Shown piece by piece: positions 1 to 64,000 of a DNA stretch of 64,000 nucleotides. The notes under the pieces were generated by a model. The model had not been told where the DNA came from. It made no database searches and saw only the letters and a program-made list of their open reading frames with translations. Positions within the stretch are counted from its first letter, which is position 1. Each line of letters starts with the position of its first letter. This stretch comes from a virus (Duplodnaviria > Caudoviricetes), in IMG/VR virus record IMGVR_UViG_2595698293_000001, positions 128,001 to 192,000 of that record, one strand, 5' to 3'. The position numbers and the translations under genes were made by a program.

Positions 1-2
1 AA

Positions 3-2189
3 TTGCAATTTCATGAAGGAATTAAAACTTCTGTAATTCATGATATCCTAATTAAAAGTTCATCAGAGCTTATTTCTGAAGATACTCCAAATTATCAATA
101 CGTAGCGGGTCGTCTTTTGAATTATAGTATTCGTAAAGAAGTTTATGGTCAGTATGAACCAATTCCTTACGGAGAATATGTAAATAACATGGTTCAAAAA
201 GGTATATACGATCCTATCATTCTGGAAAAATATAATTCAGCAGAAATCGAAGAACTCGGGAAATGCATTAAACACAAACGTGATGATAAATTTACTTTTG
301 TTGCAATGAGTCAATGGCAAGGTAAGTATCTGTGTAAAAACCGTGTAACTAAAGAAATTTATGAAACACCACAAATGGCTTATATGACTATCGCTGCTAC
401 GATTTTCTCTGAATACAGTACTGAAATTCGTTTGTCATATGTTAAGAAGTTCTATGATGCTATTAGTACTTTTGATATTAGTTTACCAACTCCGATTATG
501 TCCGGTCTTCGCACTAATACACGTCAGTTCTCAAGTTGTGTAGTACTGAATGTTGGCGATAGTCTTGATAGTATTGGTTCCAGTAATCATGCAATCCTGC
601 GTTATATTTCACGTAAAGCAGGGCTTGGTGTTAATATGGGACGTATTCGTGCAATTGATTCTGCAATTCGTGATGGCGATGCAGTACATACTGGTGTAGT
701 ACCATTCTTATCTGCATTAGCAAAAACTGTCAAAAGCTGTTCCCAGGGAGGTGTAAGAGGCGGGGCAGCAACCGTACATTTTCCAATGTGGCATTTGGAA
801 TTTGAAAATATTGTAGTACTGAAAAATAATAAAGGAACTGAATTTAACCGAGTAAGACAACTGGACTATTGCTTCCAAATCAATAAGACATTATATCAAC
901 GATTGATTGATGGAAAAGACATTACATTCTTTAGCCCACATGATGTTCCTGATCTATATGATGCATTTTGTGCTGATCAAGAAGAATTTGAACGTCTGTA
1001 TATTAAGTATGAACTCGATGAAACTATTCGTAGGAAAACTATGCCAGCGATTGAAGCATTTAGTCATCTAATACAAGAGCGTGCAGAAACTGGCCGCATT
1101 TATATTCAGAATATTGATAATGCCAATGAGCATGGTTCATTTATTCCAGAAATTGCACCAATTGAGCAAAGTAATTTGTGTCAGGAAATTGATTTACCAT
1201 CTGTTCCATTTGAAGATATTAATAATGGTGAAGGTCTTATTAGCCTATGTACTTTGAGTGCTATTAACTGGGGTAATTTTGACAAACCCGAAGATATGGA
1301 AGAAGCGTGTGATTTGGCTGTCCGTGCCCTGGATGCTATTCTTGATTATCAGGATTATCCAGTACTACATGCTGAACGAGCTACAAAGCTCTACAGACCA
1401 CTTGGTGTTGGTATTATGAGCCTAGCCTATTTCCTGGCTAAACGTGGCTTAAAATACGATACAAACGCATTGAACACTATTAACGAATGGTCAGAAGCGT
1501 GGTCTTATTATTTGATTAAAGCATCCGTAAACCTTGCAAAAGAAAAAGGGCATTGTGATGGATTTAAGAATACTAAGTACTCACTGGGTTTATTCCCACA
1601 TGACACTTATAAATCAGATTCATATATCAATGAAATTGCACCATATGAATTAAAACAAGATTGGGATTCCCTACGTGAAGAAATGATGGTGTATGGTATT
1701 CGTAATGCTACATTACATGCAAATATGCCAGGAGAAACATCATCACAAATCAGTAATAGTACTGCTGGTATTGAAAAGATTCGTTCTCTTGTAACAGTAA
1801 AAACTTCTAAAGATGGTGTTCTTAAACAAGTTGTACCTGAAATTTCAAAATTAAAGAACAAATATGACCTACTATGGGAACAATCTGATAATATTGGTTA
1901 TCTTCAGGTGTGCGGCGTTATGCAGAAATATATGGATCAAGGTATAAGTACTAATACGAGTTATAATCCTGAAAAGTTCCAAGATGGAAAAGTGCCAATG
2001 TCAGTACTGTTAACAGAACTTCTAATGGCTTATAAACTTAACACAAAACAACTATACTATCATAACGTGTTGGACAATGCTTCTGAAGTTGATATTGACA
2101 AATATATGGAAGAAAAAAATAAATTAACAAAAAATGATATTGTTTTGCCTGAGCTACCAGAAGATGATTGTGAGAGTTGTAAATTGTAA
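3..2189 (+). CDS. nrdA: Ribonucleotide reductase class Ia alpha subunit (5' end probably truncated by the window edge)
   Basis: PTPIMSGLRT, SSC, CSQGGVRGG, EQSNLCQEI motifs; C-terminal CESCKL cysteine pair. Confidence 0.97.
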   Translation: MQFHEGIKTSVIHDILIKSSSELISEDTPNYQYVAGRLLNYSIRKEVYGQYEPIPYGEYVNNMVQKGIYDPIILEKYNSAEIEELGKCIKHKRDDKFTFVAMSQWQGKYLCKNRVTKEIYETPQMAYMTIAATIFSEYSTEIRLSYVKKFYDAISTFDISLPTPIMSGLRTNTRQFSSCVVLNVGDSLDSIGSSNHAILRYISRKAGLGVNMGRIRAIDSAIRDGDAVHTGVVPFLSALAKTVKSCSQGGVRGGAATVHFPMWHLEFENIVVLKNNKGTEFNRVRQLDYCFQINKTLYQRLIDGKDITFFSPHDVPDLYDAFCADQEEFERLYIKYELDETIRRKTMPAIEAFSHLIQERAETGRIYIQNIDNANEHGSFIPEIAPIEQSNLCQEIDLPSVPFEDINNGEGLISLCTLSAINWGNFDKPEDMEEACDLAVRALDAILDYQDYPVLHAERATKLYRPLGVGIMSLAYFLAKRGLKYDTNALNTINEWSEAWSYYLIKASVNLAKEKGHCDGFKNTKYSLGLFPHDTYKSDSYINEIAPYELKQDWDSLREEMMVYGIRNATLHANMPGETSSQISNSTAGIEKIRSLVTVKTSKDGVLKQVVPEISKLKNKYDLLWEQSDNIGYLQVCGVMQKYMDQGISTNTSYNPEKFQDGKVPMSVLLTELLMAYKLNTKQLYYHNVLDNASEVDIDKYMEEKNKLTKNDIVLPELPEDDCESCKL

Positions 2190-2287
2190 TATATTAATTA
2201 CTAAAAATATCACAAATTAATATCAATAGTAAAAAGCTAAACACCATATAACGGTTTTTACTTTCGAATACAAATAATAATATAATA

Positions 2288-2312
2288 AATCCCACAATTA
2301 AGTGGGATTTTT
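2288..2312 (+). terminator. Rho-independent terminator
   Basis: AATCCCAC-AATTAA-GTGGGATT hairpin followed by T run. Confidence 0.7.
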
Positions 2313-2339
2313 ATTCTATAAAACAAAGGAATGTAACAA

Positions 2340-3464
2340 ATGTCAGTGTTTCAAAAAAATACAAAATCACATTTAGAAAAGAATATGTTTTTTGATGAAG
2401 CGGTAGATATCCAACGCTTTGAAACTAACAAGTATTCTACCATTGAGAAATTAACCGAACAACAAAAAGGATTTTTCTGGAGTCCCGGTGAAGTTGACGT
2501 AAATAAAGACAAAATTGATTTTACTAAATTATCTGAAGCGGAAAAGCATATTTTCACTTCCAACCTCAAACGTCAGATACTACTTGATTCAGTACAGGGC
2601 CGTGGTCCAAACACGGTACTTCTACCACTGGCTTCGTTACCGGAAGTAGAAAATTTTATTGAAACTTGGGCGTTCTTTGAAGGTGCAATTCATAGTAAAT
2701 CATATACTCATATTATTCGTAACATCTACACCAATCCATCTGAAGTATTTGATACTATGCTTGATATTCCTGAAATTCTGGATTGTGCCGTTGACGTATC
2801 TAAGTACTATGATGATTTAGAAGAATACGGTACTTGGTATCGTATGCTTGGTGTTGGCACACATACTATCAATGGTAAAGAACTTGTTATTGACATGTAT
2901 GAACTGAAAAAGAAACTGTGGTTGTGCTTAAATTCCATTAACGTATTGGAGGGTATACGATTTTATGTCTCATTCGCTGCATCCTTTGCATTTGGTGAAA
3001 ATAAAATCATGGAAGGTAATGCCAAGATCATTAGACTAATTGCGAGGGATGAGTCTCTCCATTTAGCAGCAACTCAAATGATGCTTCGTTTGTTGAAAAA
3101 AGAAGATCCAGACTTTGTTAAAATTTCTGAAGAATGCTATGATGAAGTCCAGAGTATGTTCCTGGATGCTATTAAGCAAGAAGAAGACTGGGCTGATTAT
3201 CTATTTAAAGATGGTTCTATTATCGGTCTTAATGCTGAAATACTAAAACAGTATGTTCGCTGGATTGGATCTAAACGTATGGCAGCAGTTGGAATTAAGT
3301 GTCCATATGCTGTAACGAAAAATAGCCCACTCCCATGGATGGAACATTGGATTAGTAGTGCGGGTGTGCAGGTTGCACCACAAGAAACTGAAATTAGTTC
3401 CTATGTAATTGGTGGTATCAAAGCCGATATTACAGAAAACACGTTCAGTACATTTAAACTATAA
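2340..3464 (+). CDS. nrdB: Ribonucleotide reductase class Ia beta subunit
   Basis: LDSVQGRGP, IHSKSY, LEGIRFYVSF, IARDESLH, VAPQETEISSY motifs. Confidence 0.97.
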   Translation: MSVFQKNTKSHLEKNMFFDEAVDIQRFETNKYSTIEKLTEQQKGFFWSPGEVDVNKDKIDFTKLSEAEKHIFTSNLKRQILLDSVQGRGPNTVLLPLASLPEVENFIETWAFFEGAIHSKSYTHIIRNIYTNPSEVFDTMLDIPEILDCAVDVSKYYDDLEEYGTWYRMLGVGTHTINGKELVIDMYELKKKLWLCLNSINVLEGIRFYVSFAASFAFGENKIMEGNAKIIRLIARDESLHLAATQMMLRLLKKEDPDFVKISEECYDEVQSMFLDAIKQEEDWADYLFKDGSIIGLNAEILKQYVRWIGSKRMAAVGIKCPYAVTKNSPLPWMEHWISSAGVQVAPQETEISSYVIGGIKADITENTFSTFKL

Positions 3465-3469
3465 AATAC

Positions 3470-3502
3470 AAAATTCAGTACTGATTAAGTACTGAATTTT
3501 TT
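3470..3502 (+). terminator. Rho-independent terminator built from two AGTACT palindromes
   Basis: AAAATTCAGTACT-GATTA-AGTACTGAATTTT followed by T run. Confidence 0.7.
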
Positions 3503-3516
3503 ATAAGGTATAAATT

Positions 3517-3708
3517 ATGGATGAAATAAATCATATTACAAAAGATGTTTTTACTATTGATTACGGGGTTGAATACAAATTCGTAATGCAAGGTGGGTTT
3601 GAAATTTTAGGCACCGTTGTTGATGTGTTTGATAACGGGATTGAGCTATCAGATGGCACTCGACTGGTGCAGGAGCATATTCTTTTATTCAAAGCGATGA
3701 AACGATAA
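3517..3708 (+). CDS. Hypothetical protein
   Basis: ORF with AAGG SD. Confidence 0.6.
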   Translation: MDEINHITKDVFTIDYGVEYKFVMQGGFEILGTVVDVFDNGIELSDGTRLVQEHILLFKAMKR

Positions 3709-3713
3709 AATTT

Positions 3714-3743
3714 TTGAACAGACACAAATTCATGTGATATAAT
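3714..3743 (+). promoter_or_regulatory. Sigma70-type promoter of a recurring TTGAAC-N17/18-TATAAT class
   Basis: TTGAAC...TGATATAAT; same class at about 13001, 21374, 48303, 49389, 50264, 50432, 50639 and 63291. Confidence 0.65.
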
Positions 3744-3780
3744 AAACTTGATAAAACACCAACACTAAGGAAACAAACAA

Positions 3781-4023
3781 ATGAACGAACTAAACAAAGA
3801 AGCTCTAAATGAAATGGTAGAAAACAACATCGAAGCAGCACAAGAAGAAATTGGTTATGAATTGTCAGAAGAAGATCTGGCAAAATCTCGTGATATCATT
3901 GCTCAACTGACTAAGTACTACAACATCAAAGATCAGAAACAAGAACATAACAAAAAGATCAAAGCACAACGCCGAGCTAAAAATAAAGTACAACGTAATT
4001 CTCGTCGTATTAACCGAAAATAA
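3781..4023 (+). CDS. Hypothetical protein with a very basic C-terminal tail
   Basis: AAGGA SD; tail KKIKAQRRAKNKVQRNSRRINRK. Confidence 0.7.
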   Translation: MNELNKEALNEMVENNIEAAQEEIGYELSEEDLAKSRDIIAQLTKYYNIKDQKQEHNKKIKAQRRAKNKVQRNSRRINRK

Positions 4024-4038
4024 AAAGAGGTACCCAAG

Positions 4039-5156
<1,118 letters not shown>

Positions 5157-5181
5157 TAAAAAAGGAGGACCGTTGTCCTCC

Positions 5182-5826
5182 TTATAGTTTATTTAATTCA
5201 GTACCAATGAACTGCATTTGATCTTTGATTTTATTGACAAGTAATTCAACTTCGAATTTATTACAAGGTTTATCAACTGTAATCATTGTATATCCTACGA
5301 TTTCATACCCTTTGGTGTCCAAAATAGGAATAGTGATAACAGTATCATATGTGACCCTTGTGCTTTTAACATAAGCACATGTGAAGTTTTTCGGATCATA
5401 ATTTTGACTACATTCGTTGTTTGAAGTATAGATATTTTCAAAATGTACTTTGTTTAAAAGTAATTCTTGAAAAGTATTATTTTTCTTGTCAATCAAATAC
5501 ATATAATTACTTATCTTTCTTTCTGGATAACGGTTTTTAAATGCTATCCCTTCTTGTGATACTATTATTTTTGTATTTTTATCTTTGTTAAATTTATATA
5601 CAACTATATATTGTACTGAATCATCAAGATTTATAATTTCTTGCATATTGGTATCAATCCTGTTGATATGATAACTATATGGAAAAGCATTCTCTTGAAT
5701 ATGCGGAACTATTTGATTAACCAAAAAATCAGTTATTGTATCTTTATTGTAAATCATTAAAGAGAGTATAGTAACGAAAAACGCTATAATACAAAGCTTT
5801 GATAGACCATGTTTTGTGCTGAGCAT
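5182..5826 (-). CDS. Putative T4 T-like holin paralog (single TM plus periplasmic GAF-like domain)
   Basis: N-terminal TM; YIVVYKF and TIPILD..GYEIVGYTMI patterns parallel to T4 T and to the neighbouring gene. Confidence 0.45.
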   Translation of the reverse strand: MLSTKHGLSKLCIIAFFVTILSLMIYNKDTITDFLVNQIVPHIQENAFPYSYHINRIDTNMQEIINLDDSVQYIVVYKFNKDKNTKIIVSQEGIAFKNRYPERKISNYMYLIDKKNNTFQELLLNKVHFENIYTSNNECSQNYDPKNFTCAYVKSTRVTYDTVITIPILDTKGYEIVGYTMITVDKPCNKFEVELLVNKIKDQMQFIGTELNKL

Positions 5827-5838
5827 AAGTTTACCTCC

Positions 5839-6561
5839 TTAATATTCCAAATAATAACCAACATCATTCGCAATATTTTGTGCTATGTTGTTGAATTGCT
5901 CAACTTCAGCTTCATCTTTAGGAACTCTTTTGAAATATACAGCAATATACCCAGTTATTGTTGCAAATTTAACAGGAGCAGAAACAAGATAAACATTTCC
6001 ATCATTAACTAATGCAGGATAGTTAATCTGAGATGTATATTCGTTTCGTGTCTCGTTACTATCTTTCAAATACTCTGTGTATATTTTTTTTATTTCAACA
6101 TAATATATGTGATTATTCCATAATTTATTAGTTTCTGCAAGAAATGAACTTAGTGGCAAGTTATCTAAATGGTAGACACTAATATCGTCTTTATTTGGTG
6201 GATTAACCTTATAGGTAACTAAAATACGTCTTTCTGAAAATTGTGTATTTTCAGGAACATACTTATAAACTAATATCATAGATATATCATTTGGATAAGC
6301 ATTGATTGCTTTAGTTAGCCCTTTATCAATAGTATCTTTATTTTCTTTCTTTATAGTATACTTCGTAGAATTTCCTAGTTCTTCATGTTTATTGGGATTG
6401 TTTAATGTATTATTGATATATAATGTCCAAGAATCTGCTGTACTATATATAATAAAACCAATAACCAAGCAAAAAAACACTGTAATTATTTTAGAAGTCT
6501 TCCATTTCGTGATCATATCAAGGAGTTTATTAATATTTTCACTATCAAAATTGATATTCAT
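5839..6561 (-). CDS. Putative T4 T-like holin
   Basis: Amphipathic N-terminus plus one TM; ILVYKYVPEN resembles T4 T SAVYSFRPKN; YLVSAPV...GYIAVYF resembles YMYSCPY...GTITMYW. Confidence 0.55.
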   Translation of the reverse strand: MNINFDSENINKLLDMITKWKTSKIITVFFCLVIGFIIYSTADSWTLYINNTLNNPNKHEELGNSTKYTIKKENKDTIDKGLTKAINAYPNDISMILVYKYVPENTQFSERRILVTYKVNPPNKDDISVYHLDNLPLSSFLAETNKLWNNHIYYVEIKKIYTEYLKDSNETRNEYTSQINYPALVNDGNVYLVSAPVKFATITGYIAVYFKRVPKDEAEVEQFNNIAQNIANDVGYYLEY

Positions 6562-6592
6562 ATCTCAATCCCCATGAGTAGACTATATAGAG

Positions 6593-6598
6593 TATTTA
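6593..6598 (-). promoter_or_regulatory. Putative late promoter core TAAATA upstream of the holin pair
   Basis: TAAATA on minus strand about 30 nt upstream of ATG; similar cores at 11444, 18210, 24030 and 47684. Confidence 0.4.
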
Positions 6599-6634
6599 CC
6601 CAAAAACTAATTTTACCATGAGATAATTCTTAAT

Positions 6635-6991
6635 ATGATAATTTTATACTTTCTATGGATTAATATATTATTAGTACTGATAACTTCAGGATTTAGTACT
6701 ACTGCAATTGTTGTTTATATTTTAAGTTCAGTGTTTATGATTATGAGATCATTATCTATAATTTTCAGTACTGAATTAACAAAAAAGAATAATGATTTTT
6801 ATGTCTTTTTATCAGAACTCAAAGATGATAATCCAAAATTAACTAAAAGTAATATCGTGTGTTCTAATATAATACACTTGGTACTAATATTTGTATTTTT
6901 ACATAGTTATATTGCATTGGGCTTTGTATTATTTAATGTTATTATTAGACTTATCGAATCATATAAAATGGAGAAATTATTTAATGGCTAA
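6635..6991 (+). CDS. Hypothetical membrane protein
   Basis: Several hydrophobic segments. Confidence 0.6.
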   Translation: MIILYFLWINILLVLITSGFSTTAIVVYILSSVFMIMRSLSIIFSTELTKKNNDFYVFLSELKDDNPKLTKSNIVCSNIIHLVLIFVFLHSYIALGFVLFNVIIRLIESYKMEKLFNG

Positions 6992-7508
6992 AATTATTTT
7001 ATGTACAGATAAAAATTACGGTATAGGATATAAAAATACAATTCCGTGGCATAGCAGTGAAGATTTTAAACACTTCAAAGAAGAAACTTTGAATAAAACT
7101 GTTGTGATGGGATATAATACATGGAAATCCCTACCAAATAAACCATTGTCAAAAAGACTTAATATTGTGCTTGTTAATCGTGCATATGAAGATCGTGATA
7201 TGTATGATCAAACCAACGTCTTATTTCTGGATGAAGATAATTTAGAAAGTATTATTCGTAATAACCCTGATTGTGTTATTATTGGCGGTGCATCAATTTA
7301 TAAAATGAGTTTGCCTCATGTAGATGAAATCGTACATAGTATAATTCCCAAAGAATTTGTATGTGATTGCTTTTTTGACTTCACTATTGATAAGCGTGTG
7401 ATTATTGAACGTGAAAGTTGTAAAACACTTGATGATGGTATTATGGTGGATTATTATAAATGCAACCCAAATCCAGATTATGATGATTACGTGGATTCAT
7501 ATCAATGA
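6984..7508 (+). CDS. frd: Dihydrofolate reductase
   Basis: GIGYKNTIPWH, EDFKHFK, VVMGYNTWKSLP, PLSKRLNIV, IIGGASIY; ATG at 6984 after GGAG SD. Confidence 0.95.
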   Translation: MAKIILCTDKNYGIGYKNTIPWHSSEDFKHFKEETLNKTVVMGYNTWKSLPNKPLSKRLNIVLVNRAYEDRDMYDQTNVLFLDEDNLESIIRNNPDCVIIGGASIYKMSLPHVDEIVHSIIPKEFVCDCFFDFTIDKRVIIERESCKTLDDGIMVDYYKCNPNPDYDDYVDSYQ

Positions 7509-8089
7509 AGATAAAGGATATGGAAGTTCGTTTATGTGAGCGTGGTGAAATTTCTTCATTCATTGAAGAACATCATTATTCTAAAAATATTAATGGTTGT
7601 ATAACTGATTATTGTTTCAAATTAACATATAATAATGAAATAATTGGTGCTATGTTTTATGGAAAAATGGCTATGGCTAACCAATACAAAAGATTTGTTG
7701 ATAGAGAAGAAGATTGTATTGAGTTGCGTAGATTATGCTGTATTGATGATACACCAAAAAACACTGAAAGTTTTTTTATTGGTAAAACACTAAAATGGCT
7801 TAAAAAGAACACGCAAATAAAGGTGGTTGTTAGTTATGCAGATCAAGAATATGGTCATAGTGGTATAATTTATAAAGCATCTAATTTTGAATATAATGGA
7901 TTTAAAAAAGGTGCTAAAGTTATAATCCACAATGGCAAACAATATCATGATAAAGCTATTAGAACTAAGTATAAAGGGAAGTTAAAACCATTTGCACAAA
8001 GATTAAAAGATGCATTAGACAGTGGTGATGCTTATTATAAACAAACTGCTGGAAAACATACTTACACTTACAAGTTAAGGAAAACTTAG
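7505..8089 (+). CDS. Mom-like GNAT-fold DNA modification protein
   Basis: HHYS, ELRRLC, PKNTESFFI, VVSYAD...GHSGIIYKASNF motifs typical of the Mom family. Confidence 0.7.
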   Translation: MKIKDMEVRLCERGEISSFIEEHHYSKNINGCITDYCFKLTYNNEIIGAMFYGKMAMANQYKRFVDREEDCIELRRLCCIDDTPKNTESFFIGKTLKWLKKNTQIKVVVSYADQEYGHSGIIYKASNFEYNGFKKGAKVIIHNGKQYHDKAIRTKYKGKLKPFAQRLKDALDSGDAYYKQTAGKHTYTYKLRKT

Positions 8090-8112
8090 TATCATATACT
8101 CAAGGAAGAATA

Positions 8113-9471
8113 ATGTCAATAAAAAAAGAAACTACAAAATTAAAACCCACCGCAGATCAGAAAGTTATACTTGATGATTTTTTGGATAGAGTTGATAATT
8201 ATCCAGGTAGGACTGAAGCTGTTCTTTCTGCACCTGCTGGTACTGGTAAAACGTTCACCACTGCTGAAATTATTAAATTACTTTATAAAGATTATAATAT
8301 TGCGGTAACTTCTCCTACACACAAAGCAAATTCCGTAATTCAAAATATGCTTATCAACCAAGCAGGGATTACAAAAGAAGATGCAAAGGTAAGTACTATT
8401 CATTCTTTTCTTGGGCTTAAATTGGTACAGGAAAAAAATCATCAAGTACTGAAGCACGATCCACATAGTAAATTATCAACAACCAACGTTGATGTTCTTA
8501 TCGTGGACGAATGTTCTATGATTTCAGAAGAATTATATTTCCATATACAGAATCAATTACATCGTGTACGAAGGGCAGTGTTATACATTGGCGATAAATG
8601 TCAGTTACCACCAGTAGAAGCTGAAGTTATTGGTAAAGAAAAATTATCCCCAACCTTTGATGTTTCAGTACAGTATACATTAACTGAAGTACTACGTCAG
8701 GCAATGGACAATCCAGTACTATCAGTCGCTACTGCTATCAGAGAATGCATCGGTACCAATAAAGATCCAATGCATATTATGGTCAATAACACAAAAGGTC
8801 ATGATACTATCACACCCATTGATGATGAAGATTTATTTCTGAATGTATATAAGGATTTTATTATTGAAAACAAAGGTAATAGTAATAAAATTTTTGATTT
8901 CGTGAATGAAAATAAAATCCTTGCATATACGAATATGAGAGTTAATATTGCAAACATGTATATCAGAAATCAATTATATGATGTACTTGATGAATTCGTA
9001 AAAGGGGAACCTATTGTATTTGAGAGTATTACCGAAAATAGTCCATATTCTGTTCAACAAATTATTCAGTGTCCAAGAGTGAGAAAAGAATCATTTATGG
9101 GTATTGATTGTTGGCAGTTTCAGTTACTTAATGGTAGTTTCATTTACGGAGTTGGTCCTTCATCACGTGCGGCAATGGAAGATCATTTACAGGATATGGT
9201 AAGAAAGATTGAAAAGAAAGTTTTTAATCCATTGACAAAACGACCATATGTATGGCAGGATTATTATATCATTCGCAATAAAATGCATATCATTAATTAC
9301 CCATACGCAACAACTGTCCACAAATCACAGGGTAGTACATTCGATAATATTTGGTTTGATACTGATTTCATTGAGAGAATCCCAAACAATGATATGAAAT
9401 GTCGAATTCTTTATACTGCAATGACACGTCCCAGATATAGTGTAATGTTAAGACAGAATGATTACTATTAA
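8113..9471 (+). CDS. dda: Dda-like SF1 DNA helicase
   Basis: APAGTGKT Walker A, VDECSM, IGDKCQLPPV, LRQ, TVHKSQGSTF, LYTAMTR. Confidence 0.9.
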   Translation: MSIKKETTKLKPTADQKVILDDFLDRVDNYPGRTEAVLSAPAGTGKTFTTAEIIKLLYKDYNIAVTSPTHKANSVIQNMLINQAGITKEDAKVSTIHSFLGLKLVQEKNHQVLKHDPHSKLSTTNVDVLIVDECSMISEELYFHIQNQLHRVRRAVLYIGDKCQLPPVEAEVIGKEKLSPTFDVSVQYTLTEVLRQAMDNPVLSVATAIRECIGTNKDPMHIMVNNTKGHDTITPIDDEDLFLNVYKDFIIENKGNSNKIFDFVNENKILAYTNMRVNIANMYIRNQLYDVLDEFVKGEPIVFESITENSPYSVQQIIQCPRVRKESFMGIDCWQFQLLNGSFIYGVGPSSRAAMEDHLQDMVRKIEKKVFNPLTKRPYVWQDYYIIRNKMHIINYPYATTVHKSQGSTFDNIWFDTDFIERIPNNDMKCRILYTAMTRPRYSVMLRQNDYY

Positions 9472-9510
9472 AATAAATAACAAAAAGAACTCTATGTTTT
9501 GGAGAACAAA

Positions 9511-10071
9511 ATGAATAACCAAATGCATGTTTTTAAAATTACAGTACCAGGTAAAGTACTGGATGATAAACTATATTATCAATATACCGATTTCGAAGAT
9601 GTAGTAGGTGATGCTACTAAACCACCAAGTGATGCACAAACTGTTGAGAAAAGTAAGGCGTATGTTCGTATGCGTTATTTCAATATTCAACTGGCATCTC
9701 TAATGATTCCTGTGTATGCTACATTTGAACCAACTACTGCTGGTACTTGTGCTGTTATTCCAGATACACCAGTACTGCACATTGGATACGTAAGTTATGA
9801 ACCGTTCCTTAGTACTCTAAGTGATGCCGCACGTGCAGCCTTGGATACTGAAGACAAACGCACCGCTGCCGCAGCAAGTGTTATTGAACAACTTCTAATC
9901 GACGCCCTGGCTAAAGATCTGGTTGGTGAACAAGTACAAGTTCAAAAAACCACCAATCGCACTACAAGTCCACTAACAACCACTGAGGTTGATTATCGTG
10001 AAATCAGTATCGTGGAACTTGATGTTCCAGGAAGTGAAGTATTAGTTACTGTAGAATATGTAAAATTATAA
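9511..10071 (+). CDS. Hypothetical protein, possibly virion-associated
   Basis: ORF with GGAG SD; Thr/Ala/Val-rich. Confidence 0.6.
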   Translation: MNNQMHVFKITVPGKVLDDKLYYQYTDFEDVVGDATKPPSDAQTVEKSKAYVRMRYFNIQLASLMIPVYATFEPTTAGTCAVIPDTPVLHIGYVSYEPFLSTLSDAARAALDTEDKRTAAAASVIEQLLIDALAKDLVGEQVQVQKTTNRTTSPLTTTEVDYREISIVELDVPGSEVLVTVEYVKL

Positions 10072-10092
10072 TTTTTCAATTGGAGTCTTGAC

Positions 10093-10281
10093 ATGCAGGA
10101 TAAAAAATTCTATGATCGCATTATTGAAGATGAACAATTCTTTGATAAAGTAATCTATGATATTGAGCATTTTATTGAAAATGCTCCAACGGTGAAAGCA
10201 CGTCAACTAGGCTATGCAGTAAAACAAGGCTTAGTTGAAATCAAAAAAATTGCATCATACTATTCTGATGCTAAAAAATAA
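10093..10281 (+). CDS. Hypothetical protein
   Basis: GGAG SD plus ORF. Confidence 0.65.
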   Translation: MQDKKFYDRIIEDEQFFDKVIYDIEHFIENAPTVKARQLGYAVKQGLVEIKKIASYYSDAKK

Positions 10282-10349
10282 TGCTTTACTAATGTTTTAA
10301 AATAACATATAATACAATCTTACCAATAAAAAACGGAGTAGTATAATAC

Positions 10350-10859
10350 ATGAAAGAAATTATTGCCAATGACAAAATTATTGCTAAAACTGTTCGTTTA
10401 GTAATGGACGGTTCTAGTGAAGTAATGGCAATTGCTAAAGCACGTCAGGAAGCCGATAATTTGGGTCTTGATATTGTGGTTGTAAATAATGGGGATGTGC
10501 CTGTAGTTAAAATTGTAGACCTTAACAAATACAAATACGAACTCAAACAATCAGAAAAAGCATCTCTGAAAAAACAGCGTCAGAATGTTATCAGTACTAA
10601 GGAGATTCAATTCACTTTCGGTACTCAGGATAATGATTTGATCGTTAAGGCTAAATCTGCTACTAAGTTTTTATCAGAAGGTAAAAATGTATTAATTGTT
10701 ATGAAAACCGTTGGTCGTGGAAATACACCTCAATTAGTTAAACAAAATATTGATGCGATGAATGCTTTTGTGAAACGTCTTGGTGAAGTAGACTTTATCC
10801 AAAAAGTCGAATATCAGGGCAAAAAAGTAACATGCACTGTCAAAAGTACTGTAAAATAA
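10350..10859 (+). CDS. infC: Translation initiation factor IF-3
   Basis: ANDKI..KTVRLV, A..LGLDIVVV, PVVKIVDLNKYKYE, KEIQF, DL.VK, FLSEG. Confidence 0.9.
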   Translation: MKEIIANDKIIAKTVRLVMDGSSEVMAIAKARQEADNLGLDIVVVNNGDVPVVKIVDLNKYKYELKQSEKASLKKQRQNVISTKEIQFTFGTQDNDLIVKAKSATKFLSEGKNVLIVMKTVGRGNTPQLVKQNIDAMNAFVKRLGEVDFIQKVEYQGKKVTCTVKSTVK

Positions 10860-11414
<555 letters not shown>

Positions 11415-11418
11415 TAAT

Positions 11419-12039
<621 letters not shown>

Positions 12040-12051
12040 GGAGTAAATCCA

Positions 12052-12969
12052 ATGCCTAGTAAGAGTCAATCACAAGCACGATTATTTGCAGCAATGGCAC
12101 ATGATCCAGAAATTGCAAAACAACATGGTGTTTCTATGAGTACAGCAAAAGAATGGAATAAATCAGATGCAGAAATGGGTAATCTAAATAAAAGTTCTAA
12201 ACTACCAAAGCATGTAAAAAAAGAAAAGACTGAAGAAAGTTCTACTCGTGATATTCTGGATTATCTCAATAATCTGGAATTACAGGACGAAATAGAACAA
12301 GAAGAGAAAGCGGTACAGTACAGTACAGAACGCTCTAGAATGCATCAAGAAGGCTGTCAGTGCGACGATTGTTCCAATAATGAGCACCACTATTACCCTG
12401 ATGTACAACACGCCCAGGATTGCTCCTGTGATGATTGTGCTTCACATGTTGAGTTACAGGAAATGCCACAGAGATTTGATGCATTTGCTGGACAAGACCG
12501 AGATGAATTCGTTGATAAAACCGCTGAAATGACAGGCAGACACAACATGGTTCCATTTGCTGAACATGCTGATTATACTGTGTATAAAAATAAAAACGGT
12601 TCAGGGTTTATTGCTTATGGTAAAGATGGTAAACAGCTTGCAGTACTTAGTGGGTATGTGAGTGATAATGCAGTACATGGAGTACCAAATGTATTTGTTG
12701 AAGAAGCAATTGCATCCAAGACTGGTACTAAGGGTGTAATTTATACTATTTTCACTGATCTGTTAAATGCAGGATATAAAATTTTAAGTGATGAATTACA
12801 TTCAGATGATGCAATTGCTTTTTGGTCTAAATTGATTTCATCTCATCAGGTATATGTGGTTGGTGACGGTGAAGTACTGGCTCGTGCTAATACTCAAAAA
12901 TTACACAAGTATTGGAGTTCAGATGAAACAAGTCCAAGTGCAGAATTACGTTTATTACTAGTAAAATAA
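12052..12969 (+). CDS. Hypothetical modular protein (Cys/His repeats, C-terminal GNAT-like segment)
   Basis: N-terminal MPSKSQSQARLFAAMAHDP; HQEGCQCDDC and HAQDCSCDDC; SDELHSDDAIAFWSKL. Confidence 0.65.
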   Translation: MPSKSQSQARLFAAMAHDPEIAKQHGVSMSTAKEWNKSDAEMGNLNKSSKLPKHVKKEKTEESSTRDILDYLNNLELQDEIEQEEKAVQYSTERSRMHQEGCQCDDCSNNEHHYYPDVQHAQDCSCDDCASHVELQEMPQRFDAFAGQDRDEFVDKTAEMTGRHNMVPFAEHADYTVYKNKNGSGFIAYGKDGKQLAVLSGYVSDNAVHGVPNVFVEEAIASKTGTKGVIYTIFTDLLNAGYKILSDELHSDDAIAFWSKLISSHQVYVVGDGEVLARANTQKLHKYWSSDETSPSAELRLLLVK

Positions 12970-13066
12970 AAAATGGGAGCTTATGCTCCCATAAATATTT
13001 TTGAACAAAAACATTAAAATCAACTATAATTTATACGTTATAACAAAGATACAAAAGGATTTAATA

Positions 13067-15034
13067 ATGGCTAAGAAACAAGAAAGTTCAGTACTTCAAG
13101 AACATGATGTACAACGCCTTAATGATTATCAACATGCTCGTCTACGCAGTGAAATGTACTTAGGTTCAAGAAGTATCCATGAAAGTCAAGTTCTCATTTT
13201 TGGGGAAAATTCATACCAAGTTACTAACATGGAATGGGTTCCTGCATTACTCACTGCATGTCGTGAATTATGGGATAATTCACTTGATGAGTTTAAAAAA
13301 GCCGGTACTAAAGAACCGGTACTTAAAATTGAATTTGATGAAAATGAATTAACATTCAGTTGTATTGATAATGGACGCGGTATTCCGATTGATTATGTTC
13401 CAGATTTCAATACTAATCTCTGTACTATGGTAATGACTGAAACAAAGACTGGTAGAAACTTTGATGATTCAAAGCGTGATGAAACTATTGGTCAAAATGG
13501 TCTTGGTGGATCCGTGGCAATGCTTGTAAGTTCTAAAGCTGAAATGGAAATACATCGAAAAGGTCGTCCATATAAAACATCAGCGTCCAATGATTCATAT
13601 GATGGATTTTATAAATTCAGTCAAAATTTTAAAGAAGGTACTGAATTTATTCCAGAAATTCAAATTTCTGAACCAGTAATTAGAAAAATTAGTTCTGATA
13701 AAACAGGAACAAGTATTCGTCTAACATTTAGTCCCTCTGTATTTCCTAACAGAAAGTTGCCAATTGAACTGTTGTACAGTATTCTAAAAGAAATGGCATC
13801 AGCAAATCCAACATATAAAATCTTTTTGAATAATAAGCGAATTAATGTTAAACCAACTCCAGAAAAAACATTATTCAATGCATCTAAACTAATGCAACTA
13901 AATGTTAACGATGAATCTTTTAACTTTAACAGTACTTTTTATATTATTCCAAATGCTGTTAATAATATGAATACCAATTTTCATATGCATGGTTTAGTTA
14001 ATAATGCACCAGCGTTCGATGGTGGTACTCATTTAGATACATTCAAGAAACATTTTTCACTTGGTATTGCTAATGCTCTTGAAAAAGAAGCTAAGAAACG
14101 TAAGATGAAGCCAAATCGTTCTGATATTGAAGAAGGGCTTCTGATTTATAACGTAACTACTATGAAAGCACCTTCATTCAATTCACAAATTAAATCCAAA
14201 TTAACTAACGAAAATGTAGTTAAACCAATTCAACAAGCAATGAGTACTGAATGGTTCGACGAATTAGTTAAAAAGAATAAAGATTGGGTTGATGAAATAT
14301 TTGAACGCTGTGCTGCACGTACAAATAAAAAAGATGCAGAAGAAGATCGTCGTCTTGCTAAAAAACTTCTTAAAGGTAAAGTTGCCAAACTACTTGATTC
14401 AGTTGGTACTGATCGTTCCAAATGTATTCTAATGTTGGCAGAAGGTGATTCTGCTATTTCTAACATGGCTAGTGCTCGTGATCCTAATATTCATGGTATC
14501 TTACCTTTACGTGGTAAAATTATGAATGTTAGTGGTGAAGAGAAAACGAAAGAATTAATGGATTCTGATGCATTGCATGATATCATGGCTAGTATTAACC
14601 TAGTTCCAGGCGTGAAGGCAAATCGTGATGAATTGAGTTTTGGTAAATTATACATAGCAACGGATGAAGATACTGACGGCCTTAATATAGCCGCATTGAT
14701 TTGTAATTTTCTTTATAAATTCTGGCCTGAATTATTTCAGGATGCCGATAATCCGTTTGTGTATGTATTCAAAACTCCATTTATTATTCTGGAGAAAGGG
14801 AAAGAATCAAAATACTTCTATGGTTATAATGTTTCTGAATACAATCCTGAAGATTGGAAGGGTTGGAAAGCCACACGTGCAAAAGGATTAGGAACATTGG
14901 AAAAGAGTAATTTCAGAGACGCATTCACCAATAGTGTAGCGGTTGCAATTACCGATGATGGTAATTTAGGTGAAACACTGGATTTGATATTCAATAAAAA
15001 GAGAGCAGATGATCGTAAAGCATGGATGGCTTAG
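13067..15034 (+). CDS. Type II DNA topoisomerase large subunit (GHKL ATPase plus TOPRIM; equivalent to fused T4 gp39+60)
   Basis: ELWDNSLDE, DNGRGIP, GQNGLG, EGDSA, PLRGK, TDEDTDG, KGLGT; ATG at 13067 after AAGGA. Confidence 0.95.
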   Translation: MAKKQESSVLQEHDVQRLNDYQHARLRSEMYLGSRSIHESQVLIFGENSYQVTNMEWVPALLTACRELWDNSLDEFKKAGTKEPVLKIEFDENELTFSCIDNGRGIPIDYVPDFNTNLCTMVMTETKTGRNFDDSKRDETIGQNGLGGSVAMLVSSKAEMEIHRKGRPYKTSASNDSYDGFYKFSQNFKEGTEFIPEIQISEPVIRKISSDKTGTSIRLTFSPSVFPNRKLPIELLYSILKEMASANPTYKIFLNNKRINVKPTPEKTLFNASKLMQLNVNDESFNFNSTFYIIPNAVNNMNTNFHMHGLVNNAPAFDGGTHLDTFKKHFSLGIANALEKEAKKRKMKPNRSDIEEGLLIYNVTTMKAPSFNSQIKSKLTNENVVKPIQQAMSTEWFDELVKKNKDWVDEIFERCAARTNKKDAEEDRRLAKKLLKGKVAKLLDSVGTDRSKCILMLAEGDSAISNMASARDPNIHGILPLRGKIMNVSGEEKTKELMDSDALHDIMASINLVPGVKANRDELSFGKLYIATDEDTDGLNIAALICNFLYKFWPELFQDADNPFVYVFKTPFIILEKGKESKYFYGYNVSEYNPEDWKGWKATRAKGLGTLEKSNFRDAFTNSVAVAITDDGNLGETLDLIFNKKRADDRKAWMA

Positions 15035-15037
15035 GAT

Positions 15038-16747
15038 ATGAAACATGATGAAGTAGTTAGTATAATTAAAAAATTTGCCAATGAAGTCAAGTCCAATGGG
15101 GAATCAGTACTAAAGCAAATTAAAAAGATGGATAGATATGAAGAAGTTATTTCATATCTAAAAAGCTATTATGGTGACTATGATATTAAAGTTCTAATTG
15201 GTTCAGTACTAAATGATTTAGATACCATTCCCATTGCTGCTTGTGGGAATGTATGTAGATTTGATGGATTAAAATTGAGGTACGTATGTGCCTCATATAA
15301 AATGAACAAAGAAGAAACATGTCCTGAGTGTCATATTAAATTAAAAGAAATAATGAACAACAACAGAATGCAATCTGTGGAAATGAAGTACGGTACTCCA
15401 TATATATCTAAAGTTCCAGAATTTAGAGAGAAAGCAAAAAATACAATGTTTAATGAGTATGGTGTATATAATATTTCTAATTTGGATTCTGTGAAAAAGA
15501 AAAAAAGTGATAATTATCACAATAAAAGTTTAGAAGAAAAAGAACGTATTAAAGAAAAAAATAAGAAAAAAGTAATACAGACATATGGTGTTGATAACGT
15601 ATCTAAATCTGAAATTGTAAAACAAAAGAAACTTGGTAATAAAAATCCATTCAATAATAGTACTTTTAAAATTAAAAATATCATTAATACAACCAAACGA
15701 AGATATAATAGCATAACAGACTATTTAAAAACCAATGATAAACCATATACACTAACTTACATGCCATTTGCATATAAAGATGACCATGTATTTCAATGTA
15801 AGTGTGGTGAAATTATAAGTTGTAAAATACAATCGTTTGATACAATACGTTGTTATAAATGTTTCCCATTGGAAGTAAGTTCTGGTGAACTTTGGTTGAG
15901 ACAAGAAATTGAAAATATTATAAGTAATACATCAACAAGTACTGAAATGTTATTAAATCAAAGGTATGATTTTATTGATAACAGAGAAATTGATATATAC
16001 TTACCTGAATTGAAAATAGGTTTTGAATTCAATGGTTCGTACTGGCATAATGATGAACACAAAGATAAGTACTATCATCAGAAGAAATCGATTTCTGCAA
16101 AAAACAATGGTATCAATTTAATACATATCCATGAATCTGATTATAATAAAATAAAAGATAAAATTGTAATGAGATTAAAACATGTATTAAACAAAAATGA
16201 TAAAACAATTTATGCAAGAAAATGTATTGTAAAAGAAGTATCATTTAAAGAAAGTGAAGTATTTTTGAATGAATATCATTTTCAACAATCATGTGTATCA
16301 GGTATAAGAATTGGATTATATTATGATAATGAATTAGTAGCATTGGCTACGTATGGAAAATCCAGATATGACAAAAAATATGAATATGAATTATTGAGAT
16401 TCTGTACCAAGTATTCGGTACCTGGTGGATTTAGTAAAATAATGAAATACTTTGAGCAAACATACAACCCTAAATCATTGATGACATATGCCGATCTTGA
16501 CTGGAGTAATGGTAATGTTTATGAAAAAAATGGGTTTGAGTTTGTGAAATACACCGAACCAAGTTACTTTTATGTGGATAAATATCAAAATAAAATTTCA
16601 AGATATGATTGTCGTAAAACGGAATTATTAAAACTGTATGATTGGGCTACCAATGATATGACGGAAACTGAAATCTGTAAAAAATTAAATTACAATAAAA
16701 TATATTCATCTGGAAATATAGTTTATCGTAAAATATATAACAAATAA
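15038..16747 (+). mobile_element. Free-standing Hef-like homing endonuclease gene
   Basis: KYG/YGVDNVSK repeats, EIDIYLPELKIGFEFNGSYWH nuclease motif, C-terminal ELLRFC..GGFSK..TYAD GNAT-like domain; lies between the two topoisomerase genes. Confidence 0.75.
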
Positions 16748-16762
16748 CAAAGAGGCAATGGA

Positions 16763-18169
16763 ATGGCTAAAAAAGAAAAAACTCAAGGTATTGATAATGC
16801 AACATTAACGCTATTAGATTACAACAGTTCTGAATATTTGAATAGCACTTCACTAGAATATTCAATGTATACATTAGATCGTGCTATTCCCGGAATTGAT
16901 GGTCTAAAGAGTTCACAACGAAAAGCAATTTTTACGCTAAGTAAAATATCAGGTGAAATTAAAACAGTATCATGTGCTGGTCGCATGATTAGTGATGGTA
17001 TCTATTTACATGGTGATTCATCTGCAAGTGGTACACTACAACAACTGGCATCACCTGTAGCAAACAATTATCCACTCATTGGTAAACGTGGTGGTTTTGG
17101 TACACAGGTAAACAGTACACCAGCATCCCCGCGATACACATATGTGAAGAAGAACAAAAGTACTGAAGAATTAATTCTTCGTGATATGGAAATTATCCCA
17201 ATGCAAGAAAACTATGATGGTACCACTATGGAACCAACACATTTTCTTCCAATCATTCCATTATCGTTGTTTGGTAATGACAGTATGTCGGTTGGTTATA
17301 AGAGTACAATTCTTCCTTATAAAATTAAAGATATTATTGATAACTGTATCCGCGTTATTGATAAAACTGAACTAAGAGAAATGACCCCATATTATGTATC
17401 AGTTGGTGCAAGCGAAACTGTAACTAAACTTGATGAAAACAAATATGAGTTCTATGGAACAGCAGAAGTTATTGATGCCAGTACCGTAAAAGTTACTGGA
17501 TTGCCACCAAACTATAGCGTTGAAAAATTTGTTGAAAAATTAATTAAGATGGGTGATGATGGTGAAATTCGTGATTATGATAATGGTAGTACTGATACCA
17601 TTGATATAACGATAAAATTACCACGTGGTACATCAAGCAAATGGACTGAAAAGGATGTAATTGATTATTTTGGTCTATCCAAGAAAATTACACAAATTCT
17701 CACAGTACTCGATGCGAATGGTCGTGTTCGTGTATATGATAACACTTCTGACCTAATTAAAGATTTCGTCGAATTTCGTTTTGGCTACTATATTAAACGT
17801 TATGAGAAAAAAGTTAAAGATTGTACTGAAGAAGTTATATATAAAATTCTAATTAAAGAATGCTTTGATAATGATATGATTGGTAAAGTTAAATCATTTA
17901 AGAATCGTGCTGAGTTAGTTGATTTTGTAACTAAACTCAATATTGATATTGGGGCAAGTGAAGATAATATTCAAAGCATAGTTAATTATCCTTCTTATCG
18001 CTGGACACAAGAAAACTATAATGCAGTATTGAAAGATATTCAGGATAATATGGATTTAATTGATAAGTACAACGATTTACTTAATAATAAAAATAAAATT
18101 TGGGATATCTACAAAGAAGAACTTAAAGAGCTTCGTAAGATTGATTTTACACCAAAACAAGAAAACTAA
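16763..18169 (+). CDS. Type II DNA topoisomerase medium subunit (GyrA/ParC/T4 gp52-like)
   Basis: RAIPGIDGLKSSQRK, YLHGDSS, ASPRYT active-site Tyr. Confidence 0.95.
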   Translation: MAKKEKTQGIDNATLTLLDYNSSEYLNSTSLEYSMYTLDRAIPGIDGLKSSQRKAIFTLSKISGEIKTVSCAGRMISDGIYLHGDSSASGTLQQLASPVANNYPLIGKRGGFGTQVNSTPASPRYTYVKKNKSTEELILRDMEIIPMQENYDGTTMEPTHFLPIIPLSLFGNDSMSVGYKSTILPYKIKDIIDNCIRVIDKTELREMTPYYVSVGASETVTKLDENKYEFYGTAEVIDASTVKVTGLPPNYSVEKFVEKLIKMGDDGEIRDYDNGSTDTIDITIKLPRGTSSKWTEKDVIDYFGLSKKITQILTVLDANGRVRVYDNTSDLIKDFVEFRFGYYIKRYEKKVKDCTEEVIYKILIKECFDNDMIGKVKSFKNRAELVDFVTKLNIDIGASEDNIQSIVNYPSYRWTQENYNAVLKDIQDNMDLIDKYNDLLNNKNKIWDIYKEELKELRKIDFTPKQEN

Positions 18170-18179
18170 TAATAAAGTC

Positions 18180-18207
18180 TGGAGCACATATAATAGTGCT
18201 CCTTTTT
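18180..18207 (+). terminator. Rho-independent terminator
   Basis: GGAGCAC-ATATAATA-GTGCTCC-TTTTT. Confidence 0.7.
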
Positions 18208-18242
18208 AGTAAATACCCTATATAAAACGGGAGAAAAGAAGA

Positions 18243-20570
18243 ATGGAAAATTTTACTCCTTTATGGGATATAAAATCGGAATCTGAATTTATTCAAGAGA
18301 GTGCTGACATATTAGTAACAACAAATATTAATAAAGATCCAGATGATAAAAACACTTCGTATGTTCTCAAGGACGGGGAATATATACTAATTCAGTTTCT
18401 AATAGAAACAAAAAATAAAGATGATACCAGTTTTGTGGCAGAAGACCATTATACGTTGTATGCCGGTGAAGATGTTAATAATTTGAAAAACATAACCACT
18501 GGTATTACTAAAAATAAATCAATCGCAGGAAATCACTATGCTAAATTAACAAAAGAGCAATTTGATTTAATTGATGAAAATACATCACCCATCTGGTATT
18601 TCAAATTACATTGTAAAAATAACGGAACATTTGATAGTATTGAAATTACTACATTTACAATAGTGAGTGTAACTCGCGTTTCTCCATCTGATAGCATTAC
18701 CATTGGTACAATTACAACCAGTTCACAATCTATCACTTATAACAGTACTGAATTTTGGGTTACTCCGGGTGTAGTTGTTGGTGATGATAATAATAATTAT
18801 TGTATAGGGGATATTAGTTTCGGTAATGATAGTACTCTGTTTGTACAGGCGTTTGGTCGTAAAGTACCAGGAACCACACCTAGAGTATTTTATCCAATTT
18901 ATCGTTTAATGTCTATTACAGAAAATGAATTACCACAAACTGATATTACTGGAAAGAGAGCAATTCTTTTTCCACAAAATGAAGATTTTCCAATTACTGG
19001 TAATAACAAAGAAGTGAAAGTGAATATTCTTGATGAAACAACCAAGACCTATGATACGGGTTTGGTATTCAATCCGAATGGACAATTTCTACAAGCATTT
19101 TTATATGATTCATCACCATATGATTTGTATTTTAAAGTACAAATACAAGATATAGAAAGTTCATATACTAATGATAGTGAGCGTTATGCAATTTCACAAA
19201 GTTTTAAATCCGGTCAGATGTTTTTATGTCCAAGTGAATTTGATTTCATTTATTCAAACGATGTTCCAGTCGCTAATCATTTATATCAGTTGAAATCTGG
19301 TGTTACTTACCCATATGTTGTTGACAGTGATACAGAAGACGGTTTGGAAAAACCCGTATTTAATAGTGATGACTGGGTTGATCTTGGTTTGTATGATAAA
19401 ACACTGGGTACAGGGATTATTGGTGAAACAAAAATATTCAGAATGCTTGCAAACTCTGGTACTTCTGGTAAAATTAGTTTTATTACTGATAGTGATTTGG
19501 GTACTATTCATGTAGGTGAATATTTTGGTCACAGTACTTATCCTGTTATTGAAACAGATTCTGAACTTAACGTATCTTTTAAAATAGTATCAGGTTCTGA
19601 TATTACAAAATATGGACTTGAATTAAAACCAAATGGTTATTTATGTGGTACTGCGTATGCTAAAAGTACTGATTTCACTGCAAATGATGATATCCCACTC
19701 GAATTTGAAGTTGAGGCTTATGATACTTCTGGTCTGAGAAATACAAAAACATTCCAATTAAGAATTATTCGTGGATTTGGAGAAAACTATATAAGTTCAC
19801 ATTTAGTACCATCTGTACAATTCGAAAGAGAATGGTTTAAATGTATTAGTTCTACGATATTTGGTAATCAGCAATTATTCAGAATTTCTGACGAACGATA
19901 TGGGTTACAAAAAGTTCCGCGTATTCTATTAAAAGAGAATTATGTTTCACAGGATTATAATTATAATACACTAAAAGAACTAAAAAGAGTACTAAGGAAA
20001 AATATTATTGATGAAAATAATATCCCACAAGGTACTTTCAATTTAGTAATGGGTAATTACAAAGTACTATCATGTCTTGACAATTTAGGAAATTTACAGT
20101 ACGATTTATTATTCAGAGAAGTACACCCATCTGGTTCTATTATTTCAGTAAGTAATAATCCAAGAAGTTATTCGATTAAAAATTATACTTCTTTGACTGA
20201 AGTTTTTGGTTTAAGACAGAATTTGTTCAATGCTATTGGAGAAGACACTACCAATCTCATAACAGATCCAGATGATTTGAATAACAGGGGGTTATATGTA
20301 ACGGGTTTGGACAGTTCACAAATGCTCGATACCGTTCCTCGTTTCATGAATCATCCATATGAAGGTGATGGTCTTAGTTCTGAATTCATGGTATTAATAC
20401 CGGTTGCTTACTGTTTGCCGGGTAAAGGTGATGATTTGTTCTATAATCTCTATCAAAACAATGAGCACAAACTTATGGTAGGTACTGAATTTGAAGTTCC
20501 AGCAGTTGAATTTATTACTCATGTTGGCTATATGAAGGAAAAATTTCAAATTATTTTACAAAAATCTTAA
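18243..20570 (+). CDS. Probable virion structural protein (baseplate/tail-like)
   Basis: 775 aa, Ig-like GLEL.PNG.L.GT segment, TAAATA upstream. Confidence 0.55.
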   Translation: MENFTPLWDIKSESEFIQESADILVTTNINKDPDDKNTSYVLKDGEYILIQFLIETKNKDDTSFVAEDHYTLYAGEDVNNLKNITTGITKNKSIAGNHYAKLTKEQFDLIDENTSPIWYFKLHCKNNGTFDSIEITTFTIVSVTRVSPSDSITIGTITTSSQSITYNSTEFWVTPGVVVGDDNNNYCIGDISFGNDSTLFVQAFGRKVPGTTPRVFYPIYRLMSITENELPQTDITGKRAILFPQNEDFPITGNNKEVKVNILDETTKTYDTGLVFNPNGQFLQAFLYDSSPYDLYFKVQIQDIESSYTNDSERYAISQSFKSGQMFLCPSEFDFIYSNDVPVANHLYQLKSGVTYPYVVDSDTEDGLEKPVFNSDDWVDLGLYDKTLGTGIIGETKIFRMLANSGTSGKISFITDSDLGTIHVGEYFGHSTYPVIETDSELNVSFKIVSGSDITKYGLELKPNGYLCGTAYAKSTDFTANDDIPLEFEVEAYDTSGLRNTKTFQLRIIRGFGENYISSHLVPSVQFEREWFKCISSTIFGNQQLFRISDERYGLQKVPRILLKENYVSQDYNYNTLKELKRVLRKNIIDENNIPQGTFNLVMGNYKVLSCLDNLGNLQYDLLFREVHPSGSIISVSNNPRSYSIKNYTSLTEVFGLRQNLFNAIGEDTTNLITDPDDLNNRGLYVTGLDSSQMLDTVPRFMNHPYEGDGLSSEFMVLIPVAYCLPGKGDDLFYNLYQNNEHKLMVGTEFEVPAVEFITHVGYMKEKFQIILQKS

Positions 20571-20583
20571 AAAGGAGTGTATA

Positions 20584-20892
20584 ATGTCTCATCCATTATT
20601 TGATGCCAGTGATTTTACAGATAAGGAATTATATGCTAAAATTAATGAGCAAATTTTACGTATAGCAAAAGCACGCTCGATTGGTATGAGTGAATCAGTA
20701 ATTAGTCAAATGCAGATGCTTTTGGATTCTTATTATACAGAAATTGAAAACAGATCAACCAAAAAGGTTATAAGTAAAATGGAAGATTCAGATCCTTGTG
20801 TGTTTGATTTGAGTTCATATCTGGAAGACAACGACGGTGTGAAGAAGAAAAATGAAAGTACAGGGAAACAGATATATAAGTCCCAATGGTGA
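20584..20892 (+). CDS. Hypothetical protein
   Basis: AGGAG SD plus ORF. Confidence 0.7.
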   Translation: MSHPLFDASDFTDKELYAKINEQILRIAKARSIGMSESVISQMQMLLDSYYTEIENRSTKKVISKMEDSDPCVFDLSSYLEDNDGVKKKNESTGKQIYKSQW

Positions 20893-21370
20893 TGTTAAAT
20901 GTAATCTAAATGTAGTAGTTTATGCCATTAATTGTGGTGCTGATATTCAGTACTTGCAATTAATGGATTTGGATGAAAGAGAAAGATTACTTTTCAATGA
21001 TAACTGTAAGAAGTTTGGTTTAGAACAACGTATGTTGGACTACACAATAGATCATGAACGTAATCATGAATTATGGTGCTATGATCCATTCTATGATAAA
21101 ATCAACCTCAAAGAGTTCTTTTTGAGTAAATGTGAAACGCCAGAAGCAAGAGAGCGAGTTCTTTATGAACTGGAATTGTATGAATTTTACAATATGTCCA
21201 AATTACTTCGTTGTATGATTTGGTTGGTTGATTACTTTAAAGAAAATAATATCTTTTGGGGTTTGGGTCGTGGTAGTTCAGTATCATCTTATTGTTTATT
21301 TTTGATTGGATTACATTTGGTGGATTCGTTGAAATATGATTTAGATGTTAATGAATTTTTGAAATATTGA
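20852..21370 (+). CDS. DNA polymerase III alpha (DnaE)-like fragment
   Basis: RV.YEL, WGLGRGSSVSSYCLFLIGLHLVDSLKYDL matches the DnaE GPGRGS region. Confidence 0.8.
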   Translation: MKVQGNRYISPNGDVKCNLNVVVYAINCGADIQYLQLMDLDERERLLFNDNCKKFGLEQRMLDYTIDHERNHELWCYDPFYDKINLKEFFLSKCETPEARERVLYELELYEFYNMSKLLRCMIWLVDYFKENNIFWGLGRGSSVSSYCLFLIGLHLVDSLKYDLDVNEFLKY

Positions 21371-21434
21371 TTTTTGAACAAAAATCACAAAAATGATATA
21401 ATAAAGAAAACAGTTAATAAAAAGGATTTTTAAA

Positions 21435-21794
21435 ATGGTAAAGCACGTATCTTATCGTGGTAAAGTTGTTGATATGGAATTACTTAAATCACAAAACCAA
21501 TATAAAGCTGCAATTGGTAATGCACAACTAAATGCTCGCGGCGATAAAATTGGTCGAGGTGGTACGGTCATTAAAACGCGTGAACAATTGATGCAAGAAC
21601 GTGAAGCTGCACTACAGGTTCCTGATTTTATTCCAGTACAGAATTCTTCCAGTACTGAATATTCAACTGAATGGGATGATTCACAATTTAATGCATTTCC
21701 TGACATTACGGAATCACCACAAGAAGCACCAGCAGAAGTTCAGACGAAAAAAGCTGCACCACGTAGGACAAAAAAGGGTTCAAGTAATGAGTGA
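21435..21794 (+). CDS. Hypothetical protein
   Basis: Promoter and SD upstream; GKVVDM...GNAQLNARGDKIGRGG. Confidence 0.7.
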   Translation: MVKHVSYRGKVVDMELLKSQNQYKAAIGNAQLNARGDKIGRGGTVIKTREQLMQEREAALQVPDFIPVQNSSSTEYSTEWDDSQFNAFPDITESPQEAPAEVQTKKAAPRRTKKGSSNE

Positions 21795-22119
21795 TAAAGT
21801 ATTGAAAGCATGTAGAGGTAAAGTACTCGTAACTGATTTGGAAGTAGGTGAGCGAGTAACAAATGGTGGTATTGTTTTAACTAATGACAACGGTCGCAGT
21901 CGAGGTATTCGTTCCCGATGGGCTAAAGTTTATTCAATTGGTGAAGGTGTAACTGGTATTGAAGAAGGTCAATGGATTTTAATTGATCATGGTCGATGGA
22001 GCCGCACTATTGAAGTTGACGGTATTAAACTAAATCTAGTTGATTATCCAGCTTCGGTAATGTTAGTGTCAGATGACGACCCACGCCAGCGTTGCACTTC
22101 ATTTGGTTATTTTTCTTAA
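21787..22119 (+). CDS. groES: GroES-like co-chaperonin
   Basis: KVLV...GERVTNGGIVL...AKVYSIGEG...EEGQWIL; true start ATG 21787. Confidence 0.8.
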   Translation: MSDKVLKACRGKVLVTDLEVGERVTNGGIVLTNDNGRSRGIRSRWAKVYSIGEGVTGIEEGQWILIDHGRWSRTIEVDGIKLNLVDYPASVMLVSDDDPRQRCTSFGYFS

Positions 22120-22170
22120 TATTATTAAAAGTCCAGAATATTCTGGACTTTATTTTTTAATGAGGAAAAT

Positions 22171-22440
22171 ATGATAACACCAGAAGGACAATTCAGCTTC
22201 AAAGATATTATATTAGTGTCAAAGAATAATAGATTTATGCTGGAAGACAGAAAAAGAAAAAACAAAGTATATGAAGTACAACACGATACTTTTAAAACTA
22301 TGTTAGTACTTGCTGCACAAGCAAAGGGGAGAGGATTTACTAAAAAAGTAAATTCATTTGAGTTTTTATATAACCAATTAGAAGTTACAGAAGATTTATT
22401 CACTGCATTAATGTATGATTTTACTGATTGGACTAATTAA
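22171..22440 (+). CDS. Hypothetical protein
   Basis: GAGG SD plus ORF. Confidence 0.65.
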   Translation: MITPEGQFSFKDIILVSKNNRFMLEDRKRKNKVYEVQHDTFKTMLVLAAQAKGRGFTKKVNSFEFLYNQLEVTEDLFTALMYDFTDWTN

Positions 22441-22451
22441 AGGAAAAATAA

Positions 22452-23411
22452 ATGAGTAGTAGTACTTTATGGACAGAAAAATATCGCCCACTTACTATGG
22501 ATGATTATGTTTCAAAAAATGACGCCCTTCGTCAAAAGATGGAAGAATGGATCCGTACTGGTGATATTCCACATATTGGTTTTTTTGGTCCAGCAGGAAC
22601 TGGTAAAACGAGTGCGATTGGTGTTTTACTGAATGGATTGGAACAAAACGGTCACATTGATATGGGTGATGTGACTATTCTTAATATGAGTTCAGAAGGT
22701 ATGGATGCTATTCGTGAAAAAATCGAAAGCACAGCACAGTTATCATGTTATGGAAGATACAGGATTTTTGTTCTCGAAGAGTTTGAAACTACTTCACAGC
22801 GTTCACAAGGTTCAATGAAACGTATTATGGAAGATTATCATGAAACTTCTCGTTTCATCATTACCAGTAATGAACCACATAAAATCCAAAAACCTATCAT
22901 CTCCCGATTACAAGTAATTAATATCGAAAAACATGATATTGACCAATTCATGACGCGAGTACTCGATATCCTTATCAAAGAAGGTGTTGAACTTGATACA
23001 GAAGAAAGTATTAATACAGTACAGGAATACATCAAAGCATCATACCCAGATTTTCGTAAAACACTAAATGTATTGCAACAAAATGTCATTAATGGTAAAC
23101 TTGTCCACATGGAAGATAGTATTGAATCTTCTGCAACGTACAGAACCGAGATAGTAGAAGCACTGAAAAACGGTACTATTCGTGCTATGCGTGAAAAAAT
23201 TGTACAAAGTATTCCAGAAGATGAGATGGATGCATTCTTTTCTTATCTGTACCGTAATGCTGAAATGTTCAGTACTGAGCCTGTTACTTTGATGAAAATT
23301 AAAGTAAAAATTCGTGATGCGGTTGTTAAACAAGCCACAGTATCAGACCGAGAAATGAATCTAAGTGCTCTACTTTGTGAAATAGATTTAATCTGTTCAG
23401 GAAATATGTAA
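22452..23411 (+). CDS. Clamp loader AAA+ subunit (RFC/T4 gp44-like)
   Basis: LWTEKYRP, GPAGTGKT, SRFIITSN, ISRL, YPDFRK. Confidence 0.92.
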   Translation: MSSSTLWTEKYRPLTMDDYVSKNDALRQKMEEWIRTGDIPHIGFFGPAGTGKTSAIGVLLNGLEQNGHIDMGDVTILNMSSEGMDAIREKIESTAQLSCYGRYRIFVLEEFETTSQRSQGSMKRIMEDYHETSRFIITSNEPHKIQKPIISRLQVINIEKHDIDQFMTRVLDILIKEGVELDTEESINTVQEYIKASYPDFRKTLNVLQQNVINGKLVHMEDSIESSATYRTEIVEALKNGTIRAMREKIVQSIPEDEMDAFFSYLYRNAEMFSTEPVTLMKIKVKIRDAVVKQATVSDREMNLSALLCEIDLICSGNM

Positions 23412-23412
23412 A

Positions 23413-24036
23413 ATGAATAAGCAAGATTGTCTTGTATTTGATTGCGATGAAGTTCTTCTTAATCACTTAGGAGCTTTTCGCTCCTTTGTTTTTGAACATT
23501 ACAATATCACACCAAATACTGAATACCCCGTTGAATATGATTTGGGATCGTGGTTTGATGTTTCTAACACTGAAATTAACGAAATGATCAAACACTTCAA
23601 TGAACGATCTTATCAATTCGGATTACTCGAACCACTACAGCACAATACTGTAGAAGTAATGCATGAATTGCGAAGAGAATTCCCTAATAAAAAAATTGTA
23701 GTATTAACTAAATCAGGCACTGGCGGTCATGGTGAAGTACTTAGAAAAGTAAATTTAATTAATGCCTTCGGGTATATATTCGATGACATTATTATAATTG
23801 AAATGTATGAATCCAAAAAAAGTGCACTATATCAATTACAACAAAAATATAATGTAAAATTTTTGGTTGATGATTATATTAAAAATATCAAGGATGCTAT
23901 GCAATTGGAAATTCGTGGTATTATGCTTAAATCCACATATAATGAAATTTATAGTACCAGTACTGAATTTGATTATGTAAATAACTGGAGTGAGCTTAGA
24001 TTAAAAATATACGAAATTTTGAACAGTAGTAAATAG
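23413..24036 (+). CDS. HAD-family 5'(3')-deoxyribonucleotidase-like protein
   Basis: FDCDEVL motif I and LVDDY motif IV. Confidence 0.75.
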   Translation: MNKQDCLVFDCDEVLLNHLGAFRSFVFEHYNITPNTEYPVEYDLGSWFDVSNTEINEMIKHFNERSYQFGLLEPLQHNTVEVMHELRREFPNKKIVVLTKSGTGGHGEVLRKVNLINAFGYIFDDIIIIEMYESKKSALYQLQQKYNVKFLVDDYIKNIKDAMQLEIRGIMLKSTYNEIYSTSTEFDYVNNWSELRLKIYEILNSSK

Positions 24037-24073
24037 TATATATGATTGTAGATTTATAAAGGAATATAAAATT

Positions 24074-24619
24074 ATGCAAAACCCACAATCTACTATACAA
24101 CAGTTATATGATAATCAGGGAATGTTGGATATTCTTATTGCTATTGAAAAATATTTTGAAGATAATGATTTATATGCATATAAAGATATCCAAAGTGGTG
24201 AAATCGTTGAAGGCCCAAATATTGAAAAATACTGGGTGGAAATTGTACTGAAATATTATCGTGAAAATTTTCCAGATCCAGCCGCATTTAAAATTCTGGA
24301 ACGTCATGGTACTAAAGTTAAAGTTAAAGGTGATTATGAAATTCACCCAATTGAACACCCACGTTCCCGTAGAGATATGGAGCAAGTTCCTGCACAAAAT
24401 GGTACTGTTTCTATGCCTAAAGAAGAACGAGTACCAGTACTTTTAGTTAGAGTTCAAATTCCACGAAGTGTTATTAATCCAGAAAGCTTTGATGAATACA
24501 AACTAAGTATTGCTGAATTAAATAAATCTCAAATTCAGGATGTATCAGAATTTGAATCTGATGTGGAACAAGATGCTCCGGTGTCAGATGATGAACAATC
24601 AAATGCCGGGGGTATGTAA
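24074..24619 (+). CDS. Hypothetical protein (probably late)
   Basis: GEIVEGP.IEKYWV..PDP pattern; TAAATA upstream. Confidence 0.7.
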   Translation: MQNPQSTIQQLYDNQGMLDILIAIEKYFEDNDLYAYKDIQSGEIVEGPNIEKYWVEIVLKYYRENFPDPAAFKILERHGTKVKVKGDYEIHPIEHPRSRRDMEQVPAQNGTVSMPKEERVPVLLVRVQIPRSVINPESFDEYKLSIAELNKSQIQDVSEFESDVEQDAPVSDDEQSNAGGM

Positions 24620-25296
24620 TGAAAGAACAACTAAATGAACAAGGACTGCGACCAAATATTCTTCATGATTTGGTATATCCAATTATTAGTATAGATGAAT
24701 ATGAACCTAAAATTAATCAAGATAATATCGTGGTTATGTTTCAGGTATTGAATAATTATGATGCAGCATATGATTTATCTTCTTTTATTGAGAAGACAAG
24801 CAAAAATGCCATTGATACTGAAGCAGCGGAAACGCCTAATCTTGATGGTCGTTATACTGTATTTGTCGAGATGCCACGAAATGTTGAATTTCCAGAAGCA
24901 TTGTATGATATGATCGTTAATATTCAAAATCTGTGTCCAGATCCGAGTTGGAAATTACAGTTATATGGGGTTAATGATCCAATTGATTTGGATGTAAAGG
25001 AAATCACCAAACTGATTAATTTGAGTTCACCTGAGAGTATTAAAGAATTTTTAGATGTAGAAGACGTAAAAATACTAAATGAGGGTGTTTTACAAATTTC
25101 AGTACACAATAAGGATTTGTATTATAGTACTGCATCTGCATTTGGTTCGGAAGATTATGTAAAAAAACTTCTTTCCGAGAATGTTGATATTGATAACACA
25201 CCTTTATCTAATTATCTGAGTACTGATTTTACTGTTGTTAGAAGTAATGACAAGTACATTGTTGAAAAGAATGGGAAATATTTAATACTTAAATAG
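24619..25296 (+). CDS. Hypothetical protein
   Basis: Coupled TAATG start; ISIDEYEPK motif. Confidence 0.7.
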   Translation: MKEQLNEQGLRPNILHDLVYPIISIDEYEPKINQDNIVVMFQVLNNYDAAYDLSSFIEKTSKNAIDTEAAETPNLDGRYTVFVEMPRNVEFPEALYDMIVNIQNLCPDPSWKLQLYGVNDPIDLDVKEITKLINLSSPESIKEFLDVEDVKILNEGVLQISVHNKDLYYSTASAFGSEDYVKKLLSENVDIDNTPLSNYLSTDFTVVRSNDKYIVEKNGKYLILK

Positions 25297-25307
25297 GGAT
25301 TTATTGT

Positions 25308-26123
25308 ATGAGAGTATTGAAATATGTACAAGCATTACACCAGAATACTAAAATTGATGAATTCAAAAAAGAAAACGTCAAGAAACATGACAACAAAGAT
25401 ATAGCTATTAGGATGTATCTTCGTCGATTTGAGGTTAATCGAATTGGAAAAAACTGGAGTGGTGAAGTAAGAGAAGATTTGGATACTGATGCAATACTAA
25501 AATCATATCTAGCCCGAAAAATTTACATCAACGAAAAGAGAATTTATATAGATCACTATCGTGAAATGGAAGAAAAGTTCACCGCTGGGTTATGGAAAAT
25601 CTGGAGTATTGAACAATTTGGACACGAAGTACCTGAATTGAATGTACCAACTACATTCGAAGAATTACATAATATTTTAGTTAACAAAAATATTCATGAT
25701 AAATTTTCTTTGAAAGATACTATAGATTTAGCATTGACACACAGTATGCTACATGGATACAATGGTTTCTTCGAAACGTTTGATGAATTCGATTTACTAT
25801 GTGCACTACCAGGAGAGAAAAGTTGGACTTTGAGTCAAACATTTTCTCAAAAAAGCGATAACCGAAAACTGAGTCCACAACGCTGTATTCAAGTTGCTAT
25901 TGCTATGTATAAACTGGACTATCTGAATTGTTCAGAACCATATCCACACTTCTGGAAGCAAAAAGCAATGGAATGTATGAACTATGCTTTGTGTAATATG
26001 GAAAAAAGTTATGAAATAAAATTCAGGAACGCAACTGTATACGACAATCCTGAAATTTGTGAGAACCCAGACAGATACCCTCCACCAAAACCAATAGCTG
26101 AATACATCAAAAAAAGGACGTGA
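25308..26123 (+). CDS. Hypothetical protein
   Basis: 271-aa ORF followed by a terminator at 26110-26137. Confidence 0.7.
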   Translation: MRVLKYVQALHQNTKIDEFKKENVKKHDNKDIAIRMYLRRFEVNRIGKNWSGEVREDLDTDAILKSYLARKIYINEKRIYIDHYREMEEKFTAGLWKIWSIEQFGHEVPELNVPTTFEELHNILVNKNIHDKFSLKDTIDLALTHSMLHGYNGFFETFDEFDLLCALPGEKSWTLSQTFSQKSDNRKLSPQRCIQVAIAMYKLDYLNCSEPYPHFWKQKAMECMNYALCNMEKSYEIKFRNATVYDNPEICENPDRYPPPKPIAEYIKKRT

Positions 26124-26206
26124 AAACGTCCTTTTTTATTTGACAAATCATTTCAAAAGAGTTATAGTACTGAAAATGTTTAATTGAATAGGACGGATAA
26201 ACCCAA

Positions 26207-27322
26207 ATGAAAGGTAAATTTTTCTTCAAAGAAAAAGGTAAAGAAATCGAAATCCAGGAGTTTGATTTCGAATACGTTCTTAATTCTTTGTGTAAAGAAT
26301 ATAATCGCCATTCCAACAAAGAGTATTGCTATACTGTGATTGTTAGTAGAACTTATAATTCTCTTGGGGAACCAGTTTTTGATGTTCGCACATTAAATTT
26401 AAAAGAAATTTATTACGACAATGTTCGTTTGTGTGTATATGATCTCATGATGGACAAAATTGCATTTCGCCGTCCAGAAATCAAAAACTTACCAGTTCCT
26501 GCATTACAGAAAGAATACCAGGAATGGAAAGAAGGTAAAGTTAAAAAATCTAGTACGCCAGTTGTTGTCGATATTCCTTTTAAAGAACTAAAACGTACTG
26601 AAATCTCCAGTAACGATCATCGTATTCCAGATATTATGTCACAATTTAATGTGGATAGTTCTAAAGCATTAAAAGTACTGGACTGGATTGTTAATCTTCC
26701 AGTATGTACACAAGAAGTGACAATTAAAGTTCAAAACATCAGTACAAGACAACTGGAACTCAATGATGCATTACAACAACACAGTGAATATATTCATAAA
26801 CTAATGAATAACTTAACATCTGCGTTAGAAACATTATTTCCATTAAAGCCAACATTTACTCAGAAGTTATTTGGTAAACAACCAGTTATTAAAATAGAAC
26901 AATCTGATTTAAAAAATGTGATGGATACATTGAAGAAAGCAGTACAGTATGACACCACTAAGTTTAATGGTATTGATACTATGTTTTCTTCTTTAATTAG
27001 TGATATTCGTGCAATGCAGGATGAGTTTGGTACAGCAGAAAATGCATGTGATTTTGCTATCAGTACATTAGAAGATAACTTTGAATTTGAATTAATGAAA
27101 AATCGCATTCTGAAAATGTCGATTACTAATACATCATCAGAAGCTGCACTAATTGGGTTCAATAAGAAATACAGAATAGATGTGGATCAAATGGTTGATA
27201 TTCAAACAACAACGATTCCATGGATTATCATGCGTTTGCAGAATCAGGTAGGACAAACTGTTGATTCTGAAACAGTTGATATTCTTAAAAATTTGGCATA
27301 CGGTAAAAAAGATGACAAATAA
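26207..27322 (+). CDS. Coiled-coil protein, possibly TelA/XpaC-related
   Basis: Helical C-terminal half with FTQKLFGK and TTIP.W pattern parallel to the downstream TelA-like gene. Confidence 0.55.
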   Translation: MKGKFFFKEKGKEIEIQEFDFEYVLNSLCKEYNRHSNKEYCYTVIVSRTYNSLGEPVFDVRTLNLKEIYYDNVRLCVYDLMMDKIAFRRPEIKNLPVPALQKEYQEWKEGKVKKSSTPVVVDIPFKELKRTEISSNDHRIPDIMSQFNVDSSKALKVLDWIVNLPVCTQEVTIKVQNISTRQLELNDALQQHSEYIHKLMNNLTSALETLFPLKPTFTQKLFGKQPVIKIEQSDLKNVMDTLKKAVQYDTTKFNGIDTMFSSLISDIRAMQDEFGTAENACDFAISTLEDNFEFELMKNRILKMSITNTSSEAALIGFNKKYRIDVDQMVDIQTTTIPWIIMRLQNQVGQTVDSETVDILKNLAYGKKDDK

Positions 27323-27325
27323 CGG

Positions 27326-27353
27326 TTGACACAGTAGCAGAGTGCTGTATAAT
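27326..27353 (+). promoter_or_regulatory. Sigma70 consensus promoter
   Basis: TTGACA-N16-TATAAT. Confidence 0.7.
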
Positions 27354-27414
27354 CTTTTATATCGAAACAACATACAGCACTTAAAACTTTTAATTCACCG
27401 AAGGAAACATTACA

Positions 27415-28542
27415 ATGTCCGAGAAAGAAATTAATCCCACTAAAGCAACCAAGAAAACTAACACTAAAACGCGTAAAGCTCTAGCTATGGATGATTCTAT
27501 CCTGGAAACTCCAAAAAAGAATCTACCGTCAAATGTTGCTTTGCGTGATACCAAAGGTACTCAACTCGCATTAACTATTGAAAACATCAATAGCATTGGT
27601 ACTGTAACTGGTACTAAAGTTGCTGCATTAAGCAATGACATTCTAACTAAAGTCAATGCAAGTGATACCAGTACTGAATTTGGTAAATCAGTATCCACTA
27701 TTCTGAATCTTACTCGTTCAGTTGATATTGAATCACTTGTACAGGACAAAAGCCTTATCGGTTGGTTGCGTTCTAAATTTGTTGATGTTAAACAAAAAGT
27801 AGGCGATCAGTACAAAAATAGTAAAGAACAAATTGATGAAATTCTTACAACCATGGAACGCGGTATTATCCGCCAACAAGGTGAGCAGACGTGGCTGGAA
27901 AATTCCTATAATGAAAGTAAGAACTATCTCTTTGAATTACGTGATTCACTTGATAATTTGCTTGAAGTAACTGCTGAACAACAATCTATTCTTACTGAAT
28001 ACCAGAAAGATGAAAATGTTGATGTATATGTTATTCAAGATCAAAAAGCAATCGTGGATGCATTGGAACGTCAGGTTGATACCGTCCGTCGACTGATTCT
28101 GATGGTGGAAATTAATATTCCACAGATCGCGGCGATGAAGAAAGTGAATCTCAGTACTATCTCAAAATTCCATGATATGAAAACTATCATGATTCCGAGT
28201 TGGACTACTACTCTTAGTCAGAACTTGATCAGTGACCGCCAGAAAAAAGATCAAGAACTTACTGAATTGTTGGCTAATGAAACAAACCGTATGTTGCGTG
28301 TGGGAAGTGAAATGGTTGGTAAGAATATGATCGCGGCAGCTAAAGCAGCAGGTCGAGGTGTAGTTGATGTTGAAACTCTTCGTATTGCACAGAAAAACAT
28401 CGTCGATGGTATGACTCAAGTTATTCATGAAGAGAAGAAACTGAAAGAAGAACGTGCTAATGCTGCAATTGAAATGAGTAAAATGTCACTTGAGTTAAAA
28501 GAAACTCTTCGTGATATTGCAGAGAAATCCGGTAAAATCTAA
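27415..28542 (+). CDS. Toxic anion resistance (TelA-like) protein
   Basis: Long coiled coil; QIDEI, IPQI, IPSW, GVVDVETL motifs of the TelA family. Confidence 0.75.
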   Translation: MSEKEINPTKATKKTNTKTRKALAMDDSILETPKKNLPSNVALRDTKGTQLALTIENINSIGTVTGTKVAALSNDILTKVNASDTSTEFGKSVSTILNLTRSVDIESLVQDKSLIGWLRSKFVDVKQKVGDQYKNSKEQIDEILTTMERGIIRQQGEQTWLENSYNESKNYLFELRDSLDNLLEVTAEQQSILTEYQKDENVDVYVIQDQKAIVDALERQVDTVRRLILMVEINIPQIAAMKKVNLSTISKFHDMKTIMIPSWTTTLSQNLISDRQKKDQELTELLANETNRMLRVGSEMVGKNMIAAAKAAGRGVVDVETLRIAQKNIVDGMTQVIHEEKKLKEERANAAIEMSKMSLELKETLRDIAEKSGKI

Positions 28543-28610
28543 TATACAATCATACTCACAGTTAAAAAGGTTCCACTTCTGGAACCTTTTTTTAATATTG
28601 GAGGTTATTA

Positions 28611-29291
28611 ATGACAAAGTTGTTATCACTTGATATTGAATCATTTGGTGTACCTGAACGTTCTGGGTATAATATCGTAGTACCAAATTATGCGGTTGTG
28701 CTTATCCCAGATAATCCTATGCATTTAATTGAATCTTTTTCGTATGTAAAACTACCATTTCAACCACAAGTAGAAAATGGGTTAAAAGTTGATGCAGGTT
28801 CGATGGATTTTTGGTTCAATGAATGTAGGAAGTATTACCCAAATGCACTAAATGAAGTTACAAGTACTTTCAATTTAAAAGAACCTGAAGTTTATCAAGT
28901 AACAAAATCTTCTAGATTTAAATCCAATGATGTTATTTCTATGTGGAAAGACCTAAGATATAATATCTATGGTGAAGAAGAATCGTTGGAAATTTGGGGC
29001 AATGGTTGTAACTTTGATTGTAGTATTTTACAAGCAAATCATTTACTTCAATTCAATAAAGGTGACTTGTGGAATTATGCTTCACCACAAAACGCCCGTT
29101 CTTTAAAACGATTGTTAAGTGCTGAAGAGCGTGAAGAAATGGATGAAATTGTTAAAAAACAGTTATTAAAATTCACTGACTTTGCAGCAGGGCATGGTTT
29201 TAACGCACTGGAACTGCATCACCCATTATATGATGCAGCACGAGAAGCCATTCAGATTTCTTATTGCTTGAATAAAAAATCATCAAAATAA
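28611..29291 (+). CDS. DexA-like DEDDh 3'-5' exonuclease
   Basis: LDIES, IWGNGCNFD, HHPLYDA. Confidence 0.8.
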   Translation: MTKLLSLDIESFGVPERSGYNIVVPNYAVVLIPDNPMHLIESFSYVKLPFQPQVENGLKVDAGSMDFWFNECRKYYPNALNEVTSTFNLKEPEVYQVTKSSRFKSNDVISMWKDLRYNIYGEEESLEIWGNGCNFDCSILQANHLLQFNKGDLWNYASPQNARSLKRLLSAEEREEMDEIVKKQLLKFTDFAAGHGFNALELHHPLYDAAREAIQISYCLNKKSSK

Positions 29292-29356
29292 AAGTTGAAA
29301 AAATTTTGAATACAGGATATACTAGTTATATCCTTTTTAATTTAAGAGATGATCAA

Positions 29357-30454
29357 ATGTTAAGTTATGTCATTTTGTTACTACCTGCACTTATTGTTAT
29401 GTTTGTGATGAAATACATTTATAACAAAGAAATTAGTACTAAAGAATTTTTGATTCATGGGGCTATTTGTATTATTAGTGCAACTGTTGTATTGGCACTT
29501 TCTTATGCAATAAATTACGCTTCATTGACTGATACCCAGATTTTAAATGGTAAAGTACTAAGTAAGAACAAACACGTTGAGACTTGTACTCAATATAGCT
29601 CGTGTGAGCATTATTATGTAAAAGAAAAATGTCATTATTACACAGATAGTAAAGGAAAACGTCACAAAAGTTGTGAAACATATAAAGTGTTTGATTATCC
29701 GTATGAAGTTGACTGGTATGTCAATACCAGTGTGGGTGACTTCAAAATTAAACGAGTCAACCGACAAGGTACTACAACACCAAATAGATGGTCAGTTGTT
29801 AAAATAAATGATTATGCAAGTAATACTTCATATTATATAAATTATCTTCTTTCTGATAAAAATTCATTATTCAGTACTGAAAATGATATCAAAAATTACA
29901 GCGAAAAATATTTGAATTCTCTACCAGAATATCCTGAAATTTTTGATTATTATCATACTGAACATGTAATCAATACAACAAAAGCAGATGTTTCTGGTTT
30001 TGATGAATACATTAAAGATGAACTGAAAGATTTGGGATCATCTAAACAAGTAAACATTGAAATATTAATTTATGATTACAAAGATGTTGACTTTGTTGAT
30101 GCAGTATTGTTAAAATGGAAGGGTGGTAAGAAAAATGATGTTATCATGTTCTTTGGTATTGATGAAAATTCAATTGTAAAATCTTTCGTAAGTACATCTT
30201 TCGCCAAAGGGGTTGGTAATGAAGAATTACATTCCAAAATGAGAATTGATGCATTACAAGAGAAATTAAATCTTGACTTAATCAAGAAAGAAGTACATAA
30301 TATCAGTACAAAGTTCGTAAGACAACCAAATGAAAACTTTTCTTATCTAGCAACAAAACTGGAACCAAGAAAAGATGTGATGATTTTGGTGTCTATTCTA
30401 CTGTTAATTCTGTCCTATTTCGTTGGACTATATATGAGAGATAATGAAGTATGA
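29357..30454 (+). CDS. Membrane protein with large extracytoplasmic domain
   Basis: Two N-terminal TMs, Cys-rich segment, W.GGKKND motif, C-terminal TM. Confidence 0.7.
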   Translation: MLSYVILLLPALIVMFVMKYIYNKEISTKEFLIHGAICIISATVVLALSYAINYASLTDTQILNGKVLSKNKHVETCTQYSSCEHYYVKEKCHYYTDSKGKRHKSCETYKVFDYPYEVDWYVNTSVGDFKIKRVNRQGTTTPNRWSVVKINDYASNTSYYINYLLSDKNSLFSTENDIKNYSEKYLNSLPEYPEIFDYYHTEHVINTTKADVSGFDEYIKDELKDLGSSKQVNIEILIYDYKDVDFVDAVLLKWKGGKKNDVIMFFGIDENSIVKSFVSTSFAKGVGNEELHSKMRIDALQEKLNLDLIKKEVHNISTKFVRQPNENFSYLATKLEPRKDVMILVSILLLILSYFVGLYMRDNEV

Positions 30455-31005
30455 ATAAAAATCTAATTGCTGTTTGTGCTGGACTGGTTTTAATCTTTTT
30501 GTGTGCAGTAGGTTATGTATCGATGTATAGTTCTGCTCATGATACTGCTGTGTCATTTGAAGAGAATATTAAAAAGTATTATGATGCTAGTGAATCACAA
30601 TTGAGTACATATACACTGACTATTCAGGAAAAAGTACAAATTTCCGACAAATATAAAGATGGCCTGAAAGAAGTAATTGAATCATATTTCAAAGGTCGTG
30701 AAGGTGCAGATCAAAACTTTGTAATGTCATATGTTCAACAGCATGTCCCAAATCTTGATCCTAAAATGTATCAAGAACTAATGGTGACGATTGATTCAGG
30801 GCGAGAGAAGTTTAACAATCTTCAGAAAATGAAAATTGAACAATGTACTGAATATGGTAAATTCAGAAAAGGATTCTGGAATTCCAAAATTCTGGATAAG
30901 GATGTATTCCCAGGTAAAGATATTGAACATTACTGTGCAGTGGTATCCGATACACGTACCAAGAATGCAATGAAAACTGGAGTACAAGAAGTTATTAAAT
31001 TATAA
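30451..31005 (+). CDS. Membrane-anchored protein, LemA-like partner of the upstream gene
   Basis: N-terminal TM followed by helical bundle; start overlaps upstream stop. Confidence 0.6.
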   Translation: MNKNLIAVCAGLVLIFLCAVGYVSMYSSAHDTAVSFEENIKKYYDASESQLSTYTLTIQEKVQISDKYKDGLKEVIESYFKGREGADQNFVMSYVQQHVPNLDPKMYQELMVTIDSGREKFNNLQKMKIEQCTEYGKFRKGFWNSKILDKDVFPGKDIEHYCAVVSDTRTKNAMKTGVQEVIKL

Positions 31006-31051
31006 TTTGAAGGGGAGACGAAAGTCTTCCCTTTTCTTGTTAGGTGAATAT

Positions 31052-31642
31052 ATGTATCACAATGAAACAATAGAGCTATTTGAAATAATCAACTCATTTG
31101 AGCCGGAGATGTTAAAAACATTACCCAGTTATGATGTACAACACAACGGACGTTCTTTCAGTTATATTTCAACATATGCAGAATCAGAACATCCAATAAA
31201 ATACAACGAATTTACGGTTAAATGGGTAACAGAAAGGGAAGATGAAGTTGTACCAACTATTTCAGTTGGTTCTTCAACTTTAACATCATTGACTCGTACT
31301 TACAATAATGTCAGTACTGATTTATTGAATACTTGTACAGTACTTGTATCAAGTGATTTATCCAGATTGATTTCAGTACAATGGGAAATGGGCTTGAATA
31401 GCAATATGATTTACCCACAGGCTATGATTAGTTCTACAATTATTAAAAAAACAACATCTGAAATGAAATTGATGAATGCGTTGTATTTGCGAAATGAAAG
31501 TGTATTAATTAATGGTGTACTTTATGATTTAAATGCAAATGCAAATGCATTCACTGAAGATATTAGTGATGATAAATCACATTTTTCTATACTAAACGTC
31601 ATTAATTTAAGGAACATTTTTAATGAATTACGATTGGCTTGA
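31052..31642 (+). CDS. Hypothetical protein
   Basis: ORF after terminator; AGGTG SD. Confidence 0.6.
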   Translation: MYHNETIELFEIINSFEPEMLKTLPSYDVQHNGRSFSYISTYAESEHPIKYNEFTVKWVTEREDEVVPTISVGSSTLTSLTRTYNNVSTDLLNTCTVLVSSDLSRLISVQWEMGLNSNMIYPQAMISSTIIKKTTSEMKLMNALYLRNESVLINGVLYDLNANANAFTEDISDDKSHFSILNVINLRNIFNELRLA

Positions 31643-32186
31643 AACCCTTATTAACGAATCATGTAATGCACTAAAAGAATATGATATTTCAGTGTTTTTC
31701 AATCCACTATTCAATGATCACAAATTTGAATCATTTGATATAGAAAAAAGAGATAATTTTATTATCTTAAAAAATGGTATTAGTCAGAAAGAAGTCGTGA
31801 CATATAAAAAGAATTCAAGTCCTTATAATATTAGTACTGCGATAGTTGGTAGTTCTGCGATAAATGGTAATATCAATGTTTATAACAAAAATCCATTTCA
31901 TGATGATTTACCTGATTATCACAGTATTGAGTATGTAAATTACACTTATTCATTTGTTTTCAGACAAGATGGTTTCATTGGGTTTGATGTAAAGAAAAAA
32001 TCAGAAACTTTATTGAATATTATTGTTGGAAATAGTGATATTTTGATATACAATGAAAATGGTTATAACTGGTACAACAAAGAAACATTTGAAGAATTTT
32101 CATTTCAAAATTCATTAATTGAACCAAGAAAAAATTTTGATTTATTTTATATTAATTCTGTACTTAAAAATTTTAAATTAGTTTAA
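31623..32186 (+). CDS. Hypothetical protein, FFQxS-motif family member
   Basis: EEFSFQNSLIE near the C-terminus. Confidence 0.65.
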   Translation: MNYDWLETLINESCNALKEYDISVFFNPLFNDHKFESFDIEKRDNFIILKNGISQKEVVTYKKNSSPYNISTAIVGSSAINGNINVYNKNPFHDDLPDYHSIEYVNYTYSFVFRQDGFIGFDVKKKSETLLNIIVGNSDILIYNENGYNWYNKETFEEFSFQNSLIEPRKNFDLFYINSVLKNFKLV

Positions 32187-32196
32187 GGATAATAAA

Positions 32197-32559
32197 ATGT
32201 GGTATATTATTAGTGTAGTAGTACTTTCTGTTTTGGTTGGTATTGTATTACTGAAAGGTGTAACGTATACAATGTCTAAAATAGACAAGTACCAGGAAAA
32301 TTCAGTAATCGATTTGTTTATTGATTACCCAAAAAGCATCATTGCTTTTCTGTTTGTTATGGTACTGATTGGTTTTTATATGGTATCTCATCAAATTGGA
32401 GAAATGTACACTTGTGCCATCCGAAGTAGTTCACAGAATGTAGAAACCGAATATAGTTGGTATTTTGATAAATGTCGCTTCAAAAATAAAGATGGTGCAT
32501 GGGTAGATATTGATCGTTTATTGGGTATGCCTGATGGCAAAGAACATGAACAACAATGA
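32197..32559 (+). CDS. Hypothetical membrane protein
   Basis: Two TM segments. Confidence 0.65.
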   Translation: MWYIISVVVLSVLVGIVLLKGVTYTMSKIDKYQENSVIDLFIDYPKSIIAFLFVMVLIGFYMVSHQIGEMYTCAIRSSSQNVETEYSWYFDKCRFKNKDGAWVDIDRLLGMPDGKEHEQQ

Positions 32560-33070
32560 ACATAAATTCTTCATAGAGCCAGAAGATGAAATAGACTATT
32601 TTGATGCAATAGACAGTACTGAAGATGGATATACACATATCAATATATATAGTAAAGGTAAAACTAAATTAGGACGCGATTTATCTAATTTTAGTCCCTA
32701 TAGTTTTACGCTTGAACCATATGGATGGTTTCCATCAGTAGAGTCATTTTATTTCTGGTTTTTAACTGGACAAAAACACCATGAGCTACGTAAGCTCTCT
32801 GGGGCGGCAGCTAAGGCTGCCGCGGAAAAGTATACCCATGATAGGCTTGAGATGACCGATGAGCGTCTTGTTGTGATACAGGCCGCTATTTGTGCCAAGA
32901 TAGCACAGAACCCCGACTTAGCAGAGCGTTTAAAGAAAAGTACATTAGCTTTTAAGCATTATTATTGCTATGGTACTAAAGTAATAAACGTGGAAGATGA
33001 ACATGGGTGGTTTGTTCAAACAATCGAAGATATAAGGACTGTATTAAAAGAAGGAGATGAACATGAATAA
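32546..33070 (+). CDS. NADAR/YbiA-like protein
   Basis: INIYSKG...LSNF...FPSVESFY...KIAQNP.L; start codon uncertain. Confidence 0.55.
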   Translation: MNNNEHKFFIEPEDEIDYFDAIDSTEDGYTHINIYSKGKTKLGRDLSNFSPYSFTLEPYGWFPSVESFYFWFLTGQKHHELRKLSGAAAKAAAEKYTHDRLEMTDERLVVIQAAICAKIAQNPDLAERLKKSTLAFKHYYCYGTKVINVEDEHGWFVQTIEDIRTVLKEGDEHE

Positions 33071-33296
33071 TACACAGTTTGAATCATTTGATATAGAGAG
33101 TATATTAAAACCAACTGATAACTGTACTGTACTTATGAATATGTACTGGATAGTCAAAGATGAAAAAGTCTTTAGATCATTACGAACTAAAGTATGGCAA
33201 TGCAATAAATTTGAGAGTGTAGTTAAACATGTAATCGAATCTTATCCTGGTTGTGAGGTTCGTTTTCTTGAATATGCTTATGTAAAGAAGGATTGA
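33063..33296 (+). CDS. Hypothetical protein
   Basis: AGGAG SD. Confidence 0.6.
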   Translation: MNNTQFESFDIESILKPTDNCTVLMNMYWIVKDEKVFRSLRTKVWQCNKFESVVKHVIESYPGCEVRFLEYAYVKKD

Positions 33297-33739
33297 TTAT
33301 GAAATATTATATGGTAACGGAAGGTGATTCGAGTGGTATTCATTTTTTATGGTCTTATTATGAATTGCTTGACTGTTGCACAGTAGAAGATGCAGAAGAT
33401 TTATACAGAGAAGAAAATGGATATTCACTGGATGCACCTTATGGATTGAGAATTTATAGTAAAGAAATTACAGAAAAAGAATATCATGATGGATTGCATT
33501 TTAACGATTATTATGGTGTTAGAACGCTAATTACCGAATTGATGTTTAAAAATAACATTTTCCCACTAAAAAGTTGGGCTTTAATGTTTGCAAATCCAAA
33601 AAAACCTGTTAGAATAGGGTTTCCTGGTTCACATCTAGTCTATCGTATGAATGATAAACGAGAGCTTAGCTACCAGTATGATTATGATTCACATAAGTTT
33701 GGTCTTCTACCAGCATTTAAAGGTTTGACAAATGAGTAA
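33293..33739 (+). CDS. Hypothetical protein
   Basis: Packed ORF. Confidence 0.6.
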   Translation: MIMKYYMVTEGDSSGIHFLWSYYELLDCCTVEDAEDLYREENGYSLDAPYGLRIYSKEITEKEYHDGLHFNDYYGVRTLITELMFKNNIFPLKSWALMFANPKKPVRIGFPGSHLVYRMNDKRELSYQYDYDSHKFGLLPAFKGLTNE

Positions 33740-34067
33740 AGATTCATTAGAATTTATTTTACGTTGTGATTGTGGTGAAAAATCAGATCATGTAATTCAC
33801 ATTGCACAGTACGATCTAGACGAAGAGTACGGTGATAATAAACTTGGCACTTGTTTAATCAGTGCTCGTTTAGAACCATGTAAAACATGGTATGAACGTG
33901 TTTGGATTGGTATCAAATACATCTTTGGTTACAATAGTTATCAGTATATGGATACAATGGTTGATGTTGATATCCTACGTGAAGTAGTACAACAGTTAAA
34001 AGATGAACGTTCAGAAGAAGACAAAAAAGCTTCTCGTGAAAAACGCTCAGAGGTTAAGGTTCTATGA
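33732..34067 (+). CDS. Hypothetical protein
   Basis: CDC..H motif; W.ERVWIGIKYIFGY. Confidence 0.65.
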   Translation: MSKDSLEFILRCDCGEKSDHVIHIAQYDLDEEYGDNKLGTCLISARLEPCKTWYERVWIGIKYIFGYNSYQYMDTMVDVDILREVVQQLKDERSEEDKKASREKRSEVKVL

Positions 34068-34258
34068 GTGTGTTATTTGAAAAGAAATATTGTACTAAAT
34101 GCTTGACAGCTTATACAATTCAGGGTATGATTTGTTGCTCAAACTGTCAAAGCACAGATGCTCAAACGTTTTTGGTTGATGATCGTTACACCGATTTAAT
34201 TCAATTCAAAGCGAATCGAAATTTAAAACATTTTAGTGCTTTACACGACAAAGATTGA
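34064..34258 (+). CDS. Small zinc-ribbon protein
   Basis: CTKC...CSNC. Confidence 0.55.
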   Translation: MSVLFEKKYCTKCLTAYTIQGMICCSNCQSTDAQTFLVDDRYTDLIQFKANRNLKHFSALHDKD

Positions 34259-34303
34259 ATGCTATAATCATCTTAACTTAAACAAAAACAGGAATTACTT
34301 TAT

Positions 34304-34795
34304 ATGACTAACGTTAATACCAATCTAGTAACTGATATCAAAAAAGTTGTTACTTCACATCATTTCTTTGCACCAGAAAAACAACGAGTCATCTCTGATA
34401 TCAAAGAAGATGAACTGAGTATTATTATTCGTTTTAAAGAACCCGGTGATGAAATTTCATCACAGTTCACTGTACTTCGTGGTAAATTCCGCGAAGAAGG
34501 CGTTGACAAGATCCCAGCTTACATTCTTTTTATTACACTTGGTAGTGTAATTAAGCTGGAAATTGATGAAAATCTGGAGCGTTCATATAAATTCATGCTT
34601 GCACCAGTTACAGATGATGATAACATTGAACTGGATTTCAAGAATGATTTCACTGAAGAAGAATTCTTTCAGCAAAGTACAATCCATGATTTCCGTTCAG
34701 TAACTTATGAGCATGTCGAACTTATCAAAGATATGATTGAACCAGTTACCAGTTACGAGAAATATCTCGATGGTCAAGCTGAAGGCAACGAATAA
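34304..34795 (+). CDS. Hypothetical protein, FFQxS-motif family member
   Basis: TEEEFFQQSTIHDF; own promoter upstream and terminator at 34802-34826. Confidence 0.75.
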   Translation: MTNVNTNLVTDIKKVVTSHHFFAPEKQRVISDIKEDELSIIIRFKEPGDEISSQFTVLRGKFREEGVDKIPAYILFITLGSVIKLEIDENLERSYKFMLAPVTDDDNIELDFKNDFTEEEFFQQSTIHDFRSVTYEHVELIKDMIEPVTSYEKYLDGQAEGNE

Positions 34796-34845
34796 AAATA
34801 AATAACCCACTTCGGTGGGTTATTTTCTATATAAGGATATAAATT

Positions 34846-35403
34846 ATGTTAAAAGAAATTCAAAAATTAACAAATTCAATTGTAGATTTTCTTAAAGATA
34901 AAAATGGTTTTAGTACTGAAGTATCAAAACAAGGTGTTCAGCTAATCGTTAAAAATCCTAATGGTACTGAAACTTTGTATGATGTTTATGAATTGCTTTT
35001 ATATAAACTTAGTGCTAATAAACTAGGCGGTGATATTCAGTTAAACATTAATGATAGTACTGAGGGTAAGATTTTTGCAATTAACACGAATGTAAATTTT
35101 GATATTCATTCCAAAATCCTCGAAATTAATAATTCATTTGATGATTACAAACACGACACTATTCGTGGTGTTTTTGTTAGTACTCAATTGTCTGAAAGTA
35201 CAAATCCATTTTCGGTACTAACCATGTATAAAAATGGTACATGGGTTCGTTACGATTTAACACTGTCGGAATTACTGTACGCTTGTGTAAATGGGTATAA
35301 ATTACAATTGAACGATTCAGGTTTTGTATACAATGAATTACGTGAATTGTGTGAAAATGTAAAAAAAGAAATGAAGCAAGAAGAAAATACAATATCCAAA
35401 TAA
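34846..35403 (+). CDS. Hypothetical protein
   Basis: AAGGA SD plus ORF. Confidence 0.65.
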   Translation: MLKEIQKLTNSIVDFLKDKNGFSTEVSKQGVQLIVKNPNGTETLYDVYELLLYKLSANKLGGDIQLNINDSTEGKIFAINTNVNFDIHSKILEINNSFDDYKHDTIRGVFVSTQLSESTNPFSVLTMYKNGTWVRYDLTLSELLYACVNGYKLQLNDSGFVYNELRELCENVKKEMKQEENTISK

Positions 35404-35419
35404 TGAGGTAGATCTCTGT

Positions 35420-35842
35420 ATGACATTACATGAAGTACTGAATAGTTTCTTTGAATTGAATATTTCAGAAATGAAAACCAAACAAAATAGACACCAACAT
35501 AGTGTTTGGTATGATGCCCAACCACAACCGTTTTTAATCAATTTTAAAGAAACAGAAACATACACAATAATGAGATTTCATCATTTTGATGGTGAAAATA
35601 ATTACAGGGTATCATATGATGCAGGAACTGATCGACTGATTTACACAGTAATGGGTACAATTTCATCAACCATTACGATTGGAAACTTCTCTTCTTATAA
35701 ATCAGAAGATAATTTTTTTCAGGATTCACTGATTAATGATTACAATGATTTATCATTCGAAGATATTGACAAAATGATGAATATGTTCTATAATGTAAAA
35801 AATACAAGTTTATCCCTATTTGGTGAAGATGATGAAATTTGA
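35420..35842 (+). CDS. Hypothetical protein, FFQxS-motif family member
   Basis: SEDNFFQDSLINDY. Confidence 0.7.
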   Translation: MTLHEVLNSFFELNISEMKTKQNRHQHSVWYDAQPQPFLINFKETETYTIMRFHHFDGENNYRVSYDAGTDRLIYTVMGTISSTITIGNFSSYKSEDNFFQDSLINDYNDLSFEDIDKMMNMFYNVKNTSLSLFGEDDEI

Positions 35843-36269
35843 TTTAGAAAAATTTCTGGATTTGGATTTAGATTCATTTTATATCAGAAAGTTTATTTTT
35901 AAACCACACACAAATGTGGTTGATTATGCTGTGATTGAACTACATGAATCAGACTATACAATTTGGTACGATGTTGATGATTGTATTCAACTAAAGGAAT
36001 GTGATGAATGTAAAGGTTATGTTCTGTTGTATGACCTCAATACAAATGAAATTACATTAAAAACTTCACATTATGATGAATACGGTATTATAACAAGACG
36101 TGAATGTGTTGCATTTTCACATGATGATTACACAGAAGAATCATTTTTTATGATTAGTACCTTACATGATGTTGGGGAATTTACATTTGAAACTTTCGAT
36201 AAATTTAATAAAATTTTGAAAAAGATTAAATCAATGATAAAGGAAATTGAAAATGAACAGTCCAAGTAA
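35829..36269 (+). CDS. Hypothetical protein, FFQxS-motif family member
   Basis: TEESFFMISTLHDV. Confidence 0.7.
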   Translation: MMKFDLEKFLDLDLDSFYIRKFIFKPHTNVVDYAVIELHESDYTIWYDVDDCIQLKECDECKGYVLLYDLNTNEITLKTSHYDEYGIITRRECVAFSHDDYTEESFFMISTLHDVGEFTFETFDKFNKILKKIKSMIKEIENEQSK

Positions 36270-36666
36270 ATGTTATATTGTTATTCGTAATGATTTGGAT
36301 ATGCCAGAAGGTAAATTTGGTGCACAAATCGGTCATGGCATCGACGCGGTATGGAAAGAGGTTTTGGTAGCCGGTACAATGGTGCGTGCTGCAAATATAG
36401 CCAATGAACAACCAAAAGAGCGTGATATCAAAATACAGGATGAAATTTCTAAATGGGTGAGTGATGGTAGTAGAAAGATTATTCTAAAAACAAAATCAGA
36501 AGACGAATTACTGAAAATTTATAAAAAGGTATTGTCTGAAGGTTGTATTTGTACTAAAATTTATGATTACGGATTTAATTTTTTTGATGGTTTAACTTTA
36601 ACTGGTATTGTTGTACATCCATGTTCAGAAGAAATTAAAACATTAAAACGAGTACGCTTATGGTAA
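36253..36666 (+). CDS. Peptidyl-tRNA hydrolase type 2 (Pth2)-like protein
   Basis: YIVIRNDLDMPEGKFGAQIGHG, W...G.RKIILK, I.DYG, T.TG....P. Confidence 0.8.
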   Translation: MNSPSKCYIVIRNDLDMPEGKFGAQIGHGIDAVWKEVLVAGTMVRAANIANEQPKERDIKIQDEISKWVSDGSRKIILKTKSEDELLKIYKKVLSEGCICTKIYDYGFNFFDGLTLTGIVVHPCSEEIKTLKRVRLW

Positions 36667-37034
36667 ATGAACATTTAAAAGAATTATGTTCTTTATGGAA
36701 ATCATCTGATGTAAGATTTGAACCTGTACCCAAAAATAAAGATAACTGGCATAATTCTATTGTTATGGGGTCTTGTGGTTTTTTTCTTTTACCTATGGTA
36801 CTAAAAGATAAAAAAATAGGTATTGTTGTTTTATACAATGATCTTATATATTATTTTTTGTACGAAGATGAAATTCAGTACGTACATAATAATATGACAC
36901 ATACATATAAAAGAGATACCACACATGAAGAACTATTCCAACTAAGTACTTTATACGATGGAGTAATTCAGTACGAAAACTTAATAGAAGTTTTTAACTT
37001 ATATGATTCCGTAATGGAGGTAATTGAAAGATGA
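36660..37034 (+). CDS. Hypothetical protein, FFQxS-motif family member
   Basis: THEELFQLSTLYDG. Confidence 0.7.
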   Translation: MVNEHLKELCSLWKSSDVRFEPVPKNKDNWHNSIVMGSCGFFLLPMVLKDKKIGIVVLYNDLIYYFLYEDEIQYVHNNMTHTYKRDTTHEELFQLSTLYDGVIQYENLIEVFNLYDSVMEVIER

Positions 37035-37372
37035 TGAGTCATTGTAAATTCTGGCTTCCTGTTATGGTTGTTCTGTTTATTATTTTTACAGTAGTAAACT
37101 ATAAAATCCACAATTCTATTCCAAGACAGCCTACAGCAGAAGAATTAGCTATTCATCAAAATAGTGGTTTATATGCTGAAGTACTCAATAAAATCAAAAA
37201 CAAATGTACTGGTATCAGTGATAATGAAAGGAATACATTCTATACATGTCAGGACGGTTCTAAAGTATCAGTGATTTACTGGAAACGACAAGATAGAAGT
37301 GGGTATGTCACTCGTGATTTTGATAAAAATGGTAAATTAATTTCGATTTATGGACACCCAGATGATATCTAA
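37031..37372 (+). CDS. Hypothetical membrane-anchored protein
   Basis: N-terminal TM. Confidence 0.6.
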   Translation: MMSHCKFWLPVMVVLFIIFTVVNYKIHNSIPRQPTAEELAIHQNSGLYAEVLNKIKNKCTGISDNERNTFYTCQDGSKVSVIYWKRQDRSGYVTRDFDKNGKLISIYGHPDDI

Positions 37373-37814
37373 AGAACAACATAAATTTTTATTCAAAATA
37401 TTGAATTCTTATAAAGTTAATAAGTTCAGTACTAAACACGTTCACAATCCAAAAATTGTTATTAGCACAAGGCGATATATAGGAAATAACAATTTTGAAA
37501 TATACTTATATAAAGGAACTATTTCATTAGAAATTCAAAGATATGGTATTATTTTATTATTAATTGAGTATAATCCAATTTCTGACAATATGACGTTATT
37601 ATTCAATGATAATGAACATTGTTCTGAAATCGTTTATCGTATAAACGATGTGTCGGAAATTCTTGAAGAAGATGGTTATTTTCAACAAAGTCTTGTACAA
37701 AATCTTCCATTGGAATATAATGATTTTTGTAAAATGATGGATGATATCACAACCATCAAAAATTCAATGCTGGAACGTTTTGAGTTAACAGAGCAAGTGT
37801 GCGACAATGACTAA
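37350..37814 (+). CDS. Hypothetical protein, FFQxS-motif family member
   Basis: EEDGYFQQSLVQNL. Confidence 0.7.
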   Translation: MDTQMISKEQHKFLFKILNSYKVNKFSTKHVHNPKIVISTRRYIGNNNFEIYLYKGTISLEIQRYGIILLLIEYNPISDNMTLLFNDNEHCSEIVYRINDVSEILEEDGYFQQSLVQNLPLEYNDFCKMMDDITTIKNSMLERFELTEQVCDND

Positions 37815-38061
37815 AGTAGTTAGAAAGCGTAGAGTACTTGATAATGATGAATTCAAATCATTAGAGATTCATCGTCAATTGTTTCACCGTCTTTGTGCTG
37901 GCGAGAAACAAATTGTAGTTACTGAAACATATGAAGAACCAGAAAATATTTTCGGTAACTATTTCCCTGTATTCAATTTGTATATTAAACGCGGTCTATT
38001 GGAAGTAATTACAATAGATCAGTTACCGGAAGATGAACATGAATTTACTGTTATCAAATAA
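37807..38061 (+). CDS. Hypothetical protein (possible frameshifted tail to 38121)
   Basis: ORF; acidic continuation in the +1 frame. Confidence 0.55.
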   Translation: MTKVVRKRRVLDNDEFKSLEIHRQLFHRLCAGEKQIVVTETYEEPENIFGNYFPVFNLYIKRGLLEVITIDQLPEDEHEFTVIK

Positions 38062-38122
38062 AGAACCATTAGATCGTGATGATGATTTTTATGATGAACG
38101 TTATGGTGAATCGGAGGAATAA

Positions 38123-38677
38123 ATGGGATTAGATATCTATAAATGTAAAATTAGTTCTACTAAACAAGAACATGGTTTTATTACATGTTCACAAGAAGAG
38201 ATTGATTCAAATAAATCAATTAAAGAACTATTCCAGAAATATAAAAATTATATCAATATCGGCACTGAAGAATACATTGATATTGAACAAAGTTTAATCA
38301 AATTTAATCTTTCTGATGAATGGTTTTTATCTGGATATGAGTTCAATGAAGATGAGGATTCATATTATGCAGTATTTGATTGTACTCTACCATTGTTCGA
38401 TTCCGTAAAAGTATTATATAATGAACTCATCACAAAAGATGAAAAAGTTTATACATTATATTACACAGAAATTGGCTATCAACGTAGAGATTATAAACCC
38501 GGAATCTATGCTGATCTTTGGGGATGTGACCATGAAGAACACGACGGATATTACAGCTTAAATGTTGTAACAGATAATTCAGTACTTGAACTTGTTAAAA
38601 TGTATGCGAATGAAAATTCTCCACTTAGTCAATGGGTACTAAACGATAATGATGAATTTATTATCTTCGATTATTGA
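38123..38677 (+). CDS. Hypothetical protein
   Basis: GGAGG SD; MGLDIY N-terminus and EIGYQR pattern. Confidence 0.7.
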   Translation: MGLDIYKCKISSTKQEHGFITCSQEEIDSNKSIKELFQKYKNYINIGTEEYIDIEQSLIKFNLSDEWFLSGYEFNEDEDSYYAVFDCTLPLFDSVKVLYNELITKDEKVYTLYYTEIGYQRRDYKPGIYADLWGCDHEEHDGYYSLNVVTDNSVLELVKMYANENSPLSQWVLNDNDEFIIFDY

Positions 38678-38707
38678 GATTTCTAAATAAAATAAAACAT
38701 AACAAGG

Positions 38708-39601
38708 ATGTTTATGAAACCTATTACAGTACTGTCATTATTCAATGGGATGAGTGTTGGGTATATGGCACTAAAGAATGCTGGAATTCCAGTACAGAAA
38801 TATTACTCATCAGAAATTGATAAATTTGCTATTGCTGAATCACAAGCCAACTACCCTGATATTATTCAGTTAGGTGATATAACTAAATGGGAAGATTGGG
38901 ATATCGACTGGGGTAGTATTGACCTACTTATTGGTGGAAGTCCTTGTACTGATGTAAGTTTTGCGGGAAAACAAGAGGGGTTAGTGAAACCAGATGAAAA
39001 CGGTGATGGTGGAACAAGAAGTGGTTTATTTTATATAATGATTGACATATTCAATCATATTAAATCGATAAATCCAGATTTAAATTTTTTATTTGAAAAT
39101 GTCAAGATGAAAAAAGAACATCTTGAAGAATTTAATAATAATATAGGGGTTGATCCTGTTCTAATCAATTCTGAATTATATACTGCTCATTACAGACAGA
39201 GATATTACTGGATTAGCTCAAATAAGCTAATTCTCAATCCCACCTACAAAGCCCCAGTACTTCAAGATATTATTGTTAATGCATATACTGACAGGAATAA
39301 ATCATATTGCATTGATGCCAATTACTGGAAAAAGGGGAATATCACACAGTACTTACGCAAATCAAGAAGACAGATTGTTTATCTAAGAGACGATCATGAT
39401 TTATTCAGTACTGAAGAAAAAATTAACACATTTAAACTCAATGTTGACTATAGACATTTAACAGTAGACGAAGTATGTTTATTACAGGGTGTACCTGTTG
39501 GATTTTTTAAAGTAAGTAGTGCAACACAAGCATACAAAATGCTAGGTAATGGATGGACATGTCCAGTTATTGAACATCTATTAAAGGAAATTTTCTTTTA
39601 A
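38708..39601 (+). CDS. DNA (cytosine-5) methyltransferase
   Basis: LSLFNG, GGSPC, FENV, RQRYYW, LGNGW motifs. Confidence 0.9.
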   Translation: MFMKPITVLSLFNGMSVGYMALKNAGIPVQKYYSSEIDKFAIAESQANYPDIIQLGDITKWEDWDIDWGSIDLLIGGSPCTDVSFAGKQEGLVKPDENGDGGTRSGLFYIMIDIFNHIKSINPDLNFLFENVKMKKEHLEEFNNNIGVDPVLINSELYTAHYRQRYYWISSNKLILNPTYKAPVLQDIIVNAYTDRNKSYCIDANYWKKGNITQYLRKSRRQIVYLRDDHDLFSTEEKINTFKLNVDYRHLTVDEVCLLQGVPVGFFKVSSATQAYKMLGNGWTCPVIEHLLKEIFF

Positions 39602-39630
39602 TTAATAATTTAAAATGGAAAATAATATCA

Positions 39631-39840
39631 ATGATTAGTAAAGTATACCTTGATGAAAATATTTCTAACGAAAAGACACAATATGCAGTTTATGATTCCT
39701 TGACTGATAAAGTACTAACAGAGAGTATTCATTCTTATAAAGCAGATGTTGAAGATTTTATGACACACAAATATGGTGCTGACTGGCGTACAACACATGC
39801 ATTATATAGTATTCGTGAAATTAAAATCGTAGTGTTATAA
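39631..39840 (+). CDS. Hypothetical protein
   Basis: ORF followed by terminator at 39846-39871. Confidence 0.6.
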   Translation: MISKVYLDENISNEKTQYAVYDSLTDKVLTESIHSYKADVEDFMTHKYGADWRTTHALYSIREIKIVVL

Positions 39841-39893
39841 ACATAAAAAATCCACCACATGTGGATTTTTTTCTATTTGAGATTAAATTAAAC

Positions 39894-40331
39894 ATGCACA
39901 ATGAAGAAATAATTCATTTTCTTAAATTTTATTTAAAATGTATCAATGCTGTTCAAAAATTAATGGAATGTGAAATGATTAATGATTTTAATGATCATTT
40001 TGGATATATAAGTACAGATTTATATCCCGTCCCTGTTCGTGCAAAATGGAATTATGATCAAGATGCATATGCAATGCAACTGGATTTTGATTTATTCGGA
40101 CTACCATCTAAATTTAATATAGAAACTATTTGTTTTGATAAAAATGATGGTTTGATTTTAATTTGTTATAACAATAAAACAGAAGTTGATTTAAAATACA
40201 GAGAATGGTTAACCGAAGAATCGTATTTTCAGTCCTCATTAATTTATGATTTGGGTAGTACTGATTTACAGTACTGGAAAAAATGCATTGATTTATTTGA
40301 AAAGATTGAAGGAGTAATGACAGGTGTTTAA
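39894..40331 (+). CDS. Hypothetical protein, FFQxS-motif family member
   Basis: WLTEESYFQSSLIYDLGSTDLQYWKKCI; close paralog of the ORF at 49747. Confidence 0.7.
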   Translation: MHNEEIIHFLKFYLKCINAVQKLMECEMINDFNDHFGYISTDLYPVPVRAKWNYDQDAYAMQLDFDLFGLPSKFNIETICFDKNDGLILICYNNKTEVDLKYREWLTEESYFQSSLIYDLGSTDLQYWKKCIDLFEKIEGVMTGV

Positions 40332-40719
40332 AATAAAACTAATTTATACCACCGGCGATACATTCGAAACACGTGAAGTAGAAAGATTTATTAATTGCGA
40401 ATGGGATACAGAAGAGAAAGCTATTCATGAAATGAATAAAATCCGAGAGCACTGGATTTTTAATAAAAAAATTAGTTCTACTCGTGATAAAGGCACAAAG
40501 AAGAGATTGGTATCACAAGCTATTATGCAATCATGGTATAAACCTGGTAATTCTGAATATACTATGCTGCTAGTTGATAATGATGGAAATTCTTTTGAGA
40601 TGTATGCTGCATGGTTAGGGTATTTTGAAATTCTTCATAGTACTGAAGTAGTCAATACAAACCAATTAGACAACTATATTGATTTCGATGAATTAAGATC
40701 AAACATGGGATTGTGGTAA
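40324..40719 (+). CDS. Hypothetical protein
   Basis: GGAG SD, GTG start; Y.TGD.F...W.GYFE.L pattern. Confidence 0.65.
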   Translation: MFKIKLIYTTGDTFETREVERFINCEWDTEEKAIHEMNKIREHWIFNKKISSTRDKGTKKRLVSQAIMQSWYKPGNSEYTMLLVDNDGNSFEMYAAWLGYFEILHSTEVVNTNQLDNYIDFDELRSNMGLW

Positions 40720-41153
40720 TGAATGGTCCAACTGTACTAAAAATCCTTCGTAAATTTAAACACCCAATATTGGTCGGTCGCTGGAAATCATTAAAAGAAA
40801 ATAAAAATACCGACGATCAAAAAAATATCAATTATAGATGGTATTGGGATTATTCTAAAGATTATGGTGATTCACTTTGTGTAAAAATTAAATTCAATAA
40901 TTATAATAAATGGTCTAGAGATAAAAAATATGTATATTCATATGATATTCACTTATCAAAGGAACATGTATTTATTTTTCATAGAAGTTACAACAAATTT
41001 TCAACTAAACATTATGTACTATTTTCTATAAATGAATTATATGAAGATTTAGAAAGTGTATTATTTCAGCAATCATTATTGACTTCTACTGGTATGGTGA
41101 GTACTCAAGAAATTGAAGTACTTAAAGAATTAAAAGATATATATTTTACATAA
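40719..41153 (+). CDS. Hypothetical protein, FFQxS-motif family member
   Basis: LESVLFQQSLLTS. Confidence 0.65.
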   Translation: MNGPTVLKILRKFKHPILVGRWKSLKENKNTDDQKNINYRWYWDYSKDYGDSLCVKIKFNNYNKWSRDKKYVYSYDIHLSKEHVFIFHRSYNKFSTKHYVLFSINELYEDLESVLFQQSLLTSTGMVSTQEIEVLKELKDIYFT

Positions 41154-41172
41154 TACAAATTGAGGATAATAA

Positions 41173-41700
41173 ATGTTTGGTATTTTATATAAATGCAATG
41201 ATGGTAGAGACTATTATTGTACGTCTTCGAGATTTGCACATTTCTCAGAAGATATTGAATCGATTGCTGAATTTGCACAACAAAAAACTGCTGAAAAAAT
41301 TGCAAACCATTTTACCAAAACAAATGATTTTGAAGAATTATATGGTACTGGTAAATTGTTAGTGATTAAAGTAGTTAAAGTACCTTTAAGTCTAAAGGAA
41401 ATTCCATTGATTAAACTAAAATCTGGATACCGAATTTATTCAGAAGAAAATGATGAATATTATAGTGGTAATAAAAATCCAAAAAGTTTCAATCATTTAA
41501 ATCTTGATGATTTACATTGTAGTACTGTTTATAAGTCAGAAAAAGAAGCACAAAAAACGATTGATGCTATGATTAAAGAATTTTATGATTATGCATTCAA
41601 CACTTATGAACCAGGTCATAGTCGTTATGAATATCACGTAAAGATATATGAAACAGATTACCTCATTGCTTCTAAATTAAAAATTGTTTATATTGAATAA
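41173..41700 (+). CDS. Hypothetical protein
   Basis: GAGG SD. Confidence 0.65.
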   Translation: MFGILYKCNDGRDYYCTSSRFAHFSEDIESIAEFAQQKTAEKIANHFTKTNDFEELYGTGKLLVIKVVKVPLSLKEIPLIKLKSGYRIYSEENDEYYSGNKNPKSFNHLNLDDLHCSTVYKSEKEAQKTIDAMIKEFYDYAFNTYEPGHSRYEYHVKIYETDYLIASKLKIVYIE

Positions 41701-41705
41701 AAAGC

Positions 41706-41733
41706 TTGACATATAAATTGACAATGATATAAT
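41706..41733 (+). promoter_or_regulatory. Sigma70 consensus promoter
   Basis: TTGACA-N16-TATAAT. Confidence 0.65.
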
Positions 41734-41763
41734 AATTGCAAATCAACCAAAGAGTGAATTTGT

Positions 41764-42003
41764 ATGAAATATTATAATGGCTTTAGTGATATTGGTGTAA
41801 AGTTTGAAAATGGTAAAGGATACTATTTCCATGGTATGTCACCTTGGATTGAAACCAATGTATCTGAAGGATTAATTAAGTCCCTTGCATACTATAAAAA
41901 ACTTAATGAATATGATATTCCTATGCGTGAAAAATCATCATTCAGTACTTCAATCGTTGATAACAAAGATCTTCTTATGGAGAAATTTAATGCCTTATCG
42001 TAA
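41764..42003 (+). CDS. Hypothetical protein
   Basis: ORF after promoter. Confidence 0.6.
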   Translation: MKYYNGFSDIGVKFENGKGYYFHGMSPWIETNVSEGLIKSLAYYKKLNEYDIPMREKSSFSTSIVDNKDLLMEKFNALS

Positions 42004-42148
42004 AAGTCGCGGTAAAATGAATCCTGAAACAAAAGCTGCATTAATTAATACGATGCTGATCGGAACAAATTATCATTGTATTGTTATTAATGGTGAAGTA
42101 CATAAAATTAATGTCAAAGAAATCCTTGACGAACGTCCTGATCTTTGA
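41990..42148 (+). CDS. Hypothetical protein
   Basis: GGAG SD before ATG 41990. Confidence 0.5.
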   Translation: MPYRKSRGKMNPETKAALINTMLIGTNYHCIVINGEVHKINVKEILDERPDL

Positions 42149-42196
42149 TATAATCGTTTACATCATCTACTGATACTATTAATTAAAGGAAATACC

Positions 42197-42628
42197 ATGA
42201 AATCTAAAATTCAGATGCGTCGTGCCAAACATATGATTGCTATTTGGTTAAAACCAGGTGATAAAGAATCATTAAAAGATGCATTTGATACTGCTAAACG
42301 TTGCTGGAATCGTTCTTCACAACGTGTATTGAAAACATGGGCTAAGGAACTCTATAAGAATCCCGAACGTTATGAATTCACTGGTATGGCACATAAAGAG
42401 TTGAAATTGGAAGATTTCTTCACTGAAGATGATTGTCAATATGTACTTGATACTGTACAAGAACACGTATCAGGTAGTGACAATCATTATGCTATTCGTA
42501 GTATTATCCAACACAAATGGGTTTATGGACTTAGCACTGATTACGCTATCCAATATGGCTTAGAAGCATACTTTGGCAAAGGTTTAAAATTTCGCCCCAA
42601 ACGTCCAGTACTGAAAGGTATCAAATAA
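42197..42628 (+). CDS. Hypothetical protein
   Basis: AAGGA SD. Confidence 0.7.
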   Translation: MKSKIQMRRAKHMIAIWLKPGDKESLKDAFDTAKRCWNRSSQRVLKTWAKELYKNPERYEFTGMAHKELKLEDFFTEDDCQYVLDTVQEHVSGSDNHYAIRSIIQHKWVYGLSTDYAIQYGLEAYFGKGLKFRPKRPVLKGIK

Positions 42629-42984
42629 TGAAACAATATGCTATCAAATATAAACCCAATGGGAAAATCATTTCTTTGTATAATACAAAAGAAGCTGCAT
42701 TGGAACGTTGTAAGTTTATTGGTGGTGATTCTAATGTATTTGGTGTATTTGAAGTATTTGTATATTTCGACCGTTATGATTCATCATATGAATGGATCGG
42801 TGTAGTACTGAAATCTAATAATACTGTATTGAATATCTTTGCTGATACTGGTGAAATTTCTAATAGTTGCCAGTACTTAATTAAAAACAAGCATTGCTAT
42901 ACCAAAAAAGTACAGATCCGTACTAATGGAAAAGAAATCAAAGCACCAAAAGTCAAAAAAGATGAGTTTTCATTTGAGGATTAA
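42628..42984 (+). CDS. Hypothetical protein
   Basis: Coupled start. Confidence 0.65.
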   Translation: MKQYAIKYKPNGKIISLYNTKEAALERCKFIGGDSNVFGVFEVFVYFDRYDSSYEWIGVVLKSNNTVLNIFADTGEISNSCQYLIKNKHCYTKKVQIRTNGKEIKAPKVKKDEFSFED

Positions 42985-42987
42985 ATA

Positions 42988-43530
42988 ATGGCTGGTATTG
43001 AAAAAGTTTGTGAATATAGTGGTGAATATCCGGGCGGTTTAATGTATGGATATAAGCGTAATCATATTCAGGTTATTCCAAAATATCGCAAAGAATTTCG
43101 TGGTAAGAAAGCAACACTGCATGTATTTAAAAATGGTTTAAAAGAAGTATATAAATGTGGTGCACGAAGTGATGCAGAACTCAAATGCATAAATCCTAAT
43201 CCATCCGAAGAGAATTGGGATAATCATGAGTACTATCGAATGGGTAAACGTACTCCCTGGGGAAAACCAGAAGTTTATGGTGTGTTCTTTGAAAATATCA
43301 AAGAATATAAAAATGCATTGAAGCAATATCATCAACGCCTTCTAATGGAATATGCTTATATTCTTGAAGTTCCAGAAGTTCAAGGCGAAGTCAATGGTTT
43401 GTACAGTAATTACAGTACAGATCTGACTTCGGTAAAACGCCGTATGCGTCGTTTGGTTGGACGAAAAAACTTGACAATCATTTATCATGATTGTACAATG
43501 TACGAATTCTATGAATCATTGGGGTATTAA
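42988..43530 (+). CDS. Hypothetical protein
   Basis: GAGG SD. Confidence 0.7.
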   Translation: MAGIEKVCEYSGEYPGGLMYGYKRNHIQVIPKYRKEFRGKKATLHVFKNGLKEVYKCGARSDAELKCINPNPSEENWDNHEYYRMGKRTPWGKPEVYGVFFENIKEYKNALKQYHQRLLMEYAYILEVPEVQGEVNGLYSNYSTDLTSVKRRMRRLVGRKNLTIIYHDCTMYEFYESLGY

Positions 43531-43531
43531 T

Positions 43532-43798
43532 ATGAAAAAGATTATCATTGCAGCATTGCTCTGTACTCTAACTGGAGTAGTATCCAGTACAGCAAATGCT
43601 TCTCTTCTTGGTAATAACAACAATAAAGAAGAACAAAAAGGAAAATACCATATTACATGTTGGCATCCAAATGGTAGTGAATACGTCAATCGTGATATTA
43701 AAGACTTTTATTCTTATAATTCTTTACTATTGAAGATTATCAATTTAAATGATAGTGTTGACTATGTTAATAGTGAATGTTATATTGAAAAATATTAA
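43532..43798 (+). CDS. Hypothetical exported protein
   Basis: Signal peptide MKKIIIAALLCTLTGVVSSTANA. Confidence 0.65.
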   Translation: MKKIIIAALLCTLTGVVSSTANASLLGNNNNKEEQKGKYHITCWHPNGSEYVNRDIKDFYSYNSLLLKIINLNDSVDYVNSECYIEKY

Positions 43799-43989
43799 TT
43801 CTATTTCGAGAAATATGGTTTGGTTAATACAATCGATATTTCTTACTATATTGACATTGTTGATTTTATTTACACCATCCATGATATATGTATATTTTGG
43901 TGGTAGTGATCCAAATATTGAATTTTCATGCAGAGTATTGGGATTTATTATTTGGTTGACCATTCTTTTGTATATAATGAGAAAATAAT

Positions 43990-44819
<830 letters not shown>

Positions 44820-44823
<4 letters not shown>

Positions 44824-45092
44824 AAATTTTAAAACTTCGTGTATCTGATTTTAGTTCAGAAATTTATGTTGGTAACGATTTTAGCCCAGATCCTCTCGAA
44901 ATGCTTGAAAAGATTCGAACTGCTGGTGCTATTGGGACTGAAACAGATCGTACAATGTATTTTCTTACTGAATCTAAAGATAAATTCGAAAAAGCACAAG
45001 AAGATGTAAAAAAGCTCTTGACAAAGAATGGTTATGTACTATATAATCCATGTACTGTCCTGATTGATTGTAAGACTGAGAAGAGAAAATAA
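44820..45092 (+). CDS. Hypothetical protein
   Basis: Overlapping start, SD. Confidence 0.6.
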
Positions 45093-45093
45093 T

Positions 45094-45390
45094 ATGTCAG
45101 AATTGCAAGAAAAATACATCTCTCTTAAAAAAGAACTCAACTCTGCTAAAGAGCAGAAAGAAAAATTGCTACCGCGTTATAAAGAACTCAATGAACTAGA
45201 TAACAACGGGTATAGTGTTGCACTAAATGACTTGGTAAATAAACGTACCAAAGCAGAAGAACGTGAGTTCAATAACCTAAGCAAAAATATTAGTGCACTA
45301 AATAGCAAAATCACTGGATTGCAGAAAACGATCATCAAACTCGGTTCTGAAATCCTTGAAGAAATCGCTAAAAAAGCTGAACAAAATTAA
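45094..45390 (+). CDS. Hypothetical coiled-coil protein
   Basis: Heptad-rich ORF. Confidence 0.65.
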   Translation: MSELQEKYISLKKELNSAKEQKEKLLPRYKELNELDNNGYSVALNDLVNKRTKAEEREFNNLSKNISALNSKITGLQKTIIKLGSEILEEIAKKAEQN

Positions 45391-45489
45391 TTTTTAGTGA
45401 TATAATATAAACATCAGTAAAAAGCTGATAAACATGGCGTCTCAATGAAGAGACATTCTATAAAAGAAACAAAAAAGGGTTATACAACA

Positions 45490-45690
45490 ATGGCTAATGA
45501 AGTAAACAACAACGAACTAATCGATATCACCGATGTTGAACGTACTGAAAACTACATTCAGTTCCAAATCTCTCAAGCAGAATCGATGTTGGAAGAACAT
45601 CATCGCGTTGGTTCTAGGCCATTTATTTTCCACCACATTGTGACGTGGAAGAAAAATCTTCAATCTGAGCTTGATGCTCTTCGTAAGTAA
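45490..45690 (+). CDS. Hypothetical protein
   Basis: ORF between promoter and hairpin at 45701-45725. Confidence 0.6.
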   Translation: MANEVNNNELIDITDVERTENYIQFQISQAESMLEEHHRVGSRPFIFHHIVTWKKNLQSELDALRK

Positions 45691-45769
45691 TATCAAATCA
45701 AGCCACTACGTATATGTAGTGGCTATTATTTTAAGTACATGTTTAAGTACATTACAAAGGTGAATTATC

Positions 45770-46273
<504 letters not shown>

Positions 46274-46301
46274 TATTTTATAATAAAAAGGGATATTTTA
46301 T

Positions 46302-46547
46302 ATGAATGAAAAAATTGTAAAACTAAACACTTTACTACAAGAAATTGTAGATCTAAGTTCTCACATGGATGATACACATATTCATATGGTTGAGGAATTA
46401 TGTTCATCTGTACTTGCAGTATTTGCTGATCATGATTATGTTCCTATGGTACACGTAGAGGCACCTGAAGAAGACGGTGAAACTGAAATTTCTCATGGTG
46501 TATTTGCTGTTCGCAAGGACAATAAAATTACGATTGTTAAAAAATAA
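46302..46547 (+). CDS. Hypothetical protein
   Basis: ORF plus terminator at 46551-46580. Confidence 0.65.
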   Translation: MNEKIVKLNTLLQEIVDLSSHMDDTHIHMVEELCSSVLAVFADHDYVPMVHVEAPEEDGETEISHGVFAVRKDNKITIVKK

Positions 46548-46592
46548 TATTAAGGAGACTGCTAATAGTCTCCTTTATTTTTGGATAGATTT

Positions 46593-47479
<887 letters not shown>

Positions 47480-47481
47480 AT

Positions 47482-47688
47482 ATGCATGTAAAAATTAACC
47501 CAGAAAAGAACTTTTATAATGAAGTATTCGGTTCTGAAGATTTAGTACGTCATTTTCCTGAATTAGAAACAACTGGCGTCGAAGTTTATTATGATGGTGA
47601 CTTGTATCATATCATTAAAGATGGTAAACTAGCTGGAGATTGCTGTTTCTTTGATGAAGAAGAAATGGAACATCTTACCATTCTATAA
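47482..47688 (+). CDS. Hypothetical protein
   Basis: AGGA SD. Confidence 0.6.
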   Translation: MHVKINPEKNFYNEVFGSEDLVRHFPELETTGVEVYYDGDLYHIIKDGKLAGDCCFFDEEEMEHLTIL

Positions 47689-47700
47689 ATAAAAAAAAAT

Positions 47701-48192
47701 GGAGGCGACTGTATTCAGTACTGAATCAATTGATCGTTGCGTAATCAGATTCAGTTAGCGTAGTATTAGCTGGGACGCGTACTTGTGAGCCGCAACCACA
47801 ACGTACTTAAAATCCAACGCGTGGAGGGTAAGCATTCTGTACTGAATAGCAGAAGGGCTACAAAAACTTATACTTCAAAAAGGTTCGGGAAGTATTCGTA
47901 ATAAACCGTTTAATCGTCTTATCAGTGCTATGAACAACCAATATATTTGTGGTGGATATTATTGGACTCAAGTAGATGATGTTATCTTTGTACGCTTTCT
48001 AACCAAAAGGTCAGATAATAAAAATGTAAGAAAATTTCAGTACTGATAGCTGGAACCTTACTATAGTAAAAAGACCTGATATGACTCGCTTAGGTCTTTA
48101 AATTATATAATGCGAGGGACGCTACGCCTTAGTTTAGGGCTAAATCGTAAGGATTGCGTACTAAACCGCCTTGAGAGTCCCAAGGCAACTTT
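47701..48192 (+). ncRNA. Candidate large structured ncRNA (about 490 nt)
   Basis: ORF-free, raised GC; TATAAATA at 47684; many hairpins; long-range GCGTAGT(47758)/GCTACGC(48121); terminal hairpin plus T run. Confidence 0.6.
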
Positions 48193-48342
48193 TAATTTAA
48201 ATGAATTTGTACAAAACACAAAAAGGTGATATAATGATTCTATCTGAAGAAGATTGGGGTGTTTATCCTAAAGACGAATTTGATGGATTTTAATAAAAAA
48301 TCTTGAACAAAAACAAAATAATGTGATATAATATTAGCACTT

Positions 48343-48460
48343 AATGAGGATAGGTGCAGTTGGTGAGATACCGCATGAGAAATCATAGACACCGTAGAAA
48401 GCTAAGGGCTTGGTGAGCGACGGCAAAACCCAACCGTAGTAGAAGCTCTAGGAACTCATT
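48343..48460 (+). ncRNA. Candidate structured ncRNA (about 120 nt)
   Basis: Promoter 48303-48332; closing AATGAG/CTCATT; ATGA-GAAA-TCAT and ACGG/CCGT hairpins. Confidence 0.5.
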
Positions 48461-48486
48461 CAGTACATTTTAATTTAAAGAATTAA

Positions 48487-48574
48487 GGCCGTATGTCCAA
48501 ATTGGTAAAGGAGACAGACTTAAAATCTGTTGGTGATATTCACCTTCTCGATTCGAGTTCGAGTGCGGCTACCA
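48487..48574 (+). tRNA. tRNA-Leu(TAA)
   Basis: Cloverleaf; ACAGA-CTTAAAA-TCTGT; long variable arm; ACCA. Confidence 0.93.
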
Positions 48575-48603
48575 AATCTATAGTACTTCATTAGGTAAAC
48601 AAT

Positions 48604-48927
48604 ATGTGTACTGAAGCAAGAAGATATGTTTATATTTTGGTTCGCAAAGATTTAGAACTAAAGGATATTATTGTTCAAACTGCTCATGCTTCATATGAAA
48701 GTGCAAAAGAATTCAAAAATAATGCTGATAGAACATCTATTATAGTTTTAGAAGTCAAAGACTTATACAAACTAAATGATGCTAAAAGTTATTTAAATTC
48801 TAATGGTATTAATTGGACTGTGTATACTGAAAAATCTTTAGGATTTGGAGAAACTGCTATCAGTACTGAAGCACTCAATAACGAACAACGAAAAATTATG
48901 CGTAAGTTCCAATTATTGAAAGTATAA
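48604..48927 (+). CDS. Second Pth2-like protein, inside the tRNA cluster
   Basis: YVYILVRKDL...VQTAHAS...IIVLEV...ETAIST...L. Confidence 0.7.
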   Translation: MCTEARRYVYILVRKDLELKDIIVQTAHASYESAKEFKNNADRTSIIVLEVKDLYKLNDAKSYLNSNGINWTVYTEKSLGFGETAISTEALNNEQRKIMRKFQLLKV

Positions 48928-48940
48928 ATATAATAACAAA

Positions 48941-49016
<76 letters not shown>

Positions 49017-49021
49017 AATTC

Positions 49022-49117
49022 AACAGGTAGTAACGCTCTTAGGTGTACATTAATATAGGAATAAGGGTTAACAGTACTGTACACAAACGAGTAACCCCGA
49101 AAGACCCGAAACCTGTT
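49022..49117 (+). ncRNA. Candidate pseudoknotted small RNA
   Basis: AACAGGT/ACCTGTT, GTGTACA/TGTACAC, loop GGGTTA pairing with TAACCC. Confidence 0.5.
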
Positions 49118-49127
49118 AAAGTTTTAC

Positions 49128-49177
49128 GGATGATTATAAATCTGAATTGACAGAAACAGCTAAAACTGTTATTATCC
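49128..49177 (+). repeat. 50-nt tRNA-like structured repeat, copy 1
   Basis: GGATGAT-TATAAA-TCTG AATTGA CAGA-AACAG CTAAAA CTGTT-ATTATCC. Confidence 0.85.
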
Positions 49178-49185
49178 TATTTTAT

Positions 49186-49370
49186 TCCACAATCAGACGT
49201 ATATGGTGTAAGTTACGTCGATGAAATCCAGAACAAGATCTCTGGTACTCTAGGAAGTGGTGAATGTTAACCTAGACGGGCTTGTTAATTGGACGATAAG
49301 CAATTAATACTTGACTAGCAGGTTTAAATTAGAGGTGACTGTCCTTCACTATACTGGAAAACCGGATGGA
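49186..49370 (+). ncRNA. Candidate multi-hairpin ncRNA (about 185 nt)
   Basis: GACGTA/TACGTC, CCAGA/TCTGG, TCTAGG/CCTAGA, TTAATTG/CAATTAA, GTGA/TCAC. Confidence 0.45.
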
Positions 49371-49431
49371 TTTTTAATTAAAAAAGTGTTGAACAAAATG
49401 TTCAATAATGATATAATAATTATCAATGTAA

Positions 49432-49500
49432 GGCGTGGAACAATGTTTACAGAAGTTACTTAGTAGCCTGTACGCCCCACGTCAAGGTAGCCGAAAGGCA
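49432..49500 (+). ncRNA. Candidate small structured RNA
   Basis: Promoter 49389-49417; GGCGTGG/CCACGTC, TACAG/CTGTA, GCC-GAAA-GGC. Confidence 0.4.
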
Positions 49501-49508
49501 AGTTTAAT

Positions 49509-49558
49509 GGGTGGTTATAAATCTGAATTGACAGAGACTATTAAAACAGTCACCATCC
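49509..49558 (+). repeat. 50-nt tRNA-like structured repeat, copy 2
   Basis: GGGTGGT-TATAAA-TCTG AATTGA CAGA-GACTA TTAAAA CAGTC-ACCATCC(A). Confidence 0.85.
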
Positions 49559-49746
49559 AAATTTTAATTTAATAGTTTAGTATGAATAAAAAACAAATAC
49601 ATAAACATTATGATGAAATTGCAGTGAAGGTTTTTCGTGGTGAATTAGGTTATAAACCATCTGTTAAATCTAAATATTCAAAATCTTCTTCAATAAAGTT
49701 CAATCATAAAATAGAGTTTAAATAATACTGGACAATAATATATAAA

Positions 49747-50196
49747 ATGAATATCACTAATGTAAAAGATTTTTTAGAATATTTTATTAAGAATACTCGT
49801 GCACGTGATGAATTAGAAAAGAATGGATTCATCCAAGGTTACGATTGCACTAATTTCTTTTATACTATTGATAAACATGAATATTATGTCGATGCAATTT
49901 TAATTGATGATGATGGGTATTGCGTTGGATTTTCATTCGAAGATATATCACAAGATGCACCAATAAACTTTTATGCATTATATTATAATAAAAAAGATAA
50001 TATTTTGAAATTAGGATTTACTCGTGAATCAGATGAAGATGTTGTATTCGATTGTAACACATGGTTGGAACATGATTCATTCTTTCAAAGTACATTAATT
50101 CATAACTTTATGACAACAGATTTAGAGTACTGGAAAAATTGCATAGAATTACTTAATGTAATTTATAATGAACAAATCAAACAAAAATGGCAATAA
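49747..50196 (+). CDS. Hypothetical protein, FFQxS-motif family member
   Basis: WLEHDSFFQSTLIHNFMTTDLEYWKNCI. Confidence 0.7.
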   Translation: MNITNVKDFLEYFIKNTRARDELEKNGFIQGYDCTNFFYTIDKHEYYVDAILIDDDGYCVGFSFEDISQDAPINFYALYYNKKDNILKLGFTRESDEDVVFDCNTWLEHDSFFQSTLIHNFMTTDLEYWKNCIELLNVIYNEQIKQKWQ

Positions 50197-50302
50197 TCAC
50201 AGGACGGTTCGGTATTTGGTAGTATGTTTGGCTGAATAAAGTATAAACGTTTAAAAAAAAGTGTTGAACAAAAAGTTCAGTACTATATAATTGACTTACT
50301 AC

Positions 50303-50376
50303 GTCCCCTTAGTTCAGTTGGATAGAACAACTGCCTTCTAAGCAGTAGGTCACTGGTTCGAGTCCAGTAGGGGATA
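50303..50376 (+). tRNA. tRNA-Arg(TCT)
   Basis: GTCCCCT/AGGGGAT; ACTGC-CTTCTAA-GCAGT; followed by TACCA, so CCA is displaced by 2 nt. Confidence 0.92.
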
Positions 50377-50524
50377 TACCATACAATATGGGAATAGTTA
50401 GAAGATATTCCCAATTTTAATTTAAAAAGTGTTGAACAAAAAGTTCAATAATGATATAATGGTATTATAAAAGGTTGTAATACTTAATATTAACTTTTAA
50501 GAAGATAATTAGTTATCATACACA

Positions 50525-50616
<92 letters not shown>

Positions 50617-50633
50617 TAAAATTCAATTAAAAA

Positions 50634-50767
<134 letters not shown>

Positions 50768-50775
50768 GATTTTAT

Positions 50776-50825
50776 GGATAGTTATAAAGTTGAATTAACA
50801 GCGACACTTAAAATTGTCACTATCC
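50776..50825 (+). repeat. 50-nt tRNA-like structured repeat, copy 3
   Basis: GGATAGT-TATAAA-GTTG AATTAA CAGC-GACAC TTAAAA TTGTC-ACTATCC(A). Confidence 0.85.
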
Positions 50826-50884
50826 AAATTTTAATTTAAATAGTACTTGACAAAAATGTTCAGTACTGATACATAAAGAATATT

Positions 50885-50962
50885 GGCCCTTTACTCTCAA
50901 GTGGTTAGAGAATCCGACTCATAATCGGTAGGCTCTGAGTTCGAATCTCAGAAGGGCCACCA
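50885..50962 (+). tRNA. tRNA with CAT anticodon, probably Ile2 (lysidine)
   Basis: GGCCCTT/AAGGGCC-ACCA and CGACTCATAATCG resemble enterobacterial tRNA-Ile2. Confidence 0.85.
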
Positions 50963-50981
50963 AATTTTAAAACATAATCTA

Positions 50982-51689
50982 ATGAAAATACAATTACAAT
51001 ATCCATATAATCAAGATTGGGATACAGGTTCATTAACAATTAATCCCGAAGGTCGAAGAACTGTTATTTTATATAACAAAACTACAAAAATCACAAGTAG
51101 TACTGCTTATGCACGATATTTGTTAGCAGTGCACAATAACAGATATTTAACTGAAAATGAAGAAGCTGACCATATTGATGAAGATTTCACTAATGATGAT
51201 ATATCTAATCTTCAAATTTTGACAATAGAAGAACATAGAGCTAAATCAATTGCGAATGGTATTCAAGCTAAATATGATGAATTTGTGTGTAAAGGTTGTG
51301 GAATAAAATTTTTAAGAAGACATAATCAAGTTAAGTCATATACAAAATATTGTAGTAAAAAATGTTCTTGGAAAAATAATCCTCCACCAACAAAAACAAA
51401 AAATGGTGACACGACAATCGATTATGATAAAGTAAAAGAATATATAAACGATGGATTGTCAGATACTGAAATTGCAAAGAAAATGAATATAAATCGCAAT
51501 TCAGTACTAAATTATAGAACTAAACACAATATACCTTCTAAAAAATTTGCTAATGTTAATATTTTAGAAGATAATATTGATGAAATAAAACAACGTTTGC
51601 TTTCTGGTGAAAAGAAAGTTGATATATACAAAAGCTATGGTTCTTCAAAAAATGTTTTTGCAAGATTTTTAAAGAGACATGGATTATAA
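50982..51689 (+). mobile_element. Free-standing HNH homing endonuclease with zinc finger and HTH tail
   Basis: ADHIDEDFTNDDISNLQIL...EH; CKGC...CSKKC; two HTH-like C-terminal repeats; lies between tRNAs. Confidence 0.8.
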
Positions 51690-51698
51690 TAGAATAAT

Positions 51699-51771
51699 GA
51701 CTCTGTAGCACAATCGGTGGTGCGATTGACTGTTAATCAATTGGTTGGGGATTCGAGTTCCTCCAGAGTCG
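51699..51771 (+). tRNA. tRNA-Asn(GTT)
   Basis: GACTCTG/CAGAGTC-G; ATTGA-CTGTTAA-TCAAT; no encoded CCA. Confidence 0.9.
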
Positions 51772-51789
51772 CTTAACAAACCAAAGAAT

Positions 51790-51937
51790 TGTACCTAAAT
51801 AACGAGTATATGGATTCTCTATGATTGTCCCTGTATGAGTTAGAGAGATTATTCATAAGAAGTCGAGTGTATAGATTCTCAAAGAAATGATTGTTTATAC
51901 ATGAGTTATCTTAAAACGAATATCTCAAGGTACACCA
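51790..51937 (+). ncRNA. tRNA-like ncRNA with 3' CCA (about 148 nt)
   Basis: TGTACCT/AGGTACA-CCA; adjacent TGAG/CTCA stem; internal hairpins. Confidence 0.55.
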
Positions 51938-51944
51938 AACAATT

Positions 51945-51993
51945 GACTCTGTAGTTCAGTTGGTAGATCTTATATAGTTACCAACCAGAGTCG
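51945..51993 (+). ncRNA. Mini tRNA-Asn derivative without anticodon or T arm
   Basis: Same GACTCTG/CAGAGTC-G-CTTA ends as tRNA-Asn; GTTGGTA/TACCAAC stem. Confidence 0.65.
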
Positions 51994-52001
51994 CTTACAA
52001 T

Positions 52002-52066
52002 GGAAGGTGGTAATACGTCAGTATTACCTTTTAAGACCGAAGATATGAGTATCTTCCCTTCCACCA
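52002..52066 (+). ncRNA. tRNA-like 65-nt RNA with ACCA
   Basis: GGAAGG/CCTTCC-ACCA; GGTAATAC/GTATTACC and GAAGATA/TATCTTC hairpins. Confidence 0.7.
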
Positions 52067-52070
52067 CACA

Positions 52071-52144
52071 TTGTACTCTTCTCCCGTAAGGAGAATGACA
52101 AAAAACTATCCGAAAGATAGAAAGCCTGAAATAACAGGGTGCAA
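52071..52144 (+). ncRNA. Candidate multi-branch small RNA
   Basis: TTGTACTC/GGGTGCAA; TCTCC/GGAGA, CTATC/GATAG and CTG/CAG hairpins. Confidence 0.5.
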
Positions 52145-52156
52145 TTAAATTACAAT

Positions 52157-52352
<196 letters not shown>

Positions 52353-52377
52353 ATTAATTTAAATGGAGTACTGAATA

Positions 52378-52578
52378 ATGTCCAAATATGTTAATCGTCA
52401 AAAACGAAAAGCACGTACTAAGGACGAAATTCTACAGTTGATTCAAAAAAATCAAAAAGATGTAGTTATTGAAGAATATATTTTTCAGTACGGTAATCAA
52501 CAATCAATGGTACAAGAAAGTAATGGTAAGTATCATTCTGAACATTACGACCTTATTAAAAGAATTCTTTTGAAATAA
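52378..52578 (+). CDS. Hypothetical protein
   Basis: GGAG SD. Confidence 0.6.
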   Translation: MSKYVNRQKRKARTKDEILQLIQKNQKDVVIEEYIFQYGNQQSMVQESNGKYHSEHYDLIKRILLK

Positions 52579-52584
52579 ACAATA

Positions 52585-52710
52585 ATACTCATCATCTAAT
52601 ATCAGTACTGATGCGTATCAGCAGGTGGCTTGATGGGCAGTACTGACAGGATACATCGTTCTCCGGTGGCGGGTTCGGTGGATATACGTAAAGTCGTATT
52701 GGGTATACCA
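52585..52710 (+). ncRNA. tRNA-like 126-nt RNA with 7+5 bp acceptor/T stack and ACCA
   Basis: ATACTCA/TGGGTAT-ACCA; ATACG-TAAAGT-CGTAT; TCAGTACTG/CAGTACTGA inner stem. Confidence 0.6.
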
Positions 52711-52733
52711 AATATAATAATAAAAATATGTAA

Positions 52734-52809
52734 TAATGTGATAGCTCAAATAGGTAGAGCGGGAGGCCAAAGTGCTGACTGGTTTGTGAGTTCGATTCTC
52801 ACCCATTAT
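52734..52809 (+). pseudogene. Degenerate tRNA, isotype undetermined
   Basis: D arm GCTC-AAATAGGTA-GAGC and T arm GTGAG-TTCGATT-CTCAC intact; acceptor bulged; anticodon arm remodelled. Confidence 0.65.
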
Positions 52810-52874
52810 TAATAAAATTGTAAGCTACCCTGTTATTTGGGTAGCTTTTTCTTTTTATATAACAAGAGATTATT

Positions 52875-53291
52875 ATGAGTAAATTAACTTTACTGAATAT
52901 TTTACAAGAATGCTATGAAAAACTTGAAAATTCCAATCCAAGTGTCATATTCAACTCATCATTTGATAATTATTCTACTTCAAATTATAAAGCAAAAATT
53001 TTAGTATATAATCACTTTGATTTATCATCATTAAGTGATTGTAGTAACATTTACTTACACATTTGTGACTACAATGATGATAGTGGGTATACTATGACGA
53101 TTGATATTTACAAAGGATATTTTTATTATAAAAATAAAAAATTTGACAATTTTGAAAATTTATTCCCATTGACTGAAGATACAATGTTTCAGTACTCAAC
53201 ACTTTATGACACATCCTCCTTGACAATGGATGAGTTAAATTTTATAATGTCTATTAGTTTGGATATTCCAATTTATGAAGCAGCATTATAA
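52875..53291 (+). CDS. Hypothetical protein, FFQxS-motif family member
   Basis: TEDTMFQYSTLYDT. Confidence 0.7.
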   Translation: MSKLTLLNILQECYEKLENSNPSVIFNSSFDNYSTSNYKAKILVYNHFDLSSLSDCSNIYLHICDYNDDSGYTMTIDIYKGYFYYKNKKFDNFENLFPLTEDTMFQYSTLYDTSSLTMDELNFIMSISLDIPIYEAAL

Positions 53292-53308
53292 AATCTAGGA
53301 GCATTTTT

Positions 53309-53461
53309 ATGAAAATTAAGTGTTGTGTATGTGATTGTGAAATTGATGAAAAGCATGTATATGGCGAATGGGATGATTACTGCTCTGATTGCTGGGAATC
53401 TGAAGGACGTGATACAGAACGTTGGGAAGATGAGAGCGAGTGGGATGAGGATGAAGAATGA
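53309..53461 (+). CDS. Small acidic zinc-finger protein (50 aa, not in the ORF track)
   Basis: AGGAG SD; MKIKCCVCDCEIDEKHVYGEWDDYCSDCWESEGRDTERWEDESEWDEDEE. Confidence 0.65.
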   Translation: MKIKCCVCDCEIDEKHVYGEWDDYCSDCWESEGRDTERWEDESEWDEDEE

Positions 53462-53607
53462 AAGACCAAAATTGGTTGGGTTGACCATCAAAAAGTATCA
53501 CTATGTGGTTCAAAGAAAGTCGCAGTAATGATACGGTGGGATATAAGAAGCGTATGTTAGAAGAGTTATCATCAACGTCAAGAAACTAATATTATCACGG
53601 AGAAAGT

Positions 53608-53928
<321 letters not shown>

Positions 53929-53942
53929 TGAATAGATTTATA

Positions 53943-54040
53943 GGACATACTGCGGGATCTGTTTTTAAGGCTTAGGTACTTCAGTACTAAAACAATACCT
54001 TAGAAACGGAGTCCAAGTTGAATTCTTGGAATGTCCACCA
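53943..54040 (+). ncRNA. tRNA-like 98-nt RNA with T arm and ACCA, no D or anticodon arm
   Basis: GGACAT/ATGTCC-ACCA; TCCAAG-TTGAATT-CTTGGA; long TCTGTTTTTAAGG/CCTTAGAAACGGA helix. Confidence 0.7.
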
Positions 54041-54044
54041 AATT

Positions 54045-54118
54045 ACCGCCTTAGAACAATTGGTAGTGTAACTTGATTTGTAATCAGTAGGTTATATGTT
54101 CGAGTCAGATAGGTGGCA
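54045..54118 (+). pseudogene. Degenerate tRNA-Thr(TGT)
   Basis: TGA-TTTGTAA-TCA anticodon arm and TTCGAGT T loop; mismatches in acceptor, D and T stems; no CCA. Confidence 0.7.
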
Positions 54119-54284
54119 CAAATAATAATAGTACTAGTAAGGTTTATTTACAGTTATGGATTCTTCTTTATATTCTAGTACTATTTCGTTTTTTAATAAA
54201 CAATTCAAAACTTTATTTTTTTTAATTTACTTAGGCTGATTCATTGAATCGGCCATTTTCTTTGTTAACAAAAGAGATAAAAAT

Positions 54285-54692
54285 ATGAAAAAATTTCTTT
54301 CAAAAGAACACGAAGAAAATATTCTTAATGCATTGAGTGTATTTCCAGAGAGTGTTATAAGTAATAATAAGAATTCTACATATTACTATGGTAAAGGTAA
54401 TTGGTTTTATTTTAGCGACAGTTCATATATGTGTGTATTAAATCTATGTACTGAAGAATATTCTTATTGTTTAAGGATCGATCCTGGTCATAAATTAATC
54501 CTACTATGCGAAAAGAATGATGAATTTTATGAAAGTGATATAGATGATACTGATTCATATATTAGTGATTTTTATCTTGAAGAAGAAAATTATTTTATGG
54601 ATAGTACTGTGAATGAAATTACCATTCCTTTTAGTATAATGAAACGTTCATATGAATTTCTAAAATACAACAGAGAAAAATTTCATGACTGA
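54285..54692 (+). CDS. Hypothetical protein, FFQxS-motif family member
   Basis: LEEENYFMDSTVNEI. Confidence 0.7.
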   Translation: MKKFLSKEHEENILNALSVFPESVISNNKNSTYYYGKGNWFYFSDSSYMCVLNLCTEEYSYCLRIDPGHKLILLCEKNDEFYESDIDDTDSYISDFYLEEENYFMDSTVNEITIPFSIMKRSYEFLKYNREKFHD

Positions 54693-55071
54693 TATAAATG
54701 AAGTTATCGAGCATTTTTATAATTGGGTACTAACGGATCCAATAAAAACTGGATTAATTGAAAAATATAACTGCTCTATGTATTCTTATTGTTCAAATAA
54801 AGCTACGATGTATAGTAAGGATGTTGATAATTATTTACTAATCACTGACGATGTAGTTTATGATGTATTTGACAATGAAATTGTCATTGATGGCAGTGAT
54901 GTTGATGGCAGTGATGTTGATATTGTAAAATTACATGATATGGATTTCTCATGTACTGAATCATCGGCGTTTCAATTAAGCACATTATATGATTTCCGAT
55001 GCAGTACTGAAAGTATTGTATTATTATTGAAAATAGTACATATTTTAAGAAAAAAGAGAATGGTATTATAA
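54685..55071 (+). CDS. Hypothetical protein, FFQxS-motif family member
   Basis: TESSAFQLSTLYDF; 15-bp tandem duplication at 54887-54916 (DGSDV x2). Confidence 0.7.
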   Translation: MTDINEVIEHFYNWVLTDPIKTGLIEKYNCSMYSYCSNKATMYSKDVDNYLLITDDVVYDVFDNEIVIDGSDVDGSDVDIVKLHDMDFSCTESSAFQLSTLYDFRCSTESIVLLLKIVHILRKKRMVL

Positions 55072-55487
55072 TGGTGGAATTTAAGGTTCAAGATTTTTAT
55101 GATTTTGTAATGAAAGCCGAAAAGAATAATCGTGAATATATTAAAACAATTGGGGATAATACATATCGACACTACTGTTATTCTTTAACGGAGGGAATGT
55201 CTGCATTTACAAATTCAACTATGGATAATGTATTATATAATTTATTAATGCATAATTGTCATTATGTATTTGATGTTTACAGTAATCAAATAATTTATAA
55301 AATTATATTTTTTGATAAAAAACAAATTGAAAATACAATTAATTTGGATTGTTATGATTCTGAATCAAAAGAAGGATTTGCTTTTCAGTTATCAGTTTCA
55401 TATGATTTCCCATTTAGTACTGAAGATTATATTTTAATGTTAAAGATTGTTGATAAATTAAGACTAAACGAAAGGAATTTCAAATGA
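55071..55487 (+). CDS. Hypothetical protein, FFQxS-motif family member
   Basis: KEGFAFQLSVSYDF; paralog of the preceding gene. Confidence 0.7.
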   Translation: MVEFKVQDFYDFVMKAEKNNREYIKTIGDNTYRHYCYSLTEGMSAFTNSTMDNVLYNLLMHNCHYVFDVYSNQIIYKIIFFDKKQIENTINLDCYDSESKEGFAFQLSVSYDFPFSTEDYILMLKIVDKLRLNERNFK

Positions 55488-55930
55488 ACATTACTAGTGT
55501 TAAACTAATTTTTGAAAACTGTGAAGCAATAGACATTCCTTTTAATGATATATTGTTTTTGCATATAGGGAAAGAATACAAAAAAACACATAGAACTTTT
55601 AATTCTTTGTCTATATAAACGGTTTTAAAAGAATTTGCTATTGCACTGAATAAGGATATTGAATGTAATTTCTGGAATAACCAGAGCATCGAAGAAAGAC
55701 TTGCTATGCGTGATATAACATGGGTAGAACTGTGCAATAATAATGAGAAAGTATCATATTATATTGAATGGCCTGAATACGATGAACATTATAGTACTGC
55801 ACAACGTTTGCAGTACACACCAGATGGTAATTTAATTTTTACCAGTTCTACTCAATCATTCATCAAAATCGAAACTGATGATATCGATCATATGGCTAAA
55901 TCAATTGGGATATACGGACATGAAAAATGA
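55484..55930 (+). pseudogene. Gene interrupted by an in-frame TAA
   Basis: SD plus ATG 55484; TAA at 55616-55618; frame stays open into the 55706-55930 ORF. Confidence 0.65.
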
Positions 55931-56363
55931 TAACGATGGGGATTTTATAAAAATTCATTTAAAAAGAACCTGGACAGATGTTGCATCAGGTGATATAATG
56001 AACGTAGAATATAGCACAGAAAAGATTTTAGTTAAAAACCAACTTAATGCAAATGATGAAGCAAATGATTTCATTGAAAAAAATGTTGGCGTTTATGTTC
56101 TTGATGGAATAGAATATAAAACTGAACTCATCGAGAAGGATGTCATGAAAGATAAACAGGTATTTTTAACTAAAGAACAAATGTTCGATTTTATTCTCAA
56201 TAATACTGTGACAATCATTCCAGATAACACCATCTGGACTGATGAAAATGGTAATAAAGTCAAAAAGAAATATACGGTATCGATTAATTCAACATCAATG
56301 TGTGGGTTTGACTTAGAAGATGCTATTAATTACTACGTAAACAATAGGAGTTCAATGAAATGA
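55920..56363 (+). CDS. Hypothetical protein
   Basis: Packed ORF. Confidence 0.65.
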   Translation: MKNDNDGDFIKIHLKRTWTDVASGDIMNVEYSTEKILVKNQLNANDEANDFIEKNVGVYVLDGIEYKTELIEKDVMKDKQVFLTKEQMFDFILNNTVTIIPDNTIWTDENGNKVKKKYTVSINSTSMCGFDLEDAINYYVNNRSSMK

Positions 56364-56689
56364 TATTCATTATTGTCGCAGTTATTTGTTGTGTTACGGT
56401 TATTATCTGTAAATCAATTCAGGTAAAAAGTTATCATAAAGCACTGGAGATGGAAAAGAATTTATATAGTACTGAAATTCTTTGTGAAGACCCTAATGCG
56501 AAAAAATCACCATATTCACTAACAAGAGAACTCCATGTAGAATCAGAAACATGGGGATGGACTGTAAACAGAAACGGTGAAAAAGTCAAAAGTTCAAATG
56601 GTTATTATCAAATTCTCAACTTAGATAAAGCACAAGAACTGATGAATACTATGGAAAAAATTGATGGATACAAAATAACCAAATTTTAA
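56360..56689 (+). CDS. Hypothetical membrane-anchored protein
   Basis: N-terminal TM. Confidence 0.65.
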   Translation: MIFIIVAVICCVTVIICKSIQVKSYHKALEMEKNLYSTEILCEDPNAKKSPYSLTRELHVESETWGWTVNRNGEKVKSSNGYYQILNLDKAQELMNTMEKIDGYKITKF

Positions 56690-56706
56690 TCCAGGAGAAA
56701 ATATAT

Positions 56707-57045
56707 ATGGATATTAGTAGTACTATAAAATTCTTGGCAGAGAATTTTGAAAAGATTATCACAAGGGGTGGTTTAATAGTTCACCCCAATACGAATATTA
56801 TGTATCAAATTAGGTTTGACACTCAGTCTTACGATCAAGTACTTGTATTTTCCAAGTTCAATGATTATAAAGAAGTAGTGATGTTTTGTTGTACAGAATT
56901 TGGTGTATATATCAAAGATACTGAAACTCAAACAATTTCCCATTACTTTTACCATACATTAATGGGCACTGATTTATTTGGTCTTAAATTTAATGATTTG
57001 GCTAATTTACATTACATGTTCAAACACTATCCACACACTAACTAA
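56707..57045 (+). CDS. Hypothetical protein
   Basis: AGGAG SD. Confidence 0.65.
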   Translation: MDISSTIKFLAENFEKIITRGGLIVHPNTNIMYQIRFDTQSYDQVLVFSKFNDYKEVVMFCCTEFGVYIKDTETQTISHYFYHTLMGTDLFGLKFNDLANLHYMFKHYPHTN

Positions 57046-57054
57046 GGAAGTACA

Positions 57055-57891
57055 ATGAAAAATATTATTTTTAAAAACATTGCGTTTGTAAAAGATCTAT
57101 ACACTGGTGCATATGTATCTGGTAATAAACTAATTATCTCTGCTGGTAATGATTATGAAGTGCAATTTGAGTCCAGTGATAAGGCATTTGAAGGTTTAAC
57201 TGAACTAGATAGTCTGTTGAATGCAGAAGAACATACCAAATCACCAAAAGCAAATACTGTTTCTGATGAAATTACTTCTCTCTTGAACGGTATTAAAAAC
57301 GGTTCAGTACTGAATACTATTAACGGCATTAATGATAAACTTCGTAATAAAGTAAGTTCATTTAAAAACGATGCACAAGAAAAAGCAATGGAAATCGCAT
57401 TTGAAAAACTATTTAAAGAAGGTTCACTTGCTATCGATAAAGCTATTTCTGATCTGGACAACGCTTTCAACGTTCTGTTCCCTGAAGATGAAACAGAAAC
57501 ACCAAAACAACCAAATACAACTAGCACAAAACCCACTGAAACCACTGAAAGCACAGAAAGTATTAAATCCAAAAAATTTAACATTGATGATATTTTTAGT
57601 ACTCTAAATGTTGGTCAGGATCAAAGTGTACTAACTTTTGATAAAATCATGGCTTCTGATAAGATCATTGATGATATGACAAGTACTGAACTTCGTCGTA
57701 TTATTGATATTTTCATTGATGAAATTGTGAATTCCGAAAAAGGTAAAGAGATGATTGATTCAATCAAAACCAATTTTGGTACAGCAGAAGTTGATGCCGC
57801 GATCCAGAAAATCAAAGATACTGCATATCAGGTTTGTATTGAAAATTCAAATCTAACATTTGCTGATGTGATGCAAAAATACTTCTTTTAA
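57055..57891 (+). CDS. Hypothetical protein
   Basis: AAGGA SD; T/E/P-rich linker; terminator at 57912-57938. Confidence 0.75.
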   Translation: MKNIIFKNIAFVKDLYTGAYVSGNKLIISAGNDYEVQFESSDKAFEGLTELDSLLNAEEHTKSPKANTVSDEITSLLNGIKNGSVLNTINGINDKLRNKVSSFKNDAQEKAMEIAFEKLFKEGSLAIDKAISDLDNAFNVLFPEDETETPKQPNTTSTKPTETTESTESIKSKKFNIDDIFSTLNVGQDQSVLTFDKIMASDKIIDDMTSTELRRIIDIFIDEIVNSEKGKEMIDSIKTNFGTAEVDAAIQKIKDTAYQVCIENSNLTFADVMQKYFF

Positions 57892-57968
57892 TGTATAAAA
57901 TTTGATATAATAAAAGCCTCCCTTCGTGGAGGCTTTTTTCGTTCTTTTTTTTTAATTTAAATTGAGTC

Positions 57969-57997
57969 TTGACAAATAATACATTTTTATGTATAAT
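57969..57997 (+). promoter_or_regulatory. Sigma70 consensus promoter
   Basis: TTGACA-N17-TATAAT. Confidence 0.75.
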
Positions 57998-58032
57998 AAT
58001 CCTAATAATTAGAAAAGTATCAGGTGTGATTT

Positions 58033-58617
58033 ATGTTAAGTACTTTTAAGCGAGTTTATTTAAGAAACAACAAAATGCAAGTTCGTTTACACAAAGACGA
58101 AGCTGATTCGTTTATGGCTAAAGCTATTGTTAAATCTGAATTGTACAAACGCCTTTCACCAAAAGAAAGCTCGCCATATGGATTTAATCACCCACACAGC
58201 CATTATGTTGGATTGGTGTGTGAACACGCTGCTTATGTGTTGTTCACGGAACTGGAAGAAATGACTGGCATCAAATACGATATCGATCCAGCATTCCAGA
58301 ATAGTAAAAGAGATGGTGAATGTGATTTAATTGTTAACAATCTACGTATAGAAGTGAAGGGTATTAAGTACAAATCATGGACTAATTATGGTCCGTGTAT
58401 CAGTACAAGACAATTGAAGAATATTGAGAAAAAAGCAGATATCATTCTGTGGGTTTTGTATAATGAAAAACGTCATGAATTTTCGTTTGAAGGTTTTAAT
58501 TATGTAAAAGATGTACATACTGTACCAGTTAAAATTACTGGTGCTAAAGGTAAACCACAAATTAAAAATCATCCAGTTATTGATATTATTAAACCATTAC
58601 AGGAATTACCAATATGA
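58033..58617 (+). CDS. Putative PD-(D/E)xK nuclease
   Basis: GLVCEHAA...DGECDLIV...IEVKG. Confidence 0.55.
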   Translation: MLSTFKRVYLRNNKMQVRLHKDEADSFMAKAIVKSELYKRLSPKESSPYGFNHPHSHYVGLVCEHAAYVLFTELEEMTGIKYDIDPAFQNSKRDGECDLIVNNLRIEVKGIKYKSWTNYGPCISTRQLKNIEKKADIILWVLYNEKRHEFSFEGFNYVKDVHTVPVKITGAKGKPQIKNHPVIDIIKPLQELPI

Positions 58618-58871
58618 TCAAATGTAATATCGTAGTGTATAATTATGAGATTAATTCACGCGATGGAAGTGAAGAATTAGTGAATTCATATTTAGAATAT
58701 GTAGTTAATTTTCCAGTACTGCCGGCGATTGGTTCTGAATTGAAAATTTATACATACAATGAAAAAGTATATGTAGTACTGGATATCGAATACAGAACAC
58801 GTATTATGGACTGTCATAATGTTGACAATCCAAGTACCATGGAAATTAATATCATTGTTAAGGAAGTATAA
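58614..58871 (+). CDS. Hypothetical protein (paralog of the next gene)
   Basis: LPAIGSEL...YVVLDIEY versus LPRTGEL...FIVEQIEH. Confidence 0.65.
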   Translation: MIKCNIVVYNYEINSRDGSEELVNSYLEYVVNFPVLPAIGSELKIYTYNEKVYVVLDIEYRTRIMDCHNVDNPSTMEINIIVKEV

Positions 58872-59113
58872 TGAACCAACAATACATGATTAAAGTGGTT
58901 TTGTACAAAAATGATAGTCAGAGAACTAAAATCTGTTCTTCTTATGTTCAGTCATTACCAAGAACCGGAGAACTTATTACAGTACTTAATGATAAATTCA
59001 TTGTTGAACAGATTGAACACACACTGTATCCAATTAGTACAACCGATACTGTTTCGTGGAATATGAATCAACATTCTGAATCTGGTATTGCTATTATTTG
59101 TACAAAAACATAA
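58871..59113 (+). CDS. Hypothetical protein
   Basis: Coupled start. Confidence 0.65.
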   Translation: MNQQYMIKVVLYKNDSQRTKICSSYVQSLPRTGELITVLNDKFIVEQIEHTLYPISTTDTVSWNMNQHSESGIAIICTKT

Positions 59114-59123
59114 GGTACCACAT

Positions 59124-59570
59124 ATGATGTATTTTATATTTCTGTACTTAATATGTCACCTTGTTATTGTTACTATTATGGACAGACATTCACACTTTGG
59201 ATATAGTTATAAAGTTGCTAAGATTTATGGTTTTAAATCTTATTTTGTTGCACTATTTTATAGTTATATACTCGATCCAAAGTATATGATATTGTCTCTT
59301 ATACTACAAAAAGAAGCAAACATTGATACTATTTCTAAAATAGAATTCGTATGTAGGCGATTTCTTAATTCAGATGATAAATGTTCAGTTAAATTTCATT
59401 CGGATAAAGTTATTTTTGTATATAACAATGTATTCACTTGTGGTATTGAATTAAATCAGGTATTAGGTATAGTTGATATTTCATGGAATCATAACGTCAT
59501 TATGCATCCAAGAACTATCAAGCTAATAGAAGCATGTAAAATAAAAGTTGACAGCGACACAAAGAGATGA
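59124..59570 (+). CDS. Hypothetical membrane protein
   Basis: Hydrophobic N-terminus. Confidence 0.6.
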   Translation: MMYFIFLYLICHLVIVTIMDRHSHFGYSYKVAKIYGFKSYFVALFYSYILDPKYMILSLILQKEANIDTISKIEFVCRRFLNSDDKCSVKFHSDKVIFVYNNVFTCGIELNQVLGIVDISWNHNVIMHPRTIKLIEACKIKVDSDTKR

Positions 59571-59604
59571 TATTATATAGAATAAACATATTAAAGAGGT
59601 GTAT

Positions 59605-60072
59605 ATGGATGCTTTAGCTACTCTATTCAAACTGAATACTTCAGAAAAAGAAGGTTATTTGAGTATCAGTGATCTTGAAAATACAAGTGAATATATTTTC
59701 AAAAATACAATCAAAATTAAAGCGAATAAGGATAAAAGCAATACACATTTCACAAAATGGATTGCTTATTGGGAGGGTGTTAATTTCGCAGTTGAAATGA
59801 CAGTTCTACCAAAAGTATTAAGTACCGGATTTGTTAAAGTTGTTATTATTGATAAAAATCTTCGACCAATTTCAGAAATTGGTGAATACCCAGTTAAGGG
59901 TACTAAAGTTTTTGGTACCATGATCAATAATAAGTTCATGATCGAAAAAACAAAAACTCAATACATCAATCAGGTTATTTCTGAATTCGAGAACAAACCT
60001 AAACCAAAAACTAAAACTGAAACCAATGAAGAATATGTTAATAAAATTAAAGAAGCATGGGGATTGAAATAA
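59605..60072 (+). CDS. Hypothetical protein
   Basis: GAGGTG SD; promoter upstream. Confidence 0.7.
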   Translation: MDALATLFKLNTSEKEGYLSISDLENTSEYIFKNTIKIKANKDKSNTHFTKWIAYWEGVNFAVEMTVLPKVLSTGFVKVVIIDKNLRPISEIGEYPVKGTKVFGTMINNKFMIEKTKTQYINQVISEFENKPKPKTKTETNEEYVNKIKEAWGLK

Positions 60073-60521
60073 TGTTAACTTTAAAAAATCTAAAGTACTT
60101 AATTATGATTAGTATTATCCTATTCATCTCCAATGTACCTATGGATATTTTTAAATTTGGTGACACACGATTGGGTGCATTCATTGGTGTATATAGTTTA
60201 ATATTCTGCATCATAACATTTGTGGTTGCGTTTGTTATGTTCATTGAAGATATGTATGATGATAAAGACTTTTATTTCGAATTTCTCGGAAAAGATAGTT
60301 ATTCATTTATCTGGACATTCTCTATTTTACCAGCATTAATTTATGCATTCTTTATCGCAGAGGGTGGTATCGCCTATGGAGTTATGGGTATCTTCTTATT
60401 TCTTTTCTGGGAAAGAATCAGAACTATTCAAAACCGATATGCTCAAGAATATCGTGATGAAGAACTAAAAAATGAAGCAATGCGTAAGAATTATCCACCA
60501 GAAGAGGTAGAAATTAAATGA
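60072..60521 (+). CDS. Four-TM membrane protein
   Basis: Hydrophobic segments; paralog of the next gene. Confidence 0.7.
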   Translation: MLTLKNLKYLIMISIILFISNVPMDIFKFGDTRLGAFIGVYSLIFCIITFVVAFVMFIEDMYDDKDFYFEFLGKDSYSFIWTFSILPALIYAFFIAEGGIAYGVMGIFLFLFWERIRTIQNRYAQEYRDEELKNEAMRKNYPPEEVEIK

Positions 60522-60946
60522 GTACTTATTTGAAAATAACACTATTTGCTTTTATTGTATTTCTTATTCAGTTATATGGTATTCTTGTACATAACTACAA
60601 TTTACCTTCATTTCTGAATGAATCTTGGTATATTGGTTCTTTTTGGGTTACTGGAGCATTGGGTGTACTTGGGGTAATTCTGTCAATTGCAATAATCATT
60701 ATTACAGCCGACGATGCAGACAAAGAAACTACTATTAAAATGTTCGGATTTGATGAACTTAGTCCGTGGATTTATAGTAGACCATTCCTTTTATTGGCTA
60801 TTGTATTTGTACAACTAGGTTCTCTATGGGTTGCTGCTTTCTGTTTTAGTGTGTGGTCTTACCAAACTCTTCAGATTAGTGAACACCGTGACTATTTGAT
60901 TGAAAAGCTAACAAAAGAGGCAGAAAAAGGCACCAAAAATCATTAA
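60518..60946 (+). CDS. Four-TM membrane protein
   Basis: Hydrophobic segments; KMFGFDELSPWIY versus EFLGKDSYSFIW. Confidence 0.7.
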   Translation: MSTYLKITLFAFIVFLIQLYGILVHNYNLPSFLNESWYIGSFWVTGALGVLGVILSIAIIIITADDADKETTIKMFGFDELSPWIYSRPFLLLAIVFVQLGSLWVAAFCFSVWSYQTLQISEHRDYLIEKLTKEAEKGTKNH

Positions 60947-61016
60947 TCATTGACAAATGTTCTTCACATGAGGTAATATCATTACCTCATTTTAATTCAA
61001 AAGAAGGAATGCAACC

Positions 61017-61319
61017 ATGAAAGATATTCTCATTGCAGTTGATGGTAGTGCTAAAACAATATCAAAAGGTATGCGTCTCTCCGTAGCCAAAACCCTTAGT
61101 AATGTATGCCCTGATTCTAAAATTTTATTTTGTCAAATTACAGACAAAAATATTATAGAATTAGATATTGATTTATTCTTTAAGTATGATCATCTTTTGT
61201 GTGGCACAAAAGCAAATATTGATCTGATATATTTAATTGATGATTTTGATCATAAATTCCTTATCACAGATAACAGTAATATTGAAAGTTCTGAAAACTT
61301 CAATGTAGTACTTTACTAA
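61017..61319 (+). CDS. Hypothetical protein (degenerate vWA-like IAVDGS motif)
   Basis: ILIAVDGS...GT...LITD. Confidence 0.55.
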   Translation: MKDILIAVDGSAKTISKGMRLSVAKTLSNVCPDSKILFCQITDKNIIELDIDLFFKYDHLLCGTKANIDLIYLIDDFDHKFLITDNSNIESSENFNVVLY

Positions 61320-61339
61320 CCAACTGGAGATGTATTATA

Positions 61340-61795
61340 ATGCAAAAACTCAATGCATGGGTAGAGAATACCAGAATTTATCCACCTTCTGAAATGTTTT
61401 ATCAGGCTGACTCAAAACAAGCAAAGGCCGAGAAACGCATTGTAAGCATCTGTGAAGAGCTTTATGTTTTTACCTGTACTACCCTAAGCGATATGAGAGC
61501 GGCCTACACAGAGCTTTCTATGGCGGTTAGAATGGGTATTTCGGATATGCGTCAGGTTTATGTAGAAGAAATTTGTGGAAAGACTGCATTTCATATTGAT
61601 AATGCAGTAAAAGCATTAGACACTATGCATAAGCGAGATCCACTTCTACAGGCTTATTATAAAGAATGGTCATGTAAATCAAAGGATTTAAAAGATGAAA
61701 TTAAATCTACACTGATCAATGCTTTTCCGGGTGTTGATAAATCCGTACTTTTATCAAACCTACAGTACTGGTACGATAAAGAGAGTGAAAAATGA
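61340..61795 (+). CDS. Hypothetical protein
   Basis: GGAG SD. Confidence 0.7.
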   Translation: MQKLNAWVENTRIYPPSEMFYQADSKQAKAEKRIVSICEELYVFTCTTLSDMRAAYTELSMAVRMGISDMRQVYVEEICGKTAFHIDNAVKALDTMHKRDPLLQAYYKEWSCKSKDLKDEIKSTLINAFPGVDKSVLLSNLQYWYDKESEK

Positions 61796-62304
61796 CAACT
61801 GTTTACATCGATAAACGTTGTGGATTAGCAATGACAGATTCAAGAGTTACATCTACAATAGAACGTGCTTTTCTTGGTGTTTTTCCATTGCAATCAAAAA
61901 ATCAATACAGTAAAGTACTACAAAAATCAATGTACATACACGATCGATTATTTTTAAGTTGTGGTACAGTATCTGAGATTAACAAGGTACTAAGGTATTT
62001 GGTTGAACAAAAACCAATAGTACCAAGTAGAAAAGATGGATGCCACTGTCTTTTACTTGATAAAGAGTATTGTATTAATTTTGTAATTCACAATGGTGTA
62101 CTGAAAAAGTTTGTACAATTCATTGATAAAAATTATGTATTCAGTATGGGTAGTGGTTCTTCTCATATGAGAAATACCTTTAATGATATCGGTTCATTAA
62201 AATTAAATAATATGTCATTATCGGAATACGTTATTGATGAATTCAGTAAAGTATCAGAAAAAGATATATATACTGATAATAATATTAATTTATACAAAAT
62301 TTGA
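61792..62304 (+). CDS. HslV/proteasome-beta-like Ntn hydrolase
   Basis: N-terminal MTT, TDSRVT, SMGSGS, D.YT near the C-terminus. Confidence 0.7.
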   Translation: MTTVYIDKRCGLAMTDSRVTSTIERAFLGVFPLQSKNQYSKVLQKSMYIHDRLFLSCGTVSEINKVLRYLVEQKPIVPSRKDGCHCLLLDKEYCINFVIHNGVLKKFVQFIDKNYVFSMGSGSSHMRNTFNDIGSLKLNNMSLSEYVIDEFSKVSEKDIYTDNNINLYKI

Positions 62305-62367
62305 TTAATTTAAAGACCAAATTGAATTTGGTCTTTTTTGTTTTATTACATATAAAAAGGATGAATA

Positions 62368-63264
62368 ATGAAAGAAGTTGATCTAAATGAACTAAGTGCT
62401 GAAATCATGGAAACATTATTTGATGAATCTGATATTGAGCAATCAAAAAATATTAAGAGTACAAAAGATAATATCAGTCTCAAACATCCAACTGGTGTTA
62501 CAAATGAAATGCTGTTAAATGAAATACATAATGGTATTAATGTAAAACAAAATCGTGAATTACTTATCCGTTATAATTATCCACTAGCAGTCAGTATTGC
62601 TAAACGTTGTAAATGTTATATTCCAGAAGAAGATAAAATTTCTTATGCAGTAGAGGGTCTTTTGAATTCAATTCATAATTTTGACCTTACAAAAGGTGTA
62701 TTATTCAGTACTTATGCCAGTGCTTCCATTTACATGACAGTGATGAACATGAGTAATGAACATAATAATTTAGTTTATATCCCCCGCCATGTAAGTGTAC
62801 ATAATGTTAATATTCGTAAATTTGCAAATGACTACGAAAAGAAACACGGCAAAAAATGCAAACCTGAACTTATTTCAAAAGAACTCGGAATTAATGTTGA
62901 TACTGTTGAGTTGTGTTTGTCTTTCCAGGAAACCACATCTCTTGATACTCCAACTTCTGACGATAGTACTGCACTAATTGATACCATTGCCAGTGATTGT
63001 AATGTAGAACAAAATGACGTTGATAGTATTGTTCTGGAATTGATGAATGAACTAGAACCAAAAGAAAAGGAAATCCTTTCCAGAATTTATGGTTTGAATG
63101 GATATGCACCAGAAACCTATGATAGCTTGATTAGTACTGGATTTTATGATAAAAAGGGTAAACGTATCACTGTTCGCGGAACTTTACATTACAAATTCAG
63201 TACTGCACTTGAGAAACTAAAGCGTTTGGTTCGTCTAAAAGGATTAACTGCCAAAGATGTTTAA
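62368..63264 (+). CDS. Sigma-70 family RNA polymerase sigma factor
   Basis: LIRYNYPLAVSIAKR, GLL.SI..FDLTKGVLFSTYA, SLDTP, L.PKEKEILSRIYGL. Confidence 0.88.
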   Translation: MKEVDLNELSAEIMETLFDESDIEQSKNIKSTKDNISLKHPTGVTNEMLLNEIHNGINVKQNRELLIRYNYPLAVSIAKRCKCYIPEEDKISYAVEGLLNSIHNFDLTKGVLFSTYASASIYMTVMNMSNEHNNLVYIPRHVSVHNVNIRKFANDYEKKHGKKCKPELISKELGINVDTVELCLSFQETTSLDTPTSDDSTALIDTIASDCNVEQNDVDSIVLELMNELEPKEKEILSRIYGLNGYAPETYDSLISTGFYDKKGKRITVRGTLHYKFSTALEKLKRLVRLKGLTAKDV

Positions 63265-63290
63265 ATTGATATTTTTTCTTTATTAAATAC

Positions 63291-63319
63291 TTGAACAAAA
63301 TTTTTTACAGTGATATAAT
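63291..63319 (+). promoter_or_regulatory. Promoter driving the downstream non-coding region
   Basis: TTGAAC-N17-TATAAT. Confidence 0.65.
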
Positions 63320-63325
63320 GTTTGT

Positions 63326-63935
63326 AATACATGGATGTTGGACATTCTTTTTGAAAAGAACGTATGGATAAAAACCCGATTAGCCGAAAATGTAACGCTA
63401 CGGATGAGTATAACCAACATATACGAGATGCAGAGGATACCCGAAAGGCGAGACGGCATCTAAAAGGATAGGAAATAGCACTGCCTATCCCAAGCTTACA
63501 TTAGGCTTGATAGATCGCAAATCTGGTTGAGTCCAGACAAATAAAGAGTGTAAGGGAGATTATTTTCTTTTAGATATTTTGGAAATAATCACAGTATTGA
63601 ATTGCTTGAATAGTTCGGTACTGAAGTGCAAGTATGTTTAAACTTGTGACCGTTGCATGTGACTGCGATAGGACGAAACAGGGCAACCCGCGTTCGTGTA
63701 CCAAAAGGTATAATTCGCAATTCAAGGAATTTCGACAGCTACGAGCTTCAAGGCTTAGCTTTTTATTTCTCTTCCCCTCCCTGTGGGGGGATGAAAATAT
63801 CTCGTGCAAACGCCTTCAAGTATTGAAATTCACGAAGTGAATTGAAATTACTTGTTCTGTAGTCGAACGACAGTGAGACGTGAGAACAAGTAATTTCTGC
63901 ATGTATCAACGAAGTGACAACGAGTTGATACATAG
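63326..63935 (+). ncRNA. Candidate large structured ncRNA (about 610 nt)
   Basis: GC-richer, no credible ORF; more than 10 hairpins including the 15-bp GAAATTACTTGTTCT/AGAACAAGTAATTTC and G-U-rich stems. Confidence 0.65.
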
Positions 63936-64000
63936 CACTTTAAAACATTATTGAATTCAATAATTAATATTATTATGGTTATTGAAGAAATCAAATCGGA

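Follow-up and report, generated by a model that had tools for sequence, protein, structure and literature searches.

An AGTACT palindrome present in about tenfold excess in RaK2-like jumbo phage genomes: a possible recognition site for a clade-specific phage protein

Introduction

The restriction enzyme ScaI cuts AGTACT and RsaI cuts GTAC, and phages usually purge such sites from their DNA. Why, then, is AGTACT strewn through the genome of a jumbo phage, and does something read it there? The DNA analyzed here ("the window" below) is the 64,000 bp from position 128,001 to 192,000 of the 345,809 bp genome of a phage that is about 99.7% identical to Klebsiella phage K64-1; coordinates are those of the window unless stated to be genomic.

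Results

Abundance of AGTACT

AGTACT occurs 148 times in the window (125 copies in ORFs and 23 intergenic, spread over all of positions 1..64000), where 100 dinucleotide-preserving shuffles gave 13.19 on average (s.d. 3.15, maximum 23); the density is 2.3 per kb against an expected 0.2 per kb. The overabundance claimed in an earlier note on this DNA is thus confirmed, and its particulars are exact: nine copies lie at 417, 465, 542, 815, 1361, 1576, 1758, 1947 and 2003 in the ribonucleotide reductase large-subunit gene (1..2189, + strand, truncated at the window start), and the full 12-bp palindrome TTCAGTACTGAA, with an expectation of 0.01, is present five times, at 6764..6775, 29870..29881, 39404..39415 (within the C5 methyltransferase ORF, below), 47714..47725 (intergenic) and 57303..57314. 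The whole genome has 937 AGTACT copies against 79–118 expected, which ranks it first among the 64 palindromic hexamers; all of the others are at no more than 1.9 times expectation, and 14 hexamer palindromes with an expectation of at least 10 are reduced to 0–1 copies. The sequence is that of the ScaI and RsaI sites, yet it is enriched here while these 14 are purged. Its one-off inner neighbors AGTATT (1.41 times expectation) and AGTAAT (1.28 times) are not depleted, and the strongest 8-mer around it, CAGTACTG, is present 247 times in this 0.346-Mb genome against 3 expected.

Across RaK2-like jumbo phage genomes there is about one AGTACT per 370 bp. Outside one hot region its density in intergenic DNA (1.8–4.7 per kb) matches that in coding DNA (1.6–3.3 per kb) and its spacing is Poisson (index of dispersion 0.92–0.95). 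Early-region intergenic DNA carries 12.8 per kb, and the tail-fibre/depolymerase genes at 322.7–333.6 kb of the genome, which have no homologue in other genera, carry just 0–1.2 per kb. Chi is also in excess in the RaK2-like phages, a signal separate from AGTACT.

Coding sequences

Could codon usage, or the pairing of codons or of amino acids, account for the excess as an artefact? Ser is most often encoded by AGT and Thr by ACT, and the frame AGT|ACT holds 419 of the 762 coding sites in the genome. The earlier note had named its own refutation in advance, namely that the excess should disappear under a codon-preserving null or be confined to one frame; the test was run, and the excess survives with all three frames enriched. 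When each protein and its own codon usage were kept in synonymous-codon shuffles, the 101 ORFs that overlap the window gave 38.0 ± 5.9 copies (maximum 54 in 300 shuffles) against 128 observed, or by frame 22.2/2.3/13.5 against 65/15/48. Genome-wide, the 762 coding copies compare with 238.7 ± 13.5 in 200 such shuffles (maximum 273), with 525.7 ± 12.3 in 200 stricter shuffles that also keep dinucleotides (maximum 565), and with 124 expected from a codon-order shuffle; the enrichment is 2.8- to 4.7-fold in every frame, and three-frame excess is found under both codon-preserving nulls. Non-coding DNA is enriched as well, and AGTACT encodes 419 of the 849 Ser-Thr pairs where codon usage predicts 130; the codon preference more probably follows from the word than gives rise to it. 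We reject the artefact explanation, which is almost certainly wrong. The proteome itself is skewed toward the dipeptides that AGTACT encodes: Ser-Thr pairs number 849 against 483 expected (1.76-fold; Thr-Ser 1.01-fold) and Val-Leu pairs 786 against 512 (1.54-fold; Leu-Val 0.93-fold). The pressure for AGTACT works on DNA rather than on protein.

Gain and loss of sites

Between this genome and that of KP13-7 (2.5% divergence), 63 AGTACT sites differ in one direction and 47 single-step sites in the opposite one. The gain flux per near-match site is 2.25 times the genome-wide expectation (0 to 1.13 for 40 control hexamers of the same base content) and changes from match to other words are at 0.55 times; 8.2% of coding AGTACT sites are changed, against 11.2% for any hexamer. 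Comparisons with three genera found 23%, 27% and 12% of coding AGTACT conserved against 15.5%, 12.4% and 10.9% for any hexamer, so single coding sites are barely better conserved than any other hexamer. AGTACT is under active maintenance while its individual sites turn over, with gains about equal to losses.

Footprint of the word

AGTACT is preferentially preceded by T, T, C and followed by G, A, A, with no preference past ±3, and TTCAGTACTGAA is the best full form of the site. The left and right flanks covary only slightly, and there is no surplus of sites with at least 4 flanking pairs (16, with 13.7 expected), a combination that fits the half-sites of a dimer and not a hairpin. Judged from these preferences, AGTACT is most likely a word read on double-stranded DNA with a symmetric and short footprint. 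Almost every gene is on the same strand (the + strand holds 494 of the 528 called ORFs), so self-complementary AGUACU in the transcripts might instead pair at the RNA level, as a hairpin tip or an RNA-RNA contact. In some 5' leaders and terminators, indeed, AGTACT forms the tip or is part of both arms of a perfect hairpin; by its sequence context a terminator-like hairpin at 3470..3505 (+ strand), placed after the reductase small-subunit gene, has one copy per arm (3477 and 3488) and then a run of T. The majority of sites, on the other hand, lie within ORFs and are stemless, flank complementarity does not extend beyond ±3, and the promoter copies (below) lie upstream of transcription starts. 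With the paired-flank count given above the hairpin reading was rejected, and an RNA-level signal in general is exceedingly improbable.

Promoter placement

In early and tRNA promoters of the sigma-70 type, AGTACT stands at a fixed position relative to the -35 and -10 hexamers. This genome has 19 pairs of AGTACT at exactly 20 bp in the arrangement AGTAC-TTGACA-N10-cAGTACTG-TATAAT. Their sole member in the window, a promoter-like module at 50842..50867 (+ strand), is 18 bp upstream of tRNA-Met (50885-50962); the final T of its first AGTACT is part of TTGACA, and its second AGTACT directly precedes the -10 region. Two sigma-70-like promoters on the + strand have single copies: TTGAAC-N16-TATAAT at 50264..50291, upstream of tRNA-Arg (50303), where AGTACT (50279-50284) precedes TATAAT by one base, and TTGAAC-N17-TATAAT at 50639..50667, upstream of tRNA-Ser (50680), with AGTACT (50654-50659) in the spacer. 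Genome-wide, 23 of 83 intergenic sigma-70-like promoters have AGTACT in the spacer. TATAAT has its peak one base past AGTACT, and TTGACA at -1, -11 or -21 relative to it, in each of the six genomes examined. The two-copy pattern is found 4 times in 121Q, 8 in Hallingskeid, 2 in Kaldavass, 8 in fENko-Kae01 (4 distinct) and 4 in CBB (2 distinct), and its reversed control has no match in these same five relatives. What one would look for in an operator, a dyad-symmetric word at a fixed position that overlaps or abuts the -35 or -10 hexamers, is thus present, although shared ancestry of duplicated promoter cassettes could lie behind part of these copies. As context for a promoter link, the window also encodes a 298-aa sigma-70-like factor (62368..63261, + strand, region 3 match), which belongs to the 106 clade-specific core proteins.

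Distribution among phages

AGTACT is the top palindrome, at 9–12 times expectation, in all seven RaK2-like genomes tested for top rank (the present one, KP13-7, 121Q, CBB, fENko-Kae01, Hallingskeid and Kaldavass; 9.3-, 11.5- and 10.3-fold in the last three, respectively). Phage XbC2, of which the 10-mer alone was counted, has 31 TCAGTACTGA against 0 of the reversed control word. In PA5oct, whose capsid protein makes it the nearest outgroup (65.6% identity), AGTACT numbers 15 against 86.5 expected (0.2-fold); T4 has 27 against 30 (0.9-fold), and Vibrio phage 6E35-1b has 0 against 50. The hosts of the enriched phages are Enterobacterales, except that XbC2 is recorded on Xanthomonas. The excess is about tenfold and confined to one clade of giant phages that infect Klebsiella, E. 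coli and related bacteria.

Methyltransferase and Mom genes

The earlier note had called AGTACT "HIP1-like", after the highly iterated palindrome GCGATCGC of cyanobacteria, and had offered a C5 methyltransferase and a Mom-like gene as possible causes. Both ORFs are present on the + strand, the former at 38708..39601 (297 aa, PF00145) and the latter at 7505..8089 (194 aa, PF25680, E 4e-37), but we judge neither to be the cause: the C5 family is missing from fENko-Kae01, where AGTACT is nonetheless 9.3-fold enriched, and Mom is missing from 121Q, fENko-Kae01 and CBB, all 9- to 11-fold enriched, in a search whose positive control, the present genome, gave its match. The label holds as description (a short, dispersed palindrome in all frames and in non-coding DNA, above every null) and fails for the named genes.

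Might another phage modification enzyme target AGTACT, with methylation-dependent processes keeping the word frequent? A Dam-family methyltransferase (PF05869) is encoded by all four genomes tested and has no tblastn match in the searched stretches of PA5oct, T4 and the Vibrio phage, and RaK2 DNA withstands many restriction enzymes, a result mentioned as data not shown in the part of the RaK2 report available to us (PMC3622015). Against this, the available part of a native-versus-amplified nanopore study of the enriched relatives Hallingskeid and Kaldavass gives GATC, CCWGG and TGCAT as modified, and not AGTACT (PMC11780129); its motifs were chosen by manual inspection and its DNA came from virions only, and the manual choice means that a weak AGTACT signal could have escaped. 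The same part of the RaK2 report describes bisulfite data that indicate CpG, a dinucleotide that AGTACT lacks (PMC3622015). A methylated C would moreover increase losses to AGTATT, yet AGTACT is maintained. We consider this explanation improbable.

Discussion

The genome-wide excess and the fixed promoter positions together point to a putative reader of AGTACT. Our prediction is that a clade-specific protein, in the form of a dimer, binds the word, marking phage DNA and working at early promoters; we hold this reading tentatively and would not yet call it probable. A dimeric protein of the RaK2-like lineage would bind AGTACT, the high density of sites would label phage DNA as "self," and the accumulating reader would, through the promoter copies, modulate early transcription, probably by shutting it off. 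Phage and host counts make a "self" tag feasible: CAGTACTG is present 194 times in the 0.349 Mb of the E. coli phage 121Q and 78 times in the 4.64 Mb of E. coli K-12, the sole host counted, and with the count for the present genome (above) this makes it about 33–42 times denser in RaK2-like phages than in that host. Pfam scans of 527 of the 528 ORFs revealed neither a helix-turn-helix nor any other domain of the classic operator-binding kinds, none of 38 small clade-specific proteins received a DNA-binding annotation in PHROGs scans, and a protein atlas look-up gave no candidate AGTACT reader; the 106 clade-specific core proteins are left as the pool of possible readers. A more far-reaching version, which we think rather unlikely, is that the RaK2-like phages, as T4 relatives that by the RaK2 report lack a hydroxymethylcytosine pathway (PMC3622015), have swapped a chemical "self" mark for a sequence-encoded one read by a protein. 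A clade-specific reader would then distinguish phage from host DNA, turning off host-type early promoters that bear AGTACT and sparing or recruiting phage DNA, whether to replicate it, package it or shield it from a nuclease of the phage itself. The overall interpretation in the earlier note is partly supported, in that a DNA-organizing protein and biased repair, both among its suggestions, are the two leading readings.

Under biased repair, a clade-specific nuclease or repair activity would correct near-match mismatches to AGTACT, as very-short-patch repair in E. coli acts on CCWGG, and the word would be a by-product without function at most sites. Site turnover without individual conservation, Poisson placement, the flux values of 2.25 and 0.55 and the equal coding and non-coding densities are all as this predicts, the low density in the tail-fibre/depolymerase genes would be expected of recently acquired, unconverted DNA, and several nuclease-fold ORFs (TnsA-like, PD-(D/E)XK, and DUF7487 with a restriction-endonuclease-like domain) are present. 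The genome has no Vsr-family gene, however, AGTATT and AGTAAT are not depleted, and neither the fixed -35/-10 offsets in six genomes nor the 12.8 copies per kb of early-region intergenic DNA are explained, so that we judge repair drive unlikely, if a serious contender. AGTACT might also be where a phage enzyme of replication, recombination or topology does its work, for example as a nickase site, a primase start or a preferred cleavage site of the phage type II topoisomerase, and such an enzyme would need frequent sites on both strands. The central GTAC is compatible with a 4-base stagger, a palindrome is usable from both directions, the density is uniform, the pressure is strong enough to change proteins, and topoisomerase II, primase and helicase genes lie within or beside the window. 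We nevertheless regard such an enzyme as distinctly unlikely: T4, in which AGTACT is not in excess, has homologues of both the topoisomerase II and the DnaB-type helicase, promoter placement is left unexplained, and the strand breaks reported in the available part of the nanopore study are solely those of an unrelated Pseudomonas phage (PMC11780129).

Could a host protein be the reader, titrated or exploited by the phage? The nucleoid-occlusion factor SlmA is the obvious example, as its site GTGAGTACTCAC, a 12-bp palindromic footprint bound by a dimer, has the identical AGTACT at its center, and the enriched phages grow on Enterobacterales with the one exception noted. According to the part of the SlmA report at hand, though, SlmA requires G, T and a purine at positions 1, 2 and 3, respectively, on either side of AGTACT (PMC3020112). 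The outer positions that it needs are disfavored in the phages: -1 prefers C, with G there at only 0.06–0.10 in all five genomes examined, and full sites matching GTRAGYRCTYAC number 0–2 per genome, while XbC2, with its 31 TCAGTACTGA, is recorded on Xanthomonas. The SlmA site was rejected on these grounds, and a host reader of any kind seems very improbable.

Our preferred reading, a phage-encoded reader, resembles by its proposed logic the genome-coating proteins p6 of phi29 and TF1 of SPO1, which are also early-promoter repressors; genome-wide binding, preferred sites at early promoters and early shut-off would be common to all three. It differs in that p6 recognizes DNA bendability and TF1 hydroxymethyluracil DNA, neither reads a defined hexamer, and no homologue was found in this phage. 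HIP1 has been linked in the literature to CGATCG methylation. AGTACT is like it in being a short palindrome scattered every few hundred bp or so through coding as well as non-coding DNA, far in excess of what composition predicts; the two differ in sequence, AGTACT belongs to an enterobacterial jumbo phage and not, like GCGATCGC, to a cyanobacterial cell, no matching methyltransferase was found in the phage, and the available part of the methylome study of two relatives includes no AGTACT modification (PMC11780129). The phage word is also found at fixed promoter offsets, a further difference from HIP1. The DNA uptake sequences of Neisseria and Haemophilus and the Chi sites of E. coli are asymmetric "self" words with known readers, whereas AGTACT is palindromic and its reader putative; as with them, the word is far denser in its own than in foreign DNA, which would let a reader discriminate between the two. 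Were AGTACT to prove a sequence-encoded "self" mark that replaced a chemical one, as in the more far-reaching version, the RaK2-like phages would provide the first case of a virus encoding an analogue of HIP1 or uptake sequences that has a defined role.

Size of the AGTACT excess

The window contains 148 copies of the palindrome AGTACT where 13.2 are expected, and five copies of its full 12-bp palindromic form TTCAGTACTGAA where 0.01 is expected; on recounting, every copy of the two words reported in the earlier note lay exactly where that note had placed it. The first 12 kb of the window are 99.7% identical over their full length to Klebsiella phage K64-1, and the 345,809-bp genome from which the window (its bases 128,001–192,000) comes is that of a RaK2-like jumbo myovirus (genus Alcyoneusvirus, according to the K64-1 record), with a GC content in the window of 29–34%. 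This whole genome carries 937 copies of AGTACT, 2520 of GTAC, 247 of the strongest 8-mer CAGTACTG (3 expected) and 34 of TTCAGTACTGAA. Under a dinucleotide model AGTACT stands at 11.9 times its genome-wide expectation, while the runner-up palindromic hexamer reaches 1.9 times, and when AGTAC/GTACT and their flanks are masked the remaining hexamers are all at or below about 3.6 times. AGTACN variants are enriched 2–4-fold, TGTACA is not enriched and CGTACG is absent.

Purging of short palindromes is well known in phages and is extreme in this genome: 14 palindromic hexamers with an expectation of at least 10 have one copy or none (17–20 such hexamers in relatives), CTTAAG is present once against 81 expected, CTGCAG, GCATGC, GAGCTC and others are missing where 17–30 are expected, TCCGGA, like CGTACG, has no copies, and GATC is low (777 versus 1059). 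This avoidance suggests that the DNA is for the most part unprotected and faces strong pressure from type II restriction. Against such a background, one palindrome at twelve-fold excess is a strong sign of an unexplained process.

The E. coli Chi octamer is also over-represented in this genome and unevenly divided between the strands, with 15 copies on the plus strand and 3 on the minus strand (about 0.8 and 0.5 expected); eight of the 15 plus-strand copies lie at 221.8–243.6 kb, and one is at genome position 132830 (window 4830). Other RaK2-like genomes likewise have 7–36 per strand, and outside the clade the octamer is near expectation (0–3 per strand in PA5oct, T4 and CM1, 1–3 in the Vibrio phage). 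The Chi excess may give protection against RecBCD.

Independence from protein coding

Is the excess simply a consequence of the proteins that this genome encodes? Frame-aware counts were made on 528 ORFs (89.6% of the genome coding, 494 ORFs on the plus strand) from our own uncurated calls with a simple codon-usage-scored caller, which match the K64-1 annotation well within the window. Coding DNA holds 762 copies of AGTACT, and within-gene shuffling of synonymous codons over the whole genome gives 238.7 ± 13.5; the three frames have 419, 79 and 264 copies against 147.9, 16.7 and 74.2 expected. When all dinucleotides are preserved as well, the expectation rises to 525.7 ± 12.3, still below the observed number, and shuffling codon order within genes leaves 124. 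The earlier note had put forward a codon-preserving null as a test of its proposal, and the excess persists under it with all three frames enriched; the window alone behaves as the whole genome does. The proteome itself is skewed: Ser-Thr and Val-Leu occur at 1.76 and 1.54 times expectation, the reversed pairs Thr-Ser and Leu-Val at 1.01 and 0.93, and 419 of the 849 Ser-Thr pairs are written AGTACT where codon usage predicts 130. A codon or dipeptide artefact is thus rejected, and the shuffles and skewed dipeptides together show a pressure on the DNA itself, one that suffices to alter protein sequences.

The window also carries eight tRNA genes (Leu-UAA, Gly-UCC, Arg-UCU, Ser-GCU, Ser-UGA, Met, Asn and Thr-UGU) at 48487–54119; tRNA-Ser(GCU) reads AGT, the commonest serine codon (2575 occurrences) and one of the two codons of in-frame AGTACT.

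Distribution among related phages and present-day maintenance

AGTACT was counted against expectation in each genome, some of the comparison genomes in part, and ranked among the 64 hexamer palindromes. It ranks first in all the RaK2-like phages so counted: 937 observed versus 79 expected in the present genome, 954 versus 82 in KP13-7, 903 versus 100 in 121Q, 1235 versus 109 in CBB, 941 versus 102 in fENko-Kae01, and, in the first 200 kb of each, 780 versus 68 in Hallingskeid and 650 versus 63 in Kaldavass. In XbC2 the 10-mer TCAGTACTGA occurs 31 times and a control word not at all. Outside the clade there are 27 copies versus 30 expected in T4 (160 of 166 kb, rank 21), 17 versus 32 in Stenotrophomonas phage CM1 (120 of 320 kb, rank 30), 15 versus 86.5 in Pseudomonas phage PA5oct (first 280 of 287 kb, rank 61) and none versus 50 in Vibrio phage 6E35-1b (first 240 of 253 kb, rank 62). 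By capsid protein (65.6% identity) the closest outgroup is PA5oct, and its depletion and that of the Vibrio phage mean that the clade rich in AGTACT is immediately bordered by phages that avoid it. The 4.64 Mb E. coli K-12 chromosome has 78 copies of CAGTACTG, compared with 194 in phage 121Q and 247 in the present phage, so any protein that reads it would sit almost wholly on phage DNA.

Individual copies turn over between genera. AGTACT sites of the present genome are also AGTACT in 23%, 27% and 12% of cases in 121Q, fENko-Kae01 and CBB (33, 30 and 29 orthologous gene pairs), and the same-hexamer shares for all hexamers in these ortholog sets are 15.5%, 12.4% and 10.9%. Across the 307,502 bases aligned with the closer KP13-7 (2.5% divergence), 70 of 855 sites, or 8.2%, differ, versus 11.2% for all hexamers, and another 67 sites are AGTACT in KP13-7 only. 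Relative to genome-wide substitution rates, losses from AGTACT are 0.55 of expectation (0.80 ± 0.25 for 40 control hexamers) and single-step gains are 2.25 of expectation (controls 0.64 ± 0.27, maximum 1.13). These balanced fluxes and their directional bias, in what is an unpolarised comparison of two genomes, indicate that the excess is being maintained now and is not decaying.

Anatomy and placement of the word

The flanks of AGTACT are symmetric, with T (0.48), T (0.42) and C (0.47) preferred on the left and G (0.51), A (0.44) and A (0.53) on the right; G directly before the word (0.07) and C directly after it (0.05) are disfavoured. The preferred preceding base is C in the present genome and 121Q and shifts towards A in CBB and fENko-Kae01, with G rare throughout. 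No information content was found beyond ±3 bases, covariation between the two flanks is weak, and there is no surplus of longer palindromes. The unit is accordingly a 12-bp dyad of the kind typical of a dimeric DNA-binding protein and not of a hairpin. Selection for hairpins or cruciforms is ruled out by the absence of flank covariation past ±3, and a repeat element bearing the word by the end of conservation at the same point.

Outside the presumed early region (genome 222–245 kb, beyond the window) coding and intergenic densities are comparable, at about 1.6–3.3 and 1.8–4.7 sites per kb, and the scatter is Poisson (index of dispersion 0.92–0.95). Except for the 20-bp promoter pairs described below, no regular or helical-phase spacing was found, nor any enrichment at gene starts or ends by metagene position. 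The longest gaps coincide with five minus-strand tail-fibre/depolymerase-type genes at genome 322,764–333,605 (outside the window), which hold 0–1.2 sites per kb and lack homologues in the other genera, a pattern that fits their recent arrival from phages without the word. Elsewhere, the type II topoisomerase genes at window 13001–18169 are separated by a 569-aa ORF; the K64-1 annotation calls this ORF a hef-like homing endonuclease, Pfam gives no match for it, and its five copies of AGTACT are a normal density.

By our ORF calls, non-coding DNA makes up about one-third of the presumed early region, and the intergenic stretches there have 102 copies of AGTACT in 7985 bp (12.8 per kb). The region consists of repeated modules with a terminator, a 'tctttacaaatctttacaaa' repeat, a promoter, a perfect leader hairpin, a ribosome-binding site and a small ORF without a database match; no tRNA or Rfam family was found in it. 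Nineteen pairs of AGTACT in this genome are exactly 20 bp apart. Seventeen follow the pattern AGTAC-TTG(A/C)..-N-cAGTACTG-TATAAT: the last T of the first copy also belongs to the -35 hexamer, and the second copy stops one base short of the -10. In a simple scan 23 of 83 intergenic sigma-70-like promoters have AGTACT in the spacer and eight have both copies, and such an AGTACT-bearing promoter precedes each of tRNA-Arg, tRNA-Ser and tRNA-Met in the window. In all six genomes examined TATAAT peaks one base after AGTACT, and TTGACA at -1, -11 or -21; the two-copy pattern also occurs in 121Q, fENko-Kae01, CBB, Hallingskeid and Kaldavass, and a reversed control gives no matches. According to the CBB genome paper, promoters of the host's RpoD-like type cluster in the presumed early region.

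Intergenic DNA genome-wide has at least three sigma-70-like promoter classes (examples in the window lie at 50264 and 50639): TTGAAC-N17/18-(TGA)TATAAT, spread across replication genes; GGGTTGACT..GTCAACCC..TATTAT, with a hairpin within the spacer; and the AGTACT-bearing class.

Candidate causes

The earlier note had likened the signal to HIP1 and named a C5 methyltransferase and a Mom-like gene as possible causes. Neither survives comparison: the C5 methyltransferase family is present here and in 121Q and CBB and absent from fENko-Kae01, which is nevertheless enriched, and Mom is found in this genome and in none of the enriched 121Q, fENko-Kae01 and CBB. The Mom-family gene (window 7505–8089) is flanked by the genes for dihydrofolate reductase and Dda helicase, a position occupied in those three phages by an annotated RNase H (or ribonuclease) gene. 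A Dam-family enzyme is present in all four, and no N6/N4 methyltransferase of family PF01555 was found in this genome. The RaK2 paper (PMC3622015) reports two methyltransferases and, as data not shown there, CpG methylation by bisulfite. Nanopore comparison of native and amplified DNA (PMC11780129), with motifs chosen by manual inspection of Tombo statistics, found GATC and CCWGG modified in Hallingskeid and Kaldavass, and TGCAT in Kaldavass. With well over a thousand copies of AGTACT per genome, modification there should have stood out, and these data from relatives are good, though indirect, evidence against it. The host protein SlmA has a binding site with the same core (PMC3020112), but it needs G, T and a purine outside that core; these flanks are disfavoured here, full SlmA sites number 0–2 per phage genome, and SlmA is rejected. 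Methylation, host factors, RNA structure and coding artefacts are all unlikely explanations.

We tentatively favor a putative dimeric, clade-specific DNA-binding protein that would read AGTACT. A Pfam scan of 527 of the 528 ORFs (all but one of 9981 nt) found no classic operator-binding domain. By phylogenetic profiling, 185 of the 528 ORFs are conserved in 121Q, CBB and fENko-Kae01, and 106 of these match nothing in PA5oct, T4 or the Vibrio phage; they include a sigma-like factor, the Dam-family enzyme, endonuclease VII, two zinc-finger/CapR proteins and many small basic proteins. PHROGs searches with 38 of 118 small clade-specific proteins and one protein-atlas look-up gave no lead. Two small basic members of the 106 lie in the presumed early region, outside the window: a 73-aa ORF with a ParE-like toxin domain (genome 240,708–240,929) and an 89-aa ORF of no family (231,945–232,214), both conserved in five of five relatives from other genera in spite of the fast evolution of that region. 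The main rivals seem less probable. Sequence-specific repair or conversion towards AGTACT would run in the direction of the gain bias seen against KP13-7, but we consider it rather unlikely, and no Vsr-type repair gene was found in this genome. That AGTACT is the working site of an enzyme is more doubtful again.

Significance

The AGTACT excess is real, strong and clade-wide. We found no description of it in the literature that could be searched, which included the RaK2 and CBB genome papers; the supplementary promoter tables of those two papers may list the word without remarking on it. The pressure distorts the amino-acid order of about 500 proteins, and the underlying process is common to a clade of jumbo phages of Klebsiella, E. 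coli, Salmonella and Erwinia that is used therapeutically. For the engineering of these phages, ScaI/RsaI site density, primer design and the behavior of word-free foreign inserts may matter. The sharp boundary between depleted PA5oct and the enriched RaK2-like phages, together with the promoter placement, makes the question directly testable, and the outcome would also bear on the iterated palindromes of cyanobacteria: AGTACT is a virus-borne counterpart of such highly iterated palindromes, with the addition of a conserved link to early promoters.

Follow-up and report, generated by a model that had tools for sequence, protein, structure and literature searches.

The question raised by this locus is why at least 15 small and divergent proteins, encoded between positions 31,623 and 55,487, carry one and the same short motif near their C-termini. 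The window, i.e. the 64,000 bp stretch of DNA analysed here (genome positions 128001–192000), is 99% identical to the Klebsiella jumbo phage K64-1 (RaK2 type, Alcyoneusvirus). All 15 motif strings quoted in the sequence-only reading were located in + strand ORFs at the places given, and the ORFs were 124–187 aa long with 27–58 residues from the invariant Phe to the C-terminus, in agreement with the lengths of about 120–190 aa and distances of about 25–60 residues that it had reported. Four of its start positions (35829, 39894, 40719 and 46593) were inner start codons of longer ORFs, which begin at 35820, 39861, 40713 and 46581, respectively; inner starts are used for at least three of these four ORFs in the K64-1 annotation.

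Recurrence of the motif by chance is excluded. A motif regular expression matched 26 of the 1175 genome ORFs (≥50 aa), every one on the + strand, with 12 inside the window, when residue shuffles of the same ORFs (n = 200) gave a mean of 0.01 matches and a maximum of 1; this comparison against shuffled ORFs had been named in advance as one that could refute the motif. An iterated HMM built from the C-terminal ~70 aa of the members collected 46 ORFs from the whole genome at the cut-off of E<1e-3, including 13 of the 15 initial ORFs, with the best shuffled decoy at E 0.0056–0.42 across rounds. In total, the profile searches of the 345.8-kb genome returned 46–48 members, about 9% of the + strand ORFs. 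The proposal of an expanded family was thus borne out, with 62 matches also in coliphage 121Q, and the estimate of at least 15 members stands for the window, where a 63-position model gave 15 matches and no further ones, and falls far below the genome total. Together, the 15 ORFs are the window's part of a single multigene family, which is peculiar to this phage clade and is here called the FQ-motif family. Its share of the phage genes is about 1 in 11.

All 15 ORFs are on the + strand. ORF 34304 (34304–34795, 163 aa) carries TEEEFFQQSTIHD at nt 34652–34690 (HMM E 2.7e-14), matches phrog_23322 with nine cross-hits to PHROGs of other members, and has a sigma-70-like site (11/12) ending 36 nt upstream. 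It is followed by ORF 35420 (35420–35842, 140 aa; SEDNFFQDSLIND at nt 35702–35740, E 4e-11), which matches phrog_24941 and cross-hits phrog_17453 with residues 53–131, and by ORF 35820 (35820–36269, 149 aa; TEESFFMISTLHD at nt 36132–36170, E 7e-11), which matches phrog_24510, has a perfect (12/12) promoter-like site at 35766–35794, and starts at about 35832 in its K64-1 ortholog. The PHROG search gave no match for ORF 36660 (36660–37034, 124 aa; THEELFQLSTLYD at nt 36921–36959, E 2.6e-10), and residues 25–149 of ORF 37350 (37350–37814, 154 aa; EEDGYFQQSLVQN at nt 37665–37703, E 1.1e-11) cross-hit phrog_30841 over nearly full length. ORF 39861 (39861–40331, 156 aa, or 145 aa if begun at the ATG at 39894; TEESYFQSSLIYD at nt 40212–40250, E 5.9e-12) and ORF 49747 (49747–50196, 149 aa; EHDSFFQSTLIHN at nt 50068–50106) are full-length paralogs, both matching phrog_21500, at 1e-67 and 7.5e-63. 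In the latter the Ser and Thr of the motif are displaced by one residue, and the ORF lies outside the iterated-HMM set (E 0.11 in the first round); its E-value of 1.1e-7 was obtained with the 63-position model, which has this ORF among its input. ORF 46988 (46988–47479, 163 aa; DEDEIFMQSTVQD at nt 47288–47326, E 1.2e-10) matches phrog_22160, and ORF 52875 (52875–53291, 138 aa; TEDTMFQYSTLYD at nt 53172–53210, E 2.2e-10) matches phrog_17453, the PHROG most often cross-hit by other members. The adjoining ORFs 54685 (54685–55071, 128 aa; TESSAFQLSTLYD at nt 54955–54993, E 2.4e-12) and 55071 (55071–55487, 138 aa; KEGFAFQLSVSYD at nt 55368–55406, E 1.5e-11) have phrog_27994 in common.

Three members were divergent: ORF 40713 (40713–41153, 146 aa; LESVLFQQSLLTS at nt 41049–41087, E 3.5e-07), ORF 46581 (46581–46991, 136 aa; SDDEYFQLLTSED at nt 46857–46895, E 1.4e-05), and ORF 54285 (54285–54692, 135 aa; EEENYFMDSTVNE at nt 54579–54617, E 9.4e-07), which matches phrog_24027. 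As jackhmmer seeds, ORF 40713 did not pick up the remainder of the family and ORF 46581 found nothing but itself. A borderline member is ORF 31623 (31623–32186, 187 aa; FEEFSFQNSLIEP at nt 32088–32126), which scored no better than 15.4 bits (E 0.006) against the 63-position model, lies outside the E<1e-3 HMM set, and matches phrog_23860 without cross-hits to PHROGs of other members.

The conserved stretch comprises 13 residues, [ST]-E-E-x-Φ-F-Q-x-S-[TL]-[VLI]-[YH]-D, and is predicted to be helical. Information content was 1.3–4.7 bits at positions −5 to −3, 0, +1 and +3 to +7, about 1.0 at −2, −1 and +2, and mostly 0.1–0.5 beyond the motif. AlphaFold models of two members from different subfamilies, both of low confidence, had an identical order of helix, strands, helix and helix: in model 1 (ORF 39861, pLDDT 59) the motif is within a helix, and in model 2 (ORF 52875, pLDDT 57, pTM 0.51) helix 101–110 covers it. 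In the predicted order, a helix at the N-terminus precedes four to six beta-strands, which lead into the 10-residue motif helix; a loop then connects to an amphipathic helix, the last element. The helix proposed to follow the motif was thus present in both of these low-confidence models. Across the genome, the members are 99–224 aa long, and compared with 243 other small ORFs they have a lower median pI (4.85 vs 5.90), a net charge of −9 vs −3, and more aromatic residues (14.8% vs 11.7%), with p-values from 2e-5 to 5e-7. A TM-like segment was found in one of the 48. Members of the FQ-motif family are small, acidic, aromatic-rich and soluble proteins.

The suggested architecture, a constant dock joined to a variable domain, was upheld in part. 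There is one constant C-proximal module, and the N-terminal part is unalignable between subfamilies (1/78 pairs at ≥90% probability in N-terminal-only profile-profile comparison). Since the order of secondary structure is the same in two subfamilies, and several PHROG cross-hits between members cover most of the protein length, the N-terminal parts may represent one very diverged fold and not a set of different domains.

The FQ-motif family is common to other RaK2-type jumbo phages of Enterobacterales. Searched with the 63-position model, 121Q had 62 matches, GAP32 had 13 and Serratia phage BF had 10; PA5oct and T4 had none. Five IMG/VR jumbo records (359–378 kb) had 13, 29, 8, 30 and 9 matches. 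Copy number varies widely from genus to genus. A scan of 1.84 billion representatives returned 95 at E≤1e-3, with the F-[QM] core in 93 of them. In 121Q, 40 members lie in one 32-kb array; 17 of them pair with ORFs of this genome as reciprocal best hits, several in the same order along both genomes, with 26–31% identity where most of the length aligns. Cross-genus DNA matches of one 8-kb query fell in non-family segments only (77–82%). Identity to the close relative K64-1 was slightly lower for members (median 98.0%) than for neighbours (98.8%, p 0.048). K64-1 and 121Q both have conserved, annotated orthologs, and all frames are open. Between genera, the arrays are old and in colinear order, though diverged to ≤31% identity. 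The absence of a described family, as anticipated, was confirmed by Pfam, NCBIfam, PADLOC and PDB searches, which gave no match, and by fold searches, which gave no confident one; defence-related and anti-defence models had no match among the members.

Gene arrays are mentioned in the coliphages 121Q (Hua et al. 2017, PMC5646251) and phAPEC6 (Wagemans et al. 2020, PMC7247149), and "nearly 10% paralogues" in RaK2 (Simoliunas et al. 2013, PMC3622015). These are probably the same genes as the FQ-motif family or a part of it. In the available portions of these reports the arrays receive one-line mentions that neither define a family nor give a motif, a range or a function, and the copies here are not "very similar", unlike the arrays as described in print. 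A separate run of ORFs of ~70–80 aa is located at 158–161 kb in 121Q, and the printed mention could refer to this run. Another lineage-specific jumbo-phage expansion is the ~35-copy zinc ribbon of Bacillus phage G (Iyer et al. 2021, PMC7824862), in the available text of which no mention of the FQ-motif family was found. Both expansions have brought one small domain to tens of copies within a single jumbo-phage lineage, whereas the FQ-motif family has another fold, no metal ligands and more copies (46–62). The acidic p32/gC1qBP/Mam33 proteins and kinetoplastid p22 likewise have an antiparallel sheet preceded by an N-terminal helix and followed by two C-terminal helices, and p22 and p32 chains topped the Foldseek list for model 2 (E 0.27, TM 0.30, rmsd 19 Å), with Z 3.3 for model 1. 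The match is at noise level, with pilins, frataxin and others equal or better; the p32-family Pfam model matched none of the 148 members scanned.

Among eukaryotic viruses, ASFV MGF360/505/110 and the poxvirus ankyrin proteins form arrays of tens of diverged paralogs with copy number varying between relatives, and the ankyrin proteins join a variable N-terminal binding part to a short constant C-terminal F-box-like PRANC motif that docks one host hub. The FQ-motif family has no sequence or fold relation to these, its host is bacterial, and the hub would be hypothetical. T4 internal proteins are also varied small proteins with one short constant peptide, a capsid-targeting sequence used for packaging; theirs is N-terminal and cleaved, whereas the FQ motif is C-proximal and helical, and its carriers are not annotated as virion proteins.

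The + strand has 80 near-consensus sigma-70 sites and the − strand has 15, compared with an expectation of 15 ± 3.4 from shuffles, and 58 of the 80 were within 150–285 kb, home of 43 of the 48 members. A near-consensus promoter was present ≤150 nt upstream of four of the 48 members only, and the promoter-like total in 31–48 kb was 109 vs 108.5 expected from shuffles. The equivalent region of short ORFs in phage CBB was interpreted as early genes in the part of that report available (PMC5259590). The family genes are probably transcribed early from host-type promoters, in long co-directional units.

A possible though somewhat doubtful explanation is that all members share one very diverged fold in which the motif is a structural keystone (helix N-cap plus helix-on-sheet core contacts) with no shared interactor, the paralogs having unrelated or redundant jobs or being largely neutral tandem-duplication filler of a larger capsid. 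[ST]-E-E is a typical helix start, the two modelled subfamilies agree in secondary-structure order, 66 of 192 pool sequences aligned over ≥75% of their length with ORF 52875 as the jackhmmer seed, and for many pairs PHROG cross-hits and jackhmmer alignments cover most of the length. Genome expansion by tandem duplication is also how the arrays are explained in the accessible text of Hua et al. and Wagemans et al. (PMC5646251, PMC7247149), and members diverge just slightly faster than their neighbours between close relatives. Against a keystone, the 13 conserved residues are mostly polar (E, E, Q, S, T, D), and the hydrophobic positions that would form the core are the less conserved ones. Neutral filler is disfavoured, since several genera have retained the family over a long time, its frames open and its proteins under constraint.

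Inner-body proteins of phiKZ form paralog families, and it is conceivable, but improbable, that the FQ-motif proteins are packaged in the capsid as inner-body or ejected proteins with the motif as packaging signal. Members are small and acidic, and bubblegrams, as described in the parts available, show an inner body in 121Q and phAPEC6, both carriers of the family (PMC5646251, PMC7247149); the phAPEC6 authors favour RCC1-like proteins for it (PMC7247149). All 54 virion proteins of RaK2 detected by MS map to clusters of ~82 kb and ~20 kb in the text at hand (PMC3622015). Judged from annotation alone, no family gene is called a virion protein in two annotated K64-1 stretches, where genes under the arrays are all "hypothetical protein" and six others in the first stretch are "structural"; the motif is moreover internal and C-proximal, with no N-terminal leader. 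Cleavage sites of TEV and 3C-type proteases resemble E-x-x-Y-x-Q followed by S or G, and some copies read EEGYFQG or EEGYFQGS, which fits the TEV consensus. A protease processing site is nevertheless very improbable, as Gln is followed by Y (28%), L (24%) or Q (16%) and not by a small residue, the position is within a predicted helix, and neither Peptidase_C4 nor Peptidase_C3 was matched in the genome, the control genomes being without a match too. A nearby "peptidase" gene of K64-1 was discarded as a candidate; it matches an exoribonuclease family instead. Apart from the recurrence of a short string, nothing favours a DNA or RNA element or spurious ORFs, a negligible prospect refuted by codon usage at the conserved positions: synonymous sites vary freely, with the conserved Ser in both codon blocks (AGY 28×, TCN 15×) and the motif Gln encoded by CAG 28× and CAA 17×. 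Moreover, no frame is interrupted, the annotations of K64-1 and 121Q include orthologs, and there are 95 public protein clusters. Selection on the motif is at the protein level, not on DNA.

In a projection onto an ideal helix, an assumption that meets models of low confidence (pLDDT 57–59), the best-kept E, E, F, S, T/L and D share one face, and the merely hydrophobic positions −1, +2, +5 and +6 lie on another. This separation of faces is more in keeping with an exposed surface by which members would contact a shared partner, or one another, than with a plain core; the T/S-E-E start also resembles a helix N-cap, and the role of the motif may be purely structural. The FQ-motif family is real and limited to this phage group, and a common partner, adaptor or anti-defence role may be considered as a candidate. 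Our tentative preference, at nearly an even call, is for host-directed binders that form a birth-and-death repertoire, have one functional helix in common and would act in takeover or counter-defence. Each copy would owe its own target to the diverged N-terminal sheet, and a single common function would come from the invariant helix.

All 15 small proteins that the sequence-only reading had grouped by a C-proximal motif, here refined to [ST]-E-E-x-Φ-F-Q-x-S-[TL]-[VLI]-[YH]-D, were recovered at their places, in plus-strand ORFs of the window. These ORFs, here called the FQ family with the invariant Phe as position 0, encode 124–187 aa with the Phe 27–58 residues from the C-terminus, in agreement with the sizes (about 120–190 aa) and motif positions (about 25–60 aa from the end) proposed. 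A regular expression made from the originally proposed motif matched 26 of the 1175 genome ORFs of at least 50 aa, all 26 on the plus strand and 12 within the window, when 200 rounds of shuffling gave a mean of 0.01 and a maximum of 1 match. An HMM built on the C-terminal ca. 70 residues and iterated until convergence (cut-off E<1e-3) gathered 46 genome ORFs, including 13 of the 15, with the best shuffled decoys at E 0.0056–0.42. ORF 49747 is a full-length paralog of ORF 39861, because both match phrog_21500, and ORF 31623 is a borderline member (E 0.006). A search with a 63-position model added no further member in the window; genome-wide it returned 48 matches, of which 47 match by construction because they were used for building the model, and 62 matches were obtained in Escherichia phage 121Q. 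The family is real, clade-restricted and larger than the "at least 15" members first counted. Single-seed jackhmmer searches inside the genome alone recovered 1–33 members per seed. Two ORFs in the large array, at genome positions 269112–269690 and 270848–271339, were each reached by jackhmmer with a single seed, and may represent degenerate members without a clear motif.

The 46–48 copies are all on the plus strand, 15 at 159–183 kb (the window), 28 at 245–275 kb and five scattered, and the 48 matches account for 9% of about 523 non-overlapping plus-strand ORFs, which bears out the claim of an expanded family. As in lineage-specific multigene families of large viruses, the paralogs are numerous and diverged, lie mostly in head-to-tail arrays and are confined to one clade in which the copy number varies among relatives. 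The 63-position model matched 62 ORFs in 121Q, 13 in Cronobacter phage GAP32 and 10 in Serratia phage BF, and none in Pseudomonas phage PA5oct or T4, while five IMG/VR jumbo-phage records (359–378 kb) gave 13, 29, 8, 30 and 9 matches. A degenerate DNA pattern was found in at least 115 stretches of IMG/VR; among the matches listed were 23 HMM-accepted ORFs, residing on 354–378-kb contigs wherever the contig was given. When 1.84 billion representative proteins were searched with a profile, 95 matched at E≤1e-3, with the F-[QM] core in 93 of the 95, most reading [ST]EExxFQxS[TL], and a homologous-protein search with the family alignment produced only 5 matches. The FQ family therefore marks RaK2-type phages of Enterobacterales.

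The whole genome (345,809 bp, the window being its positions 128001–192000) belongs to this group: the 8-kb query of window positions 34000–42000 was 99.4% identical to Klebsiella phage K64-1 (Alcyoneusvirus) and 97–99% identical to five more Klebsiella jumbo-phage records, and one FQ member was 100% identical to a vB_KleM_RaK2 protein in BFVD. The window is AT-rich (27–36% G+C), with a positive GC skew throughout and almost all long ORFs on the plus strand. Each of the 43 members within the stretches that were compared has an ortholog in K64-1, with a median identity of 98.0% versus 98.8% for 104 neighbours (p 0.048). In a 32-kb stretch of 121Q, 40 of the 78 ORFs were members, and 17 of these were reciprocal best matches to the genome under study, several as colinear pairs (121Q positions 178519, 180752, 183048, 184544 and 187334 with 264822, 267428, 268568, 271327 and 274108, respectively). 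Identity within the 121Q pairs was 26–31% where most of the length aligned, and in most pairs the alignment was limited to the surroundings of the motif. Several copies in 121Q had the same best match in the genome under study. Cross-genus DNA matches (77–82%) of the 8-kb query fell only on non-family genes. From these comparisons, the arrays are old and have diverged fast over long times, gaining and losing copies. Just upstream of the FQ array in 121Q, at 158–161 kb, about a dozen tandem ORFs of ca. 70–80 aa (genes 330–341) may form a second tandem family, and these may be the "very similar genes" mentioned in a passage of Hua et al. (PMC5646251).

When 204 non-redundant copies were aligned on the Phe, nearly all information resided within 13 residues: T/S 72%, E 82%, E 76%, x, Φ, F, Q 96%, x, S 88%, T/L 97%, V/L/I 90%, Y/H 53% and D 53%, where the F, Q/M and +4 columns are partly circular because they served as alignment anchors. 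The flanking columns mostly held 0.1–0.5 bits. Codon usage was mixed for the conserved Ser (AGY 28, TCN 15) and Gln (CAG 28, CAA 17); the constraint therefore acts on the protein, and a DNA-level element was ruled out. Compared to 243 other small ORFs, the members were more acidic (median pI 4.85 and net charge −9, versus 5.90 and −3) and richer in aromatic residues (14.8% versus 11.7%), with p from 2e-5 to 5e-7 for these differences, and a transmembrane-like segment was present in one of 48. AlphaFold models of ORFs 39861 and 52875, members of different subfamilies, were of low confidence (48 and 148 aligned sequences; pLDDT 59 and 57; pTM 0.31 and 0.51), and both agreed on an N-terminal helix, four to six strands, a motif helix (−4 to +5), a loop and a C-terminal helix. 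On an ideal helix, E−4, E−3, F0, S+3, T/L+4 and D+7 would share one face, and the hydrophobic positions −1, +2, +5 and +6, which are less conserved, would lie on another.

The N-terminal part had been described as barely alignable, which holds for most comparisons between subfamilies, yet several alignments cover most of the length, and the evidence on whether each copy has a different N-terminal domain is mixed. In hhalign comparisons of 13 N-terminal groups, one of the 78 pairs reached ≥90% probability, while the reversed control had none among 78. In favour of common descent, jackhmmer from 11 of the 15 window seeds recovered 160–183 sequences of a 192-sequence pool with up to 66 alignments spanning ≥75% of the seed, and several PHROG cross-hits extend over most of the member length. 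Against it speak the hhalign result and the N-terminal parts alone, which form only small ortholog groups. The simpler reading would be a single fold whose copies have diverged until they are no longer recognisable.

The statement that no described family was recognised was upheld for curated families, defence models, solved structures and confident folds. None of the 15 window members was above the Pfam cut-off, and 148 family sequences gave only five one-off Pfam matches, one member each; among the 48 members, NCBIfam and PADLOC returned two and four one-off matches, respectively. In PHROGs, 13 of the 15 matched, every PHROG being of unknown function. Sequence-profile searches of PDB produced chance rows only (A118 integrase, E 0.009; riboflavin kinase, E 0.12). 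With both models, BFVD fold searches returned nothing but the FQ family itself, and in PDB the fold scores were no better than Foldseek E 0.27 and VIA Z 4.8 and 4.7, for models of pLDDT 57–59. The p32/MAM33 fold scored Foldseek E 0.27 and TM 0.30 with the model of 52875, and VIA-align Z 3.3 with that of 39861, at the same low pLDDT; the corresponding Pfam family matched 0 of 148 members, and the PDB profile rows were weak and unrelated. With best scores this weak, p32-like, frataxin-like and pilin-like resemblances probably reflect no more than a helix-on-sheet arrangement, which is common. For 52875, no usable match came from ESM Atlas. An ESM Atlas feature match of 0.89 to Fe_bilin_red for a second member was abandoned, because PF05996 was absent genome-wide even at E≤10 while controls were positive. 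The literature searched (RaK2, 121Q, PBECO4, GAP32, Alcyoneusvirus, Asteriusvirus, jumbo-phage paralogs) yielded no paper defining the family or its motif. The passages on gene arrays and paralogues in PMC5646251, PMC7247149 and PMC3622015 contain no motif, family definition or function, and the jumbo-phage expansions described in the relevant passages of Iyer et al. 2021 (PMC7824862) do not include it. The FQ family is undescribed as a family.

K64-1 genes annotated under both family arrays are all "hypothetical protein", and the first stretch has six others labelled structural. Sigma-70 promoters close to consensus (at least 11 of 12 matches) numbered 80 on the plus and 15 on the minus strand, compared to 15±3.4 in shuffles; 58 of the 80 plus-strand sites were at 150–285 kb, the genome half with 43 of the 48 members, and only 4 members had a site within 150 nt upstream. 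The 225–240-kb bin held 16 of the 80 and the 240–255-kb bin 7 more, and genome positions 225–245 kb, outside the window, are especially rich in perfect or near-perfect TTGACA-N16-18-TATAAT sites, mostly before short ORFs. As the big array lies downstream of this promoter-dense region, long co-directional transcripts are likely to run through it. In phage CBB, the equivalent short-ORF region was interpreted as early genes in the passage concerned (PMC5259590). Sequencing runs matching window positions 34000–42000 were wastewater libraries, kept as contigs, with near-identical phage DNA; one run spans the whole query, with 34 differences within a 5.7-kb contig. Two RNA-labelled wastewater libraries held scattered 150–258-nt pieces at depth 2–11, which may be DNA carry-over.

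Two-way terminator-like hairpins (10–11-bp stems, T runs on both strands) at window positions 39845–39871 and 46552–46575 directly precede the family genes 39894 and 46593, in a region with 16 terminator-like sites versus 5.0±2.5 in shuffles. Eight tRNA genes (Leu-taa, Gly-tcc, Arg-tct, Ser-gct, Ser-tga, Met-cat, Asn-gtt, Thr-tgt) are located among FQ members at 48487–54119, adjoined by ORF 50982–51689, annotated in K64-1 as an HNH endonuclease. The ortholog of a K64-1 "peptidase" at 28611–29291 matched the Pfam Rv2179c-like 3′-5′ exoribonuclease above cut-off (E 4.5e-8) and no peptidase family. A TelA-like (toxic anion resistance) protein is encoded at 27415–28542 (Pfam E 1.3e-31); stand-alone TelA in this phage group is noted in a passage of Iyer et al. 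(PMC7824862).

As to function, the best-supported reading, which we hold tentatively, is that the members form a diversified set of host-directed binders, outside the virion and probably early, that have one functional helix in common. Its main rival, in which the helix is a plain keystone of the fold with no shared partner, is possible and somewhat less probable. Packaging into the virion would be another role; T4-type internal proteins carry an N-terminal targeting peptide, which is removed by the prohead protease. The FQ motif in contrast is 27–58 residues from the C-terminus of proteins with unconserved N-termini. Moreover, the 54 RaK2 virion proteins detected by mass spectrometry are placed in other clusters, of ca. 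82 kb and ca. 20 kb, in the relevant passage of PMC3622015. No K64-1 family gene is annotated as a virion protein, and a role as packaged internal or inner-body proteins is quite unlikely. In cleavage sites of the TEV/3C type, the Gln is followed by a small residue (G, S or A) and the site lies in an accessible loop. In the FQ motif, however, Y, L or Q occupies position +2 in 68% of the copies and the motif is predicted to be helical in two models; PF00863 and PF00548 had no match in the genome, control genomes being equally silent. The protease-site idea, highly improbable, was rejected on the residue after Gln.

A further reading, that the FQ helix is a universal plug docking ca. 50 different N-terminal "heads" per genome onto one hub, is doubtful. 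In that case the hub would be either an Enterobacterales-conserved host machine or an enzyme of the phage, e.g. its own Clp-type protease system, and the phage would have a fast-evolving repertoire of targeting modules, which would make the family the bacterial-virus analogue of substrate-receptor families, for instance the poxvirus ankyrin/F-box proteins. Genes for a ClpS-like domain and for two to three ClpP-like proteins are present in the phage (window 11094–11306; genome 300235–300777, 222276–222683 and 304642–304854), one ClpP-like gene being ca. 0.7 kb upstream of the family member 223418–224020. ClpP-like and ClpS-like genes are also present in GAP32, 121Q, BF and PA5oct, and absent from T4. 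This comparison does not discriminate, because PA5oct has these genes without the FQ family, and the phage Clp system was dropped as the hub.

Phages of the RaK2/K64-1 type are under study for use against Klebsiella pneumoniae, and the majority of their genes lack an assigned function. In several genera of these phages, one unrecognised family makes up about a tenth of the genes, and with the family defined, ca. 50 "hypothetical proteins" in each genome become one question that can be worked on. Should the invariant helix be a common contact, the hub could be named by one pull-down experiment, which would also give access to a large set of natural host-protein binders; if it is only a keystone of the fold, the family would be a clear example of jumbo-phage genome growth by birth and death of small genes.
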